Shown here in pieces: positions 1 through 64,000 of a stretch of 64,000 nucleotides of DNA. Position 1 is the first letter of the stretch. The number at the start of each line of letters is the position of its first letter. Below the pieces are notes generated by a model that made no database searches, had not been told where the DNA came from, and saw nothing but the letters and a program-made list of their open reading frames with translations. This stretch comes from Mobula hypostoma (lineage: Eukaryota), in NCBI RefSeq assembly GCF_963921235.1, contig NC_086097.1:97404001-97468000 (forward strand). The letters are read 5' to 3'. The translations under genes and the position numbers were made by a program.

Positions 1-107
1 GTTGCGATCAGTGCTCGGGCGCAGGATTCGGAGGTGGTGTCGCTGAGCGGGACTGCCTCCTGCCATCTGGTGAACCGGTCTATCATAGTTAGGAGGTACC
101 GCACTCC

Positions 108-2362
108 TCATGACACTGGCAGGGGTCCCACGATATCCACATGAATGTGGTCGAACCTCCGGCGGGTGGGTTTGAACCGCTGCGGCGGAGCCTTGGTGTG
201 CCGCTGCACCTTGGCCGTTTGGCACTGCATACACGTTTTGGCCCATTCACTGACCTGCTTACGAAGCCCATGCCACACGAACCTATTGGCGACCAGTCGG
301 ACGGTTGTCCTGATGGAGGGGTGCGCTAAGTTGTGAATGGATTTGAACACCCACCGGCGCCAGGCTGCTGGGACGATGGGGCGGGGTTGGCCAGTAGCTA
401 CGTCACATAGTAGGGTCCTCTCACCTGGGCCTACGGGGAGGTCTTGGAGCTGCAAACCGGAGACTGCAGTCCTGTAACTGGGGATCTCCGCGTCTGCCTG
501 CTGTGCCTCTGCCAGCGCTGCATAGTCCACCCCCTGGGACAGGGCCTGTATGGTCGGTCGGGGTAGTGCGTCCGCCATGACGTTGTCCTTTCCCGAGACA
601 TGCCGGATGTCCGTCGTGTACTCGGAGATGTAGGACAGATGTCGCTGCTGGCGGGACGACCAGGGGTCGGACACCTTCATGAACGCAAAGGGAAGCGGTT
701 TGTGGTCTGTGAACGCGGTGAAGGGCCTACCTTCTAAGAAGTACCTGAAATGCCGGATTGCCAGGTATAGTGCCAATAGCTCCCGGTCGAAAGCACTGTA
801 TTTGAGTTCGGGTGGTCGTAGGTGTTTGCTGAAGAACGCCAGGGGCTGCCAGCGACCATCGATGAGTTGTTCCAGCACTCCACCGACTGCTGTGTTGGAT
901 GCGTCCACCATGAGGGCAGTAGGAACGCCCGCTCTGGGGTGCACTAGCATCGCGGCGTTTGCCAAGGCTTCTTTGGTTTTAACGAAGGCGGCTGCGGCCT
1001 CTTCGTCCCAGGTAATGTCCTTGCCCTTACCCGACATTAGAGTGAACAGGGGTCGCATGGTTCGGGCTGCTGAGGGGAGGAAACGGTGGTAGAAATTCAC
1101 CATACCCACGAATTCCTGCAGGCCTTTGATTGTGTTGGGTCGGGGGAAGTGGCGGACCGCGTCTACCTTGGCGGGCAGCGGGGTTGCCCCGTCTTTGGTA
1201 ATCCTGTGGCCCAGGAAGTCGATGGTATCGAGTCCGAACTGGCATTTGGCTGGGTTGATTGTAAGGCCGAATTCGTTCAGGCGGGAGTAGAGCTGGCGGA
1301 GGTGGGACAGATGCTCCTGCCGACTACTGCTGGCTATGAGGATGTCATCCAAATAGATGAATGCAAAGTCCAGGTCGCGTCCCACCGCGTCCATTAGACA
1401 CTGGAAAGTCTGTGCGGCATTCTTTAGACCAAACGGCATTCGAAGGAATTCAAAAAGTCCGAACGGGGTGATGAGTGCTGTTTTGGGGATGTCGTCCGGA
1501 TGTACCGGGATTTGATGGTATCCCCGGACGAGGTCTACCTTGGAAAAGATCCTTGCGCCTTGTAGGTTTGCTGCAAAATCTTAAATGAGTGGCACAAGGT
1601 AGCGGTCTGAAGTTGTAGCCTCGTTCAGCCTGCGGTAGTCACCGCATGGTCTCCAGCCGCGCCCCCCCCCGCCCCCGTTGCCTTGGGCACCATGTGCAGC
1701 GGGGAGACCCATGGGCTGTCGGACCGTCGTATGATCCCCAATTCCTCCATCTTCTTGAACTCCTCTTTCGCCAGTCGGAGCTTGTCCAGGGGAAGCCTTC
1801 GAGCACGGGCGTGGAGGGGTGGTCCCTGGGTCGGGATGTGGTGCTGTACTCCGTGTCTGGGCATGGCTGCCGTGAACTGCGGTGTCAGTACTGATGGGAA
1901 ATCCGCCAGGACCCTGGTGAATTCATCGTCAGACAGCGTGATGGAGTCCAGGTGTGGCGCTGGCAACTGTGCTTCATTCAGGGAGAACGTTTGAAAAGTC
2001 TTGGCGTGGACTAATCGCTTCCCTTGCAGGTCGACCAGCAGGCTGTGGGCTCGTAGAAAATCCGCCCCCAGGAGTGGTTGGGCCACGGCAGCCAGTGTGA
2101 AGTCCCACATGAACCGGCTGGAGCTGAACTGTAGCCGCACCGTGCGGGTACCGTAGGTTCGTATTGTGCTGCCATTAGTGGCCCTCAGGGTGGGTCCCGG
2201 TTCTCAGTTGCGGGTGTCGTAACTCGTTGGAGGTAAGACGCTGATCTCCGCTCCGGTATCGACCAAAAAGCGGCGTCCCGACTGCTTGTCCCAGACGTAC
2301 AGGAGGCTGTCCTGATGGCCAGCCGCCGTAGCCATCAGCGGCGGTTGGCCCTGGCGTTTCCC
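108..2362 (-). pseudogene. pol: Gypsy pol (PR-RT-RH-IN), disrupted by frameshifts and stops
   Basis: ORF pieces 2204-2425, 1625-2140 and 108-1439 carry PR, RT, RH and IN motifs; frame break at the C-run near 1660-1676. Confidence 0.9.
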
Positions 2363-3039
2363 AGGAATTTGCAGGGCGGTCTGCAGCGGCGGGCCTCTGT
2401 GCCCCACCGCTGGTGGTAGAAGCACTATTGTTCGTTGGGCTCCTCACTCCCGTCGCCGGGTTTTGTAGGCTCTGCTGCCGGGCCTGGTCTGGTCTGTCGT
2501 TGGGCACGTGGCTTGGTGATCTGTGCGACGGATGCCCCTCTCTCTTTCCTGGCATTCCACAGCACATCTGCCAGGGCCGCCACCTCCCGGGGGTTGCTGA
2601 AATCTGCGTCGGACAGCAGCAGGCATATGTCCTCGGGCAGTTGCTCTAGGAACGCCTGCTCAAACATGAGGCAGGGTTTGTGTCCTTCAGCCAGGGCCAG
2701 CATCTCGTTCATTAATGCTGACGGCGGCCTGTCTCCCAAACCATCCAGGTGCATTAAGCGGCGTGCTCGTTCGCACCGTGAGAGTCCGAAAGTCCTTATG
2801 AGCAGGGCTTTGAATGCTGTGTATTTGCCGTCCCCCGGGGGCGACTGAATAAACTCCTCAACTTGTGCAGCAGTCTCCTGGTCGAGGGAGCTCAGCACGT
2901 AGTAGTAGCGAGTGGACTCCGAGGTTATCTGCCGAATGTGGAATTGAGCTTCTGCTTGTTCGAACCACAGACGAAGTCGCAGCGGCCAAAAGCTTGGCAG
3001 TTGTAACGAAACTGCGTGAACAGATGCGGCGTCGGTCAT
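2335..3039 (-). pseudogene. gag: Gypsy gag with a premature stop
   Basis: MTDAASVHAVSLQLPSFW...WFEQAEAQF; TAG at 2425-2427 sits just before CFYHQRWGTEARRCRPPC (CHCC knuckle); in-frame TGA at 2335-2337. Confidence 0.85.
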
Positions 3040-3063
3040 CTCTGGTCCAAATATCGTTTGGGT

Positions 3064-3077
3064 CGTCGGGGTCAACA
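3064..3077 (-). promoter_or_regulatory. tRNA-Trp-type primer binding site
   Basis: Minus strand TGTTGACCCCGACG, one mismatch to TGGTGACCCCGACG (complement of the tRNA-Trp 3' end), 2 nt after the LTR. Confidence 0.75.
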
Positions 3078-3079
3078 AT

Positions 3080-3366
3080 TGTAGCGGTGTGCTACGCACA
3101 GCACTAAAATAACCACACGGAGTCGGTGAGTTAGAGTTGCGATAAAGAGATTTATTCAAACTTCGCAGCCTGCTTTAAAGCCTTTCCGTTCCCGCCCTCC
3201 CTGGGGCGGGACTGCTGTGGGGAATGCATATTCCCAGACCCTTTCCACGAGCGGGATTTTCCCCCTGCTTGTGAAGATGGCTTGGTGCCCTTTTTGGGGC
3301 CAGCCCTCTGCCTGCGCGCGCTGTTTCGTGAGCCGGTTCGTGGGTGCCAGAAAGTGGGTCACCACA
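3080..3366 (-). repeat. 5' LTR of the CsRN1-like element (287 bp)
   Basis: Minus strand begins TGTGGTGA and ends GCTACA; AATAAA at 3151-3156; immediately followed by the PBS. Confidence 0.85.
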
Positions 3367-3414
3367 GTCTGATACTTCTACATCCTACATGTAGTACAGG
3401 TAGTACATGTAGTA

Positions 3415-5765
3415 CATTTACTTGCATTAAATTTCATCTGCCATTTATCTGGCCACATCTGGATTTTGCTTTGATCTAACTGTATTGATTTGGCCACCTG
3501 AGTGTTATCAGCCCATCTCCCTAATTTTGTGTCATCAGCAAACTTTACTAGTTTATTTGTTATGTGTTATCCAAATCATTAATCTAAGTTAAAAACAGCA
3601 GCATCCCCAAAACTGATCCCTGCAGAACCCCACTTTTAACATCTTCTAGGTGTGAAAATGATCTTCTCACCATAACTTGCTTTCTGGTTTTGAGTCAATT
3701 TTGCACCCATTCGCACACCCCACTCTAAATCCCTACCTCCAGTAATTTGATTATTAATCTTTTGTGGAGTACCTTGTCAAAAACCTTATGAAAGTCCAAA
3801 TAAAGTATATCAACTGCTCTATTGCTATCACAAATTTTAATTGCCTCTTCAATAGTAAAGCATGATTTCCCCTTTCTGAACCCAAGCTGACTTTCTGCTA
3901 ACATGCCTGGTCTTATCAGCTGCTTTTCTATCTCATTCTTTATTATTGTTTCCATTATCTTACCCATGATACATGTTAAGTTTGCTGGTCTATAGTTACC
4001 AGTGTCAGTGAGGCCACCCTTCTTCTATACTGGGACAACATTAGTCCATTTCCAGTCCTTAGGGATTTCACCAGTCTTCAATGATTTTTGAAAAATACAT
4101 GTTAGGGGTTTGTATATATAATCACAGACTTCATTAAGTCACCTCTACTTCCAAAGGAGACTGAGGTCCTTTGGAGGATGCAGGCCTCTCCTTCACATGT
4201 TCTACCAGTCTGTTGTCGCCAGTGCAGTCTTTTATGCGGTGGTGTGTTTGGGTAATGGCATCAACATGGGTGATGCTAACAGGCTCAATAAACTGATTAG
4301 AAAGGTGGGCTCTGTTATAGGAGTCAAACTGGGCACACCGGAGGCTGTGGCAGGACAAAGGACCCTACAGAAAATCCTAGCAATTCTGGACAATGTTTCT
4401 CACCCCCTGCATGTCACCTTGGCTGAACAGAGGAGCACTTTCAGTAACAGACTAAGACAACTGCACTGCTCCAAAGAGCACGACATGAGGTCATTCTTAC
4501 CCTTAGCCATTCGGCTCTATAATGAGCCAACCTATAGCCAGGGAAGTGATGACCCCCCCCCCCGCCCCCGTTAACTGTTTCAGGTAACTTATTTTTTACA
4601 CTTTTTACTTCTATTATTTATATCTGTGCACTTGTAATGCTACTATAATTTACTTTGGGATTAATAAAGTATCCATCCATCTATCCATCTATATGCTGTC
4701 CGGCCCTGGAGATTTATTAAATTTTGACCTTTTCAGCTGAAGCAGAACCTCACATTCTAAGGTCTCTAAGTCACTTAAAACAACTTCATTTTTCTCTACA
4801 CTTACTGGCATATTGCTAATATCTTCGCAGGTGAATACTTTAGCAAAATACGAGTTAAGAGTATCTGCTATGTCTTTCTCCACATAATTTAACACCCCAC
4901 CATTTTTCCTAATACACTTCACTTCCTCCTTGGTTTTTCTTTTACTACTAAAGTATTGAAAAATCTCTTAGGGTCAATTTTAGCATTATCAGCAATATCC
5001 TTCTCAACCTATATTTTGACAATCCAAATTTCCCTCTTGACTATAGCTCTCATATTTTCATGTGCCCTACTGTTAACATCATTACTATTTTTTTCTGTAT
5101 TCCTTAAATAGCTGTCTTTACTTCAATAATTGTTATGTACATCCTTATTCGTCCATGTAGTTGATCTATTCTTTTATTGCTTCTCGTGACCTTGGGTATG
5201 AACATTTCCTGCACTGAGTATATTACCTCTTTAAATCAACCCCATTGTTCCTCAGCTGACTCAACGGCAAGCAGTTCTTCCAGTTTACTTTCTGAAGTCT
5301 CTGCCACATCTGCAGAAACTTTGCCTTTCTGCAATTCAATTTAATGGCTTTGGTTTTTACTGATATACTCTCCCAAAAAACTTTGAGACTAACAATGTTA
5401 TGGTTGCTTGTTCCTAAAGGGTCAACAACTTGCACACTCAAAATTCTATCCTGATTGTTACATAACATCAAGTCTCAACAGGCCTCCCTTCTTGTTGGTG
5501 CATTTACATACTGGGTCAAAAGACAATCATTCAATAACTCAATTAATTCACTTCCCTTAATCCATTAGTCACTGGGTTCTCCCACTCAATATTTGGGAAA
5601 TTAAAGTCATCCATAACTATAAAGTAAGTAATTGTTCCAAAGTAGGCATTGTAGGCCAACGGGCCTGTATTGTGCTGTAGTTTTTCTATGTTTCTATAAC
5701 ATCACCTTCAGAACTTGCTTTTTTAATAGTCTGAGAGAGTTGTTTGTTAAAATCACTGTCACCTT
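3415..5765 (-). mobile_element. Decayed CR1 LINE (APE endonuclease plus RT fragments)
   Basis: QLGFRKGKSC, YLDFHKVFDKV and KSPGPDSI; EN motif IVMDDFNFPNIEW near 5583-5620; many stops. Confidence 0.8.
4136..4690 (+). mobile_element. Rex1/Babar-type LINE 3' fragment inserted in the CR1
   Basis: MFYQSVVASAVFYAVVC...SFLPLAIRLYN C-terminus, then AATAAA and an (ATCC/ATCT)n tail. Confidence 0.75.
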
Positions 5766-5908
5766 GACCTATGACCTTGTTCTTGTCTCATCCAACCTCA
5801 ATGGAAAAAGCCTACTTACGATACATTTAACCTATTTTTATCCTTAATAACTTTGTGTACATCTAGCAAATCCCCATCATTCTCCTGCACTCCAGGAAAT
5901 AAAGTCCA

Positions 5909-8900
5909 TAAGACCATAAGGTATCAGAGCAGAATTAGGCCATTTGGCCCTTTGAGTCTGCTCCACCATTTCATCATGGCTGATTCATTCTCCCTCTCAG
6001 CACCAATCTCCTGCCTTCTCCCTGTATCTCTTCATGCCCTCACTGATCAAGAATCTATCAACCTCTGCCTTAAATATATCCAATGATTTGACCTCCACAG
6101 CTGCCTGTGGCAATGAATTCCACAGTTTCACCATTCTCTGGCTAAAGAAATTTCTCCTCATCTCCGTTCTAAAAGGTCACCTGTCTACTCTGAGGCTGTG
6201 TCCCCTGGTCTTAGACTGTCCCACCACAGGAAGCAGTCTCTCCTCATCTACTCTATTGAGGCCTTTCAACATTCAATAGGTTTCAATGAGGTCACCTCTC
6301 ATTCTTTTGAGTTCCAGGGAGTACAGGCCCTGAGCCATTAAACACTCCTCATATGACAAGCCTTTCAATCCTGGAATCATTTTCATGAACCTCTTTTGAA
6401 CCCTTTCCAATGTCAGCTCATCCTTTCTTCAATAAGGGGCCCAAACCTGTTCACAATGCTCCAAGTGAGGCCTCACCAGTGCTTCATAAAATCTCAACAT
6501 TACACCTTTGCTTTATATTCTGGTCCTCTCGAAATGAATGCTAACATTGCATTTGCCTTCCTCACCACGGACTCAACCTGCAAATTAACCTTTAGGGAAT
6601 CCTGCACAAGGACTCCCAAGTCCCCTTACACCTCAGATTTTTGAATTTTCTCTCCATTTAGAAAAGCCCATTCTCCTAATCTGTTAAAGTCCTTCTTTAG
6701 TCCCTATACTTCCTCAAACCTTCTTGACCATCCACCCCTCTTCATATCGTCTGCAAACGTGGTTACAAAGTCACCAATTCCATCATCCAAATCATTGACT
6801 ATTAACATAAAAAGAAGCGATCCCAACACTAGTCACCAGCAGCCAACCAAAAAAGGCTACCTTTACTCTTATTTTTTGTCTCCTGTCAATCAACCACTGC
6901 TCTATCCATGCTAGTACCTTTTCTGTAATACCATGGGCTCATAGCTTGTTAAGCAGCCTCATGTGTGGCACCTTGTCAAAAGCCTTCTGAAAGCCCAAGT
7001 ACACAATATTCGCCAATTCCTCTTTGTCTATCCTGCTTGTTATTTCTTAAAAGAACTCCAATAGATTTGTCAGGCAACATTTTCCATTGAGGAAACCGTG
7101 CTGACTACGGCCTATTTTATCATGTGCCTCCAGGAACCCAAAGCCATATCCTTAATCGACTCCAGCATCTTCCCAACCTCTGAGGTCAGACTAACTGGCC
7201 TATAGTTTCTTTTCTTCTGGTTCTCTCCTTTCTTGAAGAGTGTTGTGACATTTGCAATTTTCCATTCCCCCGGAACCATTCCAGAATCTAGTGATTTTTG
7301 AAAGATCATTACTAATTCCTCCACAATTCAGCCAGCTCTTTCAGAACTCTGTGGTGTACACCATCTGGTGCAGATGACTTTTCTATCTTCAGACCTTTCA
7401 GTTTCCCAAGAACCTTCTCTCTAGTAATGGTAACTTCACACACTTCATGACCGCTGACACCTGGAATTCCACCATACCACTAGTGTCTTCCACAGTGAAG
7501 ACTGAAGCAAAATACTTATTCAGCTTGTCCGCCATTTCCTTTTTCCCCATTTCTACTTCTCCAGCATCATTTTGTAATGCTTACTCGTGTCTTTCTTTTA
7601 CACTTTATATATCTGAAGAAACTTTTGGCATCCTCTTTAATATTACTGACTAGCTTATCTTCTTATTCCATCTTTTAGTTGCCTTCTGTTAGTTTTCAAA
7701 AGCTTCGCAATCCTCTAACTTCCCACTAATTTTTGTTCTAATATATGCCCTCTCTTTGGCTTTTATGTTGGCTTTGACTTCTCTTCTCAGCCATGACTGT
7801 GTCATCCTGTCTTTAGAATACTGCTTCCTCTTTGGGACATATATATATCTTGCCCCTTATGAATTGCTCACAAGTTAATTCTGGTTCATTGCACAACACC
7901 CAATCCAGAATAGCCGATCCCCTAGCGGATTCAACCACGAACTGCTCTAAAAAACCATCTCATAGGCATTCTACAAGTTCCCCCTCTTGGAATCCAACAC
8001 CAACCTAATTTTCTCAATCTACCTACTTATTGAAATTTCCCATGTCTATTGTAACATTGCCCTTTTGACATGCATTTTCTATCTCCCATTTTAACTTGTA
8101 GACCACATATTTACTACTGTTTGGGGGGTCTATGTATAACTCCCATCAGGGTCTTTTTACCCTTGCAGTTCCTTAGCTCTGCCCACAACAATTCCAACTC
8201 TATGTCACCTCTTTCTAATGATTTGATTTAATTTTTTACCAACAGAGCCATGCCACCCCCTCTGCCTTCCTGCCTGGCCTTCTGATACAATGTGTATCCT
8301 TGGACTTTAAGTTCCCAGCTGTAATGTTCTTTCAGCCACAACTAACTAATACCCATAATGTCATACATACCAATCTGTAACTGTACTGCAAGTTAATCTA
8401 CCTTATTTTGTATACTGCCTGCATTCAAATACAACACCTTTTGTCCTGTATTCACCATTTTTGATTTTGTCCACTTTTTACATTGCAACTCATCCTGTTG
8501 ACTACAATTTTGACCAATCATTAGCCTCTCCTTGCTAGGAGTCTCACTACACATTGCTCCTGTTTGTAAACCAACTACCTGATCCTCAGCACTGTCACTC
8601 CAGTTCCCATCACACTGCCAAATTAATTTAAGCCCCCCTGAACAACTCCAGGAAACCTGCCCGCGAGGATACCAGACCCCCTTGGGTTCAGAATAGCCAT
8701 TCCTTTTGTACAGGTCATACCTTCCTCAGAAGAGATCCCAATGATCCATGAATCTGAACCCCTGTCCTCTGCACCAGTTCCTCAGCCACGCATTCATCTG
8801 CCAAATCATCCTATTCTTATCCTCACTGCCATTTGGCACAGGCGGCAATCCAGAGATTACTACCCCAGAGCTCTTGTTTTTCACCTTTCTACCCAGCTCT

Positions 8901-8945
8901 CTAACATCTCTCTTCAGGACCTCCTCACCTTTCTTACCTATGTCA
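5909..8945 (-). mobile_element. CR1 LINE with ORF1 esterase, EN and RT remnants
   Basis: 3' tail (CTTATGGT)n on minus strand; WKIANVTTLFKKG...NYRPVSLTS; ORF1 SGNH-esterase-like VVISGLPPVP...NAWLRNWCRGQGFRFMDHWDLF (8726-8968). Confidence 0.85.
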
Positions 8946-10692
8946 TTCAACCTTCCCCTAGAACTCAAGTCGCAGCATCATTCTTGTAAATTTTCTCAGT
9001 ACTCTTTCAATCTTATCAGTATCTTTACTCCCAGTAAGTGATGTGAATTGCACATAATATTCCAAATTAGACCTCATTAATGTCCTCTCTAACTTCAACA
9101 TAACAACCCAACTTCAGTACTCAGTACTATAATTTATTAAGGCAATATGCCAAAAGCTCTCCTTATGGTCCTACCTGCTTGTGACGCCGCTTTCAAGGAA
9201 TTATGGATCTGCATTCCCAGATCCCTCTGCTCTACTGATCTCCTCAGTACCCTACCATTCACTGTGACAGTCCTACCCTGGTTTACCCTCCCAAAGTACG
9301 ACACCTCACACTTGTCTACATTAAATTCTAACCGCCATATTGTAGCTCATTTTTCAGCTGGTCCAGATCCCACTGCAAGCTTTGACAGCCTTCCTTGCTG
9401 TTCCTTACACCCCTAGTCTTGATTCCATCACAAATCAGCTGATCCGGTTTAACACATTATCATCCAGATCATTGATATAAATGACAAACAATAACAGACC
9501 CAGCAGCAAATCCTGCAGCACTCCTCTAGCCAGGTCAGGAAATAACCATCGACTACCACTCTCTGGCTTCTCCCACAAAGTCCATCTTAAATCTAATGTA
9601 CCACCTCATCCTGAATACCAAGAGATTGAACTTTCTTGAGCAGCTTCGTATGTGGGACTTCATCAAAGGCTTTGTTAAAGTCTGTGAGGACAACATCCAT
9701 TGCTTTATTTCATCAATTTTCCTGGTAAACTTCTCAAAAAATTCTTTGATTGGTTTGACATGACCTACCATGCAGAAAGTCATGTTGACTATTCCTAATC
9801 AGGCCCTGTCTATCCAAATATCTGGCCCCTTAGAATCATCATCATCATCAGGTGCCATGCCCGGATTGAACTTTGACAGCCGTGGCCCACACACTCCTGT
9901 TTTGGGTCAAGTGGATCAATTCATTGGTATTCATTTCCAGTTCTCTGGCTGCTGTCTCCATCATCATTTCTCTTTGCCTTCCTCTTGCTTTCTTCCCTTC
10001 AATCTTTCCCATAATTACCGTGCATTCTAACTCCCCTTTCCTAATCACATGTCCAATGACGTTACGTTGCCTTTTCATGATCTCATACATTATTTCTCTT
10101 TTTGTGCTTGCTCTGTTCATGACATCCTCGTTAGATATTTGTTTCGTCCATGATATTCTTTGCACCCTCCTCAAAAACCACATCTCTGCTGCTTCAATTC
10201 GTTTCCTCATGTTCTAGATATTGTCCAACATTCTGAGCTATATAACATAACTGGATAAACGTAACATTTCAGTACTTTGAGGCAGGTTGTCATGCCTAGT
10301 TTAGTATTTGTCAGTATATTCTTCATTCTCATAAAGGTGTCTTTTACCATCCCTATTCTTCTTTTGATGTCCATGTCACACCTGCCATCTGATATCACCC
10401 AGCTTCCTAAGTAGCAAAAGTTCTGTACTTGTTTTATGTCTTCCCCGTTTATTCTCAGCCTGCAGATAGGATTCTCCTTCTTTTTGGATATCACCATACA
10501 TTCTGTCTTTTTGCAGTTGATAGACAGACGCATTTTTGCACTTTCTTCAACAACTATATCAATTAAGTTTTGTAGTTCTTCCTCCGTACTTGCAATTAAC
10601 ACAGTGTCATCCGCATATCTAAAATTATTGGTGTTTTCACTGCCAACTTTGATACCCAAGATGTCTCTTATTTTTTGTAATATTGTTTCATT

Positions 10693-11526
10693 TGTGATGC
10701 CAAACAAAGCTATCGGATGATTGATGCTAATGAGAGAGATAAGAGAGACAATGGAGAAACGTTCAAAATGTTAATAAGAGAGGAGAGAGGGATTAACGGA
10801 AAAGAAACACAATTCAGAATATTGACAGACCGGTTGCTTTGAACCTGAACTGTTTGAAGTTTGATGGACAGGCGATACCCCAGCAGGGGGATAAAAAGAA
10901 CAGGTTCGCTAAGGCACGGGACACCACAAGACCACGAGATAACAAGACCCTGGAAAGAGCGGTATGCCCCCACAAGTTGGTGGGAGTTTGGAGGCCCAGT
11001 TCGTGGGAACTGACCATAGGCTCACAGGGTGTAAAGGTACGATCAGTGGGAACCTGGTGTGTGTGTCCGCCCTTGCCTGGGTGCCGGGTTCACTGCGGAA
11101 GAACGATCGTATCTGAATGGAGGGGTCATAGTGGGTGACCACAGCGGAATGGAAGACATCAAAAAGGGTCTGCCCGAAACCAACTGTGAAGACACCAAAA
11201 GGTCTGACTGAACCACATTGCATCCCCCCACCCCCCAACGGCACAACAGCGATTACTGCGAACTGTACTAAGCTGACCTGAACTCTGCGTCACTTGAGAC
11301 TGATCATTTTACCCCTAGACTGTGATAGAGCTTGGTTGATCCCTATTACCCTAGTTCTGTGTACATGTGTGTATTATCATTGCTAACCTGTTGCATTTAT
11401 ATCCTTACGATTAGAGTACTGTGTTACTTATTTCTTTAATAAAACTTTATTAGATCCTAGTAATCCAGACTCCAATGAGTGTTCCATTTCTGTTGGGTTG
11501 GCAACCCAGATATGGGGTACATCACA
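10693..11526 (+). repeat. 5' LTR of the Gmr1-like element
   Basis: TGTGATG...ATCACA; direct repeat of 16200-17035; AATAAA near 11438. Confidence 0.95.
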
Positions 11527-11530
11527 TAAG

Positions 11531-11550
11531 TGGGGATCTCGTCTGGGATT
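11531..11550 (+). promoter_or_regulatory. tRNA-Pro-like primer binding site
   Basis: TGGGGATCTCGTCTGGGATT resembles TGGGGGCTCGTCCGGGATT and lies 4 nt after the LTR. Confidence 0.7.
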
Positions 11551-11625
11551 TTGAACGCCAAATTTGGGACTGGGTAAGTTGATTGGGTTAAAATTCCCGA
11601 AAGAAAGAAAGGGCAAACAGCAGAA

Positions 11626-13707
11626 ATGGAGATTGAGGAATTTCTAAAGGCACTAACCTTGGAAGCATTAGAGGATGCCAGGAAATCAGAATTGGCAACT
11701 GTTGCCAAATGGTTGAATCTTTTTAAGGGGAAGCCGACAATGAGGAGAGCGGAGATGCACAGAGCTATCATTGAGCATTATGTATCTGAAGGTGTGTTTC
11801 CCCACAGGGAGCTGGAGGTGGTGTCTATGAGCAAACCTGGTGGAGAAGCAGTGCACCTGCAGATGGAAAAATTGAGACTCGAGCACGAGTTCCGGGTAAG
11901 GCAGTTAGAACGAGAAGAGAGAGAGAAACAGAGGGAAAGAGAATTTAAGCTGGAGAAGTTAAGGATGACGCTAGCGCAGGGCCCCATGCCGAACCAAGGT
12001 GGAGGGTTCAGGGCGACCCAGGAGGTTAGGCTGGTTCCCCCATTTGAGGAGGCCGATGTTGATCAGTACTTTCTACATTTTGAAAAAGTCACTGCAAGTC
12101 AGGACTGGCCGAGGGATAAGTGGGCTGTTTTGCTTCAGAGCATACTTAAAGAAAAAGCTCAGCAAGCTTACTCGGCATTGTCCGCAGAAGATGCCCAGAG
12201 GTATGATGTGGTGAAAGAGGCGATACTCAGGATTTATGAGTTGGTCCCAGAGGCATACCGGCAGAGGTTCCGGAATGTGAGGAAGCAGTGGGGCCGCACG
12301 TATTTAGAGTTTGCCCGTGAAATGCAGATGTATTGTGAGCGTTGGTGCGCCTCGAAAGGGGTCAGTGGAGATTATGACAGACTGCTACAGCTAATACTGA
12401 TTGAGCAATTTAAAGGTTGTGTCCCTGAAGGTATGAGGCCCTATCTAGATGAGAAAGAGGCAGAAACCTTAGCCGCAACTGCTAAGTTAGCAGATGAGTA
12501 CGCTTTGACACAGAAAGCAAAGTTTACCCCGAGTAAAAGCTATCAGAAGAGTAGTCAAGAGGGCGGAGAGAGTCCACCAGAAAAGCCAGAAAGTAAGCCG
12601 GGGACTAGTGAGAAGGATAAGGAAGACAGGAAGCAGTTTGGTAGGAAGTCTCCTGGGGTCATATGCTATAATTGTGGGAAAGCCAGTCACTTTGCGTCCA
12701 GGTGTTTTGCCCCAAAGAAGGAGACGGGGAAAGGAAAAACGACGACTCCGACTGGCTGTATTGAGCTGGCAAACAAACCGCTAGGGGAGAAGAGGTCTGA
12801 TAGAGTTCAGGAAGGGCGCGAGAGGTTTATTTCGACCAGATTGGTGTCGGTGAAGGAGGGGTTAAGCCCGGTTCCCGTACAGATCTGGAGAGACACTGGG
12901 GCTTGTCAGTCACTGACCTTAAGGAGTGTTTTAGACTTTAGTTCAGAGACCGATACTGGGGAGGTCAGTGTGATAAAGGGCATTGGGAAAGGGACTGAAG
13001 CAGTACCTTTGCACCAGATACACCTAAAAAGTGACTTGGTCTCTGGACCGGTCACGATAGGGGTGAGGCCCGAACTACCGATGGAAGACGTGGAGGTCTT
13101 ACTCGGTAATGACCTCACCGGCGGAGAGGTGTACCCAGCAGTAATAGTGACAAGCAAACCTGCCAGGATTGAAGACCCGCCCATAGCCTCACAGGTTTAT
13201 CCCATTTGCGCAGTGACTCGGCACATGTCCAGAAAGGCTGCCAAAGCGAATGTAGATTTAGCTGAGATGTTTTTACCAGCCTTGTACCAGGAGGGGTTAG
13301 AAAGTGAGAAGAAGGAGCATAGTAGAGCGGAAGGAAGTGAGGGAGTTGAGGTAGATTTATCATTAGCGAGGAAAGAATTTATACAGGCACAGGAACGAGA
13401 TGAGGAGCTGATGGTTTTGACAGAGACAGCTCTCTCTGAAGCAGAATTAAAAAGGGAGCCAATGGGCTATTATGTGAAGGAGGGAGTACTAATGAGGAAA
13501 TGGAGACCAAGTACCGTGCCCACAGATGAGGAGTGGGGGGTGGTGCACCAGATGGTAGTGTTGAAAATTTATAGGGACGAGATTTTTAACCTGGCCCACA
13601 AGATACCCATCGTTGGACATTTTGGGGTAAGGAAGACAGTCGACAGAATTATGAAAGAGTTTTACTGGCCGAACATGAGGAAAGATATTGTTGAATATTG
13701 TAGGTGA
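11626..13707 (+). CDS. Gmr1-like Gag-protease-integrase N-terminal polyprotein (693 aa, ends at a premature stop)
   Basis: SCAN-like capsid segment PEAYRQRFR...EQF...AKLADEY, CCHC knuckle CYNCGKASHFASRC, protease RDTGA, integrase AH...GHFG...YWPNM. Confidence 0.85.
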   Translation: MEIEEFLKALTLEALEDARKSELATVAKWLNLFKGKPTMRRAEMHRAIIEHYVSEGVFPHRELEVVSMSKPGGEAVHLQMEKLRLEHEFRVRQLEREEREKQREREFKLEKLRMTLAQGPMPNQGGGFRATQEVRLVPPFEEADVDQYFLHFEKVTASQDWPRDKWAVLLQSILKEKAQQAYSALSAEDAQRYDVVKEAILRIYELVPEAYRQRFRNVRKQWGRTYLEFAREMQMYCERWCASKGVSGDYDRLLQLILIEQFKGCVPEGMRPYLDEKEAETLAATAKLADEYALTQKAKFTPSKSYQKSSQEGGESPPEKPESKPGTSEKDKEDRKQFGRKSPGVICYNCGKASHFASRCFAPKKETGKGKTTTPTGCIELANKPLGEKRSDRVQEGRERFISTRLVSVKEGLSPVPVQIWRDTGACQSLTLRSVLDFSSETDTGEVSVIKGIGKGTEAVPLHQIHLKSDLVSGPVTIGVRPELPMEDVEVLLGNDLTGGEVYPAVIVTSKPARIEDPPIASQVYPICAVTRHMSRKAAKANVDLAEMFLPALYQEGLESEKKEHSRAEGSEGVEVDLSLARKEFIQAQERDEELMVLTETALSEAELKREPMGYYVKEGVLMRKWRPSTVPTDEEWGVVHQMVVLKIYRDEIFNLAHKIPIVGHFGVRKTVDRIMKEFYWPNMRKDIVEYCR

Positions 13708-16078
13708 TGTCATTTATGTCAGGTGCTAGGAAAGCCGAACCAGGTCCTGCCTAAAGCGCCCCTTCGACCAATACCCACTTTCGGGGAACCTTTTTCCCGA
13801 ATAATTGTGGATTTTGTCGGTCCCCTGCCCAGAACTGCGAGTGGACGAGAGTATGTGATGACTATGATGTGCGCCGCCACCAGGTTCCCGGAGGCTGTGC
13901 CCCTGGCAAGCGTCAAGGCTCCCGCAGTGGTAAAGGCGCTTGTGAAATTTTTCACTACGGTGGGGCTGCCCAGGGAAATCCAGTCAGATCAGGGGAGTGT
14001 CTTCACATCTCACACATTCTGACGGATGTTGGATGAGATGGGACCAAAGCAGATTTGGCCTCCGCGTACCACCCAGAGTCCCAAGGGGCGTTGGAAAGAT
14101 TCCACGCAACATTAAAGACCATGATTAAAATTTACTGTCAAGAGATCGCTAGGGGCTGGGATGATGCCTTGCCTCTTCTGCTATTTGCCGTAAGGGACAC
14201 GGTTCAGGAGTCACTGGGGTTCAGCCCATTTGAGCTTGTCTTCAGTCATCAGCCCAGAGGCCCCCTGACCTTACTGAAAGAGCAATGGTCCAGTCTGGCA
14301 GTCCAAGTCAATGTGATTGATTATGTTTTAAAATTTTGTGAGAGGCTTAAAAGGATCTGTGACCTTGCCAAAGAAAATCTACGACACTCCCAAACTAAAA
14401 TGAAACAATGGTATGATAGGCGTGCCCGTGAACAAGTGTTTCAAGTGGGCGATTGGGTCTTAGTTATGTTCCCAGAGGTAACCAACTCCCTCTACATGAG
14501 ATTCCACGGTCCGTACAAAGTGATTAAAAAGATAGACTCTTTGAACTACGTTATCGAAACCCTGGACAGGCGTAAGCCCACACAATTGGTACACATTAAC
14601 ATGTTAAAAGCCTACCACAATCAGAAAGCAGATCTAGTTGGTGTTATCATGAAAATTAATGAGACTGGGGTGTCAAATGATAAGGGGAAAACCCATCTTG
14701 AAAAGATAAATATGATGCCGACCAGATTGGAGAACTCTATTGTTTTGGCCAATTTTGCTGATAAGGTCTCTCACCTAACCCCTGAACAGAGCGAGCCGCT
14801 GATAAAGCTAATTAACCGGCATGCAGACGTATGTCCCGATGTCCCGAGGCGATGCAAAGGCGATCTTGTTGTCACCTCAGACCAGCCTATTAAACAACAC
14901 CCCTATAGGATGAACTTGCAGAAGGGTAAGCTAGTGGAGAAAGAAGTTGAACACATGCTAGCCACAGATATTATTAGGCCATCCAAATCAGAATGGGCGT
15001 CCCCCTGTGTGGTTGTTCCGAAAGTCGATGGGAGCGTACGATTCTGTACAGGTTACAGAAAAATGAACGCCATCACAAAAGCTGATGCGTACCCCATCCC
15101 AAGGGTAGACGATTGCATCGATAAAGTGGGGAGAGCTAAGTACATCACAAAGATCGATTTGCTGAAAGGGTACTGGTGCGTTCCTTTAACCGACTGGGCT
15201 AGAGAAATCTCAGCATTTGTCACTCCATCCGAGTTATACGAGTATAATGTTTTACCTTTTGGCATGAAAAACGCGCAGAAGCGTATATTGACGATTTAGT
15301 GGTCTGGAGTGACACGTGGGAGGAGCACATTGTGGAAATGTTTAAACAGCTGTTTGAAGCCAGCCTGACAGTGAACCTCGCAAAAAGTGAATTCGGCCAC
15401 ACGAAGGTCACTTATCTGGGGTATGTACTAGGACAGGGGCAGCTGGCACCGATGCAGGCTAAGGTGCAGGCTATCTCTGAAGTTCCCATCCCTACGGACA
15501 AGAGAGCCCTGAGAAGGTTCTTGGGGATGGTGGGGTACTATCGGAAGTTTTGCAAAAGCTTTGCGGATATTACCCTCTCTCTTACTAAGCTCTTGCCAAA
15601 GAACACGAAGTTTGTGTGGGACGACCTTTGTCAACAGGCCTTTGAGAGTCTGAAGGCGATTCTGTGTCACCGTCCTGTGCTGAATGCACCTGACTTTTCA
15701 AAACCCTTCTCCTTAGCAACAAATACTAACGACGAAGCAGCCAGGGCGGTGCTGTTACAGACAGACAAAGAGGGGGTTGACCACCCAGTGGCTTATTTCT
15801 CTAAGAAATTTAATACCCATCAGGGAAATTATTCCACTGTGGAGAAGGAATTACTGGCCGTCATACTAGCATTACAACATTTTGAGGTTTATATTTGTCC
15901 GGCACGGAAACCATTGATAATTTACACTGATCACAACCCATTAGTGTTTTTGGCCACAATGAAGGATAAAAACAAAAGGTTACTAAGTTGGAGCCTGGTC
16001 TTACAGGAATTTGATATTAAAATAAAACATATAAAAGGAACGGACAATGTGATTGCTGACTGTCTGTCAAGGTGTTGA
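13708..16078 (+). pseudogene. pol: Gmr1-like integrase core, RT and RNase H (frameshifted, with a deletion in RT)
   Basis: VDFVGPLP, SDQGS, YHPESQGALERF, then KQHPYR, WASPCVVVPK, DLLKGYW, PFGMKNA joined almost directly to YIDD, then EKELLAV, TDHNPL, IADCLSR. Confidence 0.9.
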
Positions 16079-16187
16079 AACTTAAAGTTCTCTGTATTAG
16101 CCGAATAGCTGATGACTACCTATATATTAGTGTGTATCTAATAATGTGCATTCATGCCCATGATTTTTACCCTGGTAAAAATCCTTT

Positions 16188-16199
16188 GAAGGGTAGGGG
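16188..16199 (+). promoter_or_regulatory. Polypurine tract
   Basis: GAAGGGTAGGGG directly before the 3' LTR. Confidence 0.8.
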
Positions 16200-17035
16200 T
16201 GTGACGCCAAACAAAGCTATCGGACGATTGATGCTAATGAGAGAGATAAGAGAGACAATGGAGAAACGTTCAAAATGCTAATAAGAGAGGAGAGAGGGAT
16301 TAACGGAAAAGAAACACAATTCAGAATATTGACAGACCAGTTGCTTTGAACCTGAACTGTTTGAAGTTTGATGGATAGGCGATACCCCAACAGGGGGATA
16401 AAAAGAACAGGTTCGCTAAGGCACGGGACACCACGAGACCATGAGATAACGAGACCCTGGAAAGAACGGTGTGCCCCCACAAGTTGGTGGGAGTTTGGAG
16501 GTCCGATTCACGGGAACCAACCATAGACTCACAGGGTGTAAAGGTACGATCAGTGGGAACCTGGAGCGTGTGTCCGCCCTTGCCTGGGTGCCGGGTTCAC
16601 CGCGGAAGAACTATCGTATCCAGAATGGAGGAGTCACAGTGAGTGACCACAGCGGAATAGAAGACATCAAAAAGGGTCTGCCGGAAACCAACTGTGAAGA
16701 CACCAAAAGGTCTGACTGAACCACATTGCATCCCCCCCACCCTCCAACGGCACCACAGTGATTACTGCGAACTGTACTAAGCTGACCTGAACTCTGCGTC
16801 ACTTGAGACTGATCATTTTACCCCTAGACTGCGATAGAGCTTGGTTGATCTCTATTACCCTAGTTCTGTGTACGTGTCTGTATTATCATTGCTAACCTGT
16901 TACATTTATATCCTTATGATTAGAGTACTGTGTTACTTATTTCTTTAATAAAACTTTATTAATTCCTAGTAATCCAGACTTCAATGAGTGTTCCATTTCT
17001 GCTGGTTTGGCAACCCAGTTATGGGGTACGTAATG
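16200..17035 (+). repeat. 3' LTR of the Gmr1-like element
   Basis: Direct repeat of 10693-11526; terminal CA degraded to TG. Confidence 0.93.
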
Positions 17036-19374
17036 CACTGTACACTAAACAAATTAGGGGAGAAAACACACCCTCGTCTAATGCCACTCTTGATTTTCGT
17101 TAACTGACTCACTTCTCCATCTATTCTTACAGCAGCAGTTTGTTCCCAATACAGATTTCCCCTTAGAATACTTCCCAATAATTTGCCCAATACTGACATC
17201 AGGCTCACCAGACTATAATTTCCCAACTTATTCTTACAGCCTTTCTTGAACAACAGAACAACATTAGCTATCCTCCAGTTCTTTGGCACCTCACATAGGG
17301 ACATTTTAAATACCTCTGCCAGAGCCCCTACAACTTCTGCATTAGTCTCCCACAAGAATCAAAGGGCCACCTTGTCAAGCCCTGGAGTCTTAGTCACTCT
17401 AATTTGCCTCATGATAGCAAACACCACCTCTTCTGTAATCCCTCTATGGTCCATGACCCCACTGCTGTTTTGCATCAGTTCTAAACTCTGTGTCCATCTC
17501 ATGAGTAAATACAAATGCAAAAAATCTATTTAAGGTCTCCCCCATCTCTTTTGGCTCCACGCATAGATGACCATGCTAATCTTCAAGTGGACCAATTTTG
17601 TCCCTTGATATAATTTTGCTCTTAATATATTTGTAGAAATCCTTGGCATTCTCCTTCACCTTGGCTGCCAGAGCAACCTCATGCCTTCTTTCTTGACATA
17701 TGATGCTGTGGGCATCACTGAATTGTGGCTGAAAGAAGACTATAGCTGGGAGCTTAATGTCCAAGTGTACACATTCTATTCCTTATACTTCTCAAGTACC
17801 TCATTGGTTCTTTGCTGCCTATATCTGCTATGCACTTCCTTCATCTTCTTAACCAGGGCATCATTATCCCTCGAAAACCAAGACTCCCTAAAACATTTAC
17901 CCTTGTCTTTTATTCTAACAGGAACATATAAATTCCGTACTCTCAAAATTTGACTTTTGAAGGCCTCCCATTTAACAAACATCTCTTTGCCAGAAAACAA
18001 CATATCCCGATCCACACTTGCCAAATCCTTTCTGGTGCCATCAAAGTTGGCCTTTCTCCAATTTAGAATCTCAATGCAAGAACCAGGCAATCCTTCTCCA
18101 TAAATATTTTGAAGCTAATGGAATTATGATCACTAAATCCAAAGAGTTCCCCTAAACACACTTCTGTCACCTGTCCTTTCTTGTTCCATGAAAGGAGATC
18201 AAGTATCACGCTCTGTCTAGCTGGGACGTCTATATATTGATTAAGAAAACTTCCCTAAACTTATTTGACAAAACTCTATCCTTTCCATTCCTTCTACAAT
18301 ATGGAGTTCTAGTCAATATGTGGAAAGTTAAGTTCACTTGCTGTCACAACCTTATTTTTCTTGCAACTGTCTGCTTTCTCTCTACAAATTCACTCTGCTA
18401 AATGCCACCAGCTATTGGTTGTCTATAATATAATCCCATTAATGTGGTCTTCCTTTACTTATGCCTCAGTTCCACACATATAGTCTCAGCAGAGGAGCCC
18501 TCAAGTCTGTAAAAGAGGAAGAGGAGTTGCCACCCCTGCCCCATTAATGCCTCGCCCTCAATCACATCTAAAACAATGAGACCCCGGAATATTGAGCTGC
18601 CAGTCCTGCTCCTCCTGCAACCAAATCTCACTAATGGCTACAATGTCATAATTCCATGTGCTGATCCATGCTCCAAGCTTATCTGCTGTATGTACAATAC
18701 TTCCTTCAATGAAATAGATGCAACTTTGAACACTATTCCACCATGATCAACCTTTCAATCCTTGCCATTGCATGTAGGATAAACATCATCTTTTCTCACA
18801 ACCACTCCACTATCTGCTTTGGCACTCTCATTCTCGTCCTCCTGTAACTCTATTTTAAACCCCTGGAGCAGCACGAGCAAACTTCCTGCAAGGGTATTGT
18901 TCCCCTCCAGTTCATTTGCAACTGTCCTGTCTGTGCAGGCCTCGCCTGTCCTGGAAGCAAGCTCAATGATCCAAAACTCTGAAGCCCTCCCTCCTGCACC
19001 ATCTCCTGAGTTAAGTGTTAAACTGTATGATCTTCTTATTTCCGGCCTCACTGGCATGTGACACAGGAAGCAATCCTGAGATCACATCCCTGGAGGTCAC
19101 GTCCTTTAACCTAGCACCTAATCTCCTGAACTCACTTTATACCCTTCTTGCCTCTGTCGTTGGTACTGAGGTGGATTACAACTTCTGTCTTCTAACCCAT
19201 CCCTTAAGAACGTTATGGACTCGATCCAAGATGGTCCCTGGCACCAGTGAGGCAACATACCCTACGGGAATCTTGTTCTTGTCCACAGGACCGCCTGTCT
19301 GTTTCTCCCAACCATTGAATCCCCTACCCCTACTGCGTGCCTCTTCTCCCCACTTCCCTTGTGAGTCACTGTGA

Positions 19375-19645
19375 TTTATTTTGCAATACAACACGGAGTA
19401 GTCCCTTCTGGCCCATCGAGCCGTGCTGCCCCGGCAACCCCAAAACCCAGGTTAACCCTATCCTGATCACAGGACAATTTACAATTGCCACGGTCCGTCT
19501 GGACTGTGGGAGGATGCCGGAGCACTCAGGGAGAGCTTGCGCATTCCACGGGGAGACTCCTTACAGAATGGCGTTGGTATTGAACTCCAGGCTCTGAAAT
19601 GCTCCGAACTGTAACAGTGTTTCACTAACCACTACACTACCATGA
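19375..19645 (-). mobile_element. V-SINE/HE1-like SINE
   Basis: Reverse complement of the V-SINE core GTGCTCCGG...CTCCCACAGTCCA; A-rich tail. Confidence 0.65.
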
Positions 19646-20049
19646 CACCTTCCTCTAAGAGTGATGTATACCTTTAAAGCTGAAAGGAAAGGTGTCTGTT
19701 CCACATATGGTGAAGTGAAAATTTCCTTGTACTTTCTGGCCAGCGGCAAATGCCTCAGGATGAAGATGCCAAGCGCCACAGTTTGTCAGGGAATTTCATT
19801 GACTGGCTTCCTTAGTGCACTTCCTGAGACTCCTGTTGCCTTTAGGATTAGAGCACTGGTGGCTGAGATGTTTAGGGGCAGAGATTAAGTCTACACCTGG
19901 AATATACTGGGCTGGACTTAACAAAACTTTTAGAGCATAGATACAACAGAAGCACAAAGCCAGGCTCTGTCCTGCTATGCGTTTTTCCCATATGCCAGAT
20001 TTAATAAAAATCTATCCACAGTCACTGCAATCAGCACAAGGGTTGGGGT

Positions 20050-20600
20050 GGCATGCTGACGCTCTACATGCTGATGTTAAGAGCACACTCAGAGTACGGT
20101 GTACAATTCTAGTTGACCAGCTGAAGAAAGGATGGGATTAAGCTGGGAAGGGTGTAGAAAGGATTGACTAGGATACTGCCAGGACTGACAGCTTGAGTTA
20201 CAATGAGAGACAGGATAGACTGGGGCTGTTTTCTCTGGAGTGAATGAGAACTAGGGAAGACCTTATAGAGTTATATACAATAATGATAAGTGCAATAAGC
20301 ACAATCTTTGCCCCATGTTTAAAACCAGGTTTAAGAAGAGAGGGGAAAGATTTAAAGGGGATCTGAAAGACAAAATTTTCACACATAAGGTGGTGGATAT
20401 ATGGAAATAACTGCCAAAGAAAGTGGCAGGTACAATTACAATGCTTAAGAGCTATTTGGACAGGTATATGGATAGAAATTGTTTAGAGTGATTTGGGCTA
20501 AACAGAGACAAATAGGACTAGCTCAGGTAGAAACCTTGATCAGCAAAGACGTGTTGGGCAAGACAGCTTTTTTTATGCTGTATAGTTCTGACTCTATGGC
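20050..20600 (+). mobile_element. Decayed CR1 3' end
   Basis: Relics of RPHLEYCVQFW/LFSLE and a (CTCTATG)-like tail. Confidence 0.6.
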
Positions 20601-21223
20601 ACTTACCAATTCACAAAACAATAGCATTTCTGGAAAATGTTTCATTAGTAAAATTCTGTAACTGAGTGAGTTTCATCTTACTGCTTTTGTGCTGGTGTGT
20701 GATGGGAAGAGGTGGCTCTTTGAACCCAGTGATAAACACCTGATTGAGTCGAAGGTGAAACAGTAAAATATCATGAATCAATGAAATTTACCTTTAGCTG
20801 TTTTAACCAGTGGTTTCATGGCCCTTCTAGCTGTGTAAATTATGAATCTCTGTAATATGTTTCTGATATCATGTATTACTTTTGTCTACTGAAAGATGAA
20901 GTAACTGAGCCATGGGAATCATGGAGAAAGGTTCTACAGTGGCCTTTTTCATTGTGTGAATGATCTCAAGTTGATAGAGAGCGACCTTCACCCTCTCTTA
21001 GTGTGAGGCACATGCGGTCCCTGATTAAATCAGAGATGGTAAGGACCTGCTGTCAATGCTGACTGATCTCAATTCACACAATACCATTCTGCTCGTTATT
21101 CCAACCACTGCCCAAACCAGGTTCATTTAAAATAGCTGAAATGATCCACAGGCCACCGGAGAATGGGTCCCATTTCACCTTCTGAATAACCTCGGGGCTT
21201 AGAAAAGTTAAAGAAAGGCTTAC

Positions 21224-21293
21224 CCAAATCTCCTTGACAGATGTCAGTCCTTGAGGCTCCACCGATGATGAACTTTGGATTCTCACAGAGTTC
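21224..21293 (-). CDS. capn3: Calpain-3 exon 2 (70 bp; [24 protein letters not shown])
   Basis: Pyrimidine-rich acceptor ttttctttccttgttAG and donor GTAAGC; peptide matches calpain [24 protein letters not shown] just before the catalytic Cys exon; same length as mammalian CAPN3 exon 2 as I recall it. Confidence 0.95.
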
Positions 21294-21949
21294 CTAACAA
21301 GGAAAGAAAATATGATTACCCTGGCCTGTCAGCAATGAAAATATTTACTTCACTCAAATATTTCACACTTCACTTTGCAAAATAATCATCCATATTGCTA
21401 ACATGGCCACCAAGTTAATTTCTTTTTATACTCTCTTATGACTGAGCTATAAATTTTAATCAGATTATCATTCAAAACTACAAGAACAATGCATGAAGAC
21501 TACTGATATTGAGTACATTTCATCAGGCCCGTGCCTGCTCTCAGGGCAGCAATTCCTTCAATCCATTCCCTGGACTCCTGCAATTTACTCTGTCTGCACG
21601 TGATCTCTCCGTTGACTCATTCTGCAATTAACTAACAGTAAAGAATTATTTAAAGAAGCCAATTAATCTACCAGTATATCTTGGGTAGATTAATTATGTA
21701 CATTTACTTTAGAGGAAACTGCAGCACCCAGGACAAATTAATGTAATCACAGTGCACACTAAACAGACAATCCCGGAGGCTGGATTTGAACTTGGGATCC
21801 CCGGAGCTTTGTGGCAGCAGCTCTATCTACTGCATCACTATGCTTTTATCCCACTTGAGTCCCACTCTTTTTATAGAATAGAATTAGATTGACAGACATG
21901 AGACAAGTATTACTGGATCACAAGCAAGTTCAAAATTCAAAGTAAATTG

Positions 21950-22900
21950 ATTACCAAAGTAGATATTTGTCACAAAATGCAACCCTGAGATTCATTTTCT
22001 TGCAGGCATACTCAATAAATCCATAACAGAATAATAGCAACTATAACAGAATTAACGAAAGACCACACCAACTTGGGCCTTCAACCAGTCTGCAAAAGAC
22101 AACAAACTGTGCAAATACAAAAAAAAAGAAATAATAATAATAAATAATTAACTAAGCAATAAATATCAATAACATGAAGTGAAGGGTTATAGGTTGTGGG
22201 AACATTTCAATGGCTGGGGAAGTGAAGTTGAGTGAAGTTATCCTATTTGGTTGAAGAGCCTGGTGGTTGAGGGGTAATCACTGTTCCTGAACCTGGTGGT
22301 GGGAGTCCTGAGGCTCCTGTACCTCTTTCCTGATGGCAGCAGTGAGAAGAGAACATGTCCTGGGAGGCGGAGGTCTCTGATGATGGATGTTGCTTTGCTG
22401 CGACAATGTTTTGTGTAGATGTGCTCAATGGTGGGGAGGGCTTTCACCGTGATGGACTGGACCATATCCGCTACTTTTTGCAAGGTTTTCCATTCAAGGG
22501 AATTGTTGTTTCCACAACAGCCTGCGATGCAGCCAGTCAATATACTCTCCAGCACACATTTATAGAAATTTGTCATAGTTTTAAATGTCATGCCAAATGT
22601 TCTTAAACTCCTAATGAGTAGAGAGACTGTTGTGCGTTCCTTGTGATAACACTTCCATGCTGGACCCAGAACGGGTCCGGTCCTCTGAATTGAGAACACT
22701 GATGAATCTAAAGTTGCTGACCCTCTCCACCTCTGATCCTCCGAGGAGGACTGGCTCCTGGACCTCTGGTTTCCTCCTGCTGCAGTCAATAATCAGCTCC
22801 TTGGTCTTGCTAACATTGAGTAGGAGGTTGTTGCTGTGGCACCACTCAGCCAGGTTTTCAGTCTCCATCCTATACGCTGATTTGTCAGCACCTTTGATTT
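21950..22900 (-). mobile_element. Rex1/Babar-type LINE 3' portion
   Basis: EWCHSNNLLLNVSKTKELIID, ESILTGCI, LLPSGKRYRS, RFRNS. Confidence 0.8.
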
Positions 22901-23089
22901 GGATTTAGATAGGCACTGTTGCTGATGATAGAAAATTAAATATTAACAGATCAACTAATACTAGATAATGCAAATTTTAAAATTCCTGCAGATACTGAAA
23001 ATCCAAAATAAAAAGAGAAAATGTCTGAAACATTCAGGGGATCAGGTAACACATACTGGAGAGAGAAACAGAATTATCCAGATGCATCA

Positions 23090-23395
23090 CAGTGTCACAG
23101 TAGTGTAGCAGCTAACGTGATGCTATCACAGCTCTAGGCATTGGAGTTCAGCATTCAGTCCCAGCATCCTCTGTAAAGAGTTTGTACATCCACCCTGTGG
23201 AATGTGTGCGTTTCCTCCGGGTGCTCCGGTTTCCTCCCACAGTGCAAAGACGTACCAGTTAGTAGATTAATTGGTCACTGTAAACTGTCCCGTGATTATA
23301 CTGACGTTAAACTGGGGTTGCTGGCAATGTGTCTTCAAGAGCCAGAAGAGCCTATTCCAAGCTGTATCTTCCAATAACTAAAAAATAAAATAAAC
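23090..23395 (+). mobile_element. V-SINE/HE1-like SINE
   Basis: tRNA-like head; core TTTCCTCCGGGTGCTCCGGTTTCCTCCCACAG at about 23210-23242; A-rich tail. Confidence 0.75.
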
Positions 23396-25514
23396 TTGGT
23401 ATTGAACTGCTCGCCCAAGTGCCAGAAGTTGCAGAGAGTTCTGAGCACAGCCCAGTAATCACAGAAACCAGATTCTCCTCCATTAACTCAGTCTACACTT
23501 CCTGCTGCTTCTGGAATGTGACCAAAATAATCAACGATCTCCTACCCCGGTCATTCTCTCTTCTCCCCCCTCCTGCTGTGTAGAATATAGAAAGATTTAA
23601 GACTTTTCTACCACCAGGCTCAAGGACAGCTTCTACCCTGTTGTGCCAAGAATGGACTTCATACAATAAGCTCGTGATCTCTCGATCTACCTCGTCACGG
23701 CCCTTGCACCCGATTTGACACTTTCTCTGTAACTGGAACTATGTATTCTACGTTCTATTACAGTTTCCTTCTCTACTACCTCAACGTGCTTATGAAATGA
23801 CCTGTATGGATGACCAGCAAATAAAACTTTCCATTGTATCTCGGTATATGTGACAATAATAAACCAATTACCAATCAGAATTTCTTTTCTGGTGTAAAGA
23901 CCCTTCATCAGAACTGAGGAATGAACCAGTAAGTTGATTTTAAGTTGTAAAGAGGGTTGGAGGGGGATAAGGCAACAGTAAAGTTCAAGTTTAATTGTCA
24001 TTCAACCATACCTGGATACCCATGAATACAGCCAAAGGAAACAGGTTTACTCCGGAGCCAAGGTACAAAACACAGAACCAACAGTCACACACGGCACATA
24101 GAGCAGATATAAAATAGCAAACACATGTAAGATATCAGTAAAACAGCCGCACAAAAAATATGTAGCCCAATACTCTTGAGTCTATGAATATTGCAGAAAC
24201 CTGCAGTTGACCACAACACAGCTTGTATTCTGCCAAGCGAACACTGGAGCGGTCAGCACTGACTCCAGCTTGGACACTGTGCCATACCAGCTCCGACGTC
24301 CCTCCCCTGGGCGGCTGCAAAAAGGCAACAACGTGGCTTGAGGCCTACTCCTCACTATCACCGAGGCCATACAACTGCCCTACCATCCGCCAATAAACCA
24401 GTGAATTGGGCTTGCAGCATTCCACATCAACAGTGTCCAACAGGGTCTAGCAAGCACAAGGAAAGGCAAAGATGCCAGGGTTGCCATAGAGATCCCAATA
24501 TTTGTAGAATCGTCTGATTAGCAAATTGATGAGATAAGCTAGAGAGAGAGGTGAGGAAGGAGAGGGAGAGGGGGTGGGAAAAGGAGTGGGAGAGAGACAG
24601 GGCTAGAGAGAAAGGAAGATGTAAAAGGTGTAAAATGTAGGCCAGAGCTTGTTGCTGAAACTAAACAAATGCCTAGCAGATCGAGCAGTGTGTGTGAAGA
24701 AAGAAACTCCAGTTAGTCCTACAGATGGATAAATTTACAGAAGACCTGGCAAGTTTTGATAAAAGCAGAAGAGAAGGAAGCAGCTCTGGAAGAACTGGAA
24801 TCTTTAGTAATATTGGCTGGTCACATTAACAAGCGTTCGCCACCTTCCTGCAGGAATGTGAAGTGGATGTCATTCTGCCCTGAGCTTGACATCACTGGCA
24901 AGGCTGCATTTGGTGACTATCCCTGGCTGGCCTTGAGAAGGTGGTGCTGAGTTACAGTCTTGGACTACTGACATTTTGTGTCAGCATCCATGACGACACG
25001 AAGCAGGGGTATTGATGAAATGACCATGATGTAATGGCAGACATCTCCAAGTCATAACAAGCAAGCTGATTTGCTTTGTATAAAGCTATCAAGATGTCTT
25101 GAGAGTTGTTGACAGGGCTCTCATCCAGCAAGTAGAGTATTTTCCATCAAACTCCTTACAGGTATTGAAACGTATTGGAGGTGGTGAGGGCAGTTCTCTT
25201 AACGGGTTACACATCCTCAACCTGCTCTCGGTTGGCCACAGTATTTATGTGAATGGACCAGCTGAATTGCGGGACAACAGTGACCCGAGGACATTAAAAG
25301 TGGAGGATTTAGTGCTGCAATGCCACTGACTTAAGAACAGGTAAGTGACCTTGCTTTTGTTGGAGATGATCATTGCTGTCATTTATGCTGTGGTTACTGT
25401 TCATCAGGCCAGTCATGAGAGGGTTTCTCTCTCTCTCTCACTCTGAGTTTTTCTTCCAGGGGATGTTCATCAAACTGGCCCCTGAGACTGCTGGCTTGTT
25501 TGAAGACTGCACAT

Positions 25515-26005
25515 CAGAATCAGAATCAGAATCAGGTTTATTATCACTGGCATGTGACATGAAATTTACTATCATCCCTGCTCGAAATAAGCTGCAAAAA
25601 GTTGTAAGCTCAGTCAGCTTCATTGTGGGCACTAGCCTCACCAGTCCCCAGGACATCTTTAAGGAGTGATGCTCCAAAAAGGTGGCATCCATCATTAAGG
25701 ACCCCAATCATCCAGGACGTGCCCTCTTCATATTGCTACCATCAGGTAGGAGGTACAGGAGCCTGAAGGCACACACTCAATGATTTAGGAACAGCTTCTT
25801 CCCCTCTGCCATCCAATTTCTGAATGGACATTGAACCCATGAACACTACCTCACTATTTTTTCTCTCTTTTTGCACTACTTACTTAATGTAACTTTATAA
25901 ATACTCTAAATTACATTTTTATTATCTTGTATTGCAATGTACTGCTACCACATAACAACAAATTTCACAACATTTGCCCATGATGTTAAACCTGATTCTC
26001 ATTCT
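25515..26005 (+). mobile_element. Rex/Babar 3' fragment with an inverted tail copy at its 5' side
   Basis: LLPSGRRYRSL/RNSFFP coding relic; tail AAACCTGATTCT at the 3' end; reverse-complement (AGAATC)n tail at 25515-25565. Confidence 0.65.
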
Positions 26006-26908
26006 GCTTGTAATGGAAGCGAGATTACTGATGGAGCAGCTGATTATGTTGGGGACTGGGAGCAGAACCTCTGGGCTCAAGGATGCTTTCAACAAACTCA
26101 AGAACTTGAAGATATAAATTTAAGCAGTTTCCACTGATTTAACGAGTGCTGCTTGAGATCAAATGCTGTTTAATTCTCTCTGGCCTCCTGCCGAGATCAT
26201 TAGTTACCAGCCAAGTTGATTTAGTTCACCTGACAACTGAAGGTGCGTGAGTGCACGACACAAGCAAGGCCCGACAGTAACCTGCTGCAGGGCTAAAGAC
26301 TCTGCTCCAGGAGTACCGTCCAGTACAATTACTGCAATCACATCGACCTAGCCTTACAACGCATTGCCTGTTATGCTGCTGGCATTTAGGGTAGCAATCT
26401 CCAACGGTGTTCAGGGCTTCCTTCATCGTGTCACTAGCTTCCTCTGGGTTTTCACTCCTGTCAGTCATGCAAGTCCCGGGTGGAGACTCAGGAATACCAT
26501 CACACTCAGATGCAGAAGGATCCTTCATTGCTGTTTCTGTAACAGTTTGGTTTCACCAGTCAGGGTTGTTAGCCCTGAGCTGAACCCCTGAACCTGGAGG
26601 ATGGGTAAGACATCTCTTAGTCTGTCCTCTACCTTTTGTCCTGCCTGGCATGGGAGACCCTACCAAGCATAAAGTACTGATTCCAGCCAACAAAGCTCTC
26701 CAGGCCAGAGGTGTGCAAGCCTCCAAACCACAAGAAAGTTATGGTCCACTTGGAGGACCTAACCTCATAAAAGCCAGCCATATCCAACCTGGCCAATACT
26801 GCCCCGTCTTCCTACTACAGCCAGTGATGGAGGAAGTTCAACCATTAATACAATCAGATAAGGCTTATTCATTCATCATCTGCTCTGTTTGTACACTCCA
26901 TTCATTCT

Positions 26909-27218
26909 CAGATTCCAAAACAACCCTAGTCCAATCAAACACGAGGAGCTAGTTCCAGAACAGATTCAGAACAACCCTAGTCCAATCAAACACGAGGAGC
27001 TAGTTCCAGAACAGATTCAGAATAACCCAAGTCCAATCAAACACGAGGAGCTAATTCCAGAACAGATTCAGAATAACCCAAGTCCAATCAAACACGAGGA
27101 GCTAATTCCAGAACAGATTCAGAATAACCCAAGTCCAATCAAACACGAGGAGCTAGTTCCAGAACAGATTCAGAATAACCCAAGTCCAATCAAGCACAAG
27201 GAGCTAATTCCAGAACAG
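26909..27218. repeat. 51-bp minisatellite, about 6 copies
   Basis: Unit CAGATTCAGAATAACCCAAGTCCAATCAAACACGAGGAGCTARTTCCAGAA. Confidence 0.95.
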
Positions 27219-27644
27219 ACTACCATTGACATTACAGCAGCATTCAACCAGCTGTATGACTGAGATCAATGAGGATCAAGAGAAACTCTCTATTTTTTAG
27301 AGTCATACCTAACAAAAGGCATGACTCAGGAAACAGGACATCTTTTCTTGATCCTCATTCAAAAGACATGATCAGGGGAGTGATTTCAAGCTGTTTCATC
27401 AGCAATCATCTCTCCATCCCAAGGTCAGAAGTGGAATTGTTCAGTAATGTTCAGCTTCATTCACAGAAACTCAGGAAACAACATCGTCCATACTGCAATA
27501 GCTGAACAATATCACTGGAACAAAGTTTACATCACACAGGTGTCAGATGCAAAACTAAGAATGCCAATCTGATTAAAGATGCACAAAATTATATGAGGCA
27601 TAGTTGGAATAGATAGTAAGAATCCTTTCCCTATGGCAAAGAAG

Positions 27645-29015
27645 GATAGGCCAAAGTCAACATGGTTTCCTTAAGGGGAAATGTGTGGGAAATTTTGAGG
27701 AAATAACGGGCAGGATAGACAAAGGAGAGTCAGCGGTGCTTGGATTTTCAGAACACCTTTGACAAGGTATCTCACATGAGACTGCTTAACAAGACAAGAG
27801 CCCTTGGTATTACAGGAAAGAAACTAGCGCGGATAAAGCAGTGGTTGATTGGCAGGAAGCAAAGAGTGGGAATAAAGGGAGCCTTTTCTGGTTGGTTGCC
27901 GGTGACTAGTGCTGTTCCGCAGGGGTCGGTGTTGGGACCACTTCTTTTCACATTATATGTCAATGACTTGGATGACAGAAGTGATGGCTTTGTGGCAAGT
28001 TGGTGGACTGTACAAAGGTAGGTGGAGAGGCAGAACTTAGACCCATGAGGAGAAAGGGTAAAGAAGTGGCAGTTGGAATGCAGTATTGAGAAATGTATGG
28101 TAGAAGAATAAAGGAGTAGCCTATTTTCTAAACAAGGACAACATTCAAAAATCAGAGGTGCAAAGGGACTTGGCAGTCTTTATGAAGGATTCCCTAAAGT
28201 TTAACTTGGAGGCTGAGTCGGAGGTGCAGAAGGCAAATTCAATGTTAGCATTAATTTTGAGAGGACTAGAATGTAAAAGCAATAATGTACATAATGCTGA
28301 GGCTATATAAGGCATTGGTCAGACCGCACTTGGAGTATTGTGAGCAGTTTCAGACCCTTGTCTAAGAGGAGGTTCATGAGAATGATTCCAGCAATGGAAG
28401 GGTAAACATATGGGGAGCGTTTGACAGCTCAGGGCCTGGACTCGCTGGTGTTTAGAAGAATGAGAGGGGATCTCATTGAATCATATCAAATATCGTTGTG
28501 GAAGAGTCTAGGACTCAGCCTCAGAATAGAAGGACGTCCCTATGTAATAGAGAGGAAGAGGAATTTCGTTAGAATAGAAGCACATCCCTATATAACAGAA
28601 ATAAAGAGGGATTTCATTAGCCAGAGAGTGGTGTGCTATTAATGTACTTTATTTATTTAGAGATACAGCCCTTCCACCCAGCAACCCACCTTATTTAACC
28701 CTAGCGTAATCACATGACAATTTACAATGACCAATTAATCTACTAACCAGTACATCTTTGGACTGTGGGAGGAAGCTGGAGCACCCGGAGAAAACCCATG
28801 GCGTCACAAGGAGAACGTGCAAACTGTGGAGGTCAAGTCATTGGGTATATTCAAAGCAGAAGTTGATTGGGTCTTCATTGGTAAGGGTGTCAAAGGTTAC
28901 AGGGAGAAGGCAGGAGAATAGGATTGACAGTGAAAATAAATCAGTCATGATGGAATGGCAGAGCAAACTTGTTGAGCCAAATGGCTTAATTCTGCTCCGA
29001 TGTCTTAAGGTCTTT
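27645..29015 (+). mobile_element. Decayed CR1 RT/3' region with a SINE inserted at about 28650-28825
   Basis: DFQNTFDKVSH, VPQGSVLGPLLF, RRMRGDLIE. Confidence 0.8.
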
Positions 29016-29172
29016 ATTGCCAATGTAGTCCTCTCTCTTCAACCTCAGCCTGCTCTTTAAACTGAAAAGCCAGGACATTTCCAGACCAGTTGGACTGTCT
29101 TAATATACAGAAATATGGAGTGGCCTCCCTCTCACATCTGGAAACAAGCATCAGCTTGGATCCCCTCCTTAC

Positions 29173-29424
29173 CTGGGGTCTTTTCCACAAAATGTTCTTC
29201 ACTTTGCTGGATTTTTGCCCCAGCTCCTTATATCCAAGAGTCGCAGTGGTAGCTGGGAACATATCATCTTCAAATAAGATTTTTTTCTTCAGGCAGTCTT
29301 TCTTCAGCCTCACAAAGTCCTGCTCAAGGTATTTGATGGGCTTTTGAAAAGTCCCTTCACCATCCCGTATCTTTCTTTCACGCACGAGACGGTCACAGAA
29401 GAAGCCCGGACCTGTGTACAGCAT
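29173..29424 (-). CDS. capn3: Calpain-3 alternative first coding exon, Lp82/AX1 (lens) type, 84 codons
   Basis: GCC-ATG context; MLYTGPGFFCDRLVRERKIRDGEGT...LFEDDMFPA...WKRPQ resembles rodent Lp82 AX1 (MPYLLPGFFCDRVIRERDRRNGEGT, from memory); phase-0 donor GTAAGG; no stops. Confidence 0.9.
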
Positions 29425-29508
29425 GGCTCTCTCAAAACAAATTCAGTTCAGCCTCCCCTGACAGTGCCAGGGTTAATGAAGCAGAAAAGGCCTTGCCCTG
29501 GAATTGGT

Positions 29509-29618
29509 GATATCAGCCAGCACGTTACGGTCATCAGAGACCACAGACCCCTGGCCTAAATCCGATATCAGCCAGCACTTCTCAGTCTTCAGAGACCACA
29601 GTCCCTTGGCCTAAATCC
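29509..29618. repeat. 55-bp tandem duplication upstream of the AX1 exon
   Basis: GATATCAGCCAGCAC...GGCCTAAATCC occurs twice with a few mismatches. Confidence 0.85.
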
Positions 29619-30104
29619 AGGCTGAATACTGCTGATAGGATGGGCTTCCAACAACGTCACACCTGCAGAATTGGGTTTAAAAAAATGCTGATCCTCCCTC
29701 AGGCCATTGACCAAGAAACAATGGAGCAAGAAAGACAAAGCCCCTTGACCGCCGAGGGGCTGTTGCTCGACAACAGGCCCATTGCACAGATAACACTGGT
29801 GAAGAAGAGAGATAAGCCTCCTTTTTTAGCTCTGTCCAAAGAACTGAAAGAGGCCCAGTCTGCCTCAGCAAAAGACATTCAAATTTAAAGCTGCATTCAA
29901 TGGGTATTGTGTGTGACACGCACTGGGCTTTAATCCATTGTCTCTAGGTCCTGTGTCCCTGCTTGGGCTGTATTGAGTCAATGAGCACACGTGATACAAT
30001 ATTTCTCCACATAACTCCAAACTATTCACCTCTCAACCCTGCTTGGTGAGGTTGGCGAGGGGTTATCAATTTCCCTTTGTATTATCATTGTTTTAAGCAT
30101 CTAC

Positions 30105-30690
30105 AATTCAGAATCAGGTTTAATATCACCAGCACGTGTCGTGAAATTTATTTGACTTTGTGGCAGCAGTATCACAGTCATAGTCATAGTCATAGTCATA
30201 CTTTATTGATCCCGGGGGAAGTTGGTTTTCGTTACAGTTGCACCATAAATAATAAATAGTAATAGTAATATTACTATTAGTAAATAGTAAATAGTAATAG
30301 TCGTGGAAATAATAAATAGTAATAGAATAGTAATAGAAAATAGTAATAAATAGTTAAATGGTAATATGTAAATTATGCCAGTACAATGCCATACATAATA
30401 ATAGAGGGAGTAAACTGTGAGTTGCAGTAAGTATATATATAATAGTTAACTTAAATAAGTTGTACAAAAAATAGAAATAAAAAACGTAGTGAGGTCTCGT
30501 GCTCATGGGTTCAATGTCCACTCAGAAATCCAAAGGTAGAGGGGAAGAAGCTGTTCCTGAATCGCTGAGTGTGTGCTTTCAAGCTCCTGTACCTCCTACC
30601 GGATGGTAACAGTGAGAACAGGACATGACCTGGGTGATGACGGTCCTTAATGATGGACACGACCTTTTTACGGCATCACTCCTTGAAGAA
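30105..30690 (-). mobile_element. Rex/Babar 3' end with a nested tail fragment and (CATAGT)n/(AATAGT)n microsatellites
   Basis: (AGAATC) tail; reverse complement of RFRNSFFP and SGRRYRSL. Confidence 0.65.
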
Positions 30691-33264
30691 GATTCAGCCC
30701 AACTGACCTGTGCTAGTCCACAGCCTGTCTGTGCTAGTCCCATTTCCTTGTGTTAGGCCTTTACCCCTCTACATCTTTACTATCCCGTGACTGTTCATGC
30801 GTTTTATGTTAATGTTGTAATTGCACCCACCTCCACTACTACCACTTTCTCCATGTGCCAACCATACAGTGTGTAAAAAATGCCCCTCAGGATCCCTTCC
30901 TTAAAGAAGGACTTCAAGTCTTTCCCCTCTCACCTTAAACCTATGCCTCTAGTTTAGGACCGGGGGAAAAGGCTGTGACTATCTACCTTATTTATCTCTG
31001 AGCCAGATAAAGGTGATTCTCCCAGATCTCAACAGAATTAGGGAAAGATGGTGACCTTGTAGGGAGCCATTTGACTTGTCATATCCATGTCAGTCAAAAA
31101 AAGGGGATTTCCCCCCTCCCCCCCCCCACCAACCTAACGCTACCTGCCAGAACTGGGTGTGTATCTCTGAAAGTCATGATTCCTCCTGTCCACAATCATT
31201 TAGTGTTTAACGTGAAGAGGTTTTCTGCTTCCATTACCTTTCAGGCACTATAATTCAGTCTTGCACCACCACCACCCCCCCAGCCTCTGGGTAAAACTGA
31301 TTTTATTCAACTGCCCTCTTCTCTATCTACCAGTTATTTGAACTCTTGACCCTTTGGTTTCCCTGTGCTAAGGGAAACAGCCCTTCCTATTTTCAATATC
31401 TGACCCCCTGATAATCTTATAGACCTCGGTTAAGTCTACTATCATTCGACTCGGCTCTGAAGGAAACAACACAAACTTACCCATGCTTTCTTTCAGCAAC
31501 ACCTCCGCTCGAAAGTGATTTAGGATGATGTAACGATGTGCTCTGTGCTCATTGGAATACGCCAGTGTCAGCAGCAGGACTGTATTTTTGATGAAATATT
31601 CATTATCGTTGTGTGTGGAATGAAGACTCAACGTATCACAGCACTAAGCTGTGTCTTGTCTATTAAATGAAGTACGATAAGGCAGGAGGTGGCCAGCAGC
31701 CCCTACCCTAAATACTGCTTATTCAAAGGACATTCTCTTCGCTGAGCTCCAGTCCAAGCTATAGTATTCATGATAACATAAATAAATGTAGCAGCAAAAT
31801 AACTCACCAAAGCAAGCTACAAATCAATATATTCTTACATTCTGACTTAAAATTTGTTAAAATTTGAGCCCTTACTGAATTTTTACATTCATGCCTGTAA
31901 ATATGAACAGAAACATTCTTCTGTGTGGAATTTTTTCTCACTGCTGCAACAGATACAGCAGTAGTTGAAGCAAGTTAGTTATAGAATGATATAACACAGC
32001 TTTCCTGTAAAGCTGCCTCACTGAATAATTTCTGACAATTCAAAGACAATAGAACTGCCTTAAAAAATTCCTCGCAAAAGAACGGACCCTTTATTAATAG
32101 CTTGATAAATTACCTTTGATTTCATATTTCCTTACCACGCCACAGGCCATTCAACCCACTATGCTGGCTCTCAGAGCATTCCCAGAATTTCCATTCCCAC
32201 TTATTTTCCTAAAATCTGTAGTGTCCCACATTCCCATCACTTCCCTGTTCTACTGTCACCCACCAACTTAAGGAGTAATTTAGCAGCCATTTAGCCTACT
32301 AACCAGCACAAATTCAAGGAGGCAACCAGTGTACCCAGCAGGAGGCCAACATACAGCTGCAGCAAGAGGTTAGGAGGACAAATGGTATATTAACTATTCT
32401 GCAAGCTGATTTTCAGCAAGATTCAGGTGTTCTGGCAGCACCCAGAGCAGATACTGCCAGTCCCCAGCATTGTGCCAGCCAAATTGCGATCTTCAGCCCC
32501 ATGTTGTAGCACTAGGTACGGTATGTCTACCACTCACCCCAACCTACCCAACACGGTAAATCTCATATAGAGAGACAAATCTCTGATACACCACTGTACG
32601 GTTGCTCAGAGGTCCCAATTGTTTGGCCTCTGGTTCACCGCAGACCTGTTACCAAACTCCCCCTGCACTGGGCAATGGTTTACTACTGTCACATATACTA
32701 AGATACAGTGAAAAACTTTATTTTGCATGCCACACCAGTGAGATCACTCCAAAGGTAAGAATGTCGAGGTCGTAGGAAAGGAAAAACAGTAACAAAATGC
32801 AGAATATAGTATGACATTTACAGAGAAAGTACAGTACAGGCAGACAATAAGGTGCAACTCCATGATGAGGTAATTGAAGGTCAAGATTTCATCTTTATCA
32901 TATAAGAGGTCCCTTCAAGAGTTTTATAACTGGGATAGGAGCTGCCCGTAAGCCTGGTGGTATGAGTTCTCCCTTGCTGCCCCAAACAAGAATGACCCTG
33001 GTAGAAGGGGCTTTGCCAGCCAGTTGCCCATTTCCTACATTTCTTTGAAAATCACCAGGGACCCATTTCCTGTGTTCCCTGTAAACTCAACAGGGCCGTA
33101 CTTTCACCAGAGCACCTGCCCCCAATGTCCCTTCAAGCACACAAGAGTCCTGTTTCCTATGTTGTCTCTAAACTAGAGACTTTATAATACAATTGCATAA
33201 TAGTTGCAGTCCAGCATTTAAAAAGTGACTTAAAAGTTTGTCAGGAAAGAAATTAATTAACTAA

Positions 33265-33510
33265 TTTATTTATCTACAGAATAGGCGCTTCTGGCCCAAT
33301 GAGCCAGCAGCGCACCTATTTATCCCTAGCCTAATCACAGGACAACTTACAATGATAAATTAATATACTAACCACTACATCTTTGGAATGTGGGAGGAAA
33401 CTCGAGCACCCGGAGGAAACCCACACACTCCAAGGGAAGGACGTATAAACTTCTTACAAGCGGCGTTGGAAATGAACTGCAAACTCTGGCACCCCAAGCC
33501 GACCGTTACA
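33265..33510 (-). mobile_element. V-SINE/HE1-like SINE
   Basis: TGTGGGAGGAAAC...GAGCACCCGGAGGAAACCCAC core (reverse complement). Confidence 0.75.
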
Positions 33511-33851
33511 CTACCCTTGAATATGAACAAATATCCAATAGTCTGGAAAATCTGCCTGCCCGGCATCATGAAAGCTCTGAGAGTGCGGGATTATCTGACG
33601 TGTCCACACTGAGCCAAGGATGATTGATGGTTTCGGAAATGCTGATGGAGAGCACATAACCTTATCGAATGGAAGAGCTGATCGGAGGGGTCAAACACAT
33701 ACTCCTTATCCATATCCTAAGCAAACAGAAGAGTCTCCTAATAGAATACAGAACAGTACTGTACAGCAGAGGAAAAGACCCTTCACCCAGTATGCGCTGA
33801 AGATGACATCAAAGTAAACTACATTGCTTCTCTATCCAAAACATGTTCCAT

Positions 33852-34795
33852 ACTCCAAGTTTGCGGATGACACGAAGCTGGGCGGCAGTGTTAGCTGTGA
33901 GGAGGATGCTAAGAGGATGCAGGGTGACTTGGATAGGTTAGGTGAGTGGGCAAATTCATGGCAGATGCAATTTAATGTGGATAAATGTGAGGTTATCCAC
34001 TTTGGTGGCAAGAACAGGAAAACAGATTATTATCTGAATGGTGGCCGATTAGGAAAAGGGGAGGTGCAACGATACCTAGGTGTCATTATTTACCAGTCAT
34101 TGAAAGTGGGCATGCAGGTACAGCAGGCGGTGAAAAAGGCGAATGGTATGTTGGCATTCATAGCAAGAGGATTCGAGTACAGGAGCAGGGAGGTTCTACT
34201 GCAGTTGTACAAGGCCTTGGTGAGACCACACCTGGAGTATTGTGTGCAGTTTTGGTCCCCTAATCTGAGGAAAGACATTCTTGCCATAGAGGGAGTACAA
34301 AGAAGGTTCACCAGATTGATTCCTGGGATGGCAAGACTTTCACATGGAGAAAGACTGGATCGACTAAGCTTATATTCGCTGGAATTTAGAAGATTGAGGG
34401 GGGATCTTATTGAAACATATAAAATTCTAAAGGGATTGGACAGGCTAGATGCAGGAAGATTGTTCCCGATGTTGGGGAAGTCCAGAACGAGGGGTCACAG
34501 TTTAAGGATAAAGGGGAAGCCTTTTAGGACCGAGATGAGGAAAAACTTCTTCACACAGAGAGTGGTGAATCTGTGGAATTTTCTGCCACAGGGAACAGTT
34601 GAGGCCAGTTCATTGGTTATACTTAAGAGGGAGTTAGATATGACCCTTGTGACTAAAGGGATCGGGGGTATGGAGAGAAGGCAGATACAGGGTTCTGAGT
34701 TGGATGATCAGCCATAATCATACTGAATGGCGGTGCAGGCTCGGAAGGCCAAATGGCCTACTCCTGCACCTATTTTCTATGTTTCTATGTTTCTA
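33852..34795 (+). mobile_element. Young 5'-truncated CR1 LINE with an open RT C-terminal frame
   Basis: 297-aa ORF SKFADDTKLGG...RPHLEYCVQFWSP...NFFTQRVVNLWN; (TTTCTATG)n tail. Confidence 0.92.
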
Positions 34796-35454
34796 TCCCT
34801 CCATTCCCTTTATATTCATGTGTCCATCAAAAAACCTCTAACTACCACTTTCGTATCTCCCTCCACAACTAGCCCTGGCAGCTCACTCCAGGCACCCAAC
34901 ACTTCTCTTTTAAACTTTCCCCTCTCACCTTCAATTTACTGAATGCCTTCTAGTGCTTGACATGTCAGCTCATCCATTCCCCCCAGGTTCTATCACTCAC
35001 CTGCATAGTAGGAGCCAATTGACCTCCCTGTCTTCCGGATGTGAGAGTAATTAGGACCACACAGAGGAAAGCCACAGGGAGAACTTGCAAACTCCACACA
35101 GACAGCACCCAATATCAGGATCAAAACGGTCTCTCTGAAGCTTTGAGGCAGAAGCTCCACTAACTGTTACTGTGCTGTCCTGCTGTAAGAAGCATATTGT
35201 ACTTGGTTGACTGGCCTCTAACTCCCCCCCCCACCACCCCCATTAACTCATTAAACCAGACAACCTCTACAACTCATCCCCGTGGCAACCTTGAACTCAG
35301 CCAGTCACAGATATTTCCCATCCATCCCTTCTGCCACCATCTCTGGAACTTAAAACTGTCTTGATCTCTTTCACCCAGTATTTATGAGAGGACTTTGACC
35401 TGAAATGTTTTCTCTGTATCTCTGTCAATGGATGCTGCTTGACCTGCTGAGCAT

Positions 35455-38400
35455 TCGATAAGGTGCCGCACATGAGGCTGCTTAACAAGATAAAATTCTG
35501 TGGCATAACAAGAAAGATACTGACATGAATAGAGAAATGGCTGACAGGCAGGAGGCAGTGAGTGGGAATAAAGGGGGCCCACCTTATGAAAACAGGTTGA
35601 GTGAACTTGGCCTTTTCTCCTTGGAGCAACGGAGGATGAGAGGTGACCCGATAGAGGTGTATAAGATGATGAGAGGTGTTGATCTTGTGGATGGTCAGAG
35701 GCTTTTTCCCAGGGCTGAAATGGCTGCCACAAGAGGGCACAGGTTTAAGGTGCTGGGGAGTAGGTACAGAGGAGACATCAGGGGTAAGTTTTTTACTCAG
35801 AGAGTGGTGAGTGTGTGGAATGGGCTGCCAACAATGGTGGTGGAGGCGGATACGATAGACTTTTGGATAGCTACATGGAGCTTAGAAAAATAGAGGGCTA
35901 TGGGTAAGCCTAGTAATTTCTAAGGTAGGGACATGTTCAGCACAACTTTGAGGGCTGAAGGGCCTGTATTGTGCTGAAGGTCTTCTATGTTCTATGTTCT
36001 ATTCTGGTTGGCTACCAGTGACTGGTGGGGTTCCTCAGGAGTTGGTATTGGGACTGCTACTTTTCAATTTGTTTGTCAATGATTTCGATAATGGAATTGA
36101 TGGCTTTGTGGCAAAATTTGTGGATGATACAAAGGTAGGTGGAGGGGTAGGTAGTGCTGAGAAAGCAATGTGATTGCAGTAGGACTTAGACAGATTGGAA
36201 GAATGGCAAAAAAGTGGCAGATGGAATAGAGTGTGTTGGGAAATGTATGACAGTGCATTTGGTAAAGGGATCAATATTGCGGACTATTATCGACATGGGT
36301 AGAGAGTTCAAAGGGACTTAGAGGTGCAGAGGGACTTAGGAGTCCTCATGCAAGACTCCAAGAAGGTTAATTTACAGGTTGAGTCTGTGGTAAAGAAGGT
36401 AAATACAATGTTGGCATTTATTTCAAGGGGAATAGAATATAAAAACAAGGAGATAATGCTGAGACTTTATAAGCCACTAGTCGGGGCACACTTGGAGTAT
36501 ATTATAAACAGTTTTGGGTCCCATATCTTAAAAAAAGGATATGTTGTCATTGGAGAGAGTCGAGAGAAGGCTCACAAGGTTGATTCCAGGAATGAAGGGG
36601 TTAACATACTCCTGTACTCACTGGAATTTAGAATTTTTTTTTAAATGCGGGGGGATCTCATTGAAACCTAACAAATGTTGAAAGAACTAGATAAGAGGAT
36701 GTGAAGAGGATGTTTCCTATGGTGGGAGCATCCAGAACTGGAGGGCACAGCCTCAAAATTGAGGGGTGACCTTTTAGAACAGAGGAAAGGAGGAATATTT
36801 TTAGCCAGAGTGTGGTGAATCAGTGGAATGCTCTGCCACAAACTGCGGAGGAGGCCAAGTCCGTGGGTATATCTAAGGCAGAAGCCGATGGTATCCTGAT
36901 CGGTCAGGGCATAAAAGGAAGTGCTTATGGAGTATAAGAAATGCAAGAGAACACTTAAGAAAGAAATCAGAGGGCTAAAAGAGGGCATGAGGTTGCTGTA
37001 GCGGACAAGGTGAAGGAGAATTGTAAGGAATGTTGAGAGCAAAAGGATTGCAAGGGACAAAATTGATCCTCTGAATGGTCAGAAGAACGATCCATGTGTG
37101 GAGCCAAAAGAGATGGGGGGAGATCTTAAATAATCTATATTAACTCAGGAGATGGGCACAAAGTCTATAGAAGTGAGGCAAAGTGACGTTAGCTTCATAG
37201 ACACTTTACAGATTGCAGAGGCTGAGTTCCTTCCTACTCTGAAGCACATTAGGGTAGATAAATCCCCAGGGCCTGACAAGGTGTTCCCTCCAACCCTACG
37301 AGAGGCTAGTGCAGAAATTGGTGCCCTTGCAGAAATATTTAAATCATTCTTAGTGACAGGTGATGTACCAGAGGATTGGAGGATAGCCAGTGTTGTTCTG
37401 TTGTTCAAGAAAGGCTGTCAGCATAATCCAGGATATTATAAACTGGTGAATCTGACGTCAGTAGTGCGAAAGTTATTGGAAGGTACTCTGAGGGATTTGA
37501 TATATGAATATTTGGATAGATATTGACTGATGGAGGATAGCCAACATGGCTTTGTGTGTGGTATGTCTAACCAAATGTATATAGTTCTTTGAGTAAGCCA
37601 CCAGGAAAGTTGATGAAGGCAAAGCAGAAGTTGTTTACATGGACTTTAGTAAGTCATTTGTCAAGATCCCACATGAGAGGTTGGTCAAGAAGGTTCAGTC
37701 ACTCGGCATTCAAGATGAGGTAGGAAATTGGATTGGACATTGGGTTTGTGTGAGAAGCCAGAGAGTGGTAGTAGATGGTTGCCTCTCTGACTGTAGGCCT
37801 CTGACCAGTGAGGTGCTGCAGGGATCAGTCCATTGTTGTTTGTCATCTATATCTGGATGATAATGTGTTCAGCTGGATCAGCAAATTTGCAAATGACACA
37901 AAGATTGGGGGTGTAGTGGACAACGAGGAAGCCTATCGTGGAATCTGGACCAGCTGGAAAAATGGGCTGAAAAATGGCAGATGGAATTTAATGCAGACAA
38001 GTGTGAGGTGCTGCACTTCAGTGGGACCAACCAGGGTAGATCTTACACAGTGAACGATAGGGCACTGAGGAGTTTGGTAGAACAAAGGCTTCTGGAAATA
38101 CAGGTTCGTAATTCATTGAAGGTGGTGTCACAGTTAGATAGGTCGTAAAGAAAGCATTTGGCATATTGGCCAAAAGCTGAGTACAGGAGATGGGATGTTA
38201 TGTTGAAGTATAAGACATCGGTGAAGCCAATTTGGAGTATTGTGTGCAGTTTTGATCACATACCTACAGGAAAGATGTAAATAAGGCTGAAAGAGTACAG
38301 GGAAAACTTACAAGGGTGTTGCTGGGACTGGAGGACCTGAGTTATAAGGAAAGATATAATAGGTTAGGACTTTATTCCTTGGAACATAGAGGTGATTTGA

Positions 38401-38705
38401 TAGAGGTGTACAAAATTGGGGTCATGGCTTAAGGGTGAAAGGTGAGAAGTTTAAGGGAAACATGAGGGAAACCTCTTACCTCAGAGGGTCATGAGATTGT
38501 GGAATGAGCTGCCAGCACAAGTGGTGCATGCGAGCTCGATTTCAATGCTTAAGAAAAAGTTTGGATTTGTACATGGATGGCAGGGGTATGGAGGGCTATG
38601 GTCTTGGTGCAGGTCCGTGGGAGTAGGCAGTTCAAATAGTTCAGAACAGAGCAGATGAGTCAAAGGGTTTGTTTCTGCTCTGTACATTTCAATGACTCTA
38701 TAACT
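35455..38705 (+). mobile_element. Cluster of nested or abutting CR1 fragments
   Basis: Repeated CR1 motifs (KSPGPD, WRIASVVLLFKKG, DFSKSF, RGDPIEVYK); a CR1 3' end with a (TTCTATG)n tail is inserted at about 35579-36000. Confidence 0.8.
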
Positions 38706-38797
38706 CTAATAGCAGGTTTCTGATCTGACCATTTCCTTTTTAAATGAAAATGCGACACTTCCCAAGATTCAGGAAGTGCAAAGCTTTATGAGCATGC

Positions 38798-38984
38798 TGT
38801 TATGTTTTGTGACTTCAAAACCTTAAACTAATTCAAAGGAGGACACAAGAATCCAAAAGGTGAGTCTAACTTCGTGTTTAAGCAAGGCGCGCATATCATG
38901 TGGTAACGTGATGACGTGTGCAATTCCCACATCAATATATTTACAATATTACTCAAATACTACTGAAATATTAAATACACAACA
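38798..38984. repeat. Short solo-LTR-like element
   Basis: TGTT...AACA termini; its end is the reverse complement of sequence starting at about 62939, so it is a repeat family. Confidence 0.5.
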
Positions 38985-40589
38985 TGTCGTCAGGAATCAA
39001 GAGGCTGGGCAGGCTAGGACTTGATTTCTTGGAGTGTAGGAGACTTGAGGGAGAGATTTTATCGAGGTGGATAAGATCATAGGGGGAACAGAGAGGATAA
39101 ATGCACACAATCTTTTCCCCAAAAAGACTGGAGGTCTTAGGTTTAAGATGAGGGGAGAAAGGTTCAAAGGGGACCTGAGGGACAACCTCTTCACGTAGAG
39201 AGTGGTGTGTGTATGGAACAAACTGCCAGAAGACACTTCTAGAGATACAGGGAATACTACTGGACAGTGACATGGATAGGAAAAGTTTAGAACAATATGG
39301 ATCAATTAGGTGTGCAACTTGACCAGCATGGACAGGTTGGGCTGCAGGGCCTATTTCCATTCTACATTTCCCTGTGACCCTATGACTCCAGAGTCACCTG
39401 CAGACTAATGGTCACTGTGCCTAATCTCTAGGCTATGCCCGGTACGTGCCATTGGTAAGCCCAAGGTGGCATACAAGAGGACATCTGCTCATCCCAGAGG
39501 TGAGGGAGATTTAATTATAAACACATCTTTTTGACTGGTCCATTCTCTGCCTCCCTAAAAGATTTATTTACTTACTTACTACTTATGACATGAAGGAGGC
39601 TATTTAGCACTTCAGATCCGACGGTTCACTGCAGAGCAATCTCCTAAGTGCCAATCCTCTGCACCCCTGCAACTCATTCTCCCTCACTCTCCTTCCATTC
39701 TTCTGCCACTTACCCAGGGACAATTTACAGAGGCCCTTTTAAACCAACAACCTGCTCAAATTTGGGACCTGAGAGGAAAGCAGATCAGCCACATAGTCAC
39801 AGAGTGGAGCACACAAACTCTATACAGACCACACCTGAAATCAGCACTGAAGCTTGAGTTTCAAAGTAGCAATACTAATTGTACCACATTTAAAAGCAAC
39901 TTCCTTATTTTTTGTAAATATTGTTTAGGAAGGTTGTGAGAACAACCGTTGTTCCTCATTTTTTTGAAGTGTCATGAGGTCTTTTACAACCATGTTACAG
40001 GCAAACAGCCATGATTACTTGTAACTCGGTAAATGGACACATCCCAGTTCCGGGGAATGGCACTGGTATTAACTCCCCTTCTGTAACATCACTTAAATCT
40101 TGCTTCTGCTGCAGTGTTCAAGCTCTACTGCAGTAATATCTCATCTAACAAGACCCCAGCAGCTGCAACTAGGCAGTCTACTATCGTGATATATTCTCTC
40201 TCAACTTCTCAGCTTCTCTTTTTTTGTTAGCCGCTTATCCACAACAAGAGGCAGTGGTCGATGAACATGGGCTTTTTTAGGGAGGAAACCAGAGCATCTG
40301 GAGGAAATCCACACAGTCACAGAGGGAAGATGGGAACTCCAAACAGAATTGAAGCAGCAGCACTGTGCTATCTCTTTGTGTACAGTCAGTGAAGTGTTGG
40401 CTTGACGTCAGAACAATCTTTATTGAAGAGGGGAGATTGAACATAGTGACAGTGACACACTACCATGAGAAGTAAAGCAAGGACTGAATCCACCATGTGA
40501 AATCTGGGTTAAGTAATAAGCAAAAAATACTTTGCACCAGTATATCCTTATAGTTATGCATATCTTACGTGTGCAAACGAAACATGTTA

Positions 40590-41140
40590 TTTATTTAGAG
40601 ATAGAGCGTGGGACAGGCCCACCCAGCCCAAAGAGCCGCCATGCCCAGCAACCCATCTATTTGGTCCTAGCCTAAACACAGGACAATTTACGATGATCAA
40701 TTAACCTGCTAATCGGCACGCCTTTGGACCGTGGGAAGAAACCCGCACACTCGGAGGAAACCCGCACACTCGGAGGAAACCCGCACACCCAGAGGAAACC
40801 CGCACACTCGGAGGAAACCCGCACACTCGGAGGAAACCCGCACACCCAGAGGAAACCCGCACACTCGGAGGAAACCCGCACACCCGGAGGAAACCTGCAC
40901 ACCCAGAGGAAACCCGCACACTCGGAGGAAACCCGCACACTCGGAGGAAACCCGCACACCCGGAGGAAACCTGCACACCCGGAGGAAACCCGCACACTCG
41001 GAGGAAACCCACACACTCGGAGGAAACCCGCACACCCAGAGGAAACCCGCACACTCGGAGGAAACCCGCACACTCGTGGAAAGAACGTGCAAACTGCTTA
41101 CAGGTGCTGCAGGAACTCCAAGCTGTAATAGCATTATGCC
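40590..41140 (-). mobile_element. V-SINE/HE1-like SINE containing an internal minisatellite
   Basis: SINE flanks match the other copies (CACAGGACAATTTAC; AACGTGCAAACT). Confidence 0.75.
40736..41075. repeat. 19-bp minisatellite, 18 copies
   Basis: Unit GGAGGAAACCCGCACACTC with variants. Confidence 0.95.
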
Positions 41141-43489
41141 GCTGTGGTACCTCGTTTATCCTCAATGTTAACGTGCCGTGCTGCAAAAGGTTAATTTCCA
41201 AGGCATTTATACCCTGCGTCCATATGCTACGCCAACAACAAACTTGAACTTGAACAGTGAATCACAGAGGGAGCACCCTACAGAACACCTGTGCAAATAT
41301 CGAAAAGCAGTGGCAGCAGTATTGAAAGCAACGCCATCAAATTTTTCTACAGCATTAAACTTCAAAGATTACTTCTGTCTCTTTTAATTGACCTCTCTGC
41401 CAGTTTCTCATTGCAGCTCTATATTAGGTGAGAAATTCTGCCCTTGACTGGTGTGACTCTGGTGGTAATTGGCATTGGAGCAGAGAAAATACTCTATATA
41501 CAGTAGACCTTGAGCACGGTGAGACCCAGCTGCCACAACCCCCTGCAACAGGCTGGCATCTGCTGTCCAGGAATAAACCCTAAAAGGCTGGGGGATCTTC
41601 ACAACAAAGAACGCACATTCCAGGCTGGGAGAAGCCCGAAAGCATCCCTCAAGGTATAAAAATCTTGCTTTGAATGGCAGGTGAAGGAATCTGAAAGGAA
41701 ACACCAGGCAAATGGAGGGATAGATTTATTCTTCATATGAGCAGCACAGAGGAACGAGAGGAACTCAGAGGGCCAGGTGGCATTGGTTGGGGGTGGGGGA
41801 CGGGAAGGAATTGTGGACAATTAGGGTCAAAACTCTGTATCGTCGCTGAGAGTGGAGAGGAGAGGAAGCCAGTATGAAGAAGAGAGGGGAAGTGGTGAGG
41901 TATGGGTTAGTAAGTGGACCGAGGAGGGGTGAGGAATGACAGGCCGGGAGCAGTAGTGGCATTGGGAAACGGGACGGTGGGTAATAGATGCAGGTGGACA
42001 AAAATACAATGGCAGGTTGAGTTGGGTGAGGGGGAGGGGAGGCTGAGGCTGAAGCTGGAGCCGGTTGAGAGATTTATTGTCCCTATGCTGAATTTTTCAA
42101 CCTTGCTTTGCATTTAGTTCCCGATGGTGCGGCAGACTAGGTGGGCTGACAAGATAGGGAAGCCATCTCTGTAACTTGTTTTTGGGAATGTGGAATGAAA
42201 TCAAACCTGTAAATGTTCCATGCATTCAGCACATGAAAGTCCCTCAAACCTCCGACTGTGCAGATTATAAAAAAAGGTGCTGACCGAGCTAGCAAACAAC
42301 TTCCACGTCAATCACACATGACCAGATGACCAGTCAGAGGTCAGACTCGCTTACCACGAGAGATGATGCGACCTTTAAATATTCTGTGGCTTCTAAGACC
42401 CCGCAGGAAATGCGAGCATGTACTATTGAAATATTTTTTCCTGCACTTGGCTCAACACTTCCAGCAGAGAGTAACAGGTACATTTACTACCTGTGATTTT
42501 AAACTAGTAGTCTGTTACTCGAAGTGAAGACCCAGTACAATGAACAAACTGAATGATACAAATACTGAAAATGCCAATTAAGATATGAAGATCAATCTAT
42601 TTGAAGAAGTGCATTAGACACCCAGATCCCTTCACATGTCACTACTTTTCAATAGTTTGTCATACTCTGCCTTCCTGTTTTATTCTACTAAAGTCAACAT
42701 TTTTACATTCCATTCCACCTGCCACACTTTATCCCATTCACATCATGTACTTAGCACTGCACTTTGCCGCAAAACAACACAGTCGGTGAAATTTGCCCGT
42801 GACAATAATTCTGATTCTGATTCTTTCTGCATCCTCCAGGCCAGGGGTTCCCAACACTCATCATTAACCAAAAGGTCCACAGACCCCAGGTTGGTTCCCC
42901 TGCTCTACGCCTGTAGGGTATAGGCAGGGTAAAACTGTAACAAGGGAATAGACCACACTTAGTTTGTCTATATTTCTGTTTCACGCAAGGTATTTCAGGG
43001 GGAAAACGGGAAAGGGAACTAAAGCCAGAGTTTCTTGTGTGAAAGAGGAAGTTGAAAAGCTGATGAGGGAACCTAAGAAGCATGCCAGGTGAGCAGGTCC
43101 ACTGAGATAGATGGGTCAAAACATCTGCCCAGAATAAGGGGCTGACTGGAGACCAGACTCTGCTGAGGCTTTCACAGATATGTATATGTGGACGTACCTG
43201 GAACAGAAAGCACACTTATCCTTCTGATCATTCCATCAGTTTTCCCTCAATAGTGTGACTCCCTCTTCCCTTCATTACCTCCCTCAGGCTAGTGTCATTC
43301 GCCGACTGAACCCCACAAGGACTGTCTTCCACTGATTCCATCTTCCCCACTGACCCCTGTCTCCCTCACTGACCACCAATCCACAAGGCGTAAACACCAG
43401 GAATTCTGCAGATGCTGGAAATTCAAGCAACACACATCAAAGTTGCTGGTGAACGCAGCAGGCCAGGCAGCATCTCTAGGAAGAGGTAC

Positions 43490-43525
43490 AGTCGACGTTT
43501 CGGGCCAAGACCCTTCGTCAGGACT
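43490..43525 (-). ncRNA. Minimal type-I hammerhead ribozyme motif (Penelope pLTR)
   Basis: AGTC-CTGACGA-A-GGGTCTTGGCCC-GAAAC-GTC-GACT: intact core, stems I and II, palindromic ACGT stem III. Confidence 0.75.
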
Positions 43526-43906
43526 GGCAGCATCTCTAGGAAGAGGTACAGTCGACGAAGGGTCTCACCTACCTGATGGCATGAACATCGACTTCTCTAA
43601 CTTCCACTAATGCCCCACCTCCCCCTCGTACCCCATCCGTTATTTATATACACACATTCTTTCTCTCTCTCTTCTTTTTCTCCCTCTGTCCCTCTGACTA
43701 TACCCCTTGCTCATCCTCTGGGTTTTTCCCCCCCTCCCCCTTTTCCTTCTCCCTGGGCCTCCTGTCCCATGATCCTCTCATATCCCTTTTGCCAATCACC
43801 TGTCCAGCTCTTGGCTCCATCCCTCCCCCTCCTGTCTTCTCCTATCATTTTGGATCTCCCCCTCCCCGTCCAACTTTCAAATCTCTTACTAACTCTTCCT
43901 TCAGTT

Positions 43907-43942
43907 AGTCCTGACGAAGGGTCTCGGCCTGAAACATCGACT
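43907..43942 (+). ncRNA. Minimal hammerhead motif, decayed
   Basis: AGTC-CTGACGA-A-GGGTCTCGGCCT-GAAAC-ATC-GACT; CpG-type changes at the ends of stems II and III. Confidence 0.6.
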
Positions 43943-45008
43943 GTACCTCTTCCTAGAGATGCTGCCTGGCCTGCTGCGTTCACCAGCAACTTTGATGTGT
44001 GTTGCCACCAATCCACAAGACCTGTGTCTCCTACTGACCCTACACCTACAGGATCCCTGTGGTGCTTGAGAGGGAAGAAGAGAGAAAACAAGGGGGGAGG
44101 GGAATGTGCAACCAAAGCTAGAGCTGTAAGATCAGGCTTTAGAAGTTAAACACTAATATTAAAAACAAACTGCTGGAAGAGCTCTGTGGGGCATCAGCAT
44201 CTTTGGAGGTAGAGAGACAGTGCACATTTTGGATTAAAGCCTTGCATCAAGATCTAAGATGTCAGCTATCATTTTCCCTTCACAGATATTTCCTGGCCTG
44301 CTGAGTGTCTTCAGCAGCTTGTTCTTTCTCCAGGTTCCAGCATCTGCAGTCTCGCGTGTCTCTAGAAACAATAAAGTGGACAATTCTGGAAATCAAGCAG
44401 CTTCTGTGGTGGAAGAGAGAAGACAGCGGGTAGATGACCAGTTCTGATACAAACTAGAAAGTCTGGGCTTCTTAACTTCCTGAATTCAGTGTTAGGTTCA
44501 GGAGGCAGTGGGTGGTGGAAGAGAGAAGACAGACCTTTCAACAGATCTGTCCAGTTCTGGCACAAACAGGGAAGACTGGGCTTCTGGGATTCCTGAATTC
44601 AGTCTTGAGTTCTGGGGGCGAGGCATAGATGGATACCGGTGGATAGATGAAGTCCCACCTCTTGAACTATCCTTTCACTTTCTTGAGAGTGAAAGAGGCC
44701 AAAGAGAGAGAACAATAGAAAAAGAGAACTATACCACCCCTCTCACTTTTCTGCAACTTGAAATATGTACCTTGTAACTTTTATCCAATCATATTAAATG
44801 CTCATCGACATGAAGCGTTTACTGTTTTGCTTTACGTGAGCTACCTGAATCTGTTGAGTATCTCCAGCACTTTCTGCAGCTTCTTACGTTTTTCCAAGAA
44901 TAAATACGTGGAGAAGGTGGCATTTCTTACAGAGAAACAGTGCAATCCAATATACACACTGTAAGAGGACGGATTACAGTTAACCATGTACAACAGCTAA
45001 ACACTCAC

Positions 45009-45257
45009 TGGGGGTCTTTTCCACTCCAGCTTGAAAGGCAAAAACTGGCTGTAAAATAGAGAGGATTCATCTGCAGGGAATTCCGGATCTTCAAAGAGGA
45101 CACCCTTCCTCAGGCACTCCTTCTTCAGGAACTGAAAGACCTCACTCTTGGCTTTGATGACATCTTTGTTGCGATTGATAATGGGATACAGGCCACCCTT
45201 ATTGGGCAGGGGTAGGCGAGCCGGTGATCGTTGTGCAGAGTTGATATCGTGAGGCAT
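45009..45257 (-). CDS. capn3: Calpain-3 first coding exon, muscle p94 NS type, 83 codons
   Basis: ACC-ATG; RSPARLP...GGLYPIINRN...LFEDPEFPADESSLFYSQFLPFKLEWKRPP resembles human NS exon (SGIYSAIISRN...[27 protein letters not shown], from memory); phase-0 donor GTGAGT. Confidence 0.93.
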
Positions 45258-45626
45258 GGTGACAACAGCAAAGATTTCACAATAGAGGAAAGAAGTTTAT
45301 GAGGAAGAGAAACAGTTACTGACCTCAGATCGGTTTTCATACAATGGAAAAAAAAACACAGACCGGCCAGTCCTGCGGGTTGCAATATTTCAAGTGGTTT
45401 GCCAATACGCAGGTCGAGTTCAAGAAGGCTTCTCCATAATAAATTGTCCCACCACAGCCGGCTTCAAACTAGGACAAAGGTTGGTAAAGAAATTCTGTTC
45501 CACAAGGCACAGGACAGCTGGTTTCCTTTTATCCTGGGCTGCCTTCCACACGATTTTCACTTGAGTAATTAAATTAAAATCACCCGCTTGCTGGTCTTGA
45601 TTCCTATTCCTCTCTTGTGCAATTTC

Positions 45627-45741
45627 CAGCTGTTCTAGTTTCCTTGCAGAAATGAAGTCAGTAATATTGAGCACTAAAAATAAACCCAGGGAGGCTGTGC
45701 CCAGTGACAGCTCTGTTTATTTCTGCTAGGTCCTTATATGG
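45627..45741. promoter_or_regulatory. Candidate muscle promoter module (E-box, MEF2, CArG)
   Basis: CAGCTG 45627-45632, CTAAAAATAA 45674-45683 and CCTTATATGG 45732-45741, all 370-485 bp upstream of the NS ATG. Confidence 0.6.
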
Positions 45742-45910
45742 GGGGGGGGGGGTGGTCACATCAAACGTATCAGATTTATTTCTCCTAATTAAGACTACAA
45801 TGTGATGGCAAATGGCAATGCTAATACACTTTTCTAAACAAGATATTTTTCATATTACCACAAAGAGGGCAAACCTACACATGCACAAATATAATTAGAC
45901 TAGGTGACAA

Positions 45911-46480
45911 GGTTCCTTAAGGCTGTTATAGCCGGGGTGGGGTTGGGAATGGTGATAATAGTTCCCACTACCTATTAAATTCTGCCCAATGAGGTGTGCC
46001 TCAAACAGCCTTTGACAACCAAGTCCAGCTCCTGGCCTTCACGTGTGGCTTAGCTACCAAGCCCGTCGGAACCATCTCGACTGACAGGAGAAGGGGCAAA
46101 GGTGGGTTACTGGCACCTTAAAACCAGTCACTTCAGGCAGGTGGGACTCATCGGCCGTGGTTGGCAGCTCACCCAGGAGAAGGAAAACTCTGATCTCAAA
46201 CCTCTGCTGCCTTGGGGCTGTACCCATCATGGGGAAGGCTTCAAGAGTAAACCCTGAGGGAACAATCCGGAGCTGGAGTCCCTAAGGCAGTCCTACACTG
46301 AGTTCAACACTGACTGGCAGTTCCTGCAATGCTGCTGGTACCAAACTGCATCGGTCTATGTCGTCCCTTTGGGTTCATCGGGGCGCTTGCTACATGGGCA
46401 ACAGCCTGCTCTTCATGTCGTACTGCCCAGGCTTGCGTATTTAGACAGCTGGGATGCAATTCCATGGTCAGCTCTGAGCG
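45911..46480 (+). mobile_element. RTE-derived non-autonomous element, copy 1
   Basis: Homologous to 56385-56984; contains RTE 5'UTR-type motif GGAGAAGGAAAACTCTGA. Confidence 0.7.
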
Positions 46481-47849
46481 ACGGGGGTCTCTTTGGCTCT
46501 GAGGTGACAAAAGTGAGGCAGCATGCACAGCCTTTGGGTGGCACAGTGGTACAGCTGGTAGTGCCCCCTTCCAGCACTAGCAATTGTGACCTCAGGTGCT
46601 GCTTGTGAGGAGCTTGTAAAGAAAAATGGGTTTGTGTTCAGATACGCTACCTTTCAGTTTTCAGCAGACATAGAAGGTAGTTTTCTGGGGCCAGGTGAGG
46701 GCAGAAGCTTACAAATATTGTCAGCCACCTCTAGAGCCTAGATAGGTAGCCCTAATAGTTATCATTGAGGGTTGGGGGCAGTAGTGGACAAGATGAGTTC
46801 TAGCACTTTTTGGGCAAGTCTAAGTCATATAATCATAGGAATGTCTTCACAAAGAGTGTGGTGAATCTTCAGAATTCTCCACCCCAGACACATGTGAAGG
46901 TGAGGTCTTTGGGGGTACTTATGAAGTAGAAACATTTTTATAATATCAGGTAATTAAGTGCTATGGGGAACTGGCACAGAGGTTGAGGCCAGAGGCTGAT
47001 TAGCCATGATTATATTAAATAATGGGGCTGCTTGAGGGGCTGAGAGGCCTACCCCTGCCCCTGTTGCATTCACTTGAAGCTTGTGAGGTCTCAATGGAAG
47101 AGAGAAGAGTTCATCACTGCAATGAAAAGAAACTTCTGCACTTCACTGTATGAAGACAGTGAATCGTTCTCTCAGTGTTCTGGGATACCAGTGAGAAGGC
47201 CCAAGCTTTCGACAATTCCGACACTACTCACATGGGGAATCCATTCAATAGCTGTAATTCAACTTAACTTACAATTTTTTGAAAATATCTAAGTATTCTT
47301 GAATCTTCACTATTTTTAAATATTTTAGTGTTTCATTTTATAATTTATTTTTCATAGTTTTAACAATTCGTGGTTTTGTTAGTGTTTCTGAAAGCACAGA
47401 CTTGGTTAAAAAGCGTTGCTTGTTTGGAACTGTGACTTTTTCAGCACTTGTAGAGTGGTCTTAATCATGCCTCAGCCACACGAGGGAGCCCTACTGCAGT
47501 AAGCTCTGCCTTCCCACAGGTCCTCTCACAGCCAATGGACCCAATTCCAGACTGGAGAACCATGGAGGAAAATTCTGAAATGTCTATGGAGGTCTGCAGC
47601 GAGCACAGACAACCAATGAAAATGGGTTGGTAACCTGTTCCTCAGGCACAGCCTGGTCAGTACGCCGAGACCGTAGATGCTAGAATCTGAAGCAGCAATC
47701 TGCTGAAGGAACTCGGCGTGGCAAGCAGCATCTGTGGGGTAAAAGGGATTGTCCAATTTCTGGTCAAAATCCTGCATCATGACTAAGAGCAGTATAAAGA
47801 GGAGAAAGGGAGTGATGAGAAAGGAGTCTGTGGTGCTTTGTAAGTGAGT

Positions 47850-50640
47850 CTCAGATGCAGGCTACAATGTACGGGTGACCACCAGGAGAAGTAAGGGAGT
47901 AAGCAGCAAGAGGAGATTCCCTTGTGGCGGTACAGGAGAAGGATGAAGCAGGCAGAGCACTAGTGACAGGGGTCTCGATAGGAAGGAGCACCGATAGGCA
48001 AGGTCATCCCTAAGTCAAGGACTTCTCACATCAGGTACAAGACGTTCTGAGGGAGCAGGCCGAGTAGTGAGAGGTTGTGGTCTGTACAGGGAACAGTAAC
48101 ATAGGTAGCATCAGGAACGAGGACCTGTAAAGGGATTTCGGGGCACTGTGTAGCAGGACTTCCAGAGTTGTAATCTCAGAATTATTACCTGTGCCATGTA
48201 CAAGTGAGATGAGAAATAGATAGAAATTGCAGTTCTATATGTGTCTAAGGAGTTGGTAGCGTGGGGGGGTGGGGGGAGCTTCAGATTGATGGATGCCTGT
48301 AAAGGCAATCTGGATCTGAGCTGAACTGAATTACATTAATTCTGAAATGGAGGGGAACAGATGACCTCACTGGGGATTTTGCTGTTGGTACTCAGGAATG
48401 GCAGGGGGATGGGAACTACAGCAGTGGAAGGTAGGGTTGAGAGCAGTAAAGATGGCATGACAAATACGACTGAAAGTAACAGGGAGGGGCAGACTAATTA
48501 AGATGGTGGGCTGATGGAGCTAGATGTGTTTCACAACATATGCCGGTGATATTAAACTGATTCTGGTGTGTTTATTTCAAGACTAACGAATAGGGAGAAT
48601 GAACCTAGAGTCTGAATCAGTGCATGGAATTATGTAGTTCTTGCTACTCCAGAGGTCTGACTGTGTGAGGGATGGAACTGGCAGCTCAGTTTCCTGGTTA
48701 TTCCTGTCTTAGATGTGGTGGAGGAAGTAAAGGAGATGGAAGGCTTGCACTGCTGATAAGGAAAATGTCACTGAAGCACTTAGAGAGGGACATTGGAGGC
48801 CTTATCCATGAATATAATTTGAGTGGAGCTCAAAATAAGAAAGGTGCAATTATATGAATGGCATTATACTATAGAGCCTCTAAAAGCCACTGAGTCACGG
48901 AGAACGATGAGTCAGCATACAGAGAGGAGGTGCAGTGGCTAACGGACTGGTGCAGAGCCAACAACCTGTCTCTGAACGTGAACAAACCAAAAGATGGTTG
49001 TTGACTTCAGGAGGACACGGAATGACCACTCTTTGCTGAACATCGACGACTCCTCCCTAGGGATCGTTAAGAGCACCAAATTTCTTGGTGTTCACCTGGC
49101 GAAGAATCTCACCTGGTCCCTCAACACCAGCTCCATAGCAAAGAAAGCCCAGCAGCGTCTCTACTTTCTGCAAAGACTGAGATAAGTCCATCTCCCACCC
49201 CCCATCCTCACCACATTCTACAGAGGTTGTATTGAGAGCATCCTGAGCAGCTGCATCACTGCCTGGTTCAGAAATTGCACCATCTCGGATCGCAAGACCC
49301 TGCAGCGGATAGTGAGGTCAGATGAGAATATCAACGGGGTCTCTCTTCCCACCATTACAGACATTTACACCACACACTGCATCCGTAAAGCAAACAGCAT
49401 TATGAAGGACCCTACGCACCCCTCATACAAACTCATCTCCCTCCTGCCATCTGGCAAAAGACACCGAAGTATTTGGGCTCTCATGACCTGACTATGTAAC
49501 AGTTTCTTCCCCCAAGCCATCAGACTCCTCAATATCCAGAGTCTAGTCTGACACCAACCTACTGCCGTCTACTGTGCCTATTGTCTTGTTTATTATTTAT
49601 TGTAATGCCTGCACTGTTTTGTGTACTTTATGCAGTCCTGGGTAGGTCTGAGGTCTGGTGTAGTTTTGTGTTGTTTTTTACGTAGTTCAGTGTAGTTTTT
49701 GTATTGTTCATGTAGCACCATGGTCCTGAAAAATGTTGTCTCGTTTTTACTGTGTACTGTACTAGCAGTTATAGTTGAAATGACAATTAAAAAGTGACTT
49801 GACTTGACTTGAATACATATGTAGACAGTTTATGGAAAGGTGTGGAAACGCCAGGATTTCCATAGAGTTCCGGTATTGACTGGAACTTCTTTAATACAAG
49901 AGGCTTAGATAGGGTAGCTTCCAAGAAAGGTCTTTCTTTCCAAACAGTTTGTGGGAAGTTGAACCAGAGGATGAAACCTATTAGACCTGGTTTTGGGAAA
50001 TGAGCCTGACCAGGTGACAGACCTGATTGTGGCTGAACATTTTGGGAATAGTGACGACTACTCATTATGTTTTAAGATAGTTATGAGTAAGGATAAAATC
50101 TGATCTTGTGGGGAGATATTATATTGGAGAGGAGGTTAAATTATAACAATTAAGGTCGATAAGACCCCAGGACCTGGTAGGAAATATTTCAGAATATTGA
50201 AAGGAGCAAGTGAAAGGATATTGAAAGGAGATTGGTGTGGCTTTGACAAAGATTTTTATGTCCTCACCAGCAAAAAACAAGGTCCCATTGCAATGAAGAG
50301 TAGCAAATACTGTTCCTTTGTTCCGGAAAGGTAATAGGGAAAATCCAGGTAACTATAGGCCGGTGAGCCTCACAACAGTGGTAGGGAACTATTGGAGAAG
50401 ATACAGTATTTAGGGATAGGATTCCTGCACATTTGAAAAAGCATGGCTTGCTTAAGGATAGTCACATAGCTTTGTACACAGCGTTGAGGTAAGAGGGCTC
50501 TTGGTGTTTGGTTCATGGTTCACTGAAAGTGGCTATGCAAGTGGATAAGACAGTAAAGAAGATGGACAGCATGCTTGCCTTCGTTGATCTGTGCATTGAG
50601 AATAAGAGTAAGAAAGTTATGTGGCAGTTATATAAAACTT
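47850..50640 (+). mobile_element. Highly decayed CR1 (ORF1/EN/RT relics) hosting a Rex insertion
   Basis: ISELLPVP-like ORF1 relic, KTPGPG and NYRPVSLT-like relics. Confidence 0.55.
48893..49812 (+). mobile_element. Rex1/Babar-type LINE 3' portion
   Basis: [30 protein letters not shown]; (CTTGA)n tail. Confidence 0.85.
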
Positions 50641-50644
50641 TAAT

Positions 50645-51820
50645 ACCTACAGAAAACACCTATGTCAGAATGCCATTCAACAACTATAGCTCAGCAATTA
50701 ATACCATCATTCCCACAATCTTGATTGAGATGTTGCAGAACCTGGGCCTCTGTACCTCCTTCTGTAATTGGATCCTCGACTTCCTAACCGAAAGACCACA
50801 GTCTGTGCGGATTGACGATCAACACTGGCGCACCTCAGGGGTGTGTGCTTAGCCCACTGCTCTACTCCCTGTATACACATGACTGTGTGGCTAGGCATAG
50901 CTCAAATACCATCTACAAATTTGCTGACAATACAACCATTGTTGGTAGAATCTCAGGTGGTGACGAGAGGGTGTACAGGAGTGAGATATGCCAACTAGTG
51001 GAGTGGTGCCACAGCAACAACCTGGCACTCAACGAAAAAGCTGGTTGCAGACTTCAGGAAGGGTAAGACGAAGGAACACATACCAATCCTCATAGAGGGA
51101 TCAGAAGTGGAGAAAGTGAGCAGTTTCAAGTTCCTGGGTGTCAAGATCTCTGAGGATCTAACCTGGTCCCAACATATCGATGTAGTCATGAAGAAGGCAA
51201 GACAGCGGCTATACTTTATTAGGAGTTTGAAGAGATTTGGCATGTCAACAAATATAATCAAAAACTTCTATAATTGTACCATGGAGAGCATTCTGACAGG
51301 CTGCATCACTGTCTGGTATGGAGGGGCTACTGCACAGGACCGAAAGAAGCTGCAGAACGTTGTAAAGCTAGTCAGCTCCATCTTGGGTACTAGCCTACAA
51401 AGTGCATCTTTAGGGAGCGGTGTCTCAGAAAGGCAGCGTCCATTATTAAAGACCTCCAGCACCCAGGACATGCCCTTTTCTCACTGTTACCATCAGGTAG
51501 GAGGTACAGAAGACTGAAGGCACACACTCAGCGATTCAGGAACAGCTTCTTCCTCTCTGCCTTCCGATTCCTAAATGGACATTGAACCCTTGGACACTAC
51601 CTCACTTTTTTAACATACAGTATTTCTGCTTTCTGCATGTTTTTTAATCTATTCAATATTTGTATACTGTATAAGTATACTGAATAAGATTTTCTTATTT
51701 ATTATTATTTTATTTTTTTCTTCTTCTATATTATGTATTGCATTGAACTGTTGCTGCTAAGTTTCATTTACAAATGTCATGACCCATGCCAGTGATAATA
51801 AACCTGATTCTGATTCTGAA
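50645..51820 (+). mobile_element. Rex1/Babar-type LINE RT to 3' end
   Basis: [33 protein letters not shown]; (ATTCTG)n tail. Confidence 0.87.
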
Positions 51821-51825
51821 TTCTG

Positions 51826-52720
51826 AATAGTGTTGAGGAAATAGGTAGGATGCAGAAGGACTTAGACAGATTAGGAGAATGGGCAAGAAAGTGGCAAACG
51901 AAATATAATGTTGGAAAATTCATGGTCATGCGCTTTGGTAGTAAAAATAAATGTGTGGATTATTTTCTAAGCGGGGGAGAAAATCCAAAAACCTGAGATG
52001 CAAAGGAACTTAGGAGTCCTTGTGCAGAACACCCTAAAGGTTAACTTGCAGATAGAGTTTGTGGCGAGGAAGGCAAATGCCATGTTAGCATTAATTTCAA
52101 GAGGTCTAGAATACAAGAGCAAAGATCTGATACTGACGCTTTATAAGACACTGGTGAGGCCTCACCTTGAGTATTGTGAGCAATTTTGGGCCCCTCATCT
52201 AAGAAAAGCTGTGCTGGCATTGGAGAGGGTCCAGAGGAGATTCACAAGGATGATTCCGAGAATGGAGGGGGTTATCATACGAGAAACGTTTGATGGCTCT
52301 GGATTGGAATTTAGAAGGATGAAGGGGACCTCAATGAAACCTTTCAAATGTTGAAAGGCCTTAGACAGAGTAGATGTGGAAAGGATTTTTCCCATGGTCG
52401 GAGAGTCTAGGACAAGAGGACACAGCCTCAGGATAGAGGGGTGCCCTTTCAAAATAGAGATGCGGAGAAATTTCTTTAGCCAAAGGGTGGTGAATTTGTG
52501 GAATTTGTTGCCACATGCAGCTGTAGAGGCCAGGTTGTTGGGTGTATTTAAGGCAGAGATTGATAGGTTCTTGATTGGACATGGCATCGAAGGCTACGGG
52601 GAGAAGGCCAGGAACTGGGTTGAAGAGGAGAAAAGAAAAAAAGATCAGTCATGATTGAATGGTGGAGCAGACTCGATGGGCCAGATGGCCTAATTCTGCT
52701 CCTATATCTTATGGTCTTGA
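51826..52720 (+). mobile_element. CR1 3' portion
   Basis: RPHLEYCEQFW, RRNFFSQRVVNLWN; tail CTTATGGTCTT. Confidence 0.87.
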
Positions 52721-54426
52721 CCCCAGGGCCTTGTACTATTGTACTTAGAGTTAATTGGATTGTATTTTTAGTTATCAGTGTCTCGAATCTCTCCTTAAAT
52801 AAACACTTATTTACTTGTTTATTATTTTTTTAAATTTTTTTTCTCTCTTCTATATTATGTATGGCATTGAACTGCTGCTGCTAAGTTAACAAATTTCATA
52901 TCACATGCCGGTGATAATAAATCTGATTCTGATTCAGATATCTCCTTGCACTGCCTGTCATCCATTTGAATAGGACCGGAGATTTTGCTGGGTTGGTAAA
53001 GGTGATAATCAGCTTTAATATCAGCTACCACAGGAGCTGGAAAAATATTTAGTAAATAAGACCTGAATGGAAAGAGGTGCAAATGGGAAGGTGGAGGCCC
53101 TATGGAAGAGATAATCCTCCATAGAGAGAGGATTGGAGAGATAACACACTCATCAGAATTTTAATTTTATTGCATTAAGCTGGATAAAATTGGAAGGGAG
53201 AAGATGGAAGATACTGCCTCATAGTCCAAAGGAGACCAGATGGATATAGCCATTCATGATACAAAAAGTGAGGGCCATCTGATAATCCTTCTTCAGGATA
53301 TCAGAGATTAAAAGCAAATAGCTCATCTTTCATATAAATTTAAATTCCAGCCAAAAAGTTTTCAAAGTGCTAAGAAGGTGATGCAAATGAGGAGATATTG
53401 AGAAAAATGTTTATCTCACACTAAAACAAGTATTACAGAGGTATAAAATGGTAGTGATAAAGATACAGCACAGGAACAGGCCCTTCAGCCCACTGAGTAA
53501 ATACTGAACCACTCATTTACACTAAACCTACACGAATCCCATTTTCTTTATTTCCTCCACATTCTCTAACCTTTTCCCCAGGTTCTACCATCCACTCGTG
53601 CTTCAAGAAATTCCCTTCTAACCCAAGTTTTGCTCTACCTCAAAGATATTCACAGAAGAGTACTTAAAAAATGGGAATTTTCTTCAATATAAATGCAATG
53701 AATTTTCGTCTCTTTTTCTTTTAGTTGCCAGCTGCTAGAAATTATGTGGAATATTCAAACAGGCAAATTGCATCTTACCATAATAAATCAACTGTCCTCA
53801 ACATTCCTTCAGTCAACTCCAAGAGGTGTAAATAGAGACAAATTAGTGTCAATAGCTATACTAATGGACCTTTGGAGACTCATGCAGGAATATTTGTGGT
53901 TTCTAACAGTCTTGATTTGTATTGTAAAACTTAGAGCTTTCGCAGTGGTGGAAAAGGTGACAATATTGGTCAAATTTCCACTATGGCTGTTCAGGAAGCT
54001 AGATTTGGAAGTGTGCCTAGTGGACTGTCATGTACAACTAGTAAACAGTTGAAACATCAGCTAACCAAAAGCCAACATGGGTCAGTGCGTACAACAATGA
54101 AGAATGAATGAGATGGTACAAGTTAGAAACTTGGGCACCAGAGGTATGGTTGACATCATGGAAAATATAATGACGTTGTAGTAGTGTACCGGAATAATCA
54201 AATGAATAGACAAGATAAAGTAGACAGCAAGAACTGGAGATGTATTGGGACGTAATTCTAAAACTTTGGATCTGGGCTCCTGAATTCAAGATTGAGTGTG
54301 TAGAACATTAGATGGACGAAAGAGTGATGCAGATTTCCCTGATGGTTGAAGACTAGAAGAGTTTGCAGACATTGGAGGTATGGATGAAGCAGAATTAAGG
54401 GTCCATGGAAAACCTAAACATTGGGA

Positions 54427-55063
54427 TGTTTCCCATTTTTGCTTTGACTTATGGGTTCCTTGTTTAATTGTCTGTTCTTGAATCAAATTATACATACAAG
54501 AAATAAATTTTTTAATTTTCCCTTTTTGAATTAAAATTTCAACTTCATTAGGTTTTGGCAAAAACATTGTTTGACCCAGCTTACCTTTTAAGTAAGCCCT
54601 TAATTGAAAGTAATAAAAGAAAGTATTATTAGATATTTTATATTTATCCTTTAATTGTTCAAATGACATCAATATACCTCGGTCAAAACAATCTCCTATA
54701 AATTTAATCCCTTTTTGGTACCAATTATATAAAAGTTGATTGTCCATTGTAAAAGGAATAAGTCTGTTTTGGAACAAAGGTCTCCTTGCGAATAGAGATT
54801 TCTGTGTTTCATTATCAACATTTATCTTATTCCATAGATCAATCAAATGTGTTACTATAGGAGATTGTTTCTTTTCCCGTATCAATTTAGATTCCCATTT
54901 ATATATAAAATCTTCAGGCCTATTTTCTCCTATCTTGTTCTGATTCGTATTTAAGTATGGATCGTTGGAATAATGAAATGGCTAGTTCTATTCCACTCGA
55001 AAAAATTACTTATAATTTAAGAGATAAATATGTAACATTTTTGAATATTTGGCGCCCTTATTT
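54427..55063. mobile_element. L1-clade fragment with a 5' inversion
   Basis: Minus strand 54427-54940 encodes W..KGI...SFEQLKDKYKI....FFYYFQLR; plus strand 54941-55063 encodes the ORF2 end LEKITY...FLNIWRPY. Confidence 0.75.
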
Positions 55064-55214
55064 TGATGAAAGCCAATGCACCATATGCTTTCTTAACCAC
55101 ACAGTCAACCTGCACAGCAGCTTTGAATGTCCTGTGGAGTCGGACACCAAGATCCCTCTGATCCTCCACACTGCCAAGAGTCTTACCATTAATACTATAT
55201 TCTGCCATCATATT

Positions 55215-55900
55215 TGTACTGGGAAGAGGGCATGTTCTGGTTGGTAAGGTTCCTCAATGATGGATGCCATTTTGAGGCAGGTTCTTTTGAAGATGTCCTC
55301 GATGGTGAGGAGGGCTGTGCCATGTTGGTACTGAATGTGCCTCTTGCAATCCTGTGCATTGGAACCTCCATACTCAGCTGTGATGCAACCAGTCAGAACG
55401 CTCCAGTGTACGTCTATAGAAAGAGTCTTTGGTGAGGCACCAAATTTCCTCAGACCCCTAATGAAGTCGAGCCACTGGTGTGCCTTCTTCATGATTTCAT
55501 CACTGCCTTGGGTCCAGGCCATATCTTCCAAAGTGCGGCCACCCAGGAACTTGAGGCTGCTCACACTTTCCACAACGATCCCTCAGTGAGGAACTGCTTG
55601 TCCTCCGTTCTCTCAACTTCTCTTTCCCTTTCCCCACACTCAATGTCAACAAGACCAACGAACTCCTTTCCACAATTGGTCTTACTGATGTTGAGTGTGA
55701 GGTTGTTGTGATACCACTCAACCAGCTGATCTCACTCCTGAATGTCTCCTCATTGCCATCTGTGACTTTATCAACAACGGTGGTATCATCTGTAAATGTA
55801 GATGACATTTAAGCACAGCCACACAGTCATGAGAGAGTTGGGCAGTGGACTAAGCATGCAACGTTGATGTGCACCTGTGTGATTGTCAGCGAGGAGATGC
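55215..55900 (-). mobile_element. Decayed Rex/Babar fragment
   Basis: TFTDDTTVV, LKFLG and KKAHQWL motifs. Confidence 0.7.
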
Positions 55901-56384
55901 TATCACTAATCCATATTGACTCTGCTCCCCTGCACTTTGTTTCCAGGAAATCCACATCGAGATGTTGGGCTTTAGATGTAATCCCTGTGAACAACTGGTG
56001 CTTTGCCTCTGACGTGAATCATCACATTTGGTCTGGATACCAGAGAACAGATTATGCCTACTGAGAGGTGTTCTAAAACAAAGCATGGGAGGAAACTAGC
56101 ACAGCAAAGAAAATGTGAAGGCCTACTCTACTGTGGACAGGTTGGACTTCAGTAGAACCTGCCAATAGTTCACCTCTCACTACCATCTGATCTACTCTGA
56201 TAAAGTTCTCCGCTGAAAAATAACAGACACTCCAGGTGAAGGATAATTAATCCTGCTTGTCTTCTGTCACTAGTTCTTCACACGATGATGCAAATATTCC
56301 CTAATAATCTTATACAGACCTTGAGAAACCTCTTAACATGTTTTACCATTCTTTACTCAATTGCTGATACATTTAGTATCGCAA

Positions 56385-56984
56385 GGTTCCTAAGATTGTC
56401 ATAGCCAGGGGTGGTAGTGGGGATAAGCTCCCACTACCTATAAGGTGCTCCAAATGGCGTGCGACTCTAACAGCCTCTGACAACCAAGTCCAACTCTTGG
56501 CCTTCACGTGTGGCTGAGTTACTAGGCCCAGTGGAACTGTTTCTACTGACAAGAGAAGGGGCAAAGGCGGATCACTGGCACCTCAAAACCAGTTGCTTCG
56601 GGCAGATGGGGCTCGTCAGCCTCGGACGGCAGCCCGGCTAGGAGAAGGAAAACTCTGATTTTAAACCTCCGCTGCCTTGCAGCCAAATCCACCCATGGGA
56701 AAGGCTTCGGGAGCAAACCCCAAAAAAGAAATCTGGAGCTGGGGTCCCTAAGGCAGTCTGAAGTTGTATGCAACTTCACTCTGGCAACCTCTGACACTGG
56801 TGCCAAGCTGTATCGGGTGCTTGCCCTTCCCTTGGACGACATCAGTGACGTGGAGAGGGGGAACCCTCTGCACGGGCAACAGCTGCTTCTGCAAATCTTC
56901 CGGCCTAGGCTTGCGCCCTGGAGAGGACACAGTCCACCAGAGGCACAAACCCATGATCCCCTGTGATCGATGACTGCCTACTAC
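56385..56984 (+). mobile_element. RTE-derived non-autonomous element, copy 2 (complete, 600 bp)
   Basis: 11-bp TSD TAGTATCGCAA (56374-56384, 56985-56995); (CTA)n tail; no RT ORF. Confidence 0.8.
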
Positions 56985-57224
56985 TAGTATCGCAAACCTC
57001 TCTTCATGAGAATTGTTTCTCATTCATGTTAACACTATTGTGAATGAAAGCTCTTAAAGCTTCTTTCTGTAATGGGCACTCCCATCTCCTTCTCCATCCT
57101 TTGGTTCCAATTCTCTCTCTCACCCATCAAACCTGTAATGTATTTCTGCCCATACTGCCCTTGTCACCAGTCAAATCATCCTAATTTCCTCCCATTTCCA
57201 GTTCACTGACACCTACTGACACAC

Positions 57225-58210
57225 CCTGACTGGAGACCTGTGACTAGTGGTGTGCCACAGGAACTGGGACTAGGCCCATTGCTGTTTGTCATCTGTATCA
57301 ATGATCTGGATGCTAATGTGGTAAACTGGATCAGCAGATTTGTGGATGACACCAAGAATATGGGTTGGTGGACAGCGAGGTTATCAAAGTTTGGAACAAG
57401 ATTGGGACCAGCCAGAAAAATGGACTGAAAAATGGCAGATGGAATTTAATGCAGAGAAGTGTGAGCTGTTGCACTTTGAAAGGACAAACCAGGGTAAGAT
57501 TTACACAGTGAGTGCTGTCACAGATAGATAGCATCATAAGGAGAGCTCTTGGCATGTTGGCCTTCAGAAATCAAAGTATTAAGTGCAGGAGTTGGGATGT
57601 TATATTGAGTTTCCGGGAAAGGCTAAATAAGTTGGGACTTTATTCCACTAAAGTGAAGAAGGGAGTGGGTAGGGGGTTTGGAGTTTGCGAGCTTTGTTTA
57701 TTTGTGCTTTTCATGTAGGGAGGGGATAGTATCTTCTTTCAATGACTCCTGTGGTTTTTTCTGTATTTCATGGCTATCTGGAGAAGACGAATATCAGAGT
57801 TGTATTATACATGCATACTTCGACAATTAAACGAACCTTTGAGAATGAGGTGAGATTTTATTGAGGTGTACAAAATTATGAGGGGTATAGGCAGGGCAAA
57901 CACAAGCAGACCTTTTGCACTTAGGTTGGATGAGACTACAACTGGAGATCATGAGTTAAGTGTGAAACGTAAAATGTTTAAGGGGAGCATTAGGGGGAAA
58001 CTTCCCAGAGGGCAGTGAGAATGTGGAACAAGCTGCCAAGAGAAGTGGAGTATGCAGGTTTGATTTCAACATTCAAGAGAAATTTGGGTAGGTACATTGA
58101 TAGGAGGGCTATGGTCAGAGGGCAGATGGATGTGATTCAGCAGATTAATAGTTCAGGATGGGTAGATGGATCAAAGGACCTCTTCCTGCGCTGTAACGTC
58201 CTATGACTCG
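57225..58210 (+). mobile_element. Decayed CR1 with an L1-like 3' tail fragment inserted at about 57650-57840
   Basis: SGVPQELGLGPLLF, RFVDDTK. Confidence 0.65.
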
Positions 58211-58259
58211 ATTGGCCCCTTGCCCAACCCTACACTTCACATGACTCAGGAAGTCATAT

Positions 58260-58660
58260 GCGCAACATACTGGAGGAACTCAGCAGGTCAGACAGCATTC
58301 ATGGAAACGATCAGTCAACGTTTCGGGCCGGAACCCTTCATCAGGACTGTAGAGGGAAGGGGCAGAGGCCCTATAAAGAAGGTGGGGGGAGGGTGGGAAA
58401 GAGAAGGCTGGTAGGTGCCAGGTGAAAAACCAGTAAGGGGAAAGATAAAGGGGTGGGGGAGGTGATAGGCAGGAAAGGTGAAAAAGGAATAGGGGAAAGT
58501 ACAATGGGTAGTAGAAGGAGGCGGAACCATAACGGAGGTGATAGGCAGCTGGGGGAGGGGGCAGAGTGAAACTGGGATGGGGGACGGGAGGGGGAGGGAA
58601 TTACCGGAAGCTGGAGAATTCAATGTTCATACCAAGGGGCTGGAGACTACCCAGACAGTA
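58260..58660 (-). mobile_element. Penelope-like pLTR, second subfamily
   Basis: GLQPLGMNIEFSSF on the minus strand; purine-rich body on plus; hammerhead motif. Confidence 0.75.
58312..58349 (-). ncRNA. Minimal hammerhead ribozyme motif
   Basis: CAGTC-CTGATGA-A-GGGTTCCGGCCC-GAAAC-GTT-GACTG. Confidence 0.72.
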
Positions 58661-60044
58661 TATGACTCAGGAAGTCATGACTTACATGACCTCCTACTCA
58701 AGGTTTCTAATTCTGTACTGCTTCAAGCATACCTGACTGTCTGCAATAGGCTTTGCAGGACAGGGTTAGAGTCAAAGGAAAGGACGGGAGTCAGTGCAAG
58801 AAGGTTGTAGTGAGAAACATTCAAAGCAGGCAGTAACTTCAATACACAGGAAGCTCATGGTCCAGTCAGAAGAATCCCAGACAACCAGGAAGAGCAGACA
58901 ACCTTAATGTGAACTCTCAGTGTTCCCATCAAATGCTAAATGATTTTGGTCAGGTTACTGAGACATTATGCAGTCCTGCAGTTGGTATATGATGGACTTC
59001 CCAAACATTCTTAGGAGTCAACACCTTAAAAAGGGAAACTAAATTCTCCATCATTGCTTTCTGAACAAGATACAAAAACCACACTTTAGGATTGACTCTG
59101 CTCTTCAAGAGCTCTTTTCTTTAATCACCAAAACTACTTGTTTTCACTGCCGCAATCCTCCGATCTCTCCTCTGTCACTCAGAGTCTGGGCATGACTACT
59201 TTCAGCACAGTAACCATACGGTCTCAGCAGGCAGCTAATCCAAGTGAGATAGCAAGGTATATCACAACAATCTACTCCTGCCATTGTAGCCTTCTGTTGT
59301 CATTGCACCGATAAGTCAGCTCTTGTTATTTGCCTGTTTTACCACTGAGATTTTAGAATAAAATGGCTGGCTGTTATTTTCCCCTTGAACTTGATAGAAT
59401 TGGAATGTCGCCTGGAGATTGCACTAAGGTTCAAAGATGTAGTGTATATCTCTCTATAACATTAAGTTTGTGACCCATATACAAGACCAGCACTGCATTC
59501 TATAGCTTTCAAAACCTCCCATTTCCTTGTTATCTTTGTCACGTTCTACAAAGCCCAAAGATTCTAAACCAAGAAGCATCCTGCCCAATCTGATCAAAGT
59601 CAAGGTCACGCTTATTGCCATATGCACAAATACAGGTATGCACAGGTGCCCTGAAAAACTTACCTGCAGCAGATTCACAGGTGCATAGTATCAGGCATAG
59701 ATCATTCACAAGAAAAACATAAACTATTCAAAATTGTGTGAGAAAGAGCAGTTAGAACAAAATCCACTGTACTCCAAAGTGGTCACAATGTTGCTATACC
59801 AAGGCAGCTTTTAGATTGTGCAGATTATCCTTGTGCTCAACACAAATTCTGAAACTTCTTAACTTCCGGCATAAATTTAAAATAAATATTTTTAAGATAA
59901 AATTCTCCTATTAATATTTGTGCTCTCATAACTCTTCCACAGCAGGTCATTGTCTGGAAACTACAAAGTTCTTTGGGATATTTTCTAAAGTATCATAACT
60001 ATAAACTGAAAATCAATAAACTACAAAAGCAACAATTCCAAATT

Positions 60045-60723
60045 AAGACCATAAGACATAGGAGCAGAATTAGGCCATTTGGCCCATCAAGTCTTCTCCA
60101 CCATTTCATCATGACTGTTTTATTCTCCCTCTCAACACCATTCTTTCGGCTTCTCCCTGTAACCCTTCATGCCTTGAATAATCAAGAACCTATTAACATC
60201 TGACTTAAATGCTCCCAATGACCTGGCCTCCTCAGCTGCCTGTGGTAATGAATTACACAGTTTTGCCACCCTCTGGCTAAAGAAATTCCTTCTCATCTCC
60301 ATTCTAAATTGATATCCTTCCAATCTGAGGCTCTGGTCCTGGACCCCCCTCCCCCGCCACTATATGAAATATCCTCTCCACATCCACTCTATCTGTGCCT
60401 TTCAACATTCGATAGGTTTCAGTGATATCTCCATTCATTCTTCTCAGTTCCAGCAAGTACAGGCCCAGAGCCATCAAATGCCTTTCATATGTAACCCTTT
60501 CATTCACAAAATCATTCTAATGAACCTCCTCTGAACCCTCTGCAATATCAGTGCATCCTTTCTTAGAAAGGGGGCCCAAATCTGCTTGCGATACTCCAAG
60601 TGAGGTCTCACCAGTGCCACATAAAGCTTCAGTATTACATCTTTGCTTTTATATTCTAGTCCTCTTGAAATTAATGCTAACGTTGCATCTGCTTTCCTTA
60701 CCACCGATTCAACCTGCAAGTTA
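60045..60723 (-). mobile_element. Older CR1 3' end
   Basis: RRNFFSQRVAKL, RPHLEY; tail AAGACCATAAGAC on plus. Confidence 0.8.
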
Positions 60724-61780
60724 AGACCACAAGACCACAAGACAAAGGAGCAGAAGTCGGCCATTCGGCCCATCGAGTCTGCTCCACCATTCCATCATGA
60801 GCTGATCCATTCTCCCATTTAGTCCCACTCCCCCGCTTCTCACCATAACCTTTGATGCCCTGGCTACTCAGATACCTATCAATCTCTGCCTTAAATACAC
60901 CCAATGACTTGACCTCCACTGCCGCCCGTGGCAACAAATTCCACAGATTCATCACCGTCTGGCTGAAAAAATTTCTTCGCATCTCTGTTCTGAATGGCTG
61001 CCCTTCAATCCTTAAGTCATGTCCTCTCGTACTAGACTCCACCATCATGGGAAACAACTTTGCCACATCCACTCTGTCCATGCCTTTCAACATTGGAAAT
61101 GTTTCTATGAGGTCCCCCCTCATTCTTCTAAACTCCAAGGAATACAGTCCAAGAGCGGACAAACGTTCCTCATATGTTAACCCTCTCATTTCCGGAATCA
61201 TTCTAGTGAATCTTCTCTGTACCCTCTCCAACGTTAGCACATCCTTCCTCAAATAAGGAGACCAAAACTGCCCACAGTACTCCAAGTGAGGTCTCACCAG
61301 CGCCTTATAGAGCCTCAACATCACATCCCTGCTCCTATACTCTATTCCTCTAGAAATGAATGCCAACATTGCATTCGCCTTCTTCACCACCGACTCAACC
61401 TGGAAGTTAACCTTAAGGGTATCCTGTACGAGGACTCCCAAGTCCCGTTGCATCTCAGAACTTTGAATTCTCTCCCCATTTAAATAATAGTCTGCCCATT
61501 TACTTCTTCTGCCAAAGTGCATAACCATACACTTTCCAACATTGTATTTCATTTGCCACTTCTTTGCCCATTCTTCCAATCTATCCAAGTCCCTCTGCAG
61601 ACTCTCTGTTTCCTCAGCACTACCGACCCCGCCACCTATCTTCGTATCATCAGCAAACTTAGCCACAAAGCCATCAATTCCATAATCCAAATCATTGATG
61701 TACAACGTAAAAAGAAGTGGCCCCAACACGGACCCCTGTGGAACACCACTGGTAACCGGCAGCCAACCAGAATAGGATCC
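60724..61780 (-). mobile_element. Young 5'-truncated CR1 with an open RT frame
   Basis: 343-aa ORF LGPLLFTLYIND...KFADDTKIGG...RPHLEYCGQFWSP; (TTGTGGTC)n tail. Confidence 0.92.
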
Positions 61781-61782
61781 GC

Positions 61783-62295
61783 AAACAACAGGAATTCTGC
61801 AGATGCTGGAAATTCAAGCAACACACATCAAAGTTGCTGATGAACGCAGCAGGCCAGGCAGCATCTCTAGGAAGAGGTACAGTTGATGTTTCAGGCCGAG
61901 ACCCTTCATCAGGACTAACTGAAGGAAGAGTTAGTAAGAGATTTGAAAGTGGGAGGGGGAGGGGGAGATCCAAAATGATAGGAGAAGACAGGAGGAGGAG
62001 GGATGGAGCCAAGAGCTGGACAGGTGATTGACAAAAGGGATATGAGAGGATCATGGGACAGGAGGTCTGGGGAGAAAGACAAGGCCGGGGGGAACCCAGA
62101 GGATGGGCAAGGGGTATAGTCAGAGGGACAGAGGGAGAAAAAGGAGAGTGAGAGAAAGAATGTGTGTATAAAAATAAATAACGGATGGGGTACGAGGGGG
62201 AGGTGGAGCATTAGCGGAAGTTAGAGAACAACACCTTATATTCCATCTGGGTAGCCTCCAACCTGATGGCATGAACATCGACTTCTCTAACTTCC
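61783..62295. mobile_element. Penelope-like pLTR (minus) fused to an inverted GIY-YIG end (plus)
   Basis: Near-identical to 43388-44004; LIFHLGSLQPDGMNIDFSNF at 62235-62294; decayed hammerhead at 61881-61916. Confidence 0.82.
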
Positions 62296-62574
62296 GATTA
62301 CTGCGAACTGAACTGAACTAAATTGAACTGAACTTTGTATCACTTTGAAACTGTCATTTACCCCTAGACAACGATAAAGCTTGATCGATCCTGTTACCTT
62401 AATTCTGTGTACATGTATGTTTATCATTGCTGAACTGTTGCATTCATTATCCTTTTCATTAGAGTACTGTGTTGTTTGTTTCTTTAATAAAACTTTCTTA
62501 GTTCTAGTAATCCAGACTCCAACTGAGTGATCCATTTCTGCTGGTTTGGCAACCCAGTTACGGGGTACGTAACA
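62296..62574 (+). repeat. Partial LTR (3' third) related to the Gmr1-like LTRs
   Basis: Matches about 11250-11526; ends GGGGTACGTAACA. Confidence 0.85.
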
Positions 62575-62986
62575 GATCTGAACATCTTGGTTTAAATAAG
62601 TAACTCAATGAACTTTGCAGGTTTTGAACATTCCCCGTGTGACTATTAATGGTTGAAAATCATGACATTACAGTATTGAGGTCAAGTATTCCTTTGGATT
62701 GACAGAGATCCTGGACAGCAGAAGCTGGAATATTGGTTGCTGTTGCAGAGGCTCCCAACAAACTGGTGGGCTAGATTTACTCTGGGAGGAAGCAATTTGT
62801 TATGTAACTTCTGATTAAATTTTCAAGAGAATGAAAGTGATCAAGGAATGTAGAAAGAGTAATTTTGTGAGTTGATAGACACCAAAGCCAATGGTAAGCA
62901 ATACATCTCTAGTATTTCTTAAAGCTTTCAACTTATTGTGTTGTGTATTTAATATTTCAGTAATATTAAATATTCCGTAATATTCA

Positions 62987-63950
62987 GAAGTTCTCCATCT
63001 GCCTGCACCTCAGGAAGATTACCACCCTCCCCGCATCACCATCGATGAGGTAGAGCTGAAGACAGTCCACCAGTTCAGCTACCTGGGGTGCACCATCTTG
63101 TCAGATGCCAAGATCGACAAAGAGATTGACAACAGACTGGCAAAGGCAAACAGCGCATTCGGCAGGCTGTACAAAAGAGTCTGGAACAACAAGCATTTGA
63201 AGAAAGGCACAAAGATCAGTGTGTACAGAGCCGTTGTACTGACCACCCTCCTGTACGGCTCCGAGTCATGGTTAAGTGAGGCTATTTGCTATTCATGCAT
63301 TTATACACATAACAGGTTATGAATAGCAAATAGCCTCACTTAAAGTAATATGTTGGTTGACCGTCAACACCTACGACTCCTTGAGCGTTTCCACCAGTGC
63401 TGCCTCCGCACCATCCTCAACATCCACAGGAGGGACTTCGTCACCAACATCGAAGTCCTCGAACAGGCGGAGGTCACCAGCATCGAGGCCATGCTGTTGA
63501 AGACGCAGCTGTGCTGGGCAGGGCACGACTCCAGGATGGAGGATCATCGCCTGCCAAAGATTGTGCTGTATGGCGAACTCTCCACTGGCCACAGTGACAG
63601 AGGGACACCAAAGAAGAGGTACAAGGACTCTCTGAAGAAATCCCTTGGTGCCTGTCACATTGACCATCACCAGTGGTCTAACCTCGCCTCCGATCGCGAG
63701 GCCTGGTGACACACCATTCACCAGTCCGTCTCCTCCTTCGAGAACACACCCAGGGCTGACATTGAGGACAAAAGGAGAAGGAGGAAGAACCGTGACACAG
63801 CAGCACCAAATCCAGAACAGAATTTCCCTTGCAGACACTGTGGTCTGACCTGCCTGTCCCGTATTGGCCTCGTCAGCCACCAGCGAGCCTGCAGCGGACG
63901 TGGGCAGCCCCCTTCCTAAATTTTCGTTCGCAAAGCCAAGCCATGACGAA
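62987..63950 (+). mobile_element. RTE-clade LINE 3' portion
   Basis: FSYLG, RLAKANSAFGRL, LLYGSESW, WAGH..RM...RLPK and a C-terminal finger CRHCGLTC...LVSH. Confidence 0.88.
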
Positions 63951-64000
63951 TGTTTGAGTAATCTTGTACATATGTTGGTTGACTAAGCATTTTTGTCCAT

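Follow-up and report, generated by a model that had tools for sequence, protein, structure and literature searches.

Among the closest counterparts of the locus considered here is rodent Capn3, in which alternative promoters and splicing within one gene generate muscle and eye isoforms, as described in PMC2150676 and PMC8480384; in the latter, rodent Lp82 is reported to lack exon 6. A second reference system is the zebrafish, where capn3a is expressed mainly in the lens at 2 dpf (PMC3641591; PMC9957097) and is enriched in the brain too at 4 dpf (PMC3641591). At the level of cartilaginous fishes, the dual-start design is largely in the databases already, RefSeq holding both forms in skate, stingray and bamboo shark. 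The first-pass annotation of the ray sequence analyzed here therefore rated its novelty too high, and the surprise is limited by the fact that the arrangement is known in mammals and has been auto-annotated in other elasmobranchs.

Anatomy of the 5' end of capn3 in Mobula hypostoma

The 5' end of capn3 was located on the minus strand of a 64-kb Mobula hypostoma window, which is the whole stretch of DNA analyzed (Table 1). Two ATG-initiated exons with phase-0 GT donors and one 70-bp exon 2 had been proposed, and the frames, the donors and the in-frame joins were all found. The upstream (NS) exon starts in the context CACC-ATG and ends at CCA/GTGAGT, whereas the downstream (AX1) exon starts at AGCC-ATG and ends at CAG/GTAAGG, both in phase 0. 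Exon 2 follows an AG acceptor rich in pyrimidines and is closed by a GTAAGC donor; it corresponds to residue 84 onward of the Mobula RefSeq calpain-3-like protein and, when joined in silico, is equally in frame with the NS and AX1 exons. A W-K-R-P-x codon pattern followed by GT occurs exactly twice on both strands of the 64 kb, at the ends of these two exons. Likewise, a calpain HMM run against 2706 stop-free segments recovered the three exons only (E 1e-31, 9e-14 and 3e-12; next E 1.8). Neither exon 3 or a later calpain exon nor a third first exon was found within the 64-kb window; exon 3 onward lies outside it, so intron 2 must exceed 21 kb. No other host gene was recognized in the 13 long reading stretches scanned in the window; CAPN3 has GANC and ZNF106 as its syntenic neighbours. 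The exons had also been described as intact amid transposons, and indeed self-repeats cover none of the three, as opposed to 35% and 37% of two intron stretches, reaching 69% of the 1.2 kb directly downstream of the AX1 exon.

Table 1. Features of the capn3 5' end (window coordinates)
Feature	Position	Strand	Remarks
NS/p94-type upstream first exon, coding part	45009..45257	-	249 nt, 83 codons, stop-free
AX1/Lp82-type downstream first exon, coding part	29173..29424	-	252 nt, 84 codons, stop-free
Shared exon 2	21224..21293	-	70 nt, leads to the region of the catalytic cysteine codon
Intron 1 of NS form	21294..45008	-	Holds AX1 exon and decayed LINE-type repeats (self-BLAST)
Intron 2	1..21223	-	Extends beyond window edge; LTR retrotransposons (Pfam retroelement domains)
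Candidate muscle-type motif cluster upstream of NS exon	45515..45741	-	Consensus scan
Candidate lens-type motifs upstream of AX1	29626..29723	-	Weak; motifs chosen after the sequence was viewed
Non-coding 17-nt element	29506..29522	-	About 98 nt upstream of AX1 ATG; like the catshark AX1 cDNA start

The attribution to capn3 of a cartilaginous fish was supported by the NS peptide, which is 100% identical to the N-terminus of the Mobula hypostoma RefSeq calpain-3-like isoforms X1 and X2. Its 83 residues include the first ~30 of the protease core, with a Pfam Peptidase_C2 match (positions 1-31) scoring under the curated cut-off. Human calpain-3 is its best PDB match, followed by calpain-9, and its protein matches are calpain-3 in 13 of 15 cases (one so named by UniRef only) and calpain-9 in the other two. 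The RefSeq protein that starts with the NS exon and exon 2 contains the C2-like and PEF domains and IS2, its body being encoded outside the window. The AlphaFold model of the Mobula NS form (mean pLDDT 49) is too poor for use. Extra exons suggested by N-terminal extensions of Narcine and Chiloscyllium proteins were rejected, as these map to the Mobula 5' UTR past in-frame stops or without an ATG. The Chiloscyllium extension maps to this UTR in a different frame.

One gene body with two first exons

The proposal that both exons feed one gene is borne out by related species. After exon 1, the bodies of AX1 and NS isoforms are identical in 3/3 species (Hemitrygon akajei, Amblyraja radiata and Chiloscyllium plagiosum), these RefSeq isoforms being automated models, and in Hemitrygon and Amblyraja the isoforms carry consecutive accessions. 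At the transcript level, the PMC4043111 supplement contains a catshark transcriptome contig, in which AX1 is joined to exon 2, and one of nurse shark, in which NS is. It could be argued that AX1 instead opens a calpain gene of its own, or that it is an orphan piece of calpain-1/2 inserted in the intron: its PDB matches are headed by calpain-2 and calpain-1, with no calpain-3 among 14, and one mammalian AX1 ORF is labelled 'calpain-1' by its source. However, the window holds a single exon 2, the isoform bodies are identical, the catshark cDNA links AX1 to the capn3 body and, in the protein search that had been recommended for both exon peptides, 6/6 AX1 matches are named calpain-3 or calpain-3-like. 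This interpretation is largely refuted and extremely improbable.

The reading that we favour, at a probability of roughly 85%, is that of a single capn3 with two mutually exclusive, promoter-linked first exons. An upstream promoter would drive a transcript in which the NS exon is spliced to exon 2 and AX1 is skipped, to give a p94-like form, and a promoter within intron 1 would lead to splicing of AX1 to the same exon 2, to give an Lp82-like form. Since each first exon comprises the N-terminal arm plus ~30 protease-core residues, the swap would also change part of the catalytic domain, AX1 bringing in an N-terminus of the conventional, calpain-1/2-like kind, whose loop has 23 residues, and NS a core like that of calpain-9, whose loop has 18. 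Among the automated chondrichthyan models (46 of 56 proteins with a scorable exon 1), IS1 is present in 0/10 AX1 models vs 15/36 NS models, and in shark models only; IS2 is kept in 4/10 AX1 models. The absence of IS1 from the AX1 models was counted in favour of an Lp82-like form because rodent Lp82 lacks exon 6.

No Mobula AX1 protein was found in the protein-model searches, whereas Mobula NS models turned up: the isoforms found in Mobula hypostoma and M. birostris are of NS type only (X1, X2), and the NS-exon 2 junction is the sole first-exon junction present in a Mobula model. AX1 is also missing from the Mustelus and Carcharodon isoforms found. As had been anticipated, annotation may miss one isoform, and the AX1 form is probably unannotated in Mobula.

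Conservation, upstream sequences and tissue use

Identity to the AX1 peptide amounts to 89% for Hemitrygon akajei calpain-3 X3, 70-71% for skate and shark sequences, 62-65% for those of bony fishes and 56% for a Myotis ORF. Among the best 120 of 426 matches, a redundant set ordered by AX1 likeness and made up entirely of fish, 117 have an AX1 peptide of precisely 84 aa. By-hand comparison with the catshark cDNA revealed no indel, no stop and 24 residue changes, and 23 of 60 same-residue codons are silently different. Judged by these comparisons, the AX1 exon is conserved as coding sequence, as the first-pass annotation had held. An AlphaFold model of the stingray AX1 form (mean pLDDT 73) places a helix at residues 9-19 with pLDDT under 50. 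In a 72-row tree, 15/15 AX1 rows form one clade (support 100/99) that includes first exons of chimaera, sharks, gar, teleosts, coelacanth and bat (the Myotis ORF) and also takes in two unnamed look-alikes. This supports the orthology of the exon from chimaera to mammal and the antiquity previously attributed to it. The AX1 clade, the dual isoforms of three elasmobranchs and the catshark cDNA together indicate that the design is ancestral to jawed vertebrates. Given that chimaera, elasmobranch, ray-finned fish, coelacanth and mammal are represented, the dual first exon almost certainly existed in the ancestor of jawed vertebrates. The p94/Lp82 dual N-terminus of this limb-girdle dystrophy gene would thereby be dated to that ancestor at least.

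The mammalian end of this series deserves caution. Mammalian AX1 matches comprise one bat (Myotis) ORF and unnamed look-alikes only, no named rodent Lp82 sequence appears in the best 120 of 426 matches, and no description of AX1 was found in the calpain literature searched. The name AX1 is presumed to apply here, and the mammalian (bat-type) peptide is one that we take to be the Lp82 N-terminus; the suggested AX1-Lp82 link is drawn from the bat ORF.

Batoid AX1 is 61-68% identical to bony-fish AX1 and shark AX1 70-79%, and this greater distance raises the possibility of a looser constraint in rays. Together with the failure to find a Mobula AX1 model and the dense repeats just downstream, this faster divergence would fit a relic lately silenced in Mobula. 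Nevertheless, frame, start context and donor are all intact, Mobula-stingray identity over tree columns is similar for AX1 (91%) and annotated NS (94%), and a conserved upstream element is present, making such a loss quite improbable. This 17-nt element is the one place in the window where the start of the catshark AX1 cDNA (PMC4043111 supplement) matches at 3 mismatches, 6/100 shuffles having matched anywhere, and a tandem duplication of 55 bp (29509-29618) runs into it with its end.

With respect to tissue use, candidate sites upstream of NS include a CArG box (45741-45732), a MEF2 consensus (45683-45674) and CAGCTG E-boxes at 45632 and 45520. Upstream of AX1, half-MARE-like sites rich in A and T occur at 29691 and 29635, and a SOX-like CATTGT at 29723. 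Among 106 600-bp tiles, MEF2 plus two E-boxes was found in the NS-upstream tile alone and the lens-type combination in two, the AX1-upstream tile and one other, with the consensuses for both regions picked after the sequence had been viewed. The NS cluster is consistent with use in muscle and that of AX1, weakly, with use in lens. In zebrafish, the primer from which capn3a was cloned encodes the start of AX1, and the teleost models comprise 6 AX1-type and 7 NS-type rows with the types on separate genes. The teleost duplicates appear to have split the two first exons between them, so that capn3a and capn3b, used in disease models, appear to correspond to the lens and muscle starts that one ancestral gene combined, a partition that would explain their expression split.

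Ray NS probably serves muscle for the most part and AX1 the lens, and AX1 is presumably expressed in Mobula. The exon may alternatively be functional in the ray as a general embryonic or non-muscle exon, with lens restriction arising later, in bony vertebrates. Zebrafish capn3a transcripts in brain, the wider range of calpain expression that PMC4043111 describes for fish relative to amniotes and the weak lens motif signal (2/106 tiles) are compatible with this view. However, AX1-type forms are lens-associated in zebrafish and, with the review text of PMC8480384, in rodents, and that AX1 is lacking in the isoforms found for Mobula, Mustelus and Carcharodon would fit a rarely sampled tissue, which leaves a general role unlikely.

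Origin of the two exons and comparison with known systems

On alignment and tree evidence, the NS and AX1 exons are ancient paralogues of each other. NS resembles CAPN9 exon 1, with an 18-residue loop in both, and calpain-5 aligns to it without length difference. AX1 resembles CAPN1/2/8/11 exon 1, with a 23-residue loop in both; its residues 12-83 align gap-free to calpain-2 7-78. The same motif is seen in tetrapod CAPN12, a 5-residue loop being common to AX1-type exons and CAPN1/2/8/11/12. Loop length is bimodal, with 18 residues in 44 and 21-23 in 288 of 332 scorable proteins. Unrooted trees separate NS+CAPN9 from all others (100/100), and with indel columns dropped an AU test disfavours an AX1+NS clade (p=0.03). 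That the two exons are paralogous and allied to different calpain subfamilies had been missed earlier. Calpain trees built with the exon-1 region mix non-orthologous CAPN3 sequence, as in rows of the PMC4043111 alignment.

We tentatively propose that the pair may be older than CAPN3 itself, a proto-calpain exon-1 duplication having preceded the vertebrate classical calpain radiation. CAPN9 would have kept the short-loop NS type, CAPN1/2/8/11 (and CAPN12) the long-loop AX1 type, and CAPN3 alone both, until the teleost genome duplication split the pair again, leaving capn3a with AX1 and the lens and capn3b with NS. If so, it is the 'lens-specific alternative' exon that would represent the conventional calpain N-terminus, whereas p94 would have the calpain-9-like core. 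A possible, if doubtful, alternative is that a CAPN1/2/8/11-type or CAPN9-type first exon was shuffled or converted into capn3 in early vertebrates. Such a capture predicts the same pattern as retention of an older pair; furthermore, a single exon-1 type was seen in CAPN9 and in each of CAPN1/2/8/11/12, both types together were seen in no calpain but CAPN3, and the one lamprey CAPN3 row covering the exon-1 region is of NS type. Yet AX1 nests in no single paralogue with firm support, and the long loop also occurs in CAPN12, which PMC4043111 places outside CAPN9+CAPN3+CAPN1/2/8/11, so that both exon types would predate CAPN3.

Like rodent Capn3 with its p94 and Lp82 (Lp85, Rt88) forms, the ray locus is one gene with alternative first exons, presumably with similar tissue use. 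In rodents NS lies upstream of AX1, and the ray order is the same. Rodent Lp82 lacks IS1 and IS2, and chondrichthyan AX1 models also lack IS1, some keeping IS2. The ray NS exon peptide (83 aa) is shorter than that of human p94, and the AX1 loop has 23 residues in the ray vs 22 in mammal-type AX1. Among elasmobranchs, both first exons are modelled in RefSeq for Hemitrygon akajei, Amblyraja radiata and Chiloscyllium plagiosum, as compared with NS only for Mobula. Finally, zebrafish capn3a and capn3b share the same two N-terminus types with the ray gene, capn3a being AX1 and the other paralogue group NS, but each gene carries one type in the models seen, whereas the ray has both on one gene.

One gene with two first exons

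The first-pass annotation held that capn3 of this ray keeps two alternative first exons, a p94/muscle-type exon (NS) and a downstream Lp82/lens-type exon (AX1), both upstream of a shared exon 2. The three exons are present exactly where it had placed them, and the phase-0 GT donors that it described were found on both NS and AX1, which have good start contexts and are in frame with exon 2. A calpain profile run over 2706 stop-free segments matched NS, AX1 and exon 2 only; the remaining capn3 exons were not found within the 64-kb window, the rest of the gene lying past its edge. Self-repeats cover none of these exons, versus 35-37% of the surrounding intron. The dual-first-exon feature is real, and its original interpretation is largely right.

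Features of the capn3 region in the window
Feature	Position	Strand	Detail
capn3 first exon, NS type	45257-45009	minus	83 codons
capn3 first exon, AX1 type	29424-29173	minus	84 codons
capn3 exon 2	21293-21224	minus	70 nt
Tandem duplication	29509-29618		55 bp, 87% match; adjoins AX1 5' UTR upstream
Minisatellite, intron 1	40734-41076		19 bp x 18.1
Minisatellite, intron 1	26909-27219		51 bp x 6.1
LTR retrotransposon, intron 2	10693-17029	plus	~830-bp terminal repeats, 94.5% identical
Gypsy-type retrotransposon piece	111-3174	minus	extends toward window edge

The LTR element of intron 2 carries a SCAN domain in its gag-side frame, and its integrase domains precede RT/RNase H in broken frames, a domain order that resembles that of Gmr1-like Gypsy elements. 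The second, Gypsy-type piece contains DUF7041, RT, RNase H and integrase zinc-binding domains.

Comparison with vertebrate calpains bore out the assignment of both peptides. NS is 100% identical to the N-terminus of Mobula hypostoma RefSeq calpain-3-like X1/X2, and AX1 matches elasmobranch calpain-3: its six matches among 27 candidates are all shark or skate calpain-3 isoforms (71%), and it is 89% identical to a stingray isoform. M. hypostoma and M. birostris differ at two residues encoded by these exons, and at both the window agrees with M. hypostoma. Both first exons are already in the automated annotation of related species; AX1 is probably unannotated in Mobula, since no AX1-bearing Mobula protein turned up in cluster look-ups, which give a partial view of RefSeq.

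The two exons might instead have belonged to separate tandem genes, an alternative that the first-pass annotation had itself raised. It is excluded by the AX1 and NS isoforms of Hemitrygon akajei, Amblyraja radiata and Chiloscyllium plagiosum, whose sequence after exon 1 is identical in all three species tested. In the PMC4043111 supplement, an AX1-type exon is joined to exon 2 in a catshark transcriptome contig, as is an NS-type exon in a contig from nurse shark; the words "lens", "splice" and "isoform" do not occur in the main text of that paper.

Kinship and age of the two exons

The interest of the case lies in the deeper evolutionary reading of the two exons, and the first-pass annotation overlooked that they ally with different calpains. 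NS and AX1 peptides are homologous (41% over 54 residues), yet appear not to be each other's closest kin. NS aligns to calpain-3, calpain-9 and calpain-5 without length difference and AX1 aligns gap-free to calpain-2; of 332 scorable proteins, 44 have an 18-residue loop ahead of the WKRP motif and 288 have one of 21-23 residues (11 proteins gave no match). Unrooted trees split NS plus CAPN9 from AX1 plus all others at 100/100. With indel columns dropped, the AU test (30 rows, 50 columns; LG+G4, the less conservative model setting) rejected an AX1+NS clade at a modest p=0.03.

The supplementary alignment of PMC4043111 mixes both types inside CAPN3: AX1-type rows come from gar, coelacanth, catshark and one teleost group, and NS-type rows from 10 amniotes, nurse shark and the other teleost group. 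Its teleost CAPN3 rows comprise 6 AX1-type and 7 NS-type, six species having one of each; tetrapod CAPN12 shows the AX1-type motif and the one lamprey CAPN3 row is NS-type. Either a two-exon ancestor would be older than CAPN3, or one exon would have been captured from a paralogue, a choice that unrooted trees cannot decide.

Among the best 120 of 426 AX1 matches, a redundant set spanning sharks, skate, gar, bowfin and teleosts, the peptide is 84 residues long in 117; source-named representatives belong to elephant shark, coelacanth and the bat Myotis davidii. In a 72-row tree of hand-picked exon-1 peptides (15 AX1, 10 NS, 4 CAPN9, 43 others), the AX1 rows all fall into a single group (100/99). 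The bat protein (P0208, ELK28906.1) is named calpain-1 catalytic subunit at its source and groups with the CAPN3 AX1 exon, that name being a likely misannotation. Compared by hand, the Mobula AX1 exon and catshark cDNA differ by 24 residue changes, with no indels or stops, and 23/60 same-residue codons differ silently. Batoid AX1 is more divergent from bony-fish AX1 (61-68% identity) than shark AX1 (70-79%), which counts against the case for age and constraint. A 17-nt element from the catshark cDNA start recurs ~98 nt upstream of the Mobula AX1 ATG, with a match anywhere in 6/100 shuffles. The 55-bp duplication overlaps this element conserved with catshark and may alter the AX1 promoter in Mobula.

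Proposed promoter choice, and insertion sequences

Most likely, two promoters would choose between mutually exclusive first exons. Each exon encodes the N-terminal arm together with ~30 residues at the start of the protease core, so that the swap changes part of the catalytic domain. Structure prediction gave an N-terminal helix for AX1, with low confidence only, and a model too poor for use for NS. In a scan with consensus motifs that were picked after the sequence had been viewed, the cluster of CArG, MEF2 and two E-boxes upstream of NS was unique among 106 tiles, and the pattern upstream of AX1, a SOX-like site with a pair of half-MARE-like sites, occurred in 2/106. We infer the expression and tissue of the two forms in the ray. 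The zebrafish capn3a cloning primer encodes an AX1 start, and this gene is expressed mainly in lens at 2 dpf and later in brain (PMC3641591).

Across 56 proteins, 10 of them lacking a scorable exon 1, the insertion sequence IS1 was carried by 0/10 AX1 models versus 15/36 NS models, which echoes the lack of exon 6 in Lp82 (PMC8480384), although IS2 is kept in four AX1 models. The Mobula calpain-3 models examined lack IS1. Shark calpain-3 models (the proteins P0015, P0016 and others) have an IS1-length insertion as well as IS2, whereas PMC3783371 gives IS1 as present in tetrapods and absent in sea bream and halibut; from these sequences IS1 looks ancestral to jawed vertebrates.

Comparison with the p94/Lp82 system

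The top-ranked results of a literature search, which did not include the original papers on Lp82 and on fish calpains, showed no published account of both exons in cartilaginous fish, of their CAPN9 versus CAPN1/2 affinity or of a capn3a/b exon split; those original papers may well have remarked already on how AX1 resembles conventional calpain N-termini. The mammalian AX1-like peptide is presumably the Lp82 start. The first-pass annotation gave the AX1 exon as inactivated in humans. One paper reports that some human variants begin with an atypical initiation exon, so "inactivated" may be too simple. The ray capn3 system probably works like rodent p94/Lp82, to which it is very probably orthologous, and its exons are an addition to that already known system.
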